A DNA stretch of 64,000 nucleotides from NCBI GenBank assembly GCA_026770705.1, contig JANJGN010000021.1, forward strand, positions 99,014,001-99,078,000, in the 5' to 3' direction. The translations under genes were made by a program, and so were the position numbers. The stretch's first letter is position 1. Every line of letters begins with the position of its first letter. Of this stretch, positions 1-64,000 are shown piece by piece. Under the pieces are notes generated by a model. It made no database searches, had not been told where the DNA came from, and worked only from the letters and a program-made list of their open reading frames with translations. This stretch comes from Isurus oxyrinchus (lineage: Eukaryota).

Positions 1-89
1 ACTCCACTAAGTCCATCTCTCAGCACTGACCCTTGTGTCACCAAGTCCAGTAGTCAACTTTAACTGGAAACACTTCTGATATTTCAGTT

Positions 90-1294
90 TATTATTAGAT
101 CCCCTTTCCTCTCTGATCAGACTGTGACTCTAATCCCCCATTTATATCTGATACCAGATCCCCTTTCCCCTCTGATCAGACTATGACTCTCACAACAAAA
201 ACAGAATTACCTGGAAAAACTCAGCAGGTCTGGCAGCATCGGCGGAGAAGAAAAGAGTTGACGTTTCAAGTCCTATTGACCCTTCGACAGAACTTGAGTA
301 AGTCCAGGAAAGGGGTGTTCTATCTAATACTAGATCCCCTTTCCCCTCTGATCAGACTGTGACTCTAAACCCTCATTTATATCTGATACTAGATCCCTTT
401 GCCCCTCTGCACAGACTGTGACTCGAATCCCCCATTTCTACCTGACACTAGATCCCTTTCCCTTTTGATCAGACTGTAACTCGAATCCCCCATTTCTACC
501 TGACACTTGATCCTTTTTTCCCCTCTGATCAGACTGTGACTCGAATCCCCAATTTCTATCTGATACTAGATTCCCTTTCCCCTCTGATCAGACTGTGACT
601 TTAAACCCTCATTTATATCTGATACTAGATCCCTTTGCCCCTCTGCACAGACTGTGACTCGAATCCCCAATTTCTATCTGATATTAGATCCCCTTTCCCA
701 TCTGATCAGACTGTGACTCTAATCCCCAATTTCTATCTGATACTCGATCCCCTTTCACCTCTGATCAGACTGTGACTCTAATCTCCAATTTCTATCTGAC
801 GTTAGATTCCCTTTCCCTCTGATCAGACTGTTACTCTATCCCCAATTTCTATCTGATACTCGATCCCCTTTCCCCTCTGATCAGACTGTGACTCTAATCC
901 CGCATTCCTATCTGATATTAGATCCCCTTTCCCCTCTGATCAGACTGTGACTCTAATCCCCCACTTCTATGTGCTACTAGATTCCCTTTCCCTCTGATCA
1001 TACTGTTACTCTATCCCCAATTTCTATCTGATACTCGATCCCCTTTCCCCTCTGATCAGACTGTGACTCTAATCTCCAATTTCTATCTGACGTTAGATTC
1101 CCTTTCCCTCTGATCATACTGTTACTCTATCCCTAATTTCTATCTGATACTCGATCCCCTTTCCCCTCTGATCAGGCTGTGACTCTAATCTCCAATTTCT
1201 ATCTGCTATTAGATCCCCTTTCCCCTCTGATCAGACTGTGACTCTAATCCCCCATTTCTATCTGTTACTAGATACCCTTTCCCCTCTGATCAGA
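90..1294. repeat. ~59-bp minisatellite (gatcccctttcccctctgatcagactgtgactctaatccccaatttctatctgatacta)n in the alpha1-alpha2 intron of gene A
   Basis: About 20 tandem copies visible; ends ~50 nt before the alpha2 acceptor; interrupted at ~194-318 by a Penelope terminal fragment. Confidence 0.95.
194..318 (-). mobile_element. Penelope-like element 3' terminal (pLTR) fragment with degenerate hammerhead motif
   Basis: Matches the terminal sequence of the longer PLE copies (52614-52760, 39370-39512). Confidence 0.85.
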
Positions 1295-1344
1295 TATTTT
1301 GTGATTATCTGTTAGCTATTGGTCTCCTGTTTGGTCACTGACAG

Positions 1345-1619
1345 GAATTCACACTCTTCAATGTATTTGGTCTGTTGAGATCACTGAAGACGGCTCCATT
1401 AAGAGATCGATGCAGTTTGGATTTGATGGAAAGGACTATATTAGTTTAGAGCCAGACAGAATGAGATGGGTCGCAACCAATCACTTTGCAGTGAAGATGA
1501 AGGAAAAATGGGATTCTGATAAATCCTGGAACAAATACTGGCAAATACATCTGCAAGAAGAATGTGTCCAGTATTTAATGCGGAATTTAAGGTTGGAAAG
1601 GAATATTTTGAAGGGAAAC
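1345..1619 (+). CDS. Gene A MHC class I alpha2 exon (GIHTLQCIWSVEITEDG...FGFDGKDYISL...KEKWD...EECVQYL)
   Basis: Acceptor acag at 1341-1344; donor gt at 1620; class I alpha2 motifs HTLQ and FDGKDY; 275 nt versus 276 nt in C. Confidence 0.92.
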
Positions 1620-1736
1620 GTATTTATTTCAGTTTTGTTCCCATGTTCTGATCTAACTTCACTGGTCTATGAAAGTGTTCTCCCATTCCATTCAGTGTCT
1701 GTCTATTGTTTGTGTTTTCACCCTTTTCCATTACAG

Positions 1737-2015
1737 TTCAGCCTGAAGTGTTCATCTCCAGAAGTGACCCCAATAGTCAGTACAAGCCGCTCACTCTCTC
1801 CTGCCTGGTTACTGGGTTTTATCCTGTAGACATTGAGGTGAGCTGGCTAAGGAATGGAGAGGTAATGTCTGAGACACTATCCTCGGGGGTTCGACCCAAC
1901 CACGATGGGACCCATCAGATCCAGAAAGAGATTGAAATAAATGCTGGGGATGAGAATCAATACTCCTGTCAAATTGAACACAGCAGCCTGGCAGAGAGCA
2001 AGCTCTATCAATGGG
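1737..2015 (+). CDS. Gene A MHC class I alpha3 (C1-set Ig) exon
   Basis: LSCLVTGFYP...VSW...PNHDGTHQ...YSCQIEHSSL; 279 nt; ttacag acceptor and gtaagg donor; both Cys intact. Confidence 0.95.
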
Positions 2016-2046
2016 GTAAGGAACTGTAGTGTATGTGTGTGTGTGT

Positions 2047-5000
2047 GTGGAATTTTCTGTTGGGATTGGCCATTATGTTGGGTTTGACTAGACAATATGG
2101 CAGGAAGGCCAAAAATCGCAATGTCGTGAACCCAGTTTGCAATCGTCCGCTCTGCCCGTCACTGACCGGCCGAGAGTCCTGCCGCCAGACCTCGGGAACA
2201 TCATTTTAATACATCTGCATCTGATTATAATCCCTGATCGCTGGATGTATCCCTCCACACTGGATCATTCTGGCATACCGCCTTGTTTCACAACAGCATT
2301 TAAAAGGCATGCATGTGGTGAGCTGCCATTCGAGGCGGCTCGGAGGTGAGTGCACAGTCATGTTGCATGGCGATCGTGCGGGTCACCCGTCGGACTTCAA
2401 GGTTGAGGTGCCGCACGTTTAGGTGAGGACATGGGTAAGTCGCTTCTTCCCGGTTGCTGACAGTGTGGTCCTGGGGTAAGGACTGCAGTGTTTCTGAGGT
2501 GAACTGTGGGGAGACAAGGTCAGCTCTGCATCTGCTATGGGTTGGAGATGACAAGTGCTGCTCTGCGGTTGAGGGTAGTGCACAAGCGCATGTGGCAGTC
2601 TGGGGGCGAAATGTTGGAGAGGGAAGCAGCGATGCATGAGGTAAACCTGTATAAAGGGACCATTATTCCCCCGCAGCTGAGACAGTTCAGGCACAGCCAC
2701 ATTGATACATGTGGAGTCGGGTCTCCAGCATATCTGCCCACTCAAGCAACACAGAGGCATCAATGTGCCACCAAATGCCCCTGAACTTTGCCCCTCTTGG
2801 GCACAGTCTACAAACTAATGAGTGTTTTAGTGGACTCCAGAAGAGTTGGACAACTGTGCACATTGTACAATCTCCTTGCTAAAGCTGGCCATGGAGCAGT
2901 CACTGCTGGAGATGCTCACAGCCCCTTGCAATGTCATCATTCAAGTTTGGACCAGTCTCCCCCATGGTTCAAGCTAACAGGGCAGACTTGCAGTGCAGGT
3001 TAGGAGAATGCCTGTGCCTGAGCTGAGAACACAGCATGCAGTCCAATGGGCAAAGCTGCCGCAGTCGGTCAGGTGGAGGGGGGTGGAGTTGGGTGGGGTC
3101 TCGGGCATCTATGAGCACACTAAACTCTGGCCATCCAAGTGATGTCCAGCACTCTATAGGATGTGTTAAGGGGCCTTCAGACTCAACCAAGACAGGTTAT
3201 TAGGTCACCCATGCTAACCCACATGTCTCTCTCTTTCACCCTGTAGATGGAGTACATCAGGAGTTTGGAGCCTGGTGACCTAGCTGTATGCTTTCTGTCT
3301 AACAGGGAGTGGAGATGAAGGAGAAGAGAGTGACAGAGACGCTTACCTGGACAGAGGGAGAAACAGCACCCTCAAGAATAAGGGGTGGCTGGGGCTCCCA
3401 TACACACTGCTGAAGAGCCACAGGCAGCCGATACTGGTCGGTGCCTGGCGAGACCCAGGGTCTATGGACAGCACTTGTCATTCCTGCATGTGACTGAGAA
3501 CCAATGTCGCTGAAGGTTGCACATGTCCAGGGAACTGGTCAGTCACATCTGCCACCTGCTGCAGGGTTTAACACCACAGGGACATGGAGGGCATCCACTG
3601 CCATTAGCTGTGAATGTGACTGTGGTGCTCAATTTCTACACCAGTGGCTCCTTTCAGGGCTCCATAGGTGATCTCTGTGAGATCTCATTATCCACAAGCA
3701 AATGCAACCATGGGGTCACGGATGCCATCTTCAAGAGGGCACAAAACTTTTTGTATTTCACCCGAGATCAGGAGAGCCAGGAAACAAGAGCACTGGGATT
3801 TGCCCAAATCTCAGGTTTCCCACAGGTGCAGCTACCATCGACTGCACTCACGTGTCACTCAGGTCTCCATGGCAACAAGAGGGCAACTACGTCAACTGTA
3901 AGGGCTTCCACTCGCTGAATGTTCAGCTGGTGACCAGCATTAACACATCCTGTCAGTCTTTGCACAATTCCCAGTGAGTGTCCATGACTCCTACATTCTC
4001 AGTAAGTCTTCCAGGATCCACAGAGGCTGCAGGGACAAGGGCTACCCACAGAGTCCGTGGCTCATGACACCCGTGTGGCAGCCTCAGACTGCAGCAGAGT
4101 GAAGGTAAAATGAGGATCATGCAGCAACTCACAACTTGGTGGAGCAGATCACCGGGATGTTGAAAATGAGATTCCAGTGCCTGGACCGGTCTGGTGGAGC
4201 CCTGCAATACAGTCCACAGAGGGTGTCACACATCATCATCATTTGCTGTGCCCTTCACAACCTGGCACTGGAACAGGGAGAGGAGCTGGCTGAGGAGGAG
4301 ATGGAAGAAACCACGACTCCTCCACCGAGGAGGACGTCGACGGTGATGGCGGCGATGAGGCCCTCGCACTGGCCAGACGAGGCAGGCGCTCTCGGGAGGC
4401 CTCATAGCTGCTAGATTCCTGGAGAGAGATGACGACATGCAGTGAGGAGACACCATAGATCCTCACATTGCATCTATGAATGTCTGATGCCTGTCTGGCT
4501 GATCGCAGGTCGTTTGCCACATCCTCCTGGAATGTAGGGACTATGGGCATCCACTGTGTTTCCATGGCAGGAGCCTTATCACAGAGGGTATGTGCCCTGA
4601 TGTTCCCAAACTTGCCTTGGCAGCTGCAGCAACTGAGGTATTACTGAGCCCAGAGAATCCCCATCTGACTTGGACTCACCAGATTTCTGGCCTCCAGCAG
4701 TCCTCCGAGTACTGGAAACATGGGAAGTCCCTGCCGCAGCCTGCTGTGGATCAGACCGTGCGCTGTGCTCACCACATTGTGATCCTGAGGCTACTTTAAA
4801 GCTAAGCGTGCATCTCTGCGCTGGGGGAGGGTGTGGGTGGGCACTGTGATGGCTTTTCAATGTGGGGTTCAGCAGATTCCTCTTCCGAAGTGTCTTTGGG
4901 ACTTAAGTTGATGCCCTGAGTCATGGACTCCACGGGCCATTTCCCAGATGTGCCTGCGGAAGCACAGAGAGATAATGAGTGATGGCAGTGGCCTGGGAAA

Positions 5001-5663
5001 CAGGACACATCATTCACAGCATGGTTGTCTGATGGATGTTGCCCTGCTGGACCCTCATTTGGTCGAGCACCATCAACCTCACCATCAGCACAGGACCGGT
5101 CCTGGTCATCGCCGGCTGGCTGGATGGCTCTGTTTTCAAAGTCCATGAGGACCTTGGTTTCAGGCATTCCTCCACTGGGCTGTGACCTCTCCCTGTTGTT
5201 ATATGCCAGCTTATCCTGCAGAACCACCACTGCCACTGCCTCCCATGCTGGATTGGTGACCTTGTTTGCTGGCCTTTGCCCAGAGCTGGGGTAGAGGAAA
5301 TTGCAGCGGACCTCCACTGTGTCCAATAGTTGTTTGAGGGAGGCATGGATAAATCTAGGGCACCATGTTTCCTCCCCTTGGAAGCTATCAGTTCCCAGCA
5401 GCTTCCTATCCCTTGCGGAGAGCAGGTTCTGTGCAGGGGCGGCCTTTAAAGATGTCGCCCGGATTACTGAAGGCCTGAGCTCATGGTGGGGAGGGTGAAT
5501 CAGAGGTTGCCCCACCAGCAATTCGGTGTGTTTTCCAGGAATGCATGATTAATGAGGTGGGAATCGGACGATATGGCATGAAAGGCTGCCATTGTGGCCA
5601 GTGGGTAAAACATCCTTTTTCCCACCCGCTCCTTCACTTAGTGCAAATCTAGAGCAATTCCAC
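2047..5663 (+). mobile_element. PIF/Harbinger DNA transposon (decayed HARBI1-like transposase ~3450-4440 on +; Myb/SANT ORF remnant ~5100-5380 on -)
   Basis: Motifs FYTSGSFQ, GFPQVQ..IDCTHV, VEQITGMLKMRFQCLDRSGGALQYSP, CCALHN; convergent ORF with AWEAVAVVV; 8-bp termini GTGGAATT/AATTCCAC; inserted in the (TG)n after the alpha3 donor. Confidence 0.88.
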
Positions 5664-5688
5664 AGTGTGCGTGTATGTGTGTGTGTGT

Positions 5689-5723
<35 letters not shown>

Positions 5724-5876
5724 TGTGCGTGTGTGTGTACGTGTGTGCGTGTATGTACGTGTGTGCGTGTATGTGTGTGTACATGTGTGTACGTGTTTAT
5801 GTGTGCGTATGTGTATGTGTGTATGTGTATGTGTCTGGTTCTGTGTGTCTGTGTTGCTCCATGTGTGTCTATGTGT
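5664..5876. repeat. Imperfect (TG)n microsatellite
   Basis: Seen directly. Confidence 0.95.
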
Positions 5877-5899
5877 AATATCAAAACCCAATATTGCTC

Positions 5900-7078
5900 C
5901 CTATCTCTCACTACTTTTACCGAACAAAAGTGTCTCCATCTGAGTCTGGAAAATTTCAGTTGACCCCCAGCTCCCACAGCCTCTTGCTGGAGAGAGTTCC
6001 AGATGTCCACTGCCATTTTTGTGAAGATTCACTTCCTGATTTCACTCCTAAATGACCTCACTCTAATTTGAAGAAGATTCTCTCTTGAACTGGATTCCAT
6101 CACCAGAGAAAATAGTTTCTCTCTCTCAACCCTATCAACTCCCTTTATCATTTTAAACATCTCCATCAGATCATCCTTCACCCTGTTAAACACAAGGAAA
6201 TACATGTCAGCTTTATAGAACCTGTCCTCATAACTGAACCCTCTGAGCTGTGAGGTCATTCTGCTGAATCTACACTGTTCCCCTCCACGGCCAGTATATC
6301 TGATGTGAGGTTTGGTGTCCAGAACTGAATGTCATTCTCCAGATGGAGTCTGACCAAAGCTCTGTACAACTGAAGCTTCATTTCCTCACTTTGTGTTCAA
6401 ACCCCCTTGAGATAAAGGACAACAGCCCATTAGCCTTTCTGATTGATTTTTTATAACAGTGAACGAACTTTTAGTGATTTATGCACATGACCAACCAAAT
6501 CTCCCTTTTTACACAGCTCCCAGTCTCCCAAAATTATGAAAATATTCCAATTTGTCTTTCCCAGATTTAATGTGAATGATCCCACACTTCCCAACATTGG
6601 GGAAAACTGTGGCAGATGGAATTCAATCATTTAATCTGTCAATGCCCCTTCACTGTGTCTCCTAACTTAGTGTCATCTGTAAACTTGGATATACAACTCT
6701 CTGTTCCTGCATCCAAGCCATGAATATAGACGGTGAAAAGCTGAGGCCCCAGTCCAGATCCCTGGGGAATACAACTTATCACATCCTGCCAATGGGAGCA
6801 CATTCCCTTTATCCATATTCTCAGTCTCCGACTTCCCAATCAATTTTCACCCCATGTCAAAGATTACCTCCAATTCCAAACACTCTGGTAATTGTCAATA
6901 ATCTCTTATGTGGAACCTGATCAATGACCTTCTGGAAGTCCATCTAGACCAGATCCATAGACACTCCCTTATCCACCATGTTACTGAGCGCCTCATAAAA
7001 TTCAATGAGATTAATCAGACATGAGCTCCCATTCACAAATCCATCCTGTCCCTCTTTGATCAGCTGATCCTTGTCTAA
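5900..7078 (-). mobile_element. Decayed CR1 LINE ORF2 3' fragments
   Basis: Translations PQGSGLGPQLF, ISKFTDDTKLG and FKMIKGVDRVEREKLF; partly shared with the equivalent introns of B (18420-19160) and C (44160-44625). Confidence 0.8.
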
Positions 7079-8193
7079 GGGCAAGATCGACCCAGATTTG
7101 CACTAAGTGCTGTAGCTGGTGTGAACAAGGATGTTTTACTGCCGGCCACAATGACAGGTTTTCACGCTGTATCGTCCCCTTCCCACCTCATTAATTATAC
7201 AGCCACAGGAAACACACGTCTCGCTGCCGGGCAGCCTCTGAATCGCCCGCCTCACCGTTTCCACACTCCTGGTGCCACATCCAAACTGCAGCCACGCACA
7301 CAGTTCTCAATGCTTGCAGCCCAGGTCTGCTCCAGTGAAGACATGGCCCTGAAAGCCAGGAAGAGTTCAGTGACCCATCACTGGTTTGCCTTTCAGGGGC
7401 CTGTCGTGATGTCCTCCACCCCCACTCTGTCCGCAGGAGGCCCAGCAACCTCACCACTCCGGCTTGAGAGGTGGTGGCAGTGGTGGTCAGTGCCAACGCC
7501 ATACAGAAGAGGTTGGCCAACCAGTTTAGAAAGAGGATGAATGATCTCACCTGTACTGCCAGGGTAATGCAACCATCTCATCACTCTAAACTCACACAGT
7601 CACAAAACCATCACACATTCACTGGCATCTCACTCACTCCCAGCTCAAGGGGCATCACCGCCCACTCTCTCACAGACACCCTCACATCTCCATCTGGCCT
7701 CATCTCCTCTGGAGACTGCCTCCTCACCATCTCGAGGTCACTTGCACAGATCAACACATGCCCCCCACACACACCCTGGGTTACCCTCCTTCCCCAGTAC
7801 AGCCCTCATTCTGCAGCCTCTTCCCTTACCTGAGGCCACTTCTCCCCTTTCCCCAAGCAAGTCCTAGTCTTGCAGCCATTGAAAAGTCACCCTCGCCTTA
7901 CAGCTGGTCTGGTAGTTAGAAGCCTGCCTGTGAGCCCCTGTAAAGGTGATGTGGTGCTGCCTGTGAAGCCTGGCGCTGATGACCACGAGTGCTGCTTCAG
8001 GCAAACAAACCTCGAAGTCCCAAGTGAAGAGCAGCTCACTAGATGCACGTTGTTTACGTCCAGTTGTGAAACACGATGATGTGCAATCACACCGACGTGC
8101 CTGGGTGATCCAGCAATGGGGGGAGGGAGAGGTGGGAGGGATGATTTTGGCAAGCAGGGTTTATAATGAGATGATAAAGTATTAAAATTAGGT

Positions 8194-9397
8194 TTTCCAC
8201 CCATGGTCGTTGACAGGGCCCTCAACCGTGTCCGGCCCATCTCCCACGCATCCGCCCTCACACCTTCTCCTCCCTCCCAGAAACATGATAGGGTCCCCCT
8301 TGTCCTCACTTATCACCCCACCAGCCTCTGCATTCAAAGGATCAACCTCCGCCATTTCCGCCAACTCCAGCATGATGCCACAACCAAACACATCTTCCCT
8401 TCACCCCCCCCGTCAGCATTCTGTAGGGATCGTTCCCTCTGGGACACCCTGGTCCGCTCCTCCGTCACCCCCTACTCCTCAACCCCCACCTATGGCACCT
8501 CCCCCTGCCCACGCCAAAGATGTAACACCTGCCCCTTCACTTCCTCTCTCCTCACCGTCCAAGGGCCCAAACACTCCTTTCAAGTGAAGCAGCATTTCAC
8601 TTGCATTTCCCCCAACTTAGTCTACTGCATTCGTTGCTCCCAATGCGGTCTCCTCTACATTGGAGAGACCAAACGTAGATAGGGCGACCGCTTTGCAGAA
8701 CACCTGCGGTCTGTCCGCAAGAATGACCCAAACCTCCCTGTCATTTGCCATTTTAACATTCCACCCTGCTCTCTTGCCCACATGTCTGTCCTTGGCTTAC
8801 TGCATTGTTCCAGTGAAGCCCAACGCAAACTGGAGGAACAACACCTCATCTTCCGACTAGGCACCTCACAGCCTTCCGGTCTGAATATTGAATTCAACAA
8901 CTTTAGATCTTGAACTGCCTCCTCCATCCCCACCCCCTTTCTGTTTCTTCCCCCTTCCTTTTGTTTTTTCCAATAAATTATATAGATGTTTCTTTTCCCA
9001 CCTATTTCCATTATTTTTAAATCTTTTATGCTCCCCCCACCCCCACTAGAGCTGTACATTGAGTACCCTACCATCCATTCTTAATTGGCACATTGGTTTA
9101 GATAATATCACCAACTTCAACACCTCTGTGTTCTTTTGTTCTTTTGTCTGTGACATCTTTTAATGATCTGCTCCTATCACGGCTTGTTTGTCCCTACAAA
9201 CCCCCCCCAACTTCTCTCCCCCAACCCAACCGCACCGCCCCCCCCCCCCCCCACCTTAAACCAGCTTATATTTCACCCCTCTCCCTGGATTCACCCTGTT
9301 CTGCTGAAGGGTCATGAGGACTCGAAACGTCAACTCTTTTCTTCTCGGCCAATGCTGCCAGACCTGCTGAGTTTTTCCAGGTAATTCTGTTTTTGTT
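8194..9397 (+). mobile_element. 5'-truncated Penelope-like retroelement (Neptune-like; Zn linker plus GIY-YIG) with pLTR
   Basis: CPRQRCNTC...LVYCIRCSQCGLLYIGETKR; 12-bp TSD ttaaaattaggt at 8182-8193 and 9398-9409. Confidence 0.9.
9298..9334 (+). ncRNA. Minimal type I hammerhead ribozyme-like motif in PLE terminus
   Basis: gtt-CTGCTGA-a-GGGTC-atgag-GACTC-GAAA-C-GTC-aac. Confidence 0.6.
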
Positions 9398-9838
9398 TTA
9401 AAATTAGGTCCCTGACGTGCGGTGGGGGAAACGCTGTCCATCATTGACGGGTGGAACGCGATCATTGCAAACCGGTTTCACAACGTCACAAATGAATTTT
9501 GGGCCTTCTTGCCACAGTGTCAAACATTTCTATGATCAGGTGTAACCCTGGGGATTGAACAAGGACAGGACACTGAGACATCGGGGAGAATTAGAACTGA
9601 ACTGTCCGGGAAGGGAACCCACGGGATTGGGACAACACGGTTTTTCCACCACCATCAATGGGACACTTTAGTGACTTGACTGGAGAGTGAAATCGGCGAG
9701 TGGAAAACCAGTGTTTCAACCAATCCCATCAATTCCCAATGGGCAGCTTTGGTTAAAATTGTCCCCATTTAACACGGAACTGGGAATGGATCCGGGAACA
9801 GAGAGAGACAATCCTGATATTATTCAAATGTGTTTCAG

Positions 9839-9954
9839 AAATCCCAGAAAACAGTGCAGGACGCTCCCATCTTGGAATGATATTTGGATTAGTCGCTGCA
9901 CTGGCTGCTCTACTTCTGATAATCGGAATAATCATCTGGAAAAGGCAAAGAGAG
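9839..9954 (+). CDS. Gene A connecting peptide/transmembrane exon (EIPENSAGRSHLGMIFGLVAALAALLLIIGIIIWKRQRE)
   Basis: tttcag acceptor; gtaaga donor; uninterrupted hydrophobic stretch followed by basic residues; 116 nt versus 117 nt in C. Confidence 0.9.
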
Positions 9955-9961
9955 GTAAGAA

Positions 9962-10247
9962 TCAGAGAGAGGGGAATGAGGAACTGAGGAGACAGAGTGA
10001 GTTTGGGGGAATCTCCAGTACTAGGAGTACAGAACACTGAGAGGGGAGAGTGAGAGAGAGGGGAATGTGGAACTGAGGGGACAGAGTGAGTGTGGGGGAT
10101 TCTCCAGTACTGGGAGTACAGGGCACTGAGAGGGGAGAGTGAGAGAGAGGGGAATGTGGAACTGAGGGGACAGAGTGAGTGTGGGGGAACCTCCAGTACT
10201 GGGAGTGCAGGACACTGAGAGGGGAGAGTGAGAGAGGGGAAAGTGGA
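9962..10247. repeat. ~89-bp minisatellite directly after the TM exon (also at 44820-45072, 62038-62245, remnant 18168-18245)
   Basis: About 3 tandem copies visible. Confidence 0.9.
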
Positions 10248-10497
10248 TCTTCCTTTGTGTGATCAGCCCAGACCAGGTCTAATATTGATCATTGAACCTA
10301 CCACACACACTCACATCCTCACCTACTGAATATCGATGGAATGGAAGAGATCGACAGGATTTCCATAAAGTGTATGGATGGAGGGGAGTGTGGGATTGAG
10401 TATTTCTTACACAATCTCCATTCCCTCACACTTGTGTTCTCACTCTCTGAAAATGGATTATTCCCCATTCTAATTGACATTTATTTTGCTTCTGCAG

Positions 10498-10530
10498 ATT
10501 CACCAAGTGTGACCTACACAACAGCTCAGA
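10498..10530 (+). CDS. Gene A 33-nt cytoplasmic exon (DSPSVTYTTAQ in phase 1; YxxA motif)
   Basis: ctgcag acceptor, gtaaat donor; near-identical exons at 45397-45429, 56750-56782 and 61678-61710. Confidence 0.8.
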
Positions 10531-10821
10531 GTAAATGACTGAGGGACAGATTGTTGGGAATGAAATACATTTACATTTTCTGCACATTTCTCTCATTCTA
10601 ATTTATCTCAGTTTTAAAAGGTCCTTAAATGTATTTGGGTTTTTATTAGGAGTTTTCTGACTCAATATAAAAGACTCGGAAACACGTCAAGTGGGACAAT
10701 TGATGGGATAAAATCCCATTTCTGGAGCTTGGACAGGTGAGGGGTCAGTCTCCAACCCTCTCCTGTTAAAGTGTCGGGGATTGTGTTGGTCTCTTCCCCA
10801 TTGTACAACTTTCCCCTGCAG

Positions 10822-11231
10822 GAAGGACTGACCCTTCACCTCACTGACCAGATTGTTCCAGAAATCGATGGAATGGAGGATCCAACATGGATGTGACTGG
10901 ATCCAGGCCTCACGGAGAAGCTGAGGAAACTCCGACTGCAGCTGTCGGGGCAGCTGGAGAGCAGCTGGGGGCTGATACATTTGGACATTGGGAGGGAGAA
11001 AATCCCTCTCCCTCCCCCAGGAAATCAGACCAAAGATCAGTGTAGATGGAGAGTGAAACAAGTGACATTTTATTTTAACAGCAAATCCCCATTGCAAAAC
11101 CTTCGAGGTAATCAGTGTTGAACAATGCAAACCTCAGAAAATTGATCTAAAACATTTCATAACATTTATGTTAATGAGTTATTTTTCGAATTTGTAAATT
11201 GTTGGAATCTTAAATGTTTCATGTTAATAAA
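10822..11231 (+). other. Putative terminal exon of gene A (RTDPSPH* at 10822-10847, then 3'UTR to AATAAA)
   Basis: Pyrimidine tract plus ctgcag at 10816-10821; stop at 10845-10847; AATAAA at 11226-11231; mirrored at 56063-56472. Confidence 0.55.
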
Positions 11232-11501
11232 AGTTATTTTGAATTATTTAGAGTGACTTCAGGATGATGGGTAAATACAACAACAACAGACTCAAATAGA
11301 ACACCAACAATTTATAATTTACAAATAGAATTCCCATTAAATAAGACAACACAAACATTTCCTCAAAATGTAACAGCAACAAACCTCCGCTCTCTGTGCC
11401 TGAGGGTCACTGTCACAAAGGACGAGGTGGTTAGATAAAGATGTCCACTCTGCAAGAGCTGCCACCCTAATGCCCCCTGCATCTTCCCCGTGCCTGTGTC
11501 C

Positions 11502-13098
11502 ATAAGACCATAAGCCCATAAGACATAGGAGCAGAAATTAGGCCATTGGGCCCATCGAGTCTGCTCCGCCATTCAATCATGGTTGATAAGTTTCTCAACC
11601 CCATTCTCCTGCCTTCTCCCCGTAACCTTTGATCCCCTTACCAATCAAGAACCTATTTAGCTCGGTCTTAAATACACTCAATGACCTGGCCTCCACAGCC
11701 TTCTGTGGCAATGAATTCCATAGATTCACCACTCTCTGGCTAAAGAAGTTTCTTCTCATCTTTGTTCTAAAAGGTCTTCCCTTTACTCTGAGACTGTGCC
11801 CTCGGGTCCTAGTCTCTCCTACTAATGGAAACATCTTCCCCACGTCCACTCTATCCAGGCCTTTCAGTATTCTGTAAGTTTCAATCAGATCCCCCCTCAT
11901 CCTTCTAAACTCCATCGAGTATGGTCCAAGAGTCCTCAAACGTTCCTCATTTGTTAAGCCTTTCATTCCTGGAATCAATTTCGTGAACCTCCTCTGGACC
12001 CTTTCCAGGGCCAGCACATCCTTCCTGAGATACGGGGCCCAAAATCGCTCACAATATTCTAAATGTGGTCTGACCAGAGCCTTACAAAGCCTCAGCAGCA
12101 TATCGCTGCTTTTATATTCTCGTCCTCTCGAAATAAATGCCAACATTGCATTTGCCTTCCTAACTACTGACTCAACCTGCAAATTAACCTTAAGAGAATC
12201 CTGGACTAGGACTCCCAAGTCCCTTTGCACTCCAGATTTCTGAATTCTCTCCCCATTTAGAAAATAGTCTATGCCTCTATTCTTCCTGCCAAAGTGCATG
12301 ACCTCACACTTCCCCACATTGTATTCCATCTGCCACTTCTTTGCTCATTCTCCTAACCTGTCCAAATCCTTCTGCAGCCTCCCTGCCTCCTCAAAACTAC
12401 CTGTCCCTCCACCTATCTTTGTATCATCTGCAAACTTAGCCAGGATGCCCTCAGTTCCTTCATCTAGATCATTAATGTATGAAGTGAAAAGTTGTGGTCC
12501 CAACACTGACCCCTGTGGAACTCCATTAGTCACCGGCTGCCATCCTGAGAAGGACCCCCTTATCCCCACTCTCTGCTTCCTGCCAGACAGCCAATCTTCT
12601 ATCCATGCTAGTACCTTGCCTCTAACACCATGGGCTCTTATCTTACTGAGCAGCCTCCTGTGCAGCACCATGTCAAAGGCCTTCTGGAAGTCCAAGTAGA
12701 TAACATCCATTGGCTCTCCTTTGTCTAAGGCACTCGTTACCTCCTCAAAGAATTCTAACAGATTTGTCAGGCATGACCTCCCCTTGATGAAACCATGCTG
12801 ACTTTGCCCGATTTTACCAGGCACTTCCAAGTATTCTGAAATTTCATCCTTAATAATGGCCTCTAAAATCTTACCAACAACCGAGGTCAGGCTAATTGGC
12901 CTGTAATTTCCCGTCTTTTGACTCACTCCCTTCTTAAACAGCGGGGTTACATTAGCGATTTTCCAGTCCTCTGGGACCCTCCCTGACTCCAGTGAATCCT
13001 GAAAGATAATGCCTCCACTATCTCTTCAGCTATCTCCTTCAGAAGTCTGGGTTGTAATCCATCTGGTCCAAGTGATTTATCCACCTTCAGACCTTCAG
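11502..13098 (-). mobile_element. Young 5'-truncated CR1 LINE (RT C-terminal part)
   Basis: ORFs 12345-12926 and 11595-12329 (NYRPISLTS, YLDFQKAFD, GVPQGSVLGP, KFADDTK); cttatg-type 3' tail; 6-bp TSD gtgtcc at 11496-11501 and 13099-13104; empty site in the mirror arm near 55760. Confidence 0.95.
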
Positions 13099-13099
13099 G

Positions 13100-14300
13100 T
13101 GTCCTGCCCCCACTTGTGACAGAGACATGTCCAGCAGCTGATAACTCCTCACTGGGGAGCTGCTGACCAGAAGCTGCATCCACTCGAGGTCCAGCTGCTG
13201 TCTCGTGGTCCTGCTCTGTTTCTGTACTTGGAGCTGTCAGGAGTGGCTCTATTGGGGTTATTTGTGACACTGCAATGCTGAAGGTGCAACATGGGGCAGG
13301 AGAGACAGTGTCACTTCACCTGCCCTCCCACCCAGGGTGCTCACCCTCCTGTTTGTCTGGATGTCACTCCCCTTGCCTGTCCAGCTCAAGTTAGTGTCTC
13401 ACTTCCCTCTGTGACGCGGGGCTCAGTGTCTTCACCAGGTTCCCTTTCAACCCCCTGGGCTGCTCTCACTGATTCACCACCACCTCCAGCTGCTGTGTCC
13501 AAAGACAGCACCTGTCAGGAGAAAACATTTACAATGAAGATTCACCTTCCTTTGTCATATCACAGAAGCTCGTCTGTTCAGACCTGGTTTAAACACCCAG
13601 CTACTGACACTCACCTTTCCTCACTCCAATATCTGCTTGGTCACCACTCAGTGAAGTATTACTGATTCCCAGCAGCTGTCTGACCCTCTCTTCATCCTCA
13701 TTCAGAAAGACCACTCCACCTGCGGGTAATGAACACTGCCGGACATTATGACCCATCTCACTCTAAATAGACATGTTAAATAATAACACTTGCTGATTTG
13801 CAAAAGACCTGTCAGGTAGTTTGATGACAGTTTCACACTCCCATTCTGTAGGTTGCAGATAAGAGACCTTTACAAACATTTAGTAAACATGTCACCAAAG
13901 GGAACTGAATTTTCCCACCACCTGACATCATCCACCCCTGACCAACCCATAAACCCATTAACAGGATCTTCACTTCATTACCCATTAAATCTTCAATGAA
14001 CATTTAAATGATAAAAACTGCAAGAACTCTACAAACCCTGTCAGATTGTGTGAACTCATTCCATTTCTTTCGACGTTGCAGTGCGGACCATGGAACAGTG
14101 CAGTTAGCAGTCACACTCTCTGTCACCTCCTTCCACACCAAGACACTAACTCTACTCGGTAACCCACACTTCTCATTACTGAGATGCTGGAGACACTTCA
14201 GCTCCACCTCACTGGCAAATGTGTTGAAGTTTGATTCACTAAAGTTATGACACGTCTTCCTCTCATCTGTCTTTTGCTCTGTTATCTTCTTGTCTGTAAA
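13100..14300 (-). pseudogene. Myb/SANT-like DNA-binding (MSANTD / Harbinger ORF2-type) remnant with a probable second exon ~13100-13511
   Basis: RKTCHNFSESNF..F.SEV...VWKEVTESVTA...RKKWNEF; mirror copy on + at 52340-52600 and 55353-55790. Confidence 0.65.
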
Positions 14301-15556
14301 CAAGTGAATAAACGCTGATGGAAAGCAGTGAAAGATGCTGACATTTGGTATGAACTCACCCTGTTCACATTGAACTGAACCCCAACAACTGGCCATTCCA
14401 AGACCCACAAGCTGCTGAGTGGATGAATTAAACCTTTCTTGTGAAATCAGTAAAGATGAATTTTGACAAGTCAACCACTGACAATTATTTATTGACAACA
14501 AACCACAATTATCAGCACTTTTAGTGAAACATCAGTGATATAAATAAGAACAGAATTTTCTCCATAATTTTACATTATTTATGAAATTTCTAAAGCTACA
14601 TTACATAGCTCTTCAAATTTGACATTATTTGAGGTGCAAAACAGGACAGTTTCATTCAATATAAAATGTGACAGTCTGTGGAGCCTCACTACACCCACAG
14701 TTACAGTTTATATTGAAGATACTCATTTCATGTCCATCACTCAAACTGAATATTTTACATGGTTTTCAGCCCCTCAGACACCCGGAGGGTCTTAGTCAGT
14801 GGTATTTCCCCAATGAGCCTCTGCACCAGATGCTCCAAGTTTTAATATGTCCCTCAGCATTAGTCCTGGAACTTGGAATGTGCCAGACTGCAACACTCAC
14901 TGATCAACAACACTGGGCACTGGGAGAGCAGCTAGTTTCAGACAGACCAAAGCACATCCTTCACTCAGTTGATCGTCCTCCATCAGCAGATGCTGTTTAT
15001 CTCGGTGTGTGTTCCTGGGAACAGCCGGTAGAACACAGAGTCCTGCTTAATGGAGCTGCTGGGATGAACAGTCTGTGACTCTCTGGGAACTCACTGCCTC
15101 GATTCTCACCTTTTTCATCGCACACAACTTGTAAAGTGAAGTGACTCTCTCATTTCTGCCTGTAACTGTCTAGTATAACCATCCACACTGACTTCTGGAA
15201 CCTGTTACTCTCTGTCCTGATTTACATTGTACTTGTTCAACTTCCCTTCAGTATCTGTGAAGAGAATCTGTGGAGTGGTGGGTGTCACACACCCTCTGAT
15301 ATACCTTGAAATTAAATATAAAACCGTTTCCATTCAATTCACCAATCTGGGTAGTACATACGACCTCGTGGTGTCAATCACTTCGAACAGGCGTGTAAGT
15401 CTTCCTGAAGAACTCTCAGTTCATGAAGCCTGAATACCTCAACGTGTCAGTCAGGAATACAACAGCCCCTAATATCTCAATCTGTCCACAACAAGGGATG
15501 AACCCCATCCCAGAAACAGTCATGGGATATTTCTGGATATATGGATCTATAATGAT

Positions 15557-15681
15557 GGGTGGAATTTTACGGCTCCTCCTGCTGTCAGAATCTTCCATCC
15601 TGCCGAAGCCAATGGGCTTTTAAACTGTTCACCACGTTTTGGGCCCCGCCCCCACTGAGGCGGGTCTGTAAATTTCTGCCC
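15557..15681. mobile_element. Short MITE-like element with GGG(T/C)(G/A)GAA(T/A)TT termini (mirror copy 50956-51080)
   Basis: gggtggaatttt ... aaatttctgccc; resembles the Harbinger termini in this window. Confidence 0.45.
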
Positions 15682-15698
15682 CATGTGGCTAACTTTTT

Positions 15699-16370
15699 TG
15701 TGTGTGTGTGTGTGTTTGTGTGAGGTGTGTGTGTGTTGCAGTGTGTGTGTGTGACAGCGTGTGTGTGGCACTGTATTTGTGACAGTATGTGTGAGACAGT
15801 GTGTGTGTGATAGCGTGTGTGTGTGTAACAGCATGTGTGTGGCAGTGTGTGTGTGAAAGCGTGTCTATGTGTGATAGCATGTGTGTCTCCATGTCTGTGA
15901 CAGCGGGTGTGTGTGTGTGTGTGTAACAGCATGTGTGGCAGTGTGTGTGAAAGCTTGTCAGTGTGTGACAGCATGTGTGTTCGTGTCTGTGACAGCATGT
16001 GTGTGTGAGACAGCGTGTGTGTGTGTGACAGCGTGTGGCGTGTGTATGTGTGTGTGTGTGTGCGTGTGCGTGTGTGTGAGTTTGTGTTTCAGAATGTGTG
16101 ACAGTGTCAGAATTTGTGAGTTTATGTGTCAGTGTGCATGTGCATGCGTGTGTCACTGTGTGTCTGTTTGTGCATGTGTGTCACTACGTGTGTATGTGTG
16201 TGTGTGTGTGCGCATGAGTATGCCAGTGTGTGCACATATGTCAGTGGGTCTTTGCCTGTGTCTGTGTCTGTGTGTGTGTGTATATGTGTCAATATGTGTC
16301 ACTCTTTGTGTCTGTGTGTGTGTGTGTCTGTCACTGCTCGTGTCTGTGTGTGTGTCTGTGTGTGTTGTGT
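15699..16370. repeat. Long degenerate (TG)n tract (mirror (CA)n at 50292-50940)
   Basis: Seen directly. Confidence 0.95.
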
Positions 16371-16588
16371 ATACTGATGTATCTGACATTGTATCCATTT
16401 CTGTCTGTCTCCATTTCCCTGTCTTCCTGTCTACTCTGTATGGATCTATCTATCCACAAGATCCTGCTTTATGTCTGTGAGATGTGGATCGCATATTCTG
16501 ACCACATTAAGAAATGGAATCACTATCTCCCGAGCTTCCTGATTCCACAAATGATCAGATGATTAAACAAGATTTCACACACCAAAGT

Positions 16589-17413
16589 TCTTATGACACA
16601 GCCGATGATAAATGCTGAGCTGTTCAAATCCCAGAGGGAGACTTGAAACAACTGTCATAAGCAATTTTGCAATTTGTATGTTTCGAGATGCAGGCTTTGA
16701 ATTCAGTAGTAATAAGACTGCCGAGTCTCAAGAGGTTCTTATAAATTAAACATTTATTAATTAAAAGATTGTAAGCACATACATATGTCTACAAATTACT
16801 ACTATAATCGCTTCTAAAAATCCCCTAATTGCTCTGATTCCCAGTTACACCTCTGTTAAGACAACAGTAAACCACAGAGATTTAAACACACCCCTGGCAA
16901 AGCACACCCTGGACAGTCGCATTCAAAACAAGTTTCTTTCAGCTCTGGAACCACACAGACAATGCCTTAAGGGTTACAAGTTGGAGGCTTTAGGTCTTAG
17001 AATGCCTCTCCTTTTACAAACAGTTTTCTCTTCCTCCATACATATTTTCCGTTTTGAATGCAAATTCTCACTGTATCACTAGATTCTTTGAACTTTACCT
17101 CTCCTAACAATAAAGCCCTTTCATCATACCAATTTTATTAGAAAGCTTTGAAAAAAAATAAACACATTGTTTGGCTTCTTCTGGCTAGGTATAATATTTT
17201 ACCCACTCTTCTGACTGGTCTATTTAAAAATGCAAATTACCCCCATGTTTATCGAATTAATAATTCAAACTTACTTCTCTTCTATACATCATTCATGTTG
17301 ACGAGCTAGCTTTAATCCAATTAAGGCTCACACACATAATCACAGACACCACTAAACTCTATTTGAAATATAATTTCCAATAAAATTACAAACATTATTA
17401 TATCTTCTTGACA
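16589..17413 (-). mobile_element. Possible solo LTR-like repeat (mirror copy 49243-50070)
   Basis: Starts tgtcaagaag and ends gtgtcataaga on the minus strand, with AATAAA near the 3' end; no TSD confirmed. Confidence 0.3.
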
Positions 17414-17955
17414 TAGATGATCAACAAGCTGAGCTTCCAGCTCTCAATGCTCCAGTTGTGAATCACGGTGACAATGGTCAGCTCACGAGGTTCCAGTGTC
17501 TGATGAACCAATCCCCAAGATGATCTTTTCTAGAACATTTCAGGGTGATCCTGGGAGTTATAAACTCTGTTACAAAGGGAAGCAGAAACAGTGCAAGACG
17601 GATGTCCATAATTGGGAACAAGTTGTTGAAGGCAAGAAAGTGTGAGGGAAAACCATCCCTGAATGTCCCTTTGACTGTGAGAGCCGACACATCACTTGAG
17701 AAAACCTCACTTGAAGAATCAGGATCCTGATCTGGAGGATCCGGGATCAATCTCTGGAAACACATTCCAAGGAAAAATAGATCTCCATCGTCAAAGAACT
17801 CAGTGTAAACATTGTCTGGGAGGGTGAGACAGGGTCAGGAGGACAGTGAAATTAGTCTGACAGGTTTAACAGTGTCTGGAAGGGTGAGACAGTGTCAAGA
17901 GCAGAATGAAAATGTTACTAATACATCAATATTGAAAATTGAAAATGTCACTTAC

Positions 17956-17991
17956 TGAATCAGGAAGGTTCTGGAACAGAGACATCAGAAG
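17956..17991 (-). pseudogene. Gene B last coding exon (SDVSVPEPS*)
   Basis: 36 nt with ctcag acceptor and gtaagt donor; same exon type as 48590-48625. Confidence 0.75.
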
Positions 17992-18255
17992 CTGAGAAAA
18001 TAAAAACAGAAGGTGAGAAACAGGATAACATATAAGAAACCGAGAGTGTGAGACATTCTATATCACTCACTGAGCCCAAGATCCATTCACTCATCGACTC
18101 ATAAATGTTTCCAGCACCAAATGAGGCCATTCGGCCTATCGTGTCCATGCCGGTCAACAAAGGTCCCTTCTCAGTGTCCTGTATTCCCAGTACTGGAGAT
18201 TCCCCACACTCACTCTGTCCCCTCAGTTGCACATTCACCTCTCTCGGATTCTTAC

Positions 18256-18348
18256 CTCTCCGTCGTCTTTTCTAAATAAACCTTCCAATTATCCCGAATA
18301 TAAGAATTCCTGTGATCTCTAATCCTGTTACACTGTTTTCTGGGATTT
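18256..18348 (-). pseudogene. Gene B TM exon with premature stop
   Basis: EIPENSVTGLEITGILIFGIIGRFI*KRRR. Confidence 0.88.
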
Positions 18349-19164
18349 CTGAAACACATTTGAATAATATCAGGATTGTCTCTCTGTTCCCAGATCCAAT
18401 CCCAGGTCTGACCGGGGACATTGGCAGGATGTGATATGTTGTATTCCCCAGGGATCTGGACTGGGGCCTCAGCTTTTCACCGTCTATATTCATGGCTTGG
18501 ATGCAGGAACAGAGAGTTGTATATCCAAGTTTACAGATGACACTAAGTTAGGAGACACAGTGAAGGGACATTGACAGATTAAATGAGTGAATTCCATCTG
18601 CCACAGTTTTCCCAATGTAGGGAAGTGTGGGATCATCCACATTAAATCTGGGAAAGACAAATTGGAATATTTTCATCATGTTCAGAGTTTAGGAGCTGTA
18701 AAAAATCAGAGATGTGGATGGCCATGTACACAAATCACTAAAAGCTTGTTCACTATTATAAAAATCAATCAGAAAGGCTAATGGGCTGTTGTCCTTTATC
18801 TCAAGGGAGTTTGAACACAAAGTGAGGAAATGATGCTTCAGTTGTACAGAGCTTTGGTCAGACTCCGCCTGGAGAATGACATTCAGTTCTGGACACCAAA
18901 CCTCACATCAGATATACTGGCTGTGGAGGGGAACAGTGTAGATTCAGCAGAATGATCCCACAGCTCAGAGGGTTCAGTTATGAGGACAGATTCTTTGTGT
19001 TTAACAAGGTGAAGGATGGAGATGTTTAAAATGATAAAGGGAGTCAATAGGGCCTAGAGAGAGAAATTATTTTCTCTGTTGATGGAATCCGGAACAAGAG
19101 AGAATCATCTTCAAATTAGAGTGAGGTCATTTAGGAGTGAAATCAGGAAATTCTTTCCACACAT

Positions 19165-19500
19165 TGGGTTAATGTGACTGGACTAGTCATCCTGAGGCCA
19201 AGGCTTATTTTTGGGAACCCAGTCTCAAATACTGCCACACCAGCTGGTGGAGATTAAATTCAACTTATTTTAAAAAGCGTGACTTGAAGACTACTATCGA
19301 TTGTCATAGAAACCCATCTGATTCACTAAAGTCCTTTCGGGAAGGGAATTGGCTGTCCTGACCTGCTCTGATCTATTTGTGAGTTCAGACCCAGAGCAAT
19401 GTGGCTGCCTCTTACCCACTCTCTGAAATGGCCTAGCACGCACTCGGCTGGTCAGATCAGTGAGGGTTGGGAAACAAATGCAGACCTCGCCAGCAAAGAA
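19165..19500 (+). mobile_element. HE1-type tRNA-derived elasmobranch SINE (decayed)
   Basis: Recognised from memory of the family: ...ctggactagt..., aaacccatctg.ttcactaa.gtccttt.gggaaggg, ctgaaatggcctagc. Confidence 0.6.
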
Positions 19501-19779
19501 TTCAAAAATCACAAATGGGCAGTGTAAATCTGGAACTTTCTCTCACAGAAAGACTGTGGATGCTGACAGTCAACTGACTTTGTGAACACTGAGATGGGGA
19601 GATTTTTGCTGTGTAAGAGCAGCAAGAGATAAGGAGCAATAGGGAGTAAATGGAGCTGAGGTATAGATCAGTCAGGATCCCACTGAATGGTAGAGCAGAC
19701 TCAGTGGACAGAATGGCCTAGTCTTGTTCATATGTGATATACACACACACACACACACACACACACTACAGTTCCTTAC

Positions 19780-20042
19780 CCCACTGATAGAGCTGGGTCT
19801 CTGCCAGGCTGCTGTGTTCAATTTGACAGGAGTATTGATCCTCATCCCCAGCATTTATTTCAATCTCTTTCCGGATCTGATGGGTCCCATCGTGGTTGGG
19901 TCGAACACCCGAGGATAGTGTCTCAGACATTACCTCTCCATTCCTTAGCCAGCTCACCTCGATGTCTACAGGATAAAACCCAGTAACCAGGCAGGAGAGA
20001 GTGAGCAGCTTGTACTGACTATTGGGGTCACTTCTGGTTGAA
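19780..20042 (-). pseudogene. Gene B alpha3 exon, frameshifted
   Basis: Near-identical to A alpha3; 263 nt = 279 minus 16. Confidence 0.93.
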
Positions 20043-20159
20043 CTGTAATGGGAAAGGGTGAAAACACAAACAATAGACAGACACTGAATGGAATGGGAGA
20101 ACGCTTTCATAGACCAGTGAAGTTAGATCAGAACATGGGATTAAAATTATTACAAATAC

Positions 20160-20413
20160 CTTTCCTTTTGAAATATTCCTTCCCAGCTTGTAAATATTTC
20201 TTTAAATGTTGAACATATACTTGTTGTAGATGATTTTCCCAGAATCCCATTTTTCCTTAGTCTTCACTGCAATGTGATTGGATGCGACCCATCTCATTCT
20301 GTCTGGCTCTAAACTAATATAATCTTTTCCATCAAATCCAACTCGCATCGATCTCTTCATGGAGCCGTCTTCAGAAACATCAACAGACCGAATCCATTGA
20401 AGAATGTGAATTC
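20160..20413 (-). pseudogene. Gene B alpha2 exon, frameshifted
   Basis: GIHILQWIRSVDVSEDG...GFDGKDYISL...KTKEKWD / WENHLQQVYVQHLKKYLQAGKEYFKRK; 254 nt = 276 minus 22. Confidence 0.92.
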
Positions 20414-21839
20414 CTGTCAGTGACCAAACAGTTAATCAGCAATCACAATGTGTCTGCTCAGTGGTGAAAATGTAAACGAACATATTATCTACCTTATTAA
20501 TGTACAATCACAGTTCAACTATGTAACTGTTCCTTTATTTCATTTATATTAATGAATGTAGACCGGTTGTGGTGTCACCCTGTGTGTGGAGTGTGTTTCA
20601 TGGGGGTAACATGGAACATCAAGGTACAAGGAGGACCCAGATGGAAGGTAGATAAAGAACTGTACTGAACTGCACTGTGGGCTCAAAACACAAAGCATGA
20701 TGGCTAATTTAGTCAAGTTCGGTAAAATGACTTAACCTGTAGGAGGGTTTGTACCAGGGAAGATAAACAGACTGAGCTTCATTAAGGGGCAATAAATGTG
20801 CTGCCTTCTTCCCATTCTGGAGATTGCTAAGTGTTGGAGATAACAAAGTGGAGTCAAGCTGGCTTTGTTAGATCAAGTGTGACCTTCAAAGGGGGTTACG
20901 CCAAGGTACATGTACGGGGATGTAACTAAAAACCAATTAAATGGACTAAAAGCTGGCTTTACCTTAAAGGGCACAGGGTCATAGCAAGAAATAGTATAAA
21001 GTGTCCACAGAATCACCATTCCTGCAGCGGTCAGGGCAATTTGGTCGTTGTTCAGAAGACGTGCACGGAGGATTCATCATTGGATTGACCAATGAGACGG
21101 ACTTCAGCTCACAGGGAAGATAAGTAACCGGTATTGTTGTGAGTGTGTACGATTGCTTAGTAGTTTAATAAAGATGCATCACCTTTTGTGGAACTGCATC
21201 CAAGTTATTGGGTAAAGTTGATATCCAAGACAGAAACCTTTAGACCAGGAAGAGGGTCGTACAAAAGGGGATCTTGTATAATATAGAAAGGGAGCAGTAA
21301 TGCCACAGGATGGAATTTTCCAGCCCCACCAGCAGCGGGAAGCTGGGCGGGTGTGTTAGTTAATTTGACGGGAGGTCAAAAGTCAGTTTCCAAATGGCGG
21401 GATGAACTTTGCGAATTATGTTCTTGGGAATGTAAAGGCAGGCTTAAGGTGGAAAAAGTTCCCGATGAACAATGTCAGGAAGCCCTTTTGCACAGATTAG
21501 CATTTGACGCATGTTCATCAAAAGGCCACCTTGCTGGAATGAAGTTCTGTTAAGGCCAGGATGGGAGCTGTGCGCAGTTTATCTAGCCCCACTACCCCAC
21601 AGGTCACATCATTAGCATAAATGTTTAATTCACTCACCAAAATGGCCAATGAGTTACCTTCGCTGCTGTTTGACACTGAATAAAGAGACACTAACCAGGC
21701 TTCTTTCAATAAACACAGAATGATTGATTTATTACAAAATGAAATCTCTTTTTCAAACAAGTTGCAAGAACTGGTTAACACACAATTTGTAATCTTGAAG
21801 TATTACAATTTGTAATCTGTCGCTTTTAAAGTTTCCCAG

Positions 21840-21990
21840 CACACACACACATGGACACACACGCATATCAACACACACACACAGAAACACACGCATCAAC
21901 ACAGACACACACACATGCATTAACAGACACACACAAACACACACACACATGGACACACATCAACACACACATACACATACACACAGACAG
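21840..21990. repeat. Degenerate (CA)n
   Basis: Seen directly. Confidence 0.9.
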
Positions 21991-23291
21991 GACAAACAAA
22001 TAGGGTCTCTGCAAAGATGGGCAGTTGAAGAAAAAAAGTTTATGAAAAAAAGAATAAAGTTGACAGGGTTTTGAAGCTGTTGATCTGGAGCTCCCTCATG
22101 TGAAGACAGATCGTTAGTCCATGTAGATGCCTGGAGGTTCTCACCAACACAGCTTCAGCTTTGAGGAAAGTAGAGAATGGTCTGAAGAATCCTTGTCTCA
22201 GCCTCTTGGGTTTCCAAATACAGACAATTTCCACTGAGATGAGGATTGACAGCTGAATACTGATCACCACACTTTTCAGGCAAGGGAAGGATTGTGCGGG
22301 TTGGACAGCTTTACCATTCTCAGCTTATTTCCAACTGTGTTCAAAAACACAAGTTCAAAACATAAAGCTAATCTTCATCAGGTCATTTCCAGTAAATCAC
22401 CAGGGCCTCTGCCTTTACAAGTTTTTTTTCCCCCAGCCATTAAAGTAATTACTGTTGAAAGAAGCAAATCGCTCTCCTCCTCAAGTCCCATGCTGGTCAG
22501 GTGGTTTCTTGAAAAAGACATGCTTGCTCACATTCCAAATTGAACTTTCGATCTTTTTAAAGTTTAATGATGCAATGTCCTTCCAAACTTTAAAAGAACA
22601 TACAGATCTTGGAAATATCATTTCCCAACGGTTTCCTCTCCAAATTGAGTTCCCCGTCAATCAGAAATTTGAACATTCACATTTACAGCTGCACGTAAAT
22701 GACGTTCCCCTGGCGAGGTTGACTTCTTCCACGACTATGAAGTGAGCGGAAGCTGCTTTGACCGTCTCGGGGGCTGCTCACAAATCTCAGCCTCTTGACT
22801 CATATCAGGTGGCGGCCGGGCCAAGCTGTGCGAAGGATGGACATGAGGGGCTGGCTAAGGTTGGGCAGGCGGATGTGGGGTGGAGTGGGGGTTGGACATG
22901 GAAGTTAGGCAAAAAATGGAAGTGGGGGGAGATTGCCCAGGGAAAGAAGACAGACTGTCCGGAGCAGGAAGGGATGCAGTAAGGGAATGCAAGGGTGCAG
23001 CAATATGGGATGGAGGAAATGGCCTTTCTTGTGGGGTCTGGGGGTCTTGTGGCTGGGTGGGGGTGGGAGTTTCTGGGCAGGAATGGTGGGAGAGAGAAGC
23101 TCCTAGAGACAGGGTCAGTTCTGTCTCCAGTGGGGTCCTGGGGGTTGAACTGAGGGCACTGGGCAGCAGAAGGAACAGGCACAGTGAGAGGGGGAGTTGG
23201 ATGTGGTGGGGTGGCAGATCCATGGTGACAGTCGGGTGGCTGAACGTTCCATGGAATGGTCATGAAAGTGTAACAAGAAGGTCAGTGTAGG

Positions 23292-23597
23292 TAAAAACAA
23301 AAAAACTGCAGATGCTGGAAATCCAAAACAAAAACAGAATTATCTGGAAAAACTCAGCAGGTCTGGCAGCATCGGCGGAGAAGAAAAGAGTTGACGTTTC
23401 GAGTCCTCATGACCCTTCGACAGAACTTGAGTTCGAGTCCAAGAAAGAGTTGAAACCAGCTTGTATTTCAACTCTTTCTTGGACTCGAACTCAAGTTCTG
23501 TCGAAGGGTCATGAGGACTCGAAACGTCAACTCTTTTCTTCTCCGCCAATGCTGCCAGACCTGCTGAGTTTTTCCAGGTAATTCTGTTTTTGTTTTG
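23292..23597. mobile_element. Palindromic PLE-terminus insert with two hammerhead motifs on opposite strands
   Basis: Inverted arms ~23323-23454 and ~23467-23597; 12-bp TSD ggtcagtgtagg at 23280-23291 and 23598-23609. Confidence 0.9.
23494..23532 (+). ncRNA. Minimal type I hammerhead ribozyme-like motif (second copy on - at 23388-23426)
   Basis: agtt-CTGTCGA-a-GGGTC-atgag-GACTC-GAAA-C-GTC-aact. Confidence 0.65.
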
Positions 23598-24149
23598 GGT
23601 CAGTGTAGGCATGGGAACGGTAATGGAAGTAGGCTCTGAGCGGACAGAAGGCCATGTGGAGGGTGATGGTTAGAGATGTAAGGCTAACAGGGAGAGGTTT
23701 AAGTGTAACGGAGGGAGGGAAATGGTTATATTTGGTGGTTCAAGGGTGATGGGGATAGTTCACGGGTGCTGGAGAGTGTGAGGGGCCATGAAGGTGGTGG
23801 CGTGAGTTTCAAATTTTACATGCACCATATTGGGAGTCTCACTGATGCAACACAATCACTGTAAAACTGTGATACTTCGAATTGGGGGGAGGGTCTTTTC
23901 CCGTGGATGGAGTTCAGGGTCAGCGCAATTGGCTGACCAAAGGGACACCCTAATAATCATGAGGCAACTGGATGGGAACCAGGCTCCGTCACTGAGTATG
24001 TTTAAAGCAGAGGTCAATAGGTTTGTAGATACGAATGACATTAAGGGATACGGGGACAGTGCAGGGAGATGGTGTTGAGATAGAAGATCAGCCATGATCT
24101 AGTTAAATGGTGAGGAAGGCTCGAGCGGCCGAATGACCTACTCCTGCTC

Positions 24150-25140
24150 CTATGTTCCTGTCTACAAATGAGAGAAAGGCAATGCCGGAGGCACCTTAGA
24201 ATGTCCCGGAATTTGGTTGCACACATCTGTCAGCTTCTCTTGGATGAGTTGTGGCTGCAAGGACTTGGAGACAATCCCATGCCAGTGGCATTAAATGTCA
24301 CAGTCACTTAAACTTCCTTCCAGGACTCCACTGGGGGCCTATGTGGCATCTCCCAGTCAGTGACACACAAGCACATCCGGGAGGTGACAGATTCCCTGTT
24401 CAGCAGAGCACAATTGGACCTGGAATACCAGGCTGAAAGAATGTTGGGATCTGAAGCAATAACAGGATTCCCACAAGTGCAGGGAATAATTCACTGCACA
24501 CATGTGGCCTTGAGAGCTCCCTGGCAACAGCCAGCCACAGTCATCAACAGGAAAGGTTTCCACTCTTTGAAGATACAGCTGATATGTGATCACAACAGAG
24601 AAATTCTGCATGTTTGTGCTCTGTTCCCAGGGAGCTTGTATGACACCAACAATCTGACTCACTTCCAGATGCCATAGCTTTTCGAAGGACCTCAGCAATC
24701 GCAGGGCTGGCTCCTTGGGCACAAGGGATATCCCCAAACAATCTGTCTGATGACACCACTTCGCCACCCACACAGTGCTGCTGAGGAGACCGATGATGCT
24801 GCACATGTCTCCACAATGCCCACCATTGAGCAGATGACAGGCCTCCTAAAGATGAAGTTTAGATATTTGGACCGCTCAGGCGGGGCTCTCCAATACTCAC
24901 CACCCAGACTGTCCAGGATCATCATCGTGCGCTGTTCCCTGCACAAATTAGCACTACAAAGGGGGAACGTCTTGGCTGACGGAGATATGCTGGACTGAGA
25001 TGTCTCCTCTGATGATGAGGACAGTGAAGACAATGGAGATCAGAGCCAGGGATGCCGTGGAGCTACATGCAAAGGCCATTGCATTGTATGGCAGAGAGGC
25101 CCATGACAATCTGATAGCTGGCAGATTCCAGGCACAGTAA
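24150..25140 (+). mobile_element. Decayed Harbinger (HARBI1-like) transposase
   Basis: GFPQVQGIIHCTHVAL, INRKGFHSLKIQLICD, IEQMTGLLKMKFRYLDRSGGALQYSP. Confidence 0.85.
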
Positions 25141-25777
25141 GATTCCAAGACATTTACTTCACTATATGGTTTTCTATTCTCTGCAAACTGGAAGGCTCCA
25201 TCTTGGTTACAGACATGATACTTTGCTTTAAAGTACCTTGATTTATAAGAGCTGAGTTAAATTGCACAACTTAATGTCTGCCCTGCTGGTGGTTTGATCA
25301 TTTGCATGCACCAAGCTACGCTGATATACAGAGCTCTGGCGTGAAAAGCACACTTTGGAACCTGCACAGCGCTCCATTCTCCCACCGGCTCTGGCACCTG
25401 TAAGTAGAATTGAGATATTTCCCATCAATCACAAAGTCCATGTGCTTGGCAACTTGGAAACAATATCAAATCCAAACTGGGCAGAGATAAACATCTGTCA
25501 ACCTGCTCCCAGTGAGGGGCTGACCCGACAAAAACTCTTTCAGGAGAAAAAGATGTCCACAAGGAGGAGCAGCATGAGAACATCACATTGCCCCTCGAGA
25601 TCGTTCCTCAATGCAGATTTAACTTCCAAGCACATCAAGAGGAGTTAATTAGCAGCAAGCTAACGAAAGTAGATCATTTCAAATAGGTTCATGAAAGGGG
25701 ATAATTCCCAGCACCATAACGACAGGAATTAATTCCTGGCAGTTTACAGACAGAACTTAATTCCTAGCCCATGTGTG

Positions 25778-26388
25778 TGATGGACTGAGTGGAGTGACCC
25801 AGGGGTCACTGCAGAGAGATGGGCTGAGTGGAGTGACCCAGGAGTCAGTGCTGGGAGATGCCTGAGTGGAGTGACCCAGAGGTCTGTGCTGAGAAATGGA
25901 CTGAGTGGAATTACCCAGGGGTCAGTGCTGGGAGATGGGCTGACTGGAGTAACCCAGGCATCAGTGCTGGGAGATGGACTGAGTGGAGTGACTCAGGGGT
26001 CATTACTAGGCGATGGTCTGAGTGGAGTGACCCAAGCATATGTGCCAGGAGGCAGGCTGAGTGGAGTGACCCACAGGTCAATGTTGGGAGATGGACGGAG
26101 TGGAGTGACCCAGGAGTCTGTGCTGGGAGATGGACTGAGTGGAGTGACCCATGGGTCAGCACTGGCAGACGGACTGATTGGAGTGAGGCAGTGTCAGAGC
26201 TGGGGGATGGGCTGAGTGGAGCGACCCAGGGGTCAGCACTGGCAGACGGACTGATTGGAGTGAGGCAGGGGTCAGACCTGGGGGATGGGGTGCATGGAGT
26301 GGCCCATGGGTCAGCACTGGCAGATGGACTGATTGGAGTGAGGCTGGGATCAGAGCTGGGGGATGGGCTGAGTGGAGTGGCACTGGGT
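25778..26388. repeat. 39-bp minisatellite (gatggactgagtggagtgacccaggggtcagtgctggga)n next to the gene B alpha1 donor
   Basis: About 15 tandem copies visible. Confidence 0.93.
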
Positions 26389-26432
26389 ATAATGGGGTCA
26401 ATCAACAACAAGTTTTTACATTGTGATCTTAC

Positions 26433-26693
26433 CGGATGTCTGGTTTGTCATCTTCAGTATTGTATTCAGATTCTCCTTTGCTAGGTGTGAATGTGAGGTC
26501 ACCAGATCTGAGACATAGTCCCAGAATTTCACATTGAAATATTCAGCCATGAACTGCTGCCTGCGGATGCACCGACGGACATCACTGTCATAATGACCGA
26601 TTTGGACTCCATTGACCATCCCAGCATTTGTAATCTCAGGAAAATTTTCAATGCCGGAGGTTACAGTGTATATCACAGTGTGTGAGTTTGTGT
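26433..26693 (-). CDS. Gene B MHC class I alpha1 exon (open; 261 nt)
   Basis: DTNSHTVIYTVTSGIENFPE...VNGVQIGHYDS...FWD...ENLNTILKMTNQTS; ttcacag acceptor and gtaag donor; conserved N86 sequon NQT. Confidence 0.92.
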
Positions 26694-27067
26694 CTGTGAA
26701 GCAAACAGTTAAAGGGACACTTTAATAAGCACCAACATGGGCATCAGAACAATCTCACCTGAGCCTCTGATCATAATGATACCAGAAAGCTCGGGAACAT
26801 CACTGATGATGTGAAAATCACTAAATGTTTTAGTGTCTGTGACAGGTTAATAAACATTTACACACACTGACACCTGATCAAAGTGAGGCCCATCCACACA
26901 GGGACAATCTCCAATAATCCACCACTTTATCACAAGGTCAGAATGCTGTCTGATATTATGAACAGAATCTGATTAAACTGGGTCAGAATTAGATGCTACA
27001 GCCTCTCAGAACAGGGAGCAAACCCGGAATCAGAGTCACTCTGGGCTGGTCTGTTGTTGAGCGTCTT

Positions 27068-30000
27068 TGTTGTAATATGTTTTTAAGGGATAGTAACCTT
27101 ACATCACTAAAAAGGAAGTGTGTCATGTGATCCAGTTTTAGTGTTACTTTTGGCTTTGAGCAGAACGTAGCACAGCTCTGATGTCTTCACGTTTTCTATC
27201 CATGTATATCTGTTCTCATGTGCCTAGTCTTAAGAAATAAATCCACAACCTGTTTACCCAATCCCTTAGGAGTGATTGGTTCCATTATATCATTATCAAA
27301 ACACAACATGGTGTTCAGTGGTGGTCAAATAGCCTGGCAACAAGATTAAAGTATGACATGATGAATGGCTTAGATTGTACCACATGGCGTGAGATGACCC
27401 TTGGTGTTTGGGTCAGACAGCAACAAAGTCGAGGCGTTGGAGAGTTTTGAAAGTGTGCTGACTGCACAGATAAGCTTTGAAGGCACAGTGCCAGGATAGT
27501 GCTCAAATAAAGAGCTGGGAAACAGACCGATCCCTCATGGTGAGATTGCAGTGCAAAGCCTGTCAGTTCAGTGAGTGGGTCAGTGCGTCGAGAGGACCAG
27601 CGCTGGGTTCACTCCATCAGGAAAGGGGAGTGTCCAGGGGGTGGGCTGGGCTGATAGCGAGTGGGGGAAGTCAAACCAAAAAAATCCAAACATGTCATAA
27701 AGACCAGCCAGAGAAGGTTGTGATTCTAAGTGTGTCAATGTGGCTAGAGTGACACTCATCCTGGGTACAATAGGGGAAGGAAGGTCAAAGGGTTATTGTC
27801 AAAATATCCACAAAATTCCCCAGATTGAATTGGGATGCAGCTGACCCACTGCCTGAATTAAACATGTTTAAACAGTGTACAGAGCAATGGTTTCTTGATT
27901 CATGTGTCTGAACCAGACAAGCCAGCTATAAAAAAATCACCTAGCAATTGGGAATGAAGGTCTACACAGGCTGAACACATCAGGATTGACAGCAGAAGAG
28001 CTGAAAGGTCCCCAAGAGATATGGACAACATTGGAAGACAAGTTCAGAATCAGGTTAAACTTCGGTATTCATCGACGAGAGTTCATGTCATATCGACAAC
28101 AGTCTACAGAATCCATAGACCACTTGGTCAGGATATACAGAGAAAAGGGTATGTAGTGTGATTTTTCAAACACAGAGCTAGCAAACAGAATTGTCGATTT
28201 TCTGATCACATCCACTCCCATGAAAACCTTCCAGAAAGATCTGTTAGAGAAATCCAAAACATTTACCATTGGAGATCTACTCAAGGATGGACGTGAGTAT
28301 TAACTGATCCTTGCAGGTTAATAAAGCTGACAGGTCCTAAGTACATCCCCAGTTGTTGATGCACTCACTAGACCATCTAAACCTAGCAAGACATGTGGAA
28401 GCTGTGGTCTTCTCCAGACACTAAGGAAATGCCCACTTTCCAGCAATTCTGCAAGGCATTCGGCAGAAAGGGCCATTGGCAGCAGTGGTGCACTAGAGCA
28501 AAGGCTGATGCAGCTGTGAAGAGCCGTGCACAGATCCAAACAGACCGGACACAACATGCATCTTCAAGCAATAAGAATGACCATCTGGTATCCTGTCAGA
28601 AACATATACATGAGGTGATTAACAACCAGAGAATGACAATGTGCCGGATGAGATGAAGATCAGTAACACGGTTTTCACACTATCAATCTCATGGATAACG
28701 TAGATTTCATCACTTCACACGCATGGGCAAAGTTTGGATGAGAAGAAGGACCGTCTATTGGCCGAGTATGAACAATGACACAGAAGCTATCGTCAAGCAG
28801 TACAAGGCATGTCAAGAGCATGTGCCAAGTCAGCACAGAGAACCATTGATTCCACATGAAGCTCCTACCCATCCTTAGTCCAAAATCACATCCAGCCTCT
28901 TTCACGTCCATGACACTGACTTCATCATCATCATCAACTGCTTTAACAAGTAGCCCATTATTCAACAATTGCACAATACATCAAGCACAACTGTAGCACA
29001 CACACTAAATGCTATTTTCAGTTTATTTGGTGTGCCTAGAGAGATCATTCTGGATATCGGTCTGTAATTTATTGCTAAGCCATTTCAGGATATGTGTATG
29101 AAATGGAATATTGATCACACTACTTCTTCATCCCATTACCCTAGCTCTAACAGCCTAGTTGAATGAATGTTTCACCTGGTGAAATCCCTAATACTCAATG
29201 TGGACAGACCAAGCAAGATGTTACATCTGAGAGTGACCTTTACGTGCAACTATTCAATCCCTGGCAGAGCCCATGTTTGTCACACCAGTGTGTACCAGTT
29301 TACCTACTCTTACCCATTCTACTTTCTCAGAAACTAGAGGCAATGTCTTAAACTGCAAGAGAAGCTGATCAATGTGCAAGATAAAAATGCAGGCAGGGAA
29401 TTGCTAAGTTCAGAGTTGGGGCAAGTTCACATCCAGGATCCCACATAATGTACCCGGTAACCAGACGAGGTGACAAGGATTAGTTCAGGACCAAGCTCCT
29501 ATGAAGACATCAGACACAAAGGCGCAATGGTGAGGGGTAATTGAGTGCAAATCAGATCCATTCCAGCTCCTCAATCACTGTACAGTCCGACTGCATCTGG
29601 GACAAGATCCCAAATCCACACAGGAGCAACATCCAATAATGACAATCCCACAGATCACTCTGATCAATTAAAGACACCTCCAGACAAGGTGACCATGACA
29701 AGATCAGGAGGTATGAGCAGATTACCTCTACACCTTAGGGACTGATAGATACATCTGCTCTGTACACTTATGTAATGGTAATGAGACAAGAACATGTATT
29801 GTAAATAGTTCAACTTCATTGGAAGGGGGAAAAGTGTCTTAAAAAGAAATGGGGATGTTGTAATGTACCTTTAAGGGATAGTCGCTCTAACTCACTTGAA
29901 GGAAAGTGTGGCACAGTTTTAGCTTCACTTTTGGCTGCAAGGAGAAGATAGCAGAGCTCTGATGTCTTCAAGCTTTCTATCCATGTCTGTCTGCTCTCCT

Positions 30001-30089
30001 GTATCTACCTCTTCAGAAATGAATCCCAATGCATTTAGCCAATCACTTATGAGTGACTGGAGCCTTTATATCATTATCAAAACATGAAA
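27068..30089 (+). mobile_element. Internally deleted Gypsy-like LTR retrotransposon in gene B intron 1
   Basis: Diverged LTRs 27068-27308 (tgttgtaat...acacaaca) and 29856-~30089; PBS-like tggtg at 27309; purine tract 29841-29855; gag zinc-knuckle remnant (CKAFGRKGHW) and integrase remnants (FGVPREII, SHYPSSN); approximate TSD gtctt/gtcat. Confidence 0.8.
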
Positions 30090-30636
30090 GTCATGACCAG
30101 GGAACATGTGGTTTGAGTGAAATCCAGATTGAAATGAAGAGAAACAGGAATATTTGGGAGGATGAAATGTGATACCAGAGAAGGGGACAGTCACTGTATG
30201 AACAGTCTGACTGTCAAACAGGGTGATGGACAATCCACAGCAGGATATTCACTGTCCCTCACAGAGCTTTTTAATCACCCCTTTATACAGGGTCAGGAGG
30301 ATGTTGGTGGTCTGAGATAAACTGGTCTATTCAACCATGAGGGCATCACAGCTGATCCTGGGGTGGGTTAAACATGGGTTATCCTTCTCCTCCCCGCAGT
30401 GTTTTGAAGGCTTTAGACCAGGAGTGATGAAACTGTTTTGCTTCTCCCAATCGATGTGAAAATTAAAAGTGTCCATTTGAACCATTTTCCATTTGCTCCA
30501 AGCTTCTCTGCTCTCGGTGTTTCTACATCCTGCTGTCAGGAGAGTTGGACACAAATCCCATCAGAGTCTTACAGACTGTGCTGACTTCAATGGTGTAAAA
30601 TATCAGGCTGGCTGTATAACAGGCGGCTGATCAAAC

Positions 30637-30852
30637 CAAAACAAAAACAGAATTACCTGGAAAAACTCAGCAGGTCTGGCAGCATCGGCGGAGAAGAAAA
30701 GAGTTGACGTTTCGAGTCTTCATGAAGGGTCATGAGGACTCGAAACGTCAACTCTTTTCTTCTCCGCCGATGCTGCCAGACCTGCTGAGTTTTTCCAGGT
30801 AATTCTGTTTTTGTTTTGGATTTCCAGCATCCGCAGTTTTTTGTTTTTATCT
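30637..30852. mobile_element. Palindromic PLE-terminus insert
   Basis: Inverted arms joined at ~30722; 10-bp TSD ctgatcaaac at 30627-30636 and 30853-30862; empty site in the mirror arm near 33228-33237. Confidence 0.92.
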
Positions 30853-30959
30853 CTGATCAAACATCACCCATTTCAAACTCTCACCGAAAGATTCCAATTA
30901 ACCCCAGAGAGAGAGGGAGAGAGTGAGAGTGAGAATGGAGGGCTGAATTCTGTACTTAT

Positions 30960-31011
30960 CGGGAGAGACCCAGGAAAAACACAGGGAGATGGAGAAAAGG
31001 ATCAGCAACAT
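30960..31011 (-). pseudogene. Gene B leader exon (MLLILFSISLCFSWVSP), donor mutated to ATAAGT
   Basis: 52-nt signal-peptide exon, near-identical to 33073-33124. Confidence 0.88.
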
Positions 31012-31083
31012 TCTGGGAATCCACTGTCCCTGTTCCAATCAGGAGCTGGGAATGAAACACTCTGAGGGGGGAAACGAATCCTG

Positions 31084-31278
31084 TTTATAAACTGGGGAAA
31101 AACAACAAATATATCAAATTTATCGAAGATCCATTTTACTGTTTCAGTTGCACTTTGATCATTTCCTTATTATAGAACCAGAGGGTGAATGATTGGTTAG
31201 TCTCAGAAAAATACCCAATTAACTGGATAACCAGTCAGTCGTCACCTGTTACCAGGAGGATCAAACTGAGACCGGTTA
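31084..31278 (-). promoter_or_regulatory. Gene B promoter: S-like TAACCG, X1 CCTGGTAAC, X2 TGACG, Y ATTGG, CCAAT, TATAAA
   Basis: On minus strand: 31273-78, 31248-56, 31240-44, 31215-19, 31192-96 and 31084-89; order and spacing resemble the MHC SXY module. Confidence 0.7.
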
Positions 31279-31297
31279 AAATGCTGGTTGTAAGAAA

Positions 31298-31720
31298 ACA
31301 ATAACAACTTATATTTATATAGCACCTTTCACCGAATGAAACGTCCCCAAGATGCTTCAGGGGAACATTATAAAACAAAGGATGACCCTGAGTCACACAG
31401 GTCAATGCCCACAAGCTTTCTCAGGGAAGAAGTTTTTAAGAATGTTTTACAGAAAGGCTGAGAGGTGGAGGGAGAGAATTCCAGATCTATGGGCCGAGGC
31501 TGCTGAAGGCACAGCCCCCATTGTGGGTGATTATAATTCCTGATGCTCACAGAGTCAGCATTAGAGGAGGACAGATATCTCACAGGGATGTGGGGCTGGA
31601 GGAGATTACAGAAATAGGGAGGGACAAGGCTGTGGACAGATTGGAATTTTAAAATTGAGGTGTTGCTTGACTGGGAACTAATGGAGGTCAAAGAGCACAG
31701 GAGTAATTGAGGAACAGAAA
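31298..31720 (-). mobile_element. Decayed L2/CR1-type LINE 3' end
   Basis: Minus-strand tail gaaaggtgctatataaatataagttgtt. Confidence 0.5.
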
Positions 31721-31767
31721 ATGGGTCGAGTGCAGAGAGGCCAGTGTGGGGGATTCAGCCTGTTCAC

Positions 31768-31890
31768 TGCACTCCCCTCCTCTAAGTTTGACTCCCTCCT
31801 CTCATTCCCCTCCTGTTAGTTTGACTCCCTCCCCTCACTCTCCTCCTGTTAGTTTGACTCCCTCCCCTCACTCTCCTCCTGTTAGTTTGA
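31768..31890. repeat. ~32-bp tandem repeat (ctcctcctgttagtttgactccctcccctcact)
   Basis: 3-4 copies visible. Confidence 0.8.
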
Positions 31891-32079
31891 CGGTAGTGTG
31901 ACAGCCAATCACAATGGGACGGCCACCTCTACAGGAGGAAGACTGAAGCTGGCAATGGCGACATGACTGTCAGACATTGTGTGAAGAGGGACAACACCTT
32001 CCGCAGGACAGGCAGAACCTGAACAGCTGGAGGGTAGAGGAGAGGAAAGGGGGCAGGAAGGACATGGAGATCATACCTT

Positions 32080-32610
32080 CAACACAGGATTCACCAGCAG
32101 AGACGGAGCTACCTGGAGATGACTGAGACCCAGGGCCACAGGAGACTGTGACCCTTCAGGCAGAAGGTCACTGACATCTGCACCCTGTTGCCAAAGTGCT
32201 GGACCCTCACAGCGATGGCCGCTAGGTCCTTCCTGTAACCGTCAATGTTTCTGTGCCCTTTAACCTCTTCACTCCTGGCTTCTTTCTTGGATCAGCTGAG
32301 GACCTTATTGACATCTCACAAACAGCTGCCCACCACTGCATCTGGCTGGGCACTGATGCCTTCTTTCCCACAGCTGGACAGTACTTGCATTTCGCAACAG
32401 ACACAGCAGCACAGGCACAGAGGGGATTGTGTTCACCTCCATTACCGGATTCTCCCTGGTTCAGGGCACCATCCAATGTACCCAGGTGGCCATCGAGACG
32501 CCAAGTGACCTGCAGTGAAATCCATCAACAGGAACGACACCCACTCCCTCAAGTCCACCTGGTCTGTGACCACAACAAGAGCTCCTTCCATGTAATGACT
32601 GTCGTGGGGA
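32080..32610 (+). mobile_element. Highly decayed Harbinger transposase fragment in the B-C spacer
   Basis: NLFTPGFFLGSAEDLIDISQTAAHHCI..TDAFF and QVHLVCDHNK resemble HARBI1. Confidence 0.55.
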
Positions 32611-32809
32611 GTGTCAATCAGTCCCACACTTCATCTGACCCAGCTCCATCCCCACCCCCCCCCGGCTCTAAGTGGACAGGTACTTGTCTCCATATCACTT
32701 ACAGGGGCAAACCAGTGAAAATCTGAACTTTCATCACTTTCCCACCAGAGACAGCTTCCTGACCCCAAAACATACCCGGATCCGGCTTCCTGCTGAGATT
32801 TCAGCTTTT

Positions 32810-33003
32810 ACTTTCTGTTTCCCAGCCTGAATCTCACTGTGTCTGTGTTTGATCGTCCTGGTAACTCATGACAATTGACTATTTATTCATTTCATTCAAT
32901 ATTGTTCTGAAACTATCCAATCATTCACCCTCTGGTTCTGGAATCAGGAAATGATCAAGCCTTGAGATAAACAGTTTGTGTTGTTTTTCCCAGCCTATAA
33001 AAA
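32810..33003 (+). promoter_or_regulatory. Gene C promoter: ISRE-like ACTTTCTGTTTC, X1 CCTGGTAAC, degenerate X2 and Y, CCAAT, TATAAAA
   Basis: Sites at 32810-21, 32857-65, TGACA 32869-73, ATTCA 32894-98, 32917-21 and 32996-33003. Confidence 0.65.
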
Positions 33004-33072
33004 GTATTAGTTTGCTCCTCAGAGTGTTTCTTTCCCAGTCCCTGATTGGAACAGGGAGAGTGGATTCCCAGA

Positions 33073-33124
33073 ATGTTGCGGATCCTTTTCTCCATCTCCC
33101 TGTGTTTTTCCTGGGTCTCTCCCG
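33073..33124 (+). CDS. Gene C leader exon (MLRILFSISLCFSWVSP)
   Basis: ATG ~70 nt after the TATA box; hydrophobic signal peptide; phase-1 gtaagt donor. Confidence 0.9.
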
Positions 33125-33799
33125 GTAAGTACAGAATTCAGCCCTCCATTCTCACTCTCACTCTCTCTCCCTCTCTCTCCCTCTGGGGTTAATTGGAATC
33201 TTTTGGTGAGAGTTTGAAATGGGTGATGTTTGATCAGCCGCCTGTTACACAGCCAGCCTGATATTTTACACCATTGACGTCAGCACCGTCTGTAAGACAC
33301 TGATGGGATTTGTGTCCAACTCTCCTGACAGCAGGATGTAGGAACACCGAGAGCAGAGAAGCTTGGAGCAAATGGAAAATGGTTCAAATGGACACTTTTA
33401 ATTTTCACATCGATTGGGAGAAGCAAAACAGTTTCATCACTCCTGGTCTAAAGCCTTCAAAACACTATGAAGAGGGGAAAGATAATCCATGTTTAACCCA
33501 CCCCAGGATCAGCTGTGATGCCCTCATGGTTGAATAAACCAGGTTATCTCAGACCACCAACATCATCCTGACCCTGTATAAAGGGGTGATTAAAAATCTC
33601 TGTGAGGGACAGTGGAGATCCTGCTGTGGATTGTCCATCACACTGTTTGACAGTCAGACTGCTCATTCAATGACTGACCCCCACTATGGTATCACACTTC
33701 ATCCTCCCAAATATTCCTGTTTCTCTTCATTTCAATCCAGAATTCACTCACACCACATGTTCCCTGGTCAAGATGACTGATGTCATGCTGACAATCCTC

Positions 33800-34275
33800 A
33801 ATGAAAAGATCAAGAGTGGATAAGAGGAGTTGTAATGGAGAGCGGGGGGGGGGGGGGGGGGGGGCGGGGTGGGGGTGCAGGGTGGGGACTGACATGCCAC
33901 TTTACCTCCTCTCTCCTCACTGTGCAAGGCCCCAAACTCTCCTTCCAGGTGAAGCAGTGATTCATTGCACTCTTTTCAATTTAGTTCATTCTATTCGCTG
34001 CTCTCAATCTGGCCTTCTCTACAATGACAAGACCAAATGCAGACTGAGTGACCGCTTTGCAGTGCACAAGCCTAACCCTGACCTTTTGGTGAGTTGCCAT
34101 TTTAATTCACCATCCTCTTCTCATGCCCACATTCCTGTTCTCAGCCGGCTGTAATGTTCCAATGAAACCCAACACATGATGTAGGAACCACGCCTCATCT
34201 TCCAGTTAGACACTTTCCATCATTATGGAATCAACATGGAATTCAACAACTTCAGACCATGAGCCCTGTCCTCCA
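33800..34275 (+). mobile_element. Old PLE GIY-YIG fragment
   Basis: NLVHSIRCSQSGLLY...TKCRLSDRFA; homologous to the younger PLE copies. Confidence 0.7.
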
Positions 34276-35529
34276 TTATAAATTTATTTTCTCCTACTGC
34301 CAGCCTGTATCTTGATTTCATCTTTTTACTTTCAGACAGTGGATGCAGATGAAGTAGAAATGAGCATGAGTGAAATGCAGAGTAGGGAAGGGAAATAGAG
34401 CAGTCACCAACTTTTAAAAGCAGGAACCAGGATGGTAAGCCAGCAGGGGCACGACCAGTATGTTTTCAGTGTGTGAAGTCTGGGAATATGAGGGAATATT
34501 GTTGCCGTTCCAAAAAAAGCCAACAGAAGGCGATGCAGTCAGAACAGTGTCTGCAGCCATGAACGTGATCGGCCTCTGCTCAAACCTAATCGGTGAGAAC
34601 CACATTGGCTGCAAGAACAATTTGTGAAAGGAGAAAATGATGTCTTTTGTATCCCAGACACCAGGAAAAGAGATCACTGTCCTCAGGGTTAGTAGTTGGC
34701 TTCAAACACAGAGATGTCACCTAAACACAGGACAAACACCACGGTGTTGGTAAAAGGGCTTCCTGGCAAATGTTTTCATCTTCCCTTATTTACCGTTTGC
34801 TTACACAGTAAGCTGGTCACCAATGTAGTGATGGTCGGGGTCATTCTGAACTTCCCAATGCAGAGGGTCAGCCTATTGCTGGGCAGTGCCTTGTGGGGAA
34901 GAATGATATTGTTTCTAGAGGGTCTAGAACAGCCCACGGAGATGGAGCAACTGAGGGGAAGAAGCAAAATTCTGCAGCTGCAGGGGGCTGACGAAGTCCC
35001 AAAATCCCAACAGGGGACGATAGGGCCAGTAAGGGTGAAAGAGGCTAAAGGAAAGACAGTAGGATTTAAGGAGGCCAAGACCAAGGAATGTAAAGGAGCT
35101 GAGGTAAAAGCAGCAGAGGTCAAAGGGAATGTACCAGAGGTCTGGTTGGCAGGAACGGTGTTTAGGATCTAAACAAGGACAGGGAACGTACCCAAACACT
35201 ATTCCTCATGGAATCAGGAGTCAAACTTGAGTTTCCACGTGGCCCAAAACACACTGAAGACTATGGCCTGAATTTTCAGTCCTGTGACATGACCACAGGC
35301 TCAGGACAATTTCCTGCTCCACAAACCCTATCTGGGGAAAAGTGCCCTGGGAGCTAGGGTTTTGGTTCCAGGGGGTAGAGGGGAGGAGATGTTGGTGGGA
35401 GAGTGAAAATGGGAATCATGGTGGGCGACCCCAGAAAGAGTTCACAAGGTGCCGGGTGTGGAGGTGCACTGGTCAAAAAACGACCTCAGTGCTCCAGCAC
35501 TTTATAGAAGAAACCCACCCACCCCGCCC

Positions 35530-36020
35530 CACCATGGCCCCTCACACCCTCTGTACTAACTAATGCCATTCACTGACCCCACCATGGCCCCTCACACCCT
35601 CTGTACTAATTAATGCCATTCACTGACCCCACCATGGCCCCTCACACCCTCTGTACTAACTAATGCCATTCACTCACCCCACCATGGCCCCTCACACCCT
35701 CTGTACTAACTAATGCCATTCACTCACCCCACCATGGCCCCTCACACCCTCTGTACTAACTAATGCCATTCACTCACCCCACCATGGCCCCTCACACCCT
35801 CTGTACTAACTAATGCCATTCACTCACCCCACCATGGCCCCTCATACCCTCTGTGCTAACTAATGCCATTCACTCACCCCACCAAGGCCCCTCATACCCT
35901 GTGTACTGACTAATGCCACTCACTCACAACACCATGACCCCTCATACCCTCTGTACTAACTAATGACATTCACTCACCTTCCCATGGCCCATTATAGCTT
36001 CTGTACCAACTAATGCCAAC
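35530..36020. repeat. 50-bp minisatellite (accatggcccctcacaccctctgtactaactaatgccattcactcacccc)n
   Basis: About 10 copies visible. Confidence 0.95.
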
Positions 36021-36596
36021 TCTTGTCAACCCATGCCCCCCATCCACCATCCTTTTCACTTTTACCTACCATGCCAACCCACCCAGTATCCATTATGGGT
36101 ATACCTTAGGACCAATGCTGAGATTAAAGCTTTTGAGTGTCTATTGATGAATTCAGTATTTCAAAAAAACACTCGCATTGATAAGAAACTATTCACTACA
36201 TTTAACTTCCTTTATTCCATTATAAAAATAGGCATTTGAATTCATTGTCTCGCCTCAAAGAGATTATAACCACTTGCAGCTGTCAGTCAAACTATGAACT
36301 GACAGGCACCCCACTGTGATAATGAAAGGCTGTGAAATCAGCCATGCAACACTAACCCTGTAATGATCCATCACAGACTTGTGGCAACAGAGAGAAAGAC
36401 AAAAACTGATATTTTCTAATAAGGCAGAGTGTTTTTTAAATATTGAAAGTGCAGGAGGTTAAAATGCCTTGACAGCTTCACAGTCCTCTTGACGGTTCAC
36501 TTGACAGTTCTCTTGCCAGCTCCAATGAGATTGACAGTTCCAATGAGTTTATGCACTTTTTGTGCATATTCACATCTACTTTTAAAAATTTGAAAG

Positions 36597-36745
36597 GGCA
36601 CCTGACCTCTCCCAAAGCGCACCTGACCTTTCCAAAAGGGCACCTGACCTTTCCAAAAGGACACCTGACCTTTCTAAAAGGTGTCTTGGAATCATATGCA
36701 AAGGTGTTCCTTACCTCTCCAAAAGTGTACCCTACTTCTCCAAAA
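36597..36745. repeat. 21-bp tandem repeat (cacctgacctttccaaaaggg)
   Basis: About 4 good and 2 degenerate copies. Confidence 0.8.
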
Positions 36746-37699
36746 CACTCTGACAGCTTTATACTTTCTCCGACCAGGTCTAAATTGCACCAGTCATGTT
36801 TTGAACATCCCACTAATCACATCAGCCTTTACTAAGTGCAGTTGCCTCTGTGAACCACAGGTGTGCATTTTAGAATTTACCCCCATTCCCCCACACCTAA
36901 CAGCCCCCATGAAAGTTACGACTGCTGGGTCCAGGGGCTGGACTTCCAGATTCAGGCCTTCGCTGCTGTTTCTATAACAACAGAGAGACTCTCTGTCTGC
37001 CCGCTACTTCAGGCTGTATGTCTGGACGAACGTCAATATGTCTATTGGTATTAAAATGCCCAAACTCCTATAAACAGAAGCTAGTGAAAATCCAACACAT
37101 TTCGAGAACACATAACAGGGAGTTCAAAATGGAAAAAGGATAGAAGGCACAATGTTCCTAAACTAAAGCCTTTAGAGAGGCAAACTTCAAGGCCTGAAAG
37201 AAAGTCATTAAGAACGTACCTCATCCAGAAAAGGATAATGAGGAACTGAAAGCTGAAACAGAAAGATTGGCTGTTGCAGACAGTGGCAGCTGGAGCAGTT
37301 GGAAGATGGATGTGTGGATACCTGAATGAGAGCAGAGTGTGGGCTTGAGATGTTCATGTTTCTCTTGCTTCACCAGGAAAACCAGGGAAAAAATGTAATC
37401 CGGGTTCCTTTTTGTTCCCGTGTGGCTGGGACATGTCAGCTCAGCACTATCGTGTCATGTTCCTTCCTCACTTTTAAGTATGTGCTTTATTCAATGTGCA
37501 TACTTTGGAATTAACTTTCCCTTTATAAAGTGGGTAATGCGCTACAACGTGCTACAAAGGTGATTGTCCAAGGTCAGATGACCTCCCCTGTGAACTTAAA
37601 AACCGACTCACTGTCTAATAGAGACAATTGGGCACATCCCAGGTGAAAAGCTCTTAATTACACATAACCTGAGATCATCAAAAGGCATTCCCAATTCTG

Positions 37700-38030
37700 T
37701 TTTATTCATTCACGGGATGTGGGCATCGCTGGCTGGGTCAGCATTTATTGCCCATCCTTAACTGCCCTTGAGAAGGTGGTGGTGAGCTGCCTTCTTGAAC
37801 TGCTGCAGTCCATGTGGTGGAGGTACACCCACAGTGCTGTTAGGGGGGAATTCCAGGATTTTGACCCAGCGACAGTGAAGGAACGGGGATATATTTCCAA
37901 GTCATAATGGTGAGTGACTTGGAGGGGAACTTCCAGGTGATGGTGTTCCCATGTGCGTGTTACCCTTGTCCTTCTAGATGGTGGAGGTCGTGGGTTTAGA
38001 AGGTGCTGTCGAAGGAGCCTTGGTGAGTTT
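37700..38030 (-). mobile_element. HER1-type CR1 LINE 3' end
   Basis: Minus-strand tail ctcaagggcagttaaggatgggcaataaatgctg...gcccacatcccgtgaatgaataaa; family assignment from memory. Confidence 0.6.
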
Positions 38031-38549
38031 CCTTTTTTGAAATAAAGAAGGTGATCGTCTGAACCTCCTCAGGATGAATGTCTTAAAACAATAAACCAGG
38101 ATGTGGCTTATTAACCTGGTGACACCACCACAATTTCAAAAAGGAACAGTGAGAAGTCACATGGTAGGGCAGTCACGTTCATCTCCTTTTAATCTATATC
38201 TGCTGTTTGCAGAAAGTTAGGGTAGAAAGGACAATAACATCTATGCCTTAAGAACTGGAGGCTATAACATTGTGAGGTCTCCATACCTGTACCACTTTAG
38301 GAACAAGAATGCAGCATAATGACCTCCCTTGTTCTGAGACTACAAGTAACCAGCTTCATGACCTGCATGAAGTCCTCAAGAGAATCCTGAAAACAACTGT
38401 GGCCTTACATTTTGTCTGTTAAATTCACCCAAACTACACTTCAAGAGTCAGGACATCTTTTTATCAGATTTGTAACACATGTTTTCCTGAACAAGGCAAT
38501 CATGTGAATTATGAACTATTTCTTTTGTTTATAACTTGTAAAAGTGCAC

Positions 38550-39512
38550 GGGACACCCTGGTCCACTCCTCCATCACCCCCTACTCCTCAACCCCCTCCT
38601 ATGGCACCACTCCATGCCCACGCAAAAGATGTAACACCTGCCCCTTCACTTCCTCTCTCCTTACCATCCAAGGGCCCAAACACTCCTTTCAAGTGAAGCA
38701 GCATTTCACTTGCATTTCCCCCAACTTAGTCTACTGCATTCGTTGCTCCCAATGTGGTCTCCTCTACATTGGAGAGACCAAACGTAAACTGGGCGACCGC
38801 TTTGCAGAACACCTGCGGTCTGTCCGCAAGAATGACCCAAACCTCCCTGTCGCTTGCCATTTTAACACTCCACCCTGCTCTCTTGCCCACATGTCTGTCC
38901 TTGGCTTACTGCATTGTTCCAGTGAAGCCCAACGCAAACTGGAGGAACAACACCTCATCTTCCGACTAGGCACCTTACAGCCTTCCGGACTGAATATTGA
39001 ATTCAACAACTTTAGGTCATGAGCTCCCTCCCCCATCCCCACCCCCTTTCTGTTTCCCCCTTTTTCCTTTCTTTTCCTTATAAATTTTATAGATTTTTCT
39101 TTTCCCACCTATTTCCATTATTTTTAAATATTTTAAAATCTTTTATGCTCCCCCCACCCCCACTAGAGCTGTACCTTGAGTGCCCTACCATCCATTCTTA
39201 ATTAGCACATTCGTTTAGATAATATCACCAACTTTAACTTTAACACCTATGTGTTCTTTTGTACCATTGTCGCTGACATCTTTTGATGATCTGCTTCTAT
39301 CACTGCTTGTTTGTCTACACAAGCACCTCTCTCTCTCTCTATCTCTCCGCCCCCCCACACACACACCTTAAACCAGCTTATATTTCAACTCTTTCTTGGA
39401 CTCGAAATCAAGTTCTGTCGAAGGGTCATGAGGACTCGAAACGTCAACTCTTTTCTTCTCCGCCGATGCTGCCAGACTTGCTGAGTTTTTCCAGGTAATT
39501 CTGTTTTTGTTT
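38550..39512 (+). mobile_element. 5'-truncated Neptune-like PLE (intact GIY-YIG C-terminus plus pLTR with hammerhead motif at 39411-39449)
   Basis: ORF 38504-39022 CPRKRCNTC...VYCIRC...YIGET...GLNIEF; possible 5-bp TSD tgcac. Confidence 0.9.
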
Positions 39513-39839
39513 TGCACTATTCACTTATTCACTTCAACTGTACTTTGCTTGTGTGTGTTTGTGTGTGTGTATGTGTGAGTTGTTGCCATAGCGTTAGATT
39601 TCAGGGTAAGTGATTAATCTTGCAACCATCTTTCTTTATTTAAACCCACAGGAAGCTTGCTGCTGGTTATTCACATTGTGCACACTCTAAGATGCGAAAC
39701 AAACACACATCTTCTTATCAAAAGCTTATTGATTACAGACAGTTGGGAAGGGAACAGGAATTTCAGCAGTTCTCTCTCATTCTGTCTGTAACAGTGTGTA
39801 AATGTTTATTAAGCTACCTTTAATTTTTTTGTTTTCCAG

Positions 39840-40100
39840 GCACCAATTCATTGACTACGATATATATGGCAGTCTCTGGAATCACAGGATTTCCTGAGGT
39901 TTCAAAAGTTACTCTGGTCAATGGAGTTCAAGTTAATTATCATGACAGTAATGGTCGACAAACCATCCCCAGGCTGCAGGTCATGGCAGATGCTATCAAT
40001 GTGGAATTCTGGGAACATCTCACAGATCTCCGCAACACAAAATCGGACATGGCGGGAGAGAATCTGAATACAATAATGAAGAATACAAACCAGACATCCG
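39840..40100 (+). pseudogene. Gene C alpha1 exon (261 nt, open; donor ATAAG)
   Basis: GTNSLTTIYMAVSGITGFPE...VNGVQV..HDS...FWE...ENLNTIMKNTNQTS. Confidence 0.92.
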
Positions 40101-40711
40101 ATAAGATCAGAGATGTAGAATCATCCATTGATGGTCTTGTTTGATCAGGACTGGATAGGTCCCCAGCCATAGCTATATTGCACTGTGACACTAGGTGTAC
40201 AGTGTGTGGAACACCATAAATCATGTACAAATGGAGGGTTATTCTAGTACCTTCTTCCTATTCTGATTGAGATATTTTACATTATCAAGGACAGAGGCCA
40301 TCACTCATGGATAGAGAATATGAGGAGAACAATCAACAGATATTAACACTACTGAGCATGTGTGTGTAGGGAGGAGACCTCGATGTTGCTGCTCACACAA
40401 TGACAGGTTAACTGTTTGCACTTACACAGTAACTCAGATAGTGGAAATGTGATTCTGTACTAACCTAATGAATGTTTCCTGTGATTCACCATTCACCAAG
40501 ATTTTGGATTTGGGAACACATTAGAAACTCTACATTCTCTTGCAAAGTTCTAGCCTGTGCAATCTGGAGGACACAGAATACAAACCCATGATGGATTCTC
40601 AGTTCACGAGTGCATTCGGTATCAGTATCATGAGCTCTGCATGTAGTTGATTGTATTAGTCTTGTTAGAATCTCTGGAGAGACTGTTTACTTTTCAGAGA
40701 AATTCAGATTT

Positions 40712-41490
40712 CAGGTCAAACATGGGCAAGGAAATTTCCTGCTGATTACCACCTCGTGCCCCCTTGACCCTCAGTTGATGAATCAGCTCCTCCATGTTGA
40801 ACACCACTTGGAGGAAGCACTGAGGTCAGGCAAGGGCACAGAATGTATCCTGGGTGGGGGACTTCAATGTCCATCACCAAGTGTGGCTCGGTAGCACCAC
40901 TACTGACCGAAGCCAAAAGTATATAGCTGCTGGACCAGTTCTGTGACAAGTGGTGACAGAACCAACAAGAGGGAAAAACCTACTTGACCTTGTCTTCAGC
41001 AACCTGCCTGCCACAGATGCATCTGTCCAGGACAGTATCGCTAGGAGTGACCACCGCACAGTCACTGTGGAGCTGAAGTCCCGTCTTCACATTGAGGATA
41101 CCCTCCATCGTGTTGTGTGACACTACCACTGTGCTAAAAGGGATGGATTTCAAACACATCTAGCAACTCAAATCAGGGCACCCAGGAGATGCTGTGGGCC
41201 ATCAGCAGCAGCAACAACAATCTGTAACGTCATGGCCCAGCATATCCCCCACTCTACCATTAGCATTAAGGGAGCATTAGACCGAGTGTGGAATCAAGGA
41301 GCCCTAGCAGAACTGGAGTCCATGGTAATCAGGGGGAAAAGTTTCCAATGGTTGGAGTTATACTTAGCACAAAGGAAGATGGTGGTGGTAGTTTGAGGTC
41401 AGTCATCTCAGCCTCAGGACATCACGGCAGGAGTTCCTCAGGGCAATGTCCTAGGCCCAACCATCTTCCTCTGCTTCATCAATGACCTTC
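40712..41490 (+). mobile_element. Decayed CR1-like LINE endonuclease/RT fragments
   Basis: WVGDFNVHH, PTRGKNLLDLV, GVPQGNVLGP. Confidence 0.75.
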
Positions 41491-41519
41491 AAATAGCCAT
41501 TTGGTAGCACAGAGCTTGA

Positions 41520-43350
41520 GTATTAGTGAAAAAAGGGAAATGTCAAAGCTTTTTGTCTTGCACTCATCAGGGCACTCGCAAGAATACCGTTATAAGGGGG
41601 AAAACAATAATTTATACATTATGTGAAGAGAGTGCTGATTTGTTGGCAAATAGCATTGCCATGGAGAATACACCACTAATGTTGACTTACAGTTAACTGC
41701 CAAGCATTTTTTGAAATTTAAACCAGGTACCTTGAATCTGGTTGGTCAAGGTATTGCCCTGAGGAATGAGTCAGCAAATGGCTGTCACTTATTTTATTGA
41801 GCTGAAACATGCATAATGTGTGTACATATTCTTTCGGCTGCAAAGAACAGGGCCCTGTGTGTTAATATGTGTAGCTTTCAGTACACACCAATGCACCACA
41901 TTGCTAGCCTGACTAACAATCCTAAATTGACTGTCAGCATAATTCTCAACACACTGACGATTATTTACTGAATGTTGTCCAATCGCAGAGTCACATTTAG
42001 TGTTGGACACTGTGGTTTTGAGTTTTGCAAGCCCAGGCTGGTTGGGTATGATTTGTACCTTGCCCGTTGTCAATAGCAGAAGGGACAGGTTGTTTCATAT
42101 GACCCACCAGTCTTTGGGATGTATGGCCTACATACCTAGCAGCACATGGTCACTGCAATTCATATACCACACTACTCATTTGTGTGATAGGCAGAATGCC
42201 TTATTGGCTTGATGGCAGCATCCTTTTAGTGGTGAATACCATTCGTGTTGCTGCTGCATAGTAGCAGCATGAAACAGCTAGCTTCACCTGTTGCTCATCG
42301 TTTTGAGATGCCTTGTCCTTCCAGGATAACCTGAGGTAGACTGGGCACTTTTCAGGGCTGAAAGTGACAGCCTTAGGCCTGTTCATGAGTTTGTGTGATA
42401 TACAGTGTGAAATGATCTGATCAGGGTAACCATTATCCTGCAGGATGCTATAATGCGCTCTATTTCAGCATCAAGCTTGCATGCTGTACAAATGGCTCGA
42501 GCCCTATTTATGAAGTTGCTGATAAGGCCAATCTTATAACATGTGGACCCGCAAGAGACCCAGTGTGTGTATTGATCAGTGAAGGTAGACTTGTGGTAGA
42601 CCGTGGTAGAGACCCCCCCACAACAGATTTCTCAACTAGCACGTCAAAGTAGGGGTGTTCATTTGACTGTTCCATTTCAAAGGTGAATTTGAGAGTATTC
42701 TGGAGCCCATTAAGACATGTAAGGAAATTGTTACATGCAACTGCAGATTTAAATATAGCAAATGTATCATCCACACATCAGAAATATGCAATGGTGGTCG
42801 TTCTAGATCGTAAATAGCCCTGGCTTCCTTAAGTGGAACATTGGTGAATAGACTAGGAATGTCAAATGAACACATGGACACAGCATTGCTATCAATACAC
42901 AAGCCCTGTATGGCCTTCGCAACTGCAAAGGAGTCCCTCACCATGTATGTGGAGAACCTGGTCCAAACTGATTGTAACAATTCACCAAACCATTTGGCCA
43001 ATTCATGTTGTGTGGAGCCAGATATAGATAAGATAGTGTGTAGGGCGACATCACCTTTGTGTGTCTTAGGCACCCCATACATACGCGGACACAGCGAGCC
43101 GTGAGGATAAGCCCTGTAATATATATCACGTGGCAGCTCATCGCTCTTACACAAGTCCAGCAGGCATTTCTTTTTAGCTTACTTTCGAGCAGGGCTGTCC
43201 GGTCATGTTGACCAACAGGACCGATGGATGTCATTTTGGATCTGTCATTAAGAATGGAGTGTATTATGTTGATATAGTCACACTTACTAAGAATGACTAT
43301 TCCTGTCCCTTTGTCAGGTTTTCTGTTTCGATTTGAGATTTCTACCACCC
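41520..43350 (-). mobile_element. Older Penelope/Poseidon-type PLE (RT remnant)
   Basis: KPDKGTGIVIL, YGVPKTHK, FDIPSLFTNVP, DDTFAIF, FTFEMEQ; terminal CTGATGA-gtgcaagac-AAAA decayed hammerhead at 41542-41575. Confidence 0.8.
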
Positions 43351-43431
43351 GCAGTATTTTGCTTTTATCTCAGTGTAGCAATTATAAACCTCCAGTCCAC
43401 TGATTATTCATCATCATTTGCTCTCTGCCAG

Positions 43432-43707
43432 GAATCCACATTTTCCAATGGATAACAATTGTTGAGATCACTGAAGACGGCTCCATTAAGAGATTGATGC
43501 GATTTGGATTTGATGGAAAGGACTATATTAGTTTAGAGCCAGACAGAATAAGGTGGGTCACAACAAATCACATTGCAGTGAAGACTAAGGAAGAATGGGA
43601 TTCGGACGAATCCTGGAACAAGTATTGGAAATGGAGTATAGAAGAAATAGGTGTACAGAATTTAAAAAGATATTTTGAAGCTGGAAAGGAGCATTTTGAA
43701 AGAAAAA
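43432..43707 (+). CDS. Gene C alpha2 exon (276 nt, open, no cysteine)
   Basis: GIHIFQWITIVEITEDG...FGFDGKDYISL...KTKEEWD...EEIGVQNLKRYFEAGKEHFERK. Confidence 0.93.
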
Positions 43708-43815
43708 GTAATTTTAATCCCATGTTCTGTTCTGACTTCACTGGTCTATGAAAGCATTCTCCCATTCCAATCAGTGTCTGTCTATTGTTTGTGTTTTCAC
43801 CCTTTCCCATTACAG

Positions 43816-44094
43816 TTCAGCCTGAAGTGTTCATCTCCAGAAGTGACCCCAATAGTCAGTACAAGCCGCTCACTCTCTCCTGCCTGGTTACTGGGTTTTA
43901 TCCTGTAGACATCGAGGTGAGCTGGCTAAGGAATGGAGAGGTAATGTCTGAGACACTATCCTCAGGGGTTCGACCCAACCACAATGGGACCCATCAGATC
44001 CAGAAAGAGATTGAAATAAATGCTGGGGATGAGGATTAATACTCCTGTCAAATTGAACACAGCAGCCTGGCAGAGACCCAGCTCTCTCAGTGGG
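43816..44094 (+). pseudogene. Gene C alpha3 exon with nonsense codon
   Basis: TAA at 44037-44039, just before YSC. Confidence 0.93.
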
Positions 44095-44122
44095 GTAAGG
44101 AACTGTAGTGTGTGTGTGTGTC

Positions 44123-44160
<38 letters not shown>

Positions 44161-44693
44161 TTTCTCCAGATGGAGTCTGACCAAAGCTCTGTACAACAGA
44201 AGCATAATTTCCTCACTTTGTGTTCAAACCCCCTTGAGATAAAGGGCAACAGCCCATTAGCCTTTCTGATTGATTTTTTATAACAGTGAACAAGCTTTTA
44301 GTGATTTGTGTACATGGCCATCCACATCTCTGATTTTTTTTACAGTTCCTACACTCTCAATATGATGAAAATATTCCAATTTGTCTTTCCCAGATTTAAT
44401 GTGGGTGATCCCACACTTCCCTACATTGGGGAAAACTGTGGCAGATGGAATTCACTCATTTAATCTGTCAATGTCCCTTCACTGTGTCTCCTAACTTAGT
44501 GTCATCTGTAAACTTGGATATACAACTCTCTGTTCCTGCATCCAAGCCATGAATATAGACAGTGAAAAGCTGAGGCCCCAGGACAGATCCCTGGGGAATA
44601 CAACTTATCACATCCTGCCAATGTCCCCGGTCAGACATGGGAATGGATCTGGGAACAGAGAGACAATCCTAATATTATTCAAATGTGTTTCAG

Positions 44694-44810
44694 AAATTCC
44701 AGAAAACAGTGGACCAATCCTGCATCCTGGAATTGTAACAGGATTAGTGATCACAGAAATTTTTATATTTGGCGTAATTGAAATGTTCATTTGGAAAAGG
44801 CAACAGAGAG
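44694..44810 (+). pseudogene. Gene C TM exon (EIPENSGPILHPGIVTGLVITEIFIFGVIEMFIWKRQQR)
   Basis: 117 nt, phase 1-1, AG/GT boundaries. Confidence 0.88.
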
Positions 44811-45396
44811 GTAAAAATCCGAGAGAGGGAAATGTGGAACTGAGGGGACAGAGTGAGTTTTGGGGAATCTCCAGAACTGGGAGTACAGGACACTGAGAGG
44901 GGAGAGAGAGAGAGAGGGGAATGTGGAACTGAGGGGACAGAGTGAGTGTGGGGGAATCTCCAGTACTGGGAGTACAGGACACTGAGAGGGGAGAGTGAGA
45001 GAGAGGGGAATGTGGAACTGAGGGGACAGAGTGAGTGTGGGGGAATCTCCAGTACTGGGAGTACAGGACACTGTATTTAATGGAACTGATTTAATTCCCA
45101 CACACAGATACACACGTATAAACACGACTTGTTCCCTGTCTGATCATCCTTTGTGTGATAGGCCCAGACCAGTTTTAATATTGATCATTAAACCCACCCC
45201 ACACACTCACATCCTCACCTACTGAATATCAATGGAATGGGAGAGATCAGCAGGATCTCCATAAAGTGTAAGGATGGAGAGATGTGTGGGAATGAGTATT
45301 TCTTACACAATCTCCATTCCCTCACACTTGTTGTGTTCTCACTCTCTGATAATGGATTATTCCCCATTCTAACTGACATTTATTTTGCTTCTGCAG

Positions 45397-45429
45397 ATTC
45401 ACCAAGTGTGACCTACACAACAGCTCAGA
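45397..45429 (+). pseudogene. Gene C 33-nt cytoplasmic YxxA exon
   Basis: ctgcag acceptor, gtaagt donor; DSPSVTYTTAQ. Confidence 0.8.
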
Positions 45430-45499
45430 GTAAGTGACTGAGGGACAGATTGTTGGGAATGAAATAGGAGGGATTGAAAGTTGTATAATTACATTCTCC

Positions 45500-47140
45500 T
45501 GGGAGTACCTCAGGGTTACTCATGTGGAACTGTATCAAATGCCTTTTGGAAGTCCGTGTTCACCACATCAACATCATTGTCCTCATCAATCCTCTTTGTT
45601 ACCGGTTCAAAACACTCCAGCAAGTTAGTTAAACATGATTTTCCCTTAAGAAATCCATGCTAGCTTTCTTTAATTAACCGGCATTTGTCCACATGGCACT
45701 TAACTTTATCCTGATTTATTGTTTCTAGAATTTTCCCCAGCACCGAAGTTAAACTGACTGGTCCTTCCACCCTTTTTTGAACATTTGCCATTCTCCAGTC
45801 CTCTGGCACCACCCCTGAGACTATGGAAGATGATAAATTATGGCCAGTGCCGCTGCAATTTCCACTCTCACTTCTCACATTATCCTTGGGTGCATCTCAT
45901 CCAGTCCCAGTGCCTTATCAACTCTAAGTACAGGCAGCCCATCTGATGCCTCCTCTTCAATTTTAAACTCCTCTGGTGTCGAAATTGCATTCTCTTATAT
46001 CATGGCTTGTTTGGCTCCTTCTTCCTTTGTAAAGACAGATACAAAATATTCATTTCATACCTCAGATATTCTCTCTGTCTCCATGTGTAAAACCCCTTTT
46101 TGGTCCCCATCATCTCTACTCCTCCTTTTAGTCATCCTTTTACTATTTACCTGCCTATATAAGACTTTGGGATTCCCTTTTATATTACCTGCCTGTCTCT
46201 TTTCATACTCACTCTTTGCTTCTCTTATTTACTTCTTCACGTCTCCCTTGAGCCTTCTATATTCAGCCTGGTTCTCACTGTTAGTTTCTGCCTGACACCT
46301 GTCACAAGCACACAATCTTAATTTCTACCTCCTTTGTCATCCAGGCAGCTCTGGGTTTGTTTGCTCTCCCTTTCCCTTTCGAGGGAATATACCTTGACTG
46401 TGCCTGAACTATCTCTTCTTTGCAGGCTATTGGCTGTTTTTCCTGCAAACCTTTGACTCACATTTATTCCAATTTTACAATGGTCAGCCTAAACCTTAAG
46501 ATACAATGATCATTCTCCTTGAAATGCTTTCCTTTTGCTACTTGATCCACTTGGACCAACTTATTCCCAGGAACCAGGTCTAGTTGTGCCTCCATTCTTG
46601 TTGGACTGGACATATACTGCTGGAGGAAATATTCCAGCACACAATGTAGGATTTCGACCTTCTCTGCCCTTCACGCTAATGCTATCCCAGCCTATATTTG
46701 GATAATTAAATTTCCCAATTACAAGTATAACATAGTTTCTGGACCTCTCTGCAATTTCCTTGCAAATTTGTTCCTTTACATCCTTCCTATTGCTTGTGGA
46801 CCTACAGCGTACACAGAGCAATGTAACTGCACCCTTTTTGATCCTTAGCTCTCGCCTCACACCTTCTCTCCTTGACCCCTCTGGGTCATCCTCATTCTCC
46901 AGCACTACAATACTTCCCTTAAACAACAGCACCACCCCTCCTCCTTTTCATCCTTTCCTATCTTTCCTGAACACCTTGTATCGAGGGATGTTTAATGCCC
47001 AGTCGTGCAGTTCTTTGTGCCAGTACTCTGATATAGGCACATCATCGCAATTCCCCATAGTAACCTGCACCTGAAACTCACCAATCTTATTTATCACACT
47101 CTGTACATTCACACACATGCACTGTAACCCTGAATTAGAC
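45500..47140 (-). mobile_element. Decayed CR1 ORF2 (endonuclease and RT pieces)
   Basis: NVQSVINKIGE, IGKFNYPNIGW, GVVPEDWRMANV, PVSLTSVLGKILE. Confidence 0.8.
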
Positions 47141-48589
47141 TCCATTAATTTCTTTTATTCTGACCCCAACTATTAACTTCTGATTCCCAGCTCTCGTGTG
47201 ATCTATCTTTCCCAATATTCTGTGCACCTTGGCATCTCCTGCTTCCCATTTCCCTGCCGAGTTAGTTTGAAACCTTCCCAACCTCCCTTGGAAAACTTCA
47301 GACTGCCCTCTTGGCACAGAGAAGGTTAAGAGGTTATTGAATAGAGAGTTTCCAGATGAAGAAAGGTTTTGACAGAATAGAGAAAAATTATTCTGTCTGG
47401 TGAGTGATCGATAACGAGAGGTTATAGATTTACAATCACTGCTCAGTGATCCAGAGAGGAGAAGAGGAGAAATGTTTTTCATTCTGGGAGTTGTCGGGAT
47501 CTGGAGCGCTGCACCTGAAATTGTGATGGAAGCTGATCCCATAAATAATATTAAAAGGGGGTTGAACGGATACTTGAGGATGAGGAACTTACAGTGATAA
47601 AGACAAGAAGCGGGAATCTGGGACAAAGCATAATTGTTGTTTCAAAGAGCCAACAGGGATAGATGGGCAGTATGGTTTCCTTTTGTACTGAAAGTTTCTA
47701 TGATTCTAAGGGACTTCACTTCAGTTCAGTTACAATTCCACATTCCCACTTCATTCCCAGATCCCTTGATCCCCTCAGTGCTGCAGAATCAATGGATCTC
47801 AGTGCTGAATGTACTCATCACCTGTTCATCCACAACCCTCTGGATAGACAATTCCAAAGATTCACAACTCTCTGAGTGAAGACATTTCCCCATCTCAGCC
47901 CAAACTGACTGATCCCTTATCCTGAGACTGGGAATCCTGGATCTAGACTCTCCAGACAGGGGAAAGAGATTCTCAATGTCTTCCCTGTCAAATCCTCTCA
48001 GAATTTTATCTGCTTCAATGAGATCACCTCTTAGTCAAGTCAATACTGGAGAAGATAGGAACATTCTACTCAAATTCCACAGTGGGATTCTCTGTCTTTC
48101 TCCAATAAATTATGCTACATTTCCTCAAACTCCACTATCTCACTCTTCAGTCCCTCACCCTCCTTTCCCTCACCCTCTACTCCCTTTGTGTTCATTTACC
48201 GTGTGTGAGTCAGTTTAGTTAATGCTGGGATTAAGAGGGGAGTTGAGGAGAAATGTTTTCACCCAGAGGGTGCTGGGAGTCTGGAACCCACTGCCTGGAA
48301 GGGTAGTTGAGACAGCAACCCTCGTAACATTTAAGAAGTATTTAGATATTCACTTGCATTGCCATGGCCTCCAGCGCTATGGGCCAAGCGCTGGAAAATA
48401 GGATGAGTGTAGTCTGACCTTTGTTGACCGGCATGGACACGATGGGCCGAATGGCCTCATTTGGTGCTGGAAACGTTTATGAGCCAATGAGTGAATGGAT
48501 CTTAGGCCCAGTGAGTGATATAGAATGTCTCACACTCTCGGTTTCTTATATGTTATCCTGTTTCTCACCTTCTGTTTTTATTTTCTCAG

Positions 48590-48625
48590 CTTCTGACGTC
48601 TCTGTTCCAGAACCTTCCTGATTCA
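48590..48625 (+). pseudogene. Gene C last coding exon (SDVSVPEPS*)
   Basis: ttttctcag acceptor; TGA at 48619-21; gtaag donor. Confidence 0.75.
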
Positions 48626-50568
48626 GTAAGGGACATTTTCAGTTTTCAATATTGATGTATTAGTAACATTTTCACTCTGCTCTTGATGCTCTCACCCTTC
48701 CAGACACTGTTAAACCTGTCAGACTAATTTCACTGTCCTCCTGACCCTGTCTCACCCTCCCAGACACTGTTAAAACCTGTCAGACTAATTTCACTGCCCT
48801 CCTGACCCTGTCTCACCCTCCCAGACACTGTTAAAACCTGTCAGACTAATTTCACTGCCCTCCTGACCCTGAACCGATTGCCCTGTTTCTGTCCATTCCT
48901 TACCTCATGGTTTACTGTGTTCCACTGCAGGACATTCCCAGAGCCTCATTGGTGAATAACTGGATTTGCCTGTTCGAGTGTGAACATGGACATCCAGGGA
49001 TGGTTTTCCCTCACACTTTCTTGCCTTCAACAACTTGTTCCCAATTATGGACATCCGTCTTGCACTGTTTCTGCTTCCCTTTGTAACAGAGTTTATAACT
49101 CCCAGGATCACCCTGAAATGTTCTAGAAAAGATCATCTTGGGGATTGGTTCATCAGACACTGGAACCTCGTGAGCTGACCATTGTCACCGTGATTCACAA
49201 CTGGAGCATTGAGAGCTGGAAGCTCAGCTTGTTGATCATCTATGTCAAGAAGATATAATAATGTTTGTAATTTTATTGGAAATTATATTTCAAATAGAGT
49301 TTAATGGTGTCTGTGATTATGTGTGTGAGCCTTAATTGGATTAAAGCTAGCTAGTCAACACGAATGATGTATAGAAGAGAAGTAGGTTTGAATTATTAAT
49401 TCAATAAACATGGGGGTAATTTGCATTTTTAAATAGACCAGTCAGAAGAGTGGGTAAAATATTATACCTAGCCAGAAGAAGCCAAACAATGTGTTTATTT
49501 TTTTTCAAAGCTTTCTAATAAAATTGGTATGATGAAAGGGCTTTATTGTTAGGAGAGGTAAAGTTCAAAGAATCTAGTGATACAGTGAGAATTTGCATTC
49601 AAAAAGGAAAATATGTATGGAGGAAGAGAAAACTGTTTGTAAAAGGAGAGGCATTCTAAGACCTAAAGCCTCCAACTTGTAACCCTTAAGGCATTGTCTG
49701 TGTGGTTCCAGAGCTGAAAGAAACTTGTTTTGAATGCGACTGTCCAGGGTGTGCTTTGCCAGGGGTGTGTTTAAATCTCTGTGGTTTACTGTTGTCTTAA
49801 CAGAGGTGTAACTGGGAATCAGAGCAATTAGGGGATTTTTAGAAACTATTGTAGGAGTAATTTGTAGACATATGTATGTATGTGCTTACAATCTTTTAAT
49901 TAATAAATGTTTAATTTATAAGAACCTCTTGAGACTCGGTAGTCTTATTACTACTGAATTCAAAGCCTGCATCTCGAAACATACAAATTGCAAAATTGCT
50001 TATGACAGTTGTTTCAAGTCTCCCTCTGGGATTTGTACAGCTCAGCATTTATCATCGGCTGTGTCATAAGAACTTTGGTGTGTGAGATCTTGTTTAATCA
50101 TCTGATCTTCATTTGTGGAATCAGGAAGCTCGGGGGAAACTGATTCCATTTCTTAATGTGGTCAGAATATGTGATCCACATCTCACAGACATAAAGCAGG
50201 ATCTTGTGGATAGACAGATCCATACAGAGTAGACAGGAAGACAGGGAAAGAGAAACAGACAGAAATGGATACAATGTCAGATACATCAGTATACACAACA
50301 CACACAGACACACACACAGACACGAACAGTGACAGACACACACTCACACACAGACACAAAGAGTGACACACGTTGACACATATACACACACAGCCACAGC
50401 CACAGGCAGAGACCCACTGACACATGCGCACACACAGGAACACACACTGGCACACACACACACACACCCACGTGCACACACACACCCACACACAGACGCA
50501 GACACAGGCAGAGACCCACTGACACATGCGCACACACAAGCACACACACTGGCACACTCACAGGTACA

Positions 50569-50602
<34 letters not shown>

Positions 50603-50872
50603 GAGACACACATGCACAAACAGACACACACAGTAATACATGCATGCACACGCACACTGACACACAAACTCACAAATTCTGACACCATCACACATTCTGA
50701 AACACAAACTCACACACACACGTCACATGCTGTCAAACACACACACACGCTGTCACAGACATGGACACACACACACTGTCACACACACACACTGCCACAC
50801 GTATCTGTCACACACAGACACACACACACAAATACACATTGTCACATACACACACTGCCACACACATCCTGT

Positions 50873-50905
<33 letters not shown>

Positions 50906-52613
50906 TCACACAGACACGCTGTCACACACATTCACACACAAAAGTCAGACATATAGGGCAGAATTTTACGGACCCACCACAGTGGGGGCGGGGCTAAAAT
51001 GTGGTGAACAGTTTAAAAGCCCATTGGCTTCAGCGGGACCTGAAGATTCCGACAGCAGGAGGAGCCATAAAATTCCGCCCATTGTTATGGAGCCATATAT
51101 CCAGAAATATCCCATGACTGTTTCTGGGATGGGGTTCATCCCTTGTTGTGGACAGATTGAGATATTAGGGGGTGTTGTATTCCTGACTGACACGTTGAGG
51201 TATTCAGGCTTCATGAACTGAGAGTTCTTCAGGAAGACTTACACGCCTGTTCGAAGTGATTGACACCACGAGGTTGTATGTACTACCCAGATTGGTGAAT
51301 TGAATGGAAACGGTTTTATATTTAATTTCAAGGTATATCAGAGGATGTGTGACACCCACCACTCCACAGATTCTCTTCACAGATACTGAAGGGAAGTTGA
51401 ACAAGTACAATGTAAATCAGGACAGAGAGTAACAGGTTCCAGAAGTCAGTGTGGATGGTTATACTAGACAGTTACAGGCAGAAATGAGAGATTCACTTCA
51501 CTTTACAAGTTGTGTGCGATGAAAAAGGTGAGAATCGAGGCAGTGAATTCCCAGAAAGTCACAGACTGTTCATCCCAGCAGCTCCATTAAGCAGGACTCT
51601 GTGTTCTACCGGCTGTTCCCAGGAACGCACACCGAGATAAACAGCATCTGCTGATGGAGGACGATCAACTGAGTGAAGGATGTGCTTTGGTCTGTCTGAA
51701 ACTAGCTGCTCTCCCAGTGCCCAGTGTTGTTGATCAGTGAGTGTTGCAGACTGGCACATTCCAAGTTCCAGGACTAATGCTGAGGGGCAAATTTAAACTT
51801 GGAGCATCTGGTGCAGAGGCTCATTGGGGAAATACCACTGACTAAGACCCTCGGCCATTTTATACTGAGGCTGAAAACTGTGTAAAATATTCGGTTTGAG
51901 TGATGGACATGAAATGAGTATCTTCAATCTGTAACTGTGGGTGTAGTGAGGCTCCTCAGACTGTCACATTTTATATTGAATGAAACTGTGCTGTTTTGCA
52001 CCTCAAATAATGTCAAATTTGAAGAGCTATGTAATGTAGCTTTAGAAATTTCATAAATAATGTATAATTATGGAGAAAATTCTGTTCTTATTTATATCAA
52101 CGATGTTTCACTAAAAGTGCTGATAATTGTGGTTTGTTGTCAATAAATAATTGTCAGTGGTTGACTTGTCTAAATTCTTCTTTACTGATTTCACAAGAAA
52201 GGTTTAATTCATCCACTCAGCAGCTTGTGGGTCTTGGAATGGGCAGTTGTTGAGGTTCAGTTCAATGTGAACAGGGTGAGTTCATACCAAATGTCAGCAT
52301 CATTCACTGCTTTCCATCAGCGTTTATTCACTTGTTTACAGACAAGAGGATGACAGAGCAAAAGACAGACGAGAGGAAGACGTGTCATAACTTTAGTGAA
52401 TCAAACTTCAACACATTTGCCAGTGAGGTGGAGCTGAAGTGTCTCCAGCGTCTCAGTAATGAGAAGTGTGGGTTACCGAGTAAAGTTAGTGTCTTGGTGT
52501 GGAAGGAGGTGACAGAGAGTGTGACTGCTAACTGCACTGTTCTATGGTCCACACAGCAATGTCGAAAGAAATGGAATGAGTTCACACAATCTGACAGGGT
52601 TTGTAGAGTTCTT

Positions 52614-54820
52614 AACAAAAACAGAATTACCTGGAAAAACTCAGCAGGTCTGGCAGCATTGACGGAGAAGAAAAGAGTTGACGTTTCGAGTCCTCATGAC
52701 CCTTCGACAGAACTTGATTCCGAGTCCAAGAAAGAGTTGAAATATAAGCTGGTTTAAGGTGTGTGTGTGGGGGGCGGAGAGATAGAGAGAGAGAGAGGTG
52801 GGGGGTGGGGTGTGGTTGTAGGGACAAACAAGCAGTGATAGAAGCAGATCATCAAAAATGTCAACAACAATGGTACAATAGAACACAAAGGTGTTAAAGT
52901 TAAAGTTGGTGATATTATCTAAACGAATGTGCTAATTAAGAATGGATGGTAGGGCACTCAAGGTATAGCTCTAGTGGGGGTGTTTTTTTTTATATAATGG
53001 AAATAGGTGGGAGAAGGAAAATCTTTATAATTTATTGGAAAAAAAAAAGAAAGGGGGAAACAGAAAGGGGGTGGGGATGGGGGAGGGAGCTCACAACCTA
53101 AAGTTGTTGAATTCAATATTCAGTCCGGAAGGCTGTAAAGTGCCTAGTCGGAAGATGAGGTGTTGTCCCTCCAGTTTGCATTGGGCTTCACTGGAACAAT
53201 GCAGCAAGCCAAGGACAGACATGTGGGCAAGAGAGCAGGGTGGAGAGTTAAAATGGCAAGCGACAGGGAGGTTTGGGTCATTCTTGCGGACAGACCGCAG
53301 GTGTTCTGCAAAGCGGTCGCCCAGTTTACGTTTGGTCTCTCCAATGTAGAGGAGACCACATTGGGAGAAACAAATGCATTAGACTAAGTTGGGGGAAATG
53401 CAAGTGAAATGCTGCTTCACTTGAAAGGAGTGTTTGGGCCCTTGGACGGTGAGGAGAGAGGAAGTGAAGGGGCAGGTGTTGCATCTTTTGCGTGGGCATG
53501 GGGTGGTGCCATAGGAGGGGGTTGAGGAGTAGGGGGTGATGGAGGAGTGGACCAGGGTGTCCCGGAGGGAGCGATCCCTATGGAATGCCGATAGGGGGGT
53601 TGAAGGGAAGATGTGTTTGGTGGTGGCATCATGCTGGAGTTGGCGGAAATGGCGGAGGACGATCCTTTGAATGCGGAGGCTGGTGGGGTGATAAGTGAGG
53701 ACAAGGGGGACCCTATCATGTTTCTGGGAGGGAGGAGAAGGCGTGAGGGCGGATGCGCGGGAGATGGGCTGGACACGGTTGAGGGCCCTGTCAACGACCG
53801 TGGGTGGAAAACCTCGGTTAAGGAAGAAGGAGGACATGTCAGAGGAACTGTTTTTGAAAGTAGCATCATCGGAACAGATGCGACGGAGGCGAAGGAACTG
53901 AGAGAATGGGATGGAGTCCTTACAGGAAGCGGGATGTGAGGAGCTGTAGTCGAGATAGCTGTGGGTGTCGGTGGGTTTGTAATGGATATTGGTGGACAGT
54001 CTATCACCAGAGATTGAGACAGAGAGGTCAAGGAAGGGAAGGGAAGTGTCAGAGATGGACCACGTGAAAATGATGGAGGGGTGGAGATTGGAAGCAAAAT
54101 TAATAAATTTTTCCAAATCCCGACGAAATCATGAAGCGGCACCGAAGTAATCATCGATGTACCGGAGAAAGAGTTGTGGAAGGGGGCCGGAGTAGGACTG
54201 CAACAAGGAATGTTCCACATACCCCATAAAGAGGCAGGCATAGCTGGGGCCCATGCGGGTACCCATAGCCACACCTTTTATTTGGAGGAAGTGAGAGGAG
54301 TTGAAGGAGAAATTGTTCAGCGTGAGAACAAGTTCAGCCAGACGGAGGAGAGTAGTGGTGGATGGGGATTGTTCGGGTCTCTGTTCGAGGAAGAAGCTAA
54401 GGGCCCTCAGACCATCCTGGTGGGGGATGGAGGTGTAGAGGGATTGGACGTCCATGGTGAATAGGAAGCGGTTGGGGCCAGGGAACTGGAAATTGTTGAT
54501 GTGACGTAAGGTGTCAGAGGAATCACGGATGTAGGTGGGAAGGGACTGGACAAGGGGAGAGAGAAGGGAGTCAAGATAACGAGAAATGAGTTCTGTGGGG
54601 CAGGAGCAAGCTGAGATGATCGGTCTACCGGGGCAGTTCTGTTTGTGGATTTTGGGTAGGAGATAGAAGCGGGCCGTCCGAGGTTGGGCGACTATCAGGT
54701 TGGAAGCTGTGGGAGGGAGATCCCCAGAGGAGATGACGTCAGTGACAGTCCTGGAAACAATGACTTGATGTTCAGTGGTGGGGTCATGGTCCAGGGAGAG
54801 GTAGGAGGAAGTGTCTGCGA
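52614..54820 (-). mobile_element. Young 5'-truncated Neptune-like PLE (RT plus GIY-YIG plus pLTR; hammerhead motif at 52676-52714)
   Basis: MDVQSLYTSIP, GVAMGTRMGPSYA, FLRYIDD, FLDL; at least two in-frame stops; 15-bp TSD gtttgtagagttctt at 52599-52613 and 54821-54835; empty site at 14022-14036. Confidence 0.95.
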
Positions 54821-56062
54821 GTTTGTAGAGTTCTTGCAGTTTTTATCATTTAATTGTTCATTGAAGATTTAATGGGTAATGAAGTGAAGATCCTGTTAAT
54901 GGGTTTATGGGTTGGTCAGGGGTGGATGATGTCAAGTGATGGTAAAATTCAGTTCCCTTTGATGACATGTTTACTAAATGTTTGTAAAGGTCTCTTATCT
55001 GCAACCTACAGAATGGGAGTGTGAAACTGTCATCAAACTACCTGACAGGTCTTATGCAAACCAGCAAATGTTATTATTTGACATGTCTGTTTAGAGTCAG
55101 ATGGGTCATTATGTCCGGCAGTGTTCATTACCCGCGAGTGGAGTGGTCTTTCTGAAGGATCTGAATGAGGCTGAAGAGAGGGTCAGACAGCTGCTGGGAA
55201 TCAGTAATACTTCACTGAGTGGTGACCAAGCAGATATTGGAGTGAGGAAAGGTGAGTGTCAGCAGCTGGATGTTTAAACCAGGTCTGAGCACACGAGCTT
55301 CTGTGATGTGACAAAGGAAGGTGAATCCTCATTGTAAATGTTTTCTCCTGACAGGTGCTGTCTTTGGACACAGCAGCTGGAGGTGATGGTGAGTCAGTGA
55401 GAGCAGCCCAGGGGGTTGAAAGGGAACCTGGAGAATACACTGAGCCCCACATCACAGAGGGAAGTGAGACACTAACTGAGCTGGACAGGCAAGGGGAGTG
55501 ACATCCAGACGAACAGGAGGGTGAGCACCCTGGGTGGGAGAGCAGGTGAAGTGACACTGTCTCTCCTGCCCCATGTTGCACCTTCAGCATTGCAGTGTCA
55601 CAAATAACCCCAATAGAGCCACTCCTGACAGCTCCAAGTACAGAAACAGAGCAGGACCACGAGACAGCAGCTGGACCTCGAGTGGATGCAGCTTCTGGTC
55701 AGCAGCTCCCCAGTGAGGAGTTATCAGCTGCTGGGCGTGTCTCTGTCACAAGTGGGGGCAGGACACGGGTACGGGGAAGATGCAGGGGGCATTAGGGTGG
55801 CAGCTATTGCAGAGTGGACATCTTTATCTCCCCCTCTCCCCCTTTGTGACAGTGACCCTCAGGCACAGAGAGGGGGGGTTTGTTGCTGTTACATTTTGAG
55901 GAAATGTTTGTGTTGTCTTATTTAATGAGAATTCTAAATTAATTATTAATTAATTAATTATAAATTATAATGTAAATTATAAATTGTTGGTGTTCTATTT
56001 GAGTCTGTTGTTGTTGTATTTACCCATCATCCTGGAGTCATTCTAAATAATTCAAAATAACT

Positions 56063-56782
56063 TTTATTAACAACATTTTACAACAATTACAACAATTTAC
56101 AAAGTAGAAAAATAACTCATTAACATAAATGTTATGAAATGTTTTAGACCAATTTTCTGAGGTTTACATTGTTCAACACTGATTACATCGAAGGTCTTGC
56201 AATGGGGATTTGCTGTTAAAATAAAATGTCACTTGTTTCACTCTCTATCTACACTGATCTTTGGTCTGATTTCCTGGGGGAGGGAGAGGGATTTTCTCAC
56301 TCTCAATGTCCAAATGTATCAGCCCCCAGCTGCCCTCCAGCTGCCCCGACAGCTGCAGTTGGAGTTTCCTCAGCTTCTCCGTGAGGCCTGGATCCAGTCA
56401 CATCCATGTTGGATCCTCCATTCCATCGATTTCTGGAACAATCTGGTCAGTGAGGTGAAGGGTCAGTCCTTCCTGCAGGGGAAAGTTGTACAATGGGGAA
56501 GAGACCAACACAATCCCCGACACTTTAACAGGAGAGGGTTGCAGAGTGACACCTCACCTGTCCAAGCTCTGGAAATGGGATTTTATCCCCTTGATTGTTT
56601 ATGAGTCTTTTATATTGAGTTAGAAAACTCCTGATAAAAACCCATGTATATTTAAGGACTTTTTAAAACTGAGATAAATTAGAATGAGTGAATGGTGCAG
56701 AAAATGTGAATGTGTTTCATTCCAAACAATCTGTCCCTCAGTCACTTACTCTGAACTGTTGTGTAGGTCACACTTGGTGAAT
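56063..56782 (-). pseudogene. Orphan class I 3' module D: 33-nt exon 56750-56782 (DSPSVTYTTVQ) plus A-type terminal exon 56063-56472
   Basis: Reverse complement of 10378-11340; homology stops at ~56904 with no TM exon upstream. Confidence 0.75.
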
Positions 56783-57524
56783 CTGTAGAAGCAAAATAAA
56801 TGTCAGTTAGAATGGGGAATAATCCATTATCAGAGAGTGAGAACACAACAAGTGTGAGGGAATGGAGATTGTGTAAGAAATACTCATTCCCACACTCTCC
56901 TCCAACCAAACATTTTATTACGACAGCTCCCGGATGAGCTTCCCCAAATTGTTATGCTCCCGGGTGAGTTGGAATGACCTGCTCCCCTATTTAATTCAAC
57001 TGCTTCATTTGGTCACAACAAGTTTAATTTAAACAAGATCACTTCCCTTGAGGATGCCTTTTCCCAATCCAAATGTACTTGTGTGTTAGAAGGAGCCAGT
57101 TTAAACTGGCTTTCCTGAGTTAAAGAAAGAGTCAGTTCATTTGTTATTAAATTACGAAAAAAATAATAAAAATGAAATACAAATACACAATGAATAGAAA
57201 TGTGAAGTGAGTCCAAAGATAACACTTAAAAACGATAAACAAATCAGTCTTTGGCTTGTCCATGAGGAGTAGATGGTGAAATGCTCTGGTCGTGAGGTTG
57301 GATGATTCCGGTGGAGCTGACTTTGGCAGTTGAGCAGTTGGTCTGGAGACACTTGGTTCTGCAGATTTGCTGAAATGAGTTGTCCTGCTTCCTTTTTGAC
57401 TGTGGCATTGCTGACTTGGCACCTGCTTCCAGCAATCAGAGAGAAAGTCTTCTTTAGCTGCAAACACAGGGATGTCCAGTTGCTGTTCGTCAGCTGTGAC
57501 CTTCACATCACACACACCAGAACA

Positions 57525-57880
57525 GTAATCGAGGGGTACAAAATTATGAGGGGCTTAGAGAGGGTAGACAGGAAAAGCTTATTTCCCCTAATGAGGGGTC
57601 AATTACCAGGGGACAGAGATTGAAGGTGATTGGTAGAAGGATTAGAGGGAACATGAGGAAAAGCTTTTTCACCCAGAGGGTGGTGGGTGTCTGGAATTCA
57701 CTGCCTAAGTTGGTGTTTGAGGTTGAAACACTCAGTTTATTTAAAAGGTACTTGGATCTGCACCTGAATCTCTGTAACCTGCAGGGCTATGGACCAGGTG
57801 CTGGAACGTGGGATGAAAGTGAGTGGCTAGTTTCATTTTTCTCTGTTTTGGCCACTGCAGACACAATGGGCTGAATGGCC
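57525..57880 (+). mobile_element. CR1 3' fragment
   Basis: YKIMRGLERVD, MRKSFFTQRVVGVWNSLP. Confidence 0.8.
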
Positions 57881-57999
57881 TATTTCAACTCGGATTATGT
57901 GCACAGTCTGGGATTTAACTCAATAGGAGACGGTTTCTGCTCAGATGGTGATCAGTATTTTTTTGGCATTGCATCTCTTCTTTTGAAGTGTCTCTGTCT

Positions 58000-60107
58000 G
58001 AAGGAGACTCTGATATGACTTTGTTCACAGAGGGAAAGTGAGGTGCCATCAGCCGGACAGGAGTCAGACATTCACATAAGATACATGAGGGTCTATGGAG
58101 TGTCCCCACTGCATGTCATCATCCTCCTGGATTGGGGGGACTGTGGGTATCTGTTGTGCCTTATCACAGAGGGTATGTGTGCTGCCATCAGCCAGACTGG
58201 AGTCAAATGTTCACAGGTACAATATGAGGATCTAGGATGTCATCATCTCCCCCCACAAATCTAGCAGCTATGAGGCCTCCCGATCTTGCCTGCCTCATCT
58301 GGCCAGTGCGAGGGCCTCATCACCGCCTTCGAGGACCTCCTCACCCTCATCCCTGTTGATGTCCTCCTCAGTGGAGGAAACATGAAGTACCTCCATCTCC
58401 TCCTCAGCCAGCTCCTCTCCCTGTTCCAGTGCCAGGTTGTGAAGGGCACAGCAGATGATGTTGATGTGTGACACCCTCTGTGGACTGTATTGCAGGGCTC
58501 CACCAGACCGGTCCAGGCACTGGAATCTCATTTTCAACATCCCGGTGATCTGCTCCACCAAGTTGTGAGTTGCTGCATGATCCTCATTTTACCTTCGCTC
58601 TGCTGCAGTCTGAGGCTGCCACACGGGTGTCATCAGCCACGGACTCTGTGGGTAGCCCTTGTCCCTGAGGAGCCAACCCTGCAGCTTCTCTGGACACTGG
58701 AAGACGTCAGGGATCTGAGACCGACTGAGGATGTAGGAGTCACACAAACTCCCTGGGAGCCGTGCACAGACCTGCAGGATGCGTTTGTGGTGGTCACACA
58801 CCAGCTGAACATTCAGCAAGTCGAAGCCCTTATGGTTGACGTAGTTGCCCTTTTGTTACCATGGAGATCTGAGTGACACGTGAGTGCAGTCGATGGTAGC
58901 TGCACTGTGGGAACTGTGGGAACAAGCGGTGTGGGCAAATCACCTGATCCCGGGTGAAATGCACAAAGATGTGTGCCCTCGAGAAGATGGCATCTGTGAC
59001 TCATGGATGCATTTGTGGGTGGTGGATTGTGAGATCCCACAGAGGTCGCCTGTGGAGCCCTGAAAGGAGCCACTGGTGTAGAAATTGAACTCCACAGTCA
59101 CTTTCACAGCTACTGGCAGTGGATGCCCTCCACGTCCCTGTGGTGTTAAACCCTGCAGCAGGTGGCAGATGTGACTGACCAGTTCCCTGGACATGTGCAG
59201 CCTTCAGCGACATTGGTTCTCAGTCACGTGCAGGAATGACAAGTGCTGTCCATAGACCCTGGGTCTAGCCAGGCACCGACCAGTATCGGCTGCCTGTGGC
59301 TCTTCAGCAGTGTGTATGGGAGCCCCAGCCACCCCTCCTTCCTGAGGCCCAGTCGGCCAACTGTTCTGCAGTTCACTAAAACACTCATTAGTTTGTAGTC
59401 TGTGCCCGAGGGGCGAAACATTCAGGAGCACTTGGTGGCACTTTGATGCCTCTGTGTTGATTGAGGGGGCAGATAAGCTAGAGACTCGACTCCACACATG
59501 TCAATGCGGCTGTGCCTGAACTGTCTCAGCTGCGGAGGAATAGTCACTTTATACAGGTTACCCTAACGTGTGGTCCCTTCACTGCCCCCCCCCACCGCAT
59601 GTGCTTGTGCACTAACATCAACCACAGGGCAGACCTTGGTCCCCCCCGCAACTTGCCCCAACCACAGGGCAGCTCTTACCCTGGCACCACGCTGCCAGCC
59701 AGCTGGGGAAAAGTGACAGGCCTGTGCCCTCGCCTGAATGAGAGCAGAGTCAACTTGAGGTCCAACAGGTGACCTTCCCGTGTGCTGGGCAATGTGAGTG
59801 TGTCCTCACCTCCGAGTTTCCCTCAAATCTCAGCTCACCAGATGCACACTCGCCTTTTAAATGCTGTTGTGAAACATGTGGGTGTGGAATCAAACCGATG
59901 TGCCCGGATGGTCCAAGATGAGGGGATGATTCCGGCAGGCTGGGATTAGAATGATACAAAGATTTATTAAAATGAAGTTCCTGATATACAGCAGTGGGAA
60001 ACACAGCCCGCCATTGACGGGCGGAGCAGACGATTGGAATCTGCTTTCACTACGTTATGAAACGGATTTTTGATCTTCCTGCCATATTGTCCACTCACGC
60101 CCACCAC
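58000..60107 (-). mobile_element. Harbinger element, same family as 2047-5663, partial
   Basis: VEQITGMLKMRFQCLDRSGGALQYSPQRVSH identical to the first copy; 60010-60092 resembles the reverse complement of 2090-2170. Confidence 0.88.
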
Positions 60108-61176
60108 AGAAACATAGAAACTAGGAGCAGGAGTAGGTCACTCAGCTCTTCGAGCCTGCTCCGCAATTCAATATGATCATGGGGTCCCTCTATCTCGATG
60201 CCATTGACCAGCTCTATCCCCAGACACCTCATGCCTTCGGAGTCCATGATGTCTGATGAGAATGGGATGGGAAAATTTCACACTCACTTTAATTCACCCC
60301 GTTCACATTGAAATGAACTCCAACAATTGCCAAATCCAAGACCTACAAGCTGCTGAGTGAATAAATTAAACATTTCTTGTGAAATCATTCAACAGGAATT
60401 CAGAGAAGTCAACTACTGACAATTACTTATTGACAGCAAACCACAATGATCAGCACTTGTAGTGACACATTGATGATGAGGTTTTTGTCCATGAATATAC
60501 TTTAATCATAAAATTTTATACATGTACATTATATAACAGTGTAAATCTGACACTACAGAAAGTGCAAAATAGATCAGCTTCTATCAATATAAAATGTGTC
60601 TCTCTCAGTTGCCTCATGACATTTACTCTGTTCAGGTCAATCACTCGACCTGAACAAGTTGTTGAAGATAAGAAAGTGTGAGGGAAAATCATCCCTGAAG
60701 TTCCCTTTGACTGTGAGAGCCGTCACATTGTGGATACTGAATGGAAACACTACTTGAGAAAGTCCCACTTGAAGAATCAGGATCCCAACCTGGTGGATCC
60801 AGGATCCACTGTTCAATCTGTGGAAGCACATTCCCAGGAAAAATAGATCTCCATCATCAAAGCACTCAGTGTAGACAATGAGCTGTGAATCTGTATGTCT
60901 GCTGTGATATGGAAGGATGGTCGATGATGTCCATGTTCACACTAGAACAGGCAAATCCAGTTATTCATCAATGAGGCTCTGGGAATGTCCTGCAGTGGAA
61001 CACAGTAAACCATGAGGTAAGGAATGGACAGAAACAGGACAATCGGTTCAGGGTCAGGAGGGCAGTGAAATTAGTCTGACAGGTTTTAACAGTGTCTGGG
61101 AGGGTGAGACAGGGTCAGGAGGGCAGTGAAAAAGTTACAACAATATCAATGGGGGAAAAATTGAAATGTCACTCAC

Positions 61177-61710
61177 TGAATTAGGAAGGTTCCGGAACAG
61201 AGAGATCAGAAGCTGAGAAAATAAACACAAAATGTGAGAAATGGAATAAAATATAAAAATCGAGAGCTTGAGATATTCTATATCACTCACTGAGGTTCAT
61301 TCCCCTCTCAGTATTAACTAAACTGACTCACAAATGATAAATGAGCCCCGAGGGAGTGGAGGGTGAGGGAGACGAGGCAGAGGGTGCAGAAACAAGGTGT
61401 GGAGGGTAAGTGGGTGGAGGCTGAGTGAGTGGAACTTGAGTGAGTGGAGAGTGAGGGAGTGGAGGCTGAGGGACTAGAGGAACCAGCAAGCGGAGGGTGA
61501 GGGACTGGAGAGAGAATGCGTGGAGGGTGAGGGAGCAGGTTGTGAGGGAGTTGAGGGTGAGGGAGAGGAGGATGAGGTTCCCCCTGTGTAACCCTGAGTT
61601 ACTCCCAGGAGGATGTAATTCTACAACTTTCAATCCCTCCTATTTCATTCCCAACAATCTGTCCCTCAGTCACTTACTCTGAGCTGTTGTGTAGGTCACA
61701 CTTGGTGAAT
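61177..61710 (-). pseudogene. Orphan class I 3' module E: YxxA exon 61678-61710 plus SDLSVPEPS* exon 61177-61212
   Basis: Intact AG/GT; the upstream post-TM minisatellite is truncated at the 62245-62262 junction; no TM exon. Confidence 0.75.
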
Positions 61711-63285
61711 CTGCAGAAGCAAAATAAATGTCAGTTAGAATGGGGAATAATCCATTATCAGAGAGTGAGAACACAACAAGTGTGAGGGAATGGAGATTGT
61801 GTAAGAAATACTCATTCTCACACTCCCCTCCATCCGTACACTTTTATGGAGATCCTGTCGATCTCTTCCATTCCATCGATATTAAGTGGGTGAGGATGTG
61901 AGTGTGTGTGGTGGGTTTCATGATCAATATTAGACCTGGTCTGGGCCTATCATTCAAAGGAATGTCAGACAGGGAACAAGACGTGTTTATATGTGTGTAT
62001 CTGTGTGTGGGGGAATTAAATCAGTTCCATTCAACACAGTGTCCTGTACTCCCAGTACTGGAGATTCCCCCACACTCACTCTGTCCCCTCAGTTCCACAT
62101 TCCCCTCTCTCTCACTCTCCCCTCTCAGTGTCCTGTACTCCCAGTACTGGAGATTCCCCCACACTCACTCTGTCCCTTCAATTCTACATTCCCTTCTCTC
62201 TCACTCTCCCCTCTCAGTGTCCTGTACTCCCAGTACTGGAGGTTCCGCCCATACTCATGAGGGTGTGGAATCAAACCGATGTGCCCGGATGGTCCAAGAT
62301 GAGGGGATGATTCCGGCAGGCTGGGATTAGAATGATACAAAGATTTATTAAAATGAAGTTCCTGATATACAGCAGTGGGAAACACAGCCTGCCATTGACG
62401 GGCGGAGCAGACAATTGGAAACTGCTTTCACTATGTTGTGAAATGGATTTTTGACATTCCCGTCATATTGTCCACTCACGCCCACCACAGAAACATAGAA
62501 ACTAGGAGCAGGAGTAGGTCACTCAGCCCTTTGAGCCTGCTCCGCAATTCAATATGATCATGGGGTCCCTCTATCTCAACGCCATTGACCAGCTCTATCC
62601 CCAGACACCTCATGCCTTCGGAGTCCATGATGTCTGATGAGAATGGGATGGGAAAATTTCACACTTGTATTAACTCACCCCGTTAACATTGAACTGAACC
62701 CCAACAACTGCCCATTCCAAGACCCACAAGTTGCTGAGTGAATGAATTAAACCTTTCTTGTGAAATCAGTAAAGAAGAATTCAGACAAGTCAACTACGGA
62801 CAGTTATTTATTGACAGCAAATCACAATGATCAGCACTTGTAGTGAAACATTGATGATGAGATTTTTCTCCATAAATATACTTTAATCATAAAATTTATA
62901 AATATATGTTATAAAACAGTGTAAATCTGACATTACAGAAAGTGCAAAATAGATCAGCTTCACATTGTGGATACTGAATGGAAACACTACTTGAGAAAGT
63001 CTCACTTGAAGAATCAGGATCCCAATCTGGTGGATCCAGGATCCACTGTTCAATCTGTGGAAGCACATTCCCAGGAAAAATAGATCTCCATCATCAAAGC
63101 ACTCAGTGTAAACAATGAGCTGTGAATCTGTCTGTCTGCTGTGATATGGAAGGATGGACAATGATGTCCATGTTCACACTAGAACAGGCAAATCCAGTTA
63201 TTCATCAATGAGGCTCTGGGAATGTCCTGCAGTGGAACACAGTAAACCCACGAGGTAAGGAATGGACAGAAACAGGGCATTCGGT

Positions 63286-63612
63286 TCAGGGTCAGGAGGA
63301 CAGTGAAATTAGTCTGACAGGTTTTAACAGTGTCTGGGAGGGTGAGACAGGGTCAGGAGGACAGTGAAATTAATCTGACAGGTTTTAACAGTGTCTGTGA
63401 GGGTGAGACAGGGTCAGGAGGACAGAGAAATTAGTCTGACAGGACTTAACAGAGTCTGGGAGGGTGAGACAGGGTCAGGAGGACAGAGAAATTAGTCTGA
63501 CAGGTTTTAACAGTGTCTGGGAGGGTGAGACAGGGTCAGGAGGGCAGTGAAATTAGTCTGACAGGTTTTAACAGCGTCTGGGAGGGTGAGACAGGGTCAG
63601 GAAGGGACTGAA
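63286..63612. repeat. 61-bp minisatellite (also 17815-17900, 48690-48870, 61048-61130)
   Basis: About 5 copies of acagggtcaggaggacagtgaaattagtctgacaggttttaacagtgtctgggagggtgag. Confidence 0.92.
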
Positions 63613-63659
63613 AATGTTACAACAATACCAATGGGGGAAAAATTGAAGATGTCACTTAC

Positions 63660-63695
63660 TGAATCAGGAAGGTTCTGAAACAGAAACATCAGAAG
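63660..63695 (-). CDS. Module F: last coding exon (SDVSVSEPS*) of a class I paralog extending beyond the window
   Basis: 36 nt, ctcag acceptor, gtaagt donor; upstream intron matches 48060-48590 of C. Confidence 0.7.
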
Positions 63696-64000
63696 CTGAG
63701 AAAATAAAAACAGAATGTGAGAAACAGAATAAAAGATAAAGATTGAGAGTGTGAGACATTCTATGTCACGCACTGAGCCCAGGATTCAATCACCTCCCAG
63801 CATTAACTAAACTAACTCACACATGGTAAATGAGCACAGAGGGAGTGGAGGGTGAGGGAGTGGAGGATGAGGCAGTGGAGGGTGAGAGAAAGGAGGGCAT
63901 GATGTGGAGGGTGAGACAGTGGAGGGTGCAGGCATGGAGGATGATTGACTGGAGAAAGACAGTGAATCCTGCTGTGGAATTTGAGTAGAATGTTCCTATC

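Follow-up and report, generated by a model that had tools for sequence, protein, structure and literature searches.

Three broken copies of a shark multigene MHC class I family, most likely UEA, whose full-length members all lack Cys101

The nonclassical class I lineage UEA is found in sharks and is not known from rays or chimaeras. It is reportedly described by Almeida et al. 2021 (J Immunol 207:824), in an abstract that is said to call the groove hydrophobic; the terminal anchor residues are said not to be conserved, and expression to be weak across tissues. The sections of PMC10751288 used here describe a cluster in which UDA is single-copy and UEA multicopy, and report, for a 0.58-Mb stretch of white-shark chromosome 19, 13 class Ib genes that differ in orientation. 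In the sections of PMC12562908 used, no shark class Ib families other than UBA and UEA are named as expanded. According to a passage of PMC2900293 (citing Warburton 1994), breaking the C101-C164 bridge in HLA-A2 costs stability and function.

We have analyzed shark DNA carrying three class I copies with Val in place of Cys101. We think it probable that these are broken copies of a multigene family, most likely UEA, whose full-length members all lack Cys101. For the intact members we predict association with beta2-microglobulin, and likely a hold on peptides at the C-terminal end that admits extended or modified N-termini.

The window and its three class I copies

The window, the whole 64-kb stretch of DNA that was analyzed, contains three MHC class I copies, A (+), B (-) and C (+), located by tblastn and splice sites. 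Copy A is present from alpha2 onward, its alpha1 lying outside the window. Copy B spans leader to transmembrane exon, and copy C has a complete exon set. Across the copies the leader, alpha1, alpha2, alpha3, transmembrane and cytoplasmic exons of the class I heavy-chain plan are all found. The features are as follows.

1345..1619 (+), copy A alpha2 exon: 275 nt, 1-nt deletion near 1590-1602 giving a frameshift; V101, C164, C97
1737..2015 (+), copy A alpha3 exon: open, both cysteines present
9839..9954 (+), copy A transmembrane exon: 116 nt, one base less than the 117 of C; assignment to A inferred
10497..10535 (approximate, +), copy A first cytoplasmic exon: by tblastn
18256..18348 (-), copy B transmembrane exon: 24 nt shorter than that of C, in-frame stop
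19780..20042 (-), copy B alpha3 exon: 263 nt, 16-nt deletion giving a frameshift
20160..20413 (-), copy B alpha2 exon: 254 nt, 22-nt deletion giving a frameshift; V101, Y164
26433..26693 (-), copy B alpha1 exon: open; N3, V7, N29, C45, F59, M84, N86 sequon
30960..31011 (-), copy B leader exon: donor AT, not GT
31012..33072 (no strand), B-C head-to-head interval: 2.06 kb, two related putative promoters
33073..33124 (+), copy C leader exon: intact donor
39840..40100 (+), copy C alpha1 exon: open, donor AT not GT; N3, T7, N29, F59, N84
43432..43707 (+), copy C alpha2 exon: 276 nt, open, cysteine-free; V101, G164
43816..44094 (+), copy C alpha3 exon: in-frame TAA near 44037
44694..44810 (+), copy C transmembrane exon: 117 nt
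45396..45434 (approximate, +), copy C first cytoplasmic exon: by tblastn
56745..56783 (-), cytoplasmic exon: of a further copy or a duplicated 3' end
61673..61711 (-), cytoplasmic exon of a further copy: its 5' part would fall beyond the window
10365..56918 (no strand), nested inverted duplication centred near 32 kb: non-coding arms 91-99% complementary

With three copies and further 3' ends within 64 kb, and many paralogs per species, this is a multigene cluster. No MHC marker gene flanks the copies within the 64-kb window (the neighbours of the UEA cluster are UDA, brd2 and beta2-microglobulin). Copies B and C sit at the centre of the nested inverted duplication. Its arms (10365-18613 against 44429-56918) are 91-99% complementary, whereas B and C, in their mirrored alpha1 exons, are just 71% alike. 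The remaining window is repeat-rich vertebrate DNA. There are tandem arrays at 318-1294 (59 nt), 25779-26379 (39 nt) and 35527-36018 (50 nt), the first two inside the alpha1-alpha2 introns of A and B. Fragments resembling retroelement reverse transcriptase/endonuclease were noted by eye at 8170-8910, 11598-13025, 38423-39019, 42204-43178 and 53094-54842, and 3370-4508 and 58182-59347 form an inverted pair, 83% alike, a putative remnant of a DDE transposase.

Within the B-C interval X-box-like sites lie at 31243-31256 (-) and 32857-32870 (+), and an ISRE-like site at 32810-32822. The order of these motifs, which were fitted after the sequence was seen, appears class I promoter-like. Their numbers are close to what chance would give in the window: in one count 2 against an expected 1.97, in the other 1, a number reached by 11 of 100 shuffles. 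On the B side (31215-31256, -) the X-box-like site is followed 20 nt on by ATTGG. On the C side (32810-32921, +) that ATTGG is absent, and the ISRE-like site is upstream of the X-box-like site.

All three copies are disabled and are pseudogenes. The alpha2 exon of A is one base short; two contigs of DNA run X1, which may be the window's own sample, match A at 1446-1535 and 1516-1660 with 0 differences and 0 gaps. Copy B has lost the leader donor, and has the 22-nt and 16-nt deletions and the transmembrane-exon stop. Copy C has lost the alpha1 donor and has the alpha3 stop. None of the RNA contigs displayed matches A across its deletion, a result that is uninformative on expression. The white-shark model P0051, 96% identical to A, omits the stretch containing A's deletion and begins in an out-of-frame alpha1, and in the white-shark model P0020 the donor position that is lost in C is likewise read through. 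Both are RefSeq models listed as protein-coding, yet they patch over breaks, two of which are the same as those of C and A. Database counts of the family therefore include pseudogenes. As the three copies are pseudogenes, compared across just 91%-identical DNA, they could not carry an argument about the lineage alone.

Groove residues in the copies and in full-length relatives

In class I proteins the group Y7, Y59, Y159, W167 and Y171 forms the N-terminal pocket, braced by the 101-164 bridge, and the group T143, K146, W147, Y123 and R84 holds the peptide C-terminus. H93, Q96 and D119 are at the interface with beta2-microglobulin, and N86 is a glycan site. The copies were numbered by eye from a published alignment that sets HLA-A2 beside a family member (in the part of the PMC10751288 supplement used here). 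Position 101 is Val in all three copies. Position 164 is Cys in A, Tyr in B (read past the 22-nt deletion) and Gly in C. Position 7 is Val in B and Thr in C, 59 is Phe in both, 84 is Met in B and Asn in C, and positions 3 and 29 are Asn in both. Position 159 is His, His and Ser in A, B and C, and W167 is lost in all three (Tyr, His and Asn). H93, Q96, D119, Y123, W147 and N86 are retained, together with T143 in B and C and K146 in A and B. Copy A has N171 as well as its additional Cys97. The calls of the sequence-only reading, the cysteine-free alpha2 of C included, were all reproduced. Cys45 of B, at a position that in HLA lines a groove pocket, is unpaired, and the extra Cys97 is found in both A and P0051.

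Two homolog searches and a cluster look-up gathered 141 proteins, of which 100 cover alpha1-alpha3; the 41 partial or patched models were excluded from the relative set. The 87 that are unique in alpha1-alpha2 comprise 73 family members and 14 outgroups, the 73 being database gene models of which some are possibly patched. The named family hits come from 13 shark species only. No ray or chimaera is among them, but the search was word-seeded and this absence is therefore weak.

Cys101 is missing in all 73 relatives (Val in 69, Ile in 2, Ala in 1 and Leu in 1). Cys164 is missing in 67/73; position 164 takes ten residues, with Cys in six relatives and Leu, Phe or Tyr in 51. H3 is missing in 72/73 and D29 in 71/73. 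Among the residues of the N-terminal pocket, Y7 and W167 are present in 0/73, Y159 in 14/73, Y59 in 28/73 and Y171 in 51/73. Position 7 is Val, Ala, Thr, Gly or similar throughout (73/73), and W97 is found in 53/73. At the C-terminal end T143 is kept in 56/73, K146 in 66/73, W147 in 73/73, Tyr or Phe at 123 in 69/73, and R84 in 15/73. H93 and Q96 are retained in every relative, D119 in 71/73 and N86 in 72/73. The change is lopsided: judged by these residues the N-terminal pocket appears rebuilt, and T143, K146 and W147 are mostly kept. The C101-C164 disulfide of classical class Ia (UAA) is absent from the copies and their relatives alike, and of the nine terminal peptide-anchor residues B has five and C four, with a family mean of 5.1, so that by either feature the copies fall outside that class.

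A profile search served as control. Of its best 150 representatives 139 were new proteins, and these gave 188 domains, none of the family. All 169 alpha2 domains that cover both sites (19 others do not) have C101, and 163/169 have both cysteines; H3 and D29 are both retained in 140 of 150. The sequence-only reading had taken C101-C164 and H3-D29 to be near-universal in class I. Both cysteines are also present in 13 of the 14 outgroups, the exception being dogfish UCA. From the sequences compared, the missing C101 is not a matter of chance. No compensating disulfide was found in the groove domains of the 73 relatives. Of the six carriers of C164, three have a second groove-domain cysteine, each near alpha1 position 45-47, and C45 occurs in 29/73 relatives, mostly unpaired.

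The phylogeny that the sequence-only reading proposed places A, B and C within one clade of 78 rows (SH-aLRT 98, quick search). Copies B and C lie beside full-length neighbours having the same residue at 164: Y164 of B is shared with P0015, and G164 of C with P0002, P0003 and P0005. The C164 carriers and A are scattered over about five places in the tree, and a relic is therefore indistinguishable from a regain. A subclade of 14 rows (P0043 and 13 neighbours, SH-aLRT 98) has R99, R167 and R171, and extends from Heptranchias to lamniform sharks. Its N-terminal groove end would be cationic and might suit an anionic ligand.

Contigs of three runs, guessed to be RNA, join alpha1-alpha2 and alpha2-alpha3 at exon borders. 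They come from paralogs, and have Val or Ile at 101, read from loose ends, and Phe at 164, taken from listed differences. The sequence-only reading had suggested a search for intact expressed paralogs with V101. No single displayed contig covers both 101 and 164. Decay or assembly error accounts for the frame and splice breaks, and all three copies are broken. As the explanation of the missing residues it is so improbable that we give it virtually no weight, given that C101 is missing from 73/73 full-length relatives, that Val or Ile101 occurs in spliced paralog contigs and that dN/dS is <1 in the groove exons. The reading of the odd residues as traits of the lineage rather than pseudogene decay, already made from the window's sequence, is supported because no relative retains C101 and the spliced contigs agree; the widespread losses of C164, H3 and D29 point the same way.

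Placement among the shark class I lineages

The family is very probably the nonclassical shark lineage UEA. The name rests on elimination and on what the UEA abstract reportedly states, because the supplement row that matches the family is labelled UCA and none is labelled UEA. In the part of the PMC10751288 supplement used here the label UEA has 0 occurrences. The matching nurse-shark query (file 10), labelled UCA, has V101 and L164 and resembles the family in all three domains; by eye it is identical to copy C at ~58/92 alpha2 residues (about 63%). No UEA-named protein is among the homolog hits. In the published alpha2 alignment, as far as it was used, both cysteines are present in 23/26 rows by eye, the exceptions being the nurse-shark "UCA", dogfish UCA and a UHA row. 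The UHA row of that supplement is a further divergent class I query whose alpha2 has cysteine at neither 101 nor 164.

The family resembles UEA in being multicopy and clustered, in occurring here in sharks only, and in having several sublineages. The unconserved terminal anchors ascribed to UEA are seen as well, the loss being partial and mostly at the N-terminal end. The nearest white-shark models are on a 115.8-Mb contig, compatible with chromosome 19, and the family fits the multicopy class Ib cluster of that species. The three copies here differ in being pseudogenes.

Other named lineages were considered. With UAA, UBA and UDA the family shares the exon plan, the fold, H93 and Q96, the N86 sequon in most members and the alpha3 disulfide. 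In contrast, 13/13 outgroup rows keep C101-C164, H3, D29 and W167, and have 7-9 of the nine anchors against the family mean of 5.1. By eye the UBA queries in the portion of the published alignment used retain both alpha2 cysteines, as do those of UFA and UGA, and identity with these three was rejected on that ground. UDA was also rejected: identity to P0128 is 26-27% and the clade is a separate one, and UDA is single copy, with 8/9 anchors and both cysteines.

Dogfish UCA (P0132, Q8HWI9; AF515705) has V101 and V7 and is without Cys164 and W167, and is a possible sister of the family. It differs in keeping H3 and D29, in losing T143, K146 and W147, and in having 1/9 anchors. Orthology was rejected, with 25-29% identity and a position outside the 78-row clade in the three-domain tree. 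The sister grouping is supported at 96 both by the three-domain tree and by that of alpha1+2, but the branch is very long, the domain trees came with a long-branch warning, and alpha3 alone does not recover the grouping. It is very unlikely, in our estimation, that the family is an unnamed lineage distinct from UEA, or consists of true UCA orthologs. The UCA label of the matching published query would fit this, as would V101, the lack of C164 in dogfish UCA and its place as sister in two of three trees. However, the identity of dogfish UCA over alpha1-alpha2 is no higher than that of classical class I (30-32%), and as a query it finds no relative above 33%. Moreover UBA and UEA are the sole expanded families named in the sections of PMC12562908 used, and the UBA queries keep both cysteines. 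Of the candidates put forward in the sequence-only reading, UEA or UCA is upheld and an unnamed sublineage is superfluous. One of the outcomes which that reading had set as a refutation, real but not novel, is largely borne out: the copies nest in a lineage whose published nurse-shark representative already has Val101 and Leu164.

A statement that shark UEA or UCA lacks C101-C164 was not found in the literature searched, the primary UEA papers being outside its scope, and this is uninformative on novelty. The passages of PMC6523485 used contain nothing on the loss of C101-C164. The feature is real and lineage-wide, yet it is in a described lineage and visible in a published alignment, and the lineage is not new.

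Fold, ligand and evolution of the groove

The structure prediction that the sequence-only reading had suggested was run with AlphaFold2 on the heavy chain of full-length P0021 alone. The model is predicted to retain the class I fold, with a mean pLDDT of 83 (about 88-95 across alpha1-alpha2) and a TM-score to class I structures of about 0.9; its alignment included 12 disulfide-bearing outgroup rows, and it is silent on stability or ligand. In a fold search classical class I ranked highest, and the first YF1 hit came at rank 30 and the first MR1 hit at rank 37. The scores are in a narrow range, and therefore do not separate peptide from lipid binders. Among solved structures none is close, the top PDB matches being about 35% identical. 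Loss of H3 and D29 may weaken the interface with beta2-microglobulin.

A rebuilt N-terminal pocket combined with the kept T143, K146 and W147 suggests C-terminally anchored peptides, N-terminally extended or modified, over pure lipid. The C-terminal anchor is partial, because R84 is present in just 15 relatives. We tentatively propose that the ligand class of the intact members is a peptide gripped at the C-terminal end and extended or modified at the N-terminus. HLA-F and mouse H2-M3 are nonclassical molecules with an altered N-terminal pocket and long or N-modified peptides, and keep the alpha2 disulfide. Xenopus XNC4, in the section of PMC12562908 used, is similarly nonclassical, with an altered N-terminal pocket and long or N-modified peptides. 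All three are comparisons of how such a molecule could work and are not orthologs of the family, which is known here from sequence.

The sequence-only reading had pointed to a non-peptide or atypical ligand; a non-peptide ligand is unsupported here, and the mostly kept T143, K146 and W147 argue for a peptide-like C-terminus. It nevertheless seems conceivable, if somewhat doubtful, that the ligands of the intact members are lipids, acylated fragments or small metabolites, as with CD1, chicken YF1 and MR1. Small residues at 7 and 24 together with the lost bridge would open a hydrophobic cavity. Replacement of Y7 throughout, W97 and the Leu, Phe or Tyr at 164 of most relatives, and the reportedly hydrophobic UEA groove all fit such a cavity, and the R99/R167/R171 subclade would suit an anionic head group. 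Yet MR1 keeps just the Trp of T143, K146 and W147 in the alignment, and the shark lipid binders reported in the sections of PMC12562908 used are UFA and UGA, in which both cysteines are retained. Quite unlikely, we think, is that the intact members have no groove ligand at all and serve as stress or homeostasis ligands for receptors, as MIC-, HFE- or FcRn-like molecules. The lost H3-D29 pair and disulfide would be in keeping with that, as would an alpha1 averaging only 50% identity within the family, but the C-terminal anchor residues are kept, sublineage-specific groove residues are conserved from Heptranchias to lamniform sharks, and FcRn itself retains both cysteines.

Under the peptide reading, the bridge would have been lost once, before the sampled shark orders split, along with Y7 and W167, two residues that line that end of the groove. 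Position 164 would then have become a freely varying site. Intact members would assemble with beta2-microglobulin, the rebuilt pocket would admit extended or chemically modified peptide N-termini, and the paralog sublineages would carry different ligands.

The domains of the family have diverged to different extents, with a mean identity of 50% in alpha1, 68% in alpha2 and 87% in alpha3. Among A, B and C intron 3 differs by 4-8% and the alpha3 dS is 0.04-0.05; for the long alpha2 helix dS is 0.7-0.9 and dN 0.24-0.34 (26-29 codons). Domain trees were built from a thinned set of 25 of the 73 relatives, 14 outgroups and the three copies. In the alpha3 tree lamniform and carcharhiniform genes group by order, with support of 87 and 89, and in the alpha1+2 tree the genes group as cross-order sublineages. 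From this we infer that alpha3 has been homogenised within shark orders around old groove lineages. Gene conversion, or repeated duplication of a block, would homogenise intron 3 and alpha3. No positive selection was detected in pairwise comparison of the copies: dN/dS is about 0.3 to 0.95, below 1 everywhere, and diversifying selection is therefore unsupported.

A wider scheme, which we judge unlikely and offer as speculation, would derive UEA and dogfish UCA from one ancient branch in which the disulfide was abandoned and the N-terminal pocket remodelled to present microbial peptides that are N-acylated, N-formylated or N-extended. Old cassettes of the groove, among them the cationic R99/R167/R171 type from sevengill to lamniform sharks, would be kept while conversion within inverted repeats overwrites alpha3. 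If true, this would provide a natural, stable, disulfide-free class I groove, and a direct test of the purpose of the bridge.

By themselves copies A-C contribute little: all three are pseudogenes, white-shark models of nearly the same sequence exist, and a published alignment already displays the absence of the cysteines. What merits further work is the ligand and structure of the intact paralogs. Here an entire family of shark genes dispenses with a bridge that HLA-A2 needs for stability and function, and its intact members offer a natural experiment in how class I folds and in class Ib presentation in sharks.
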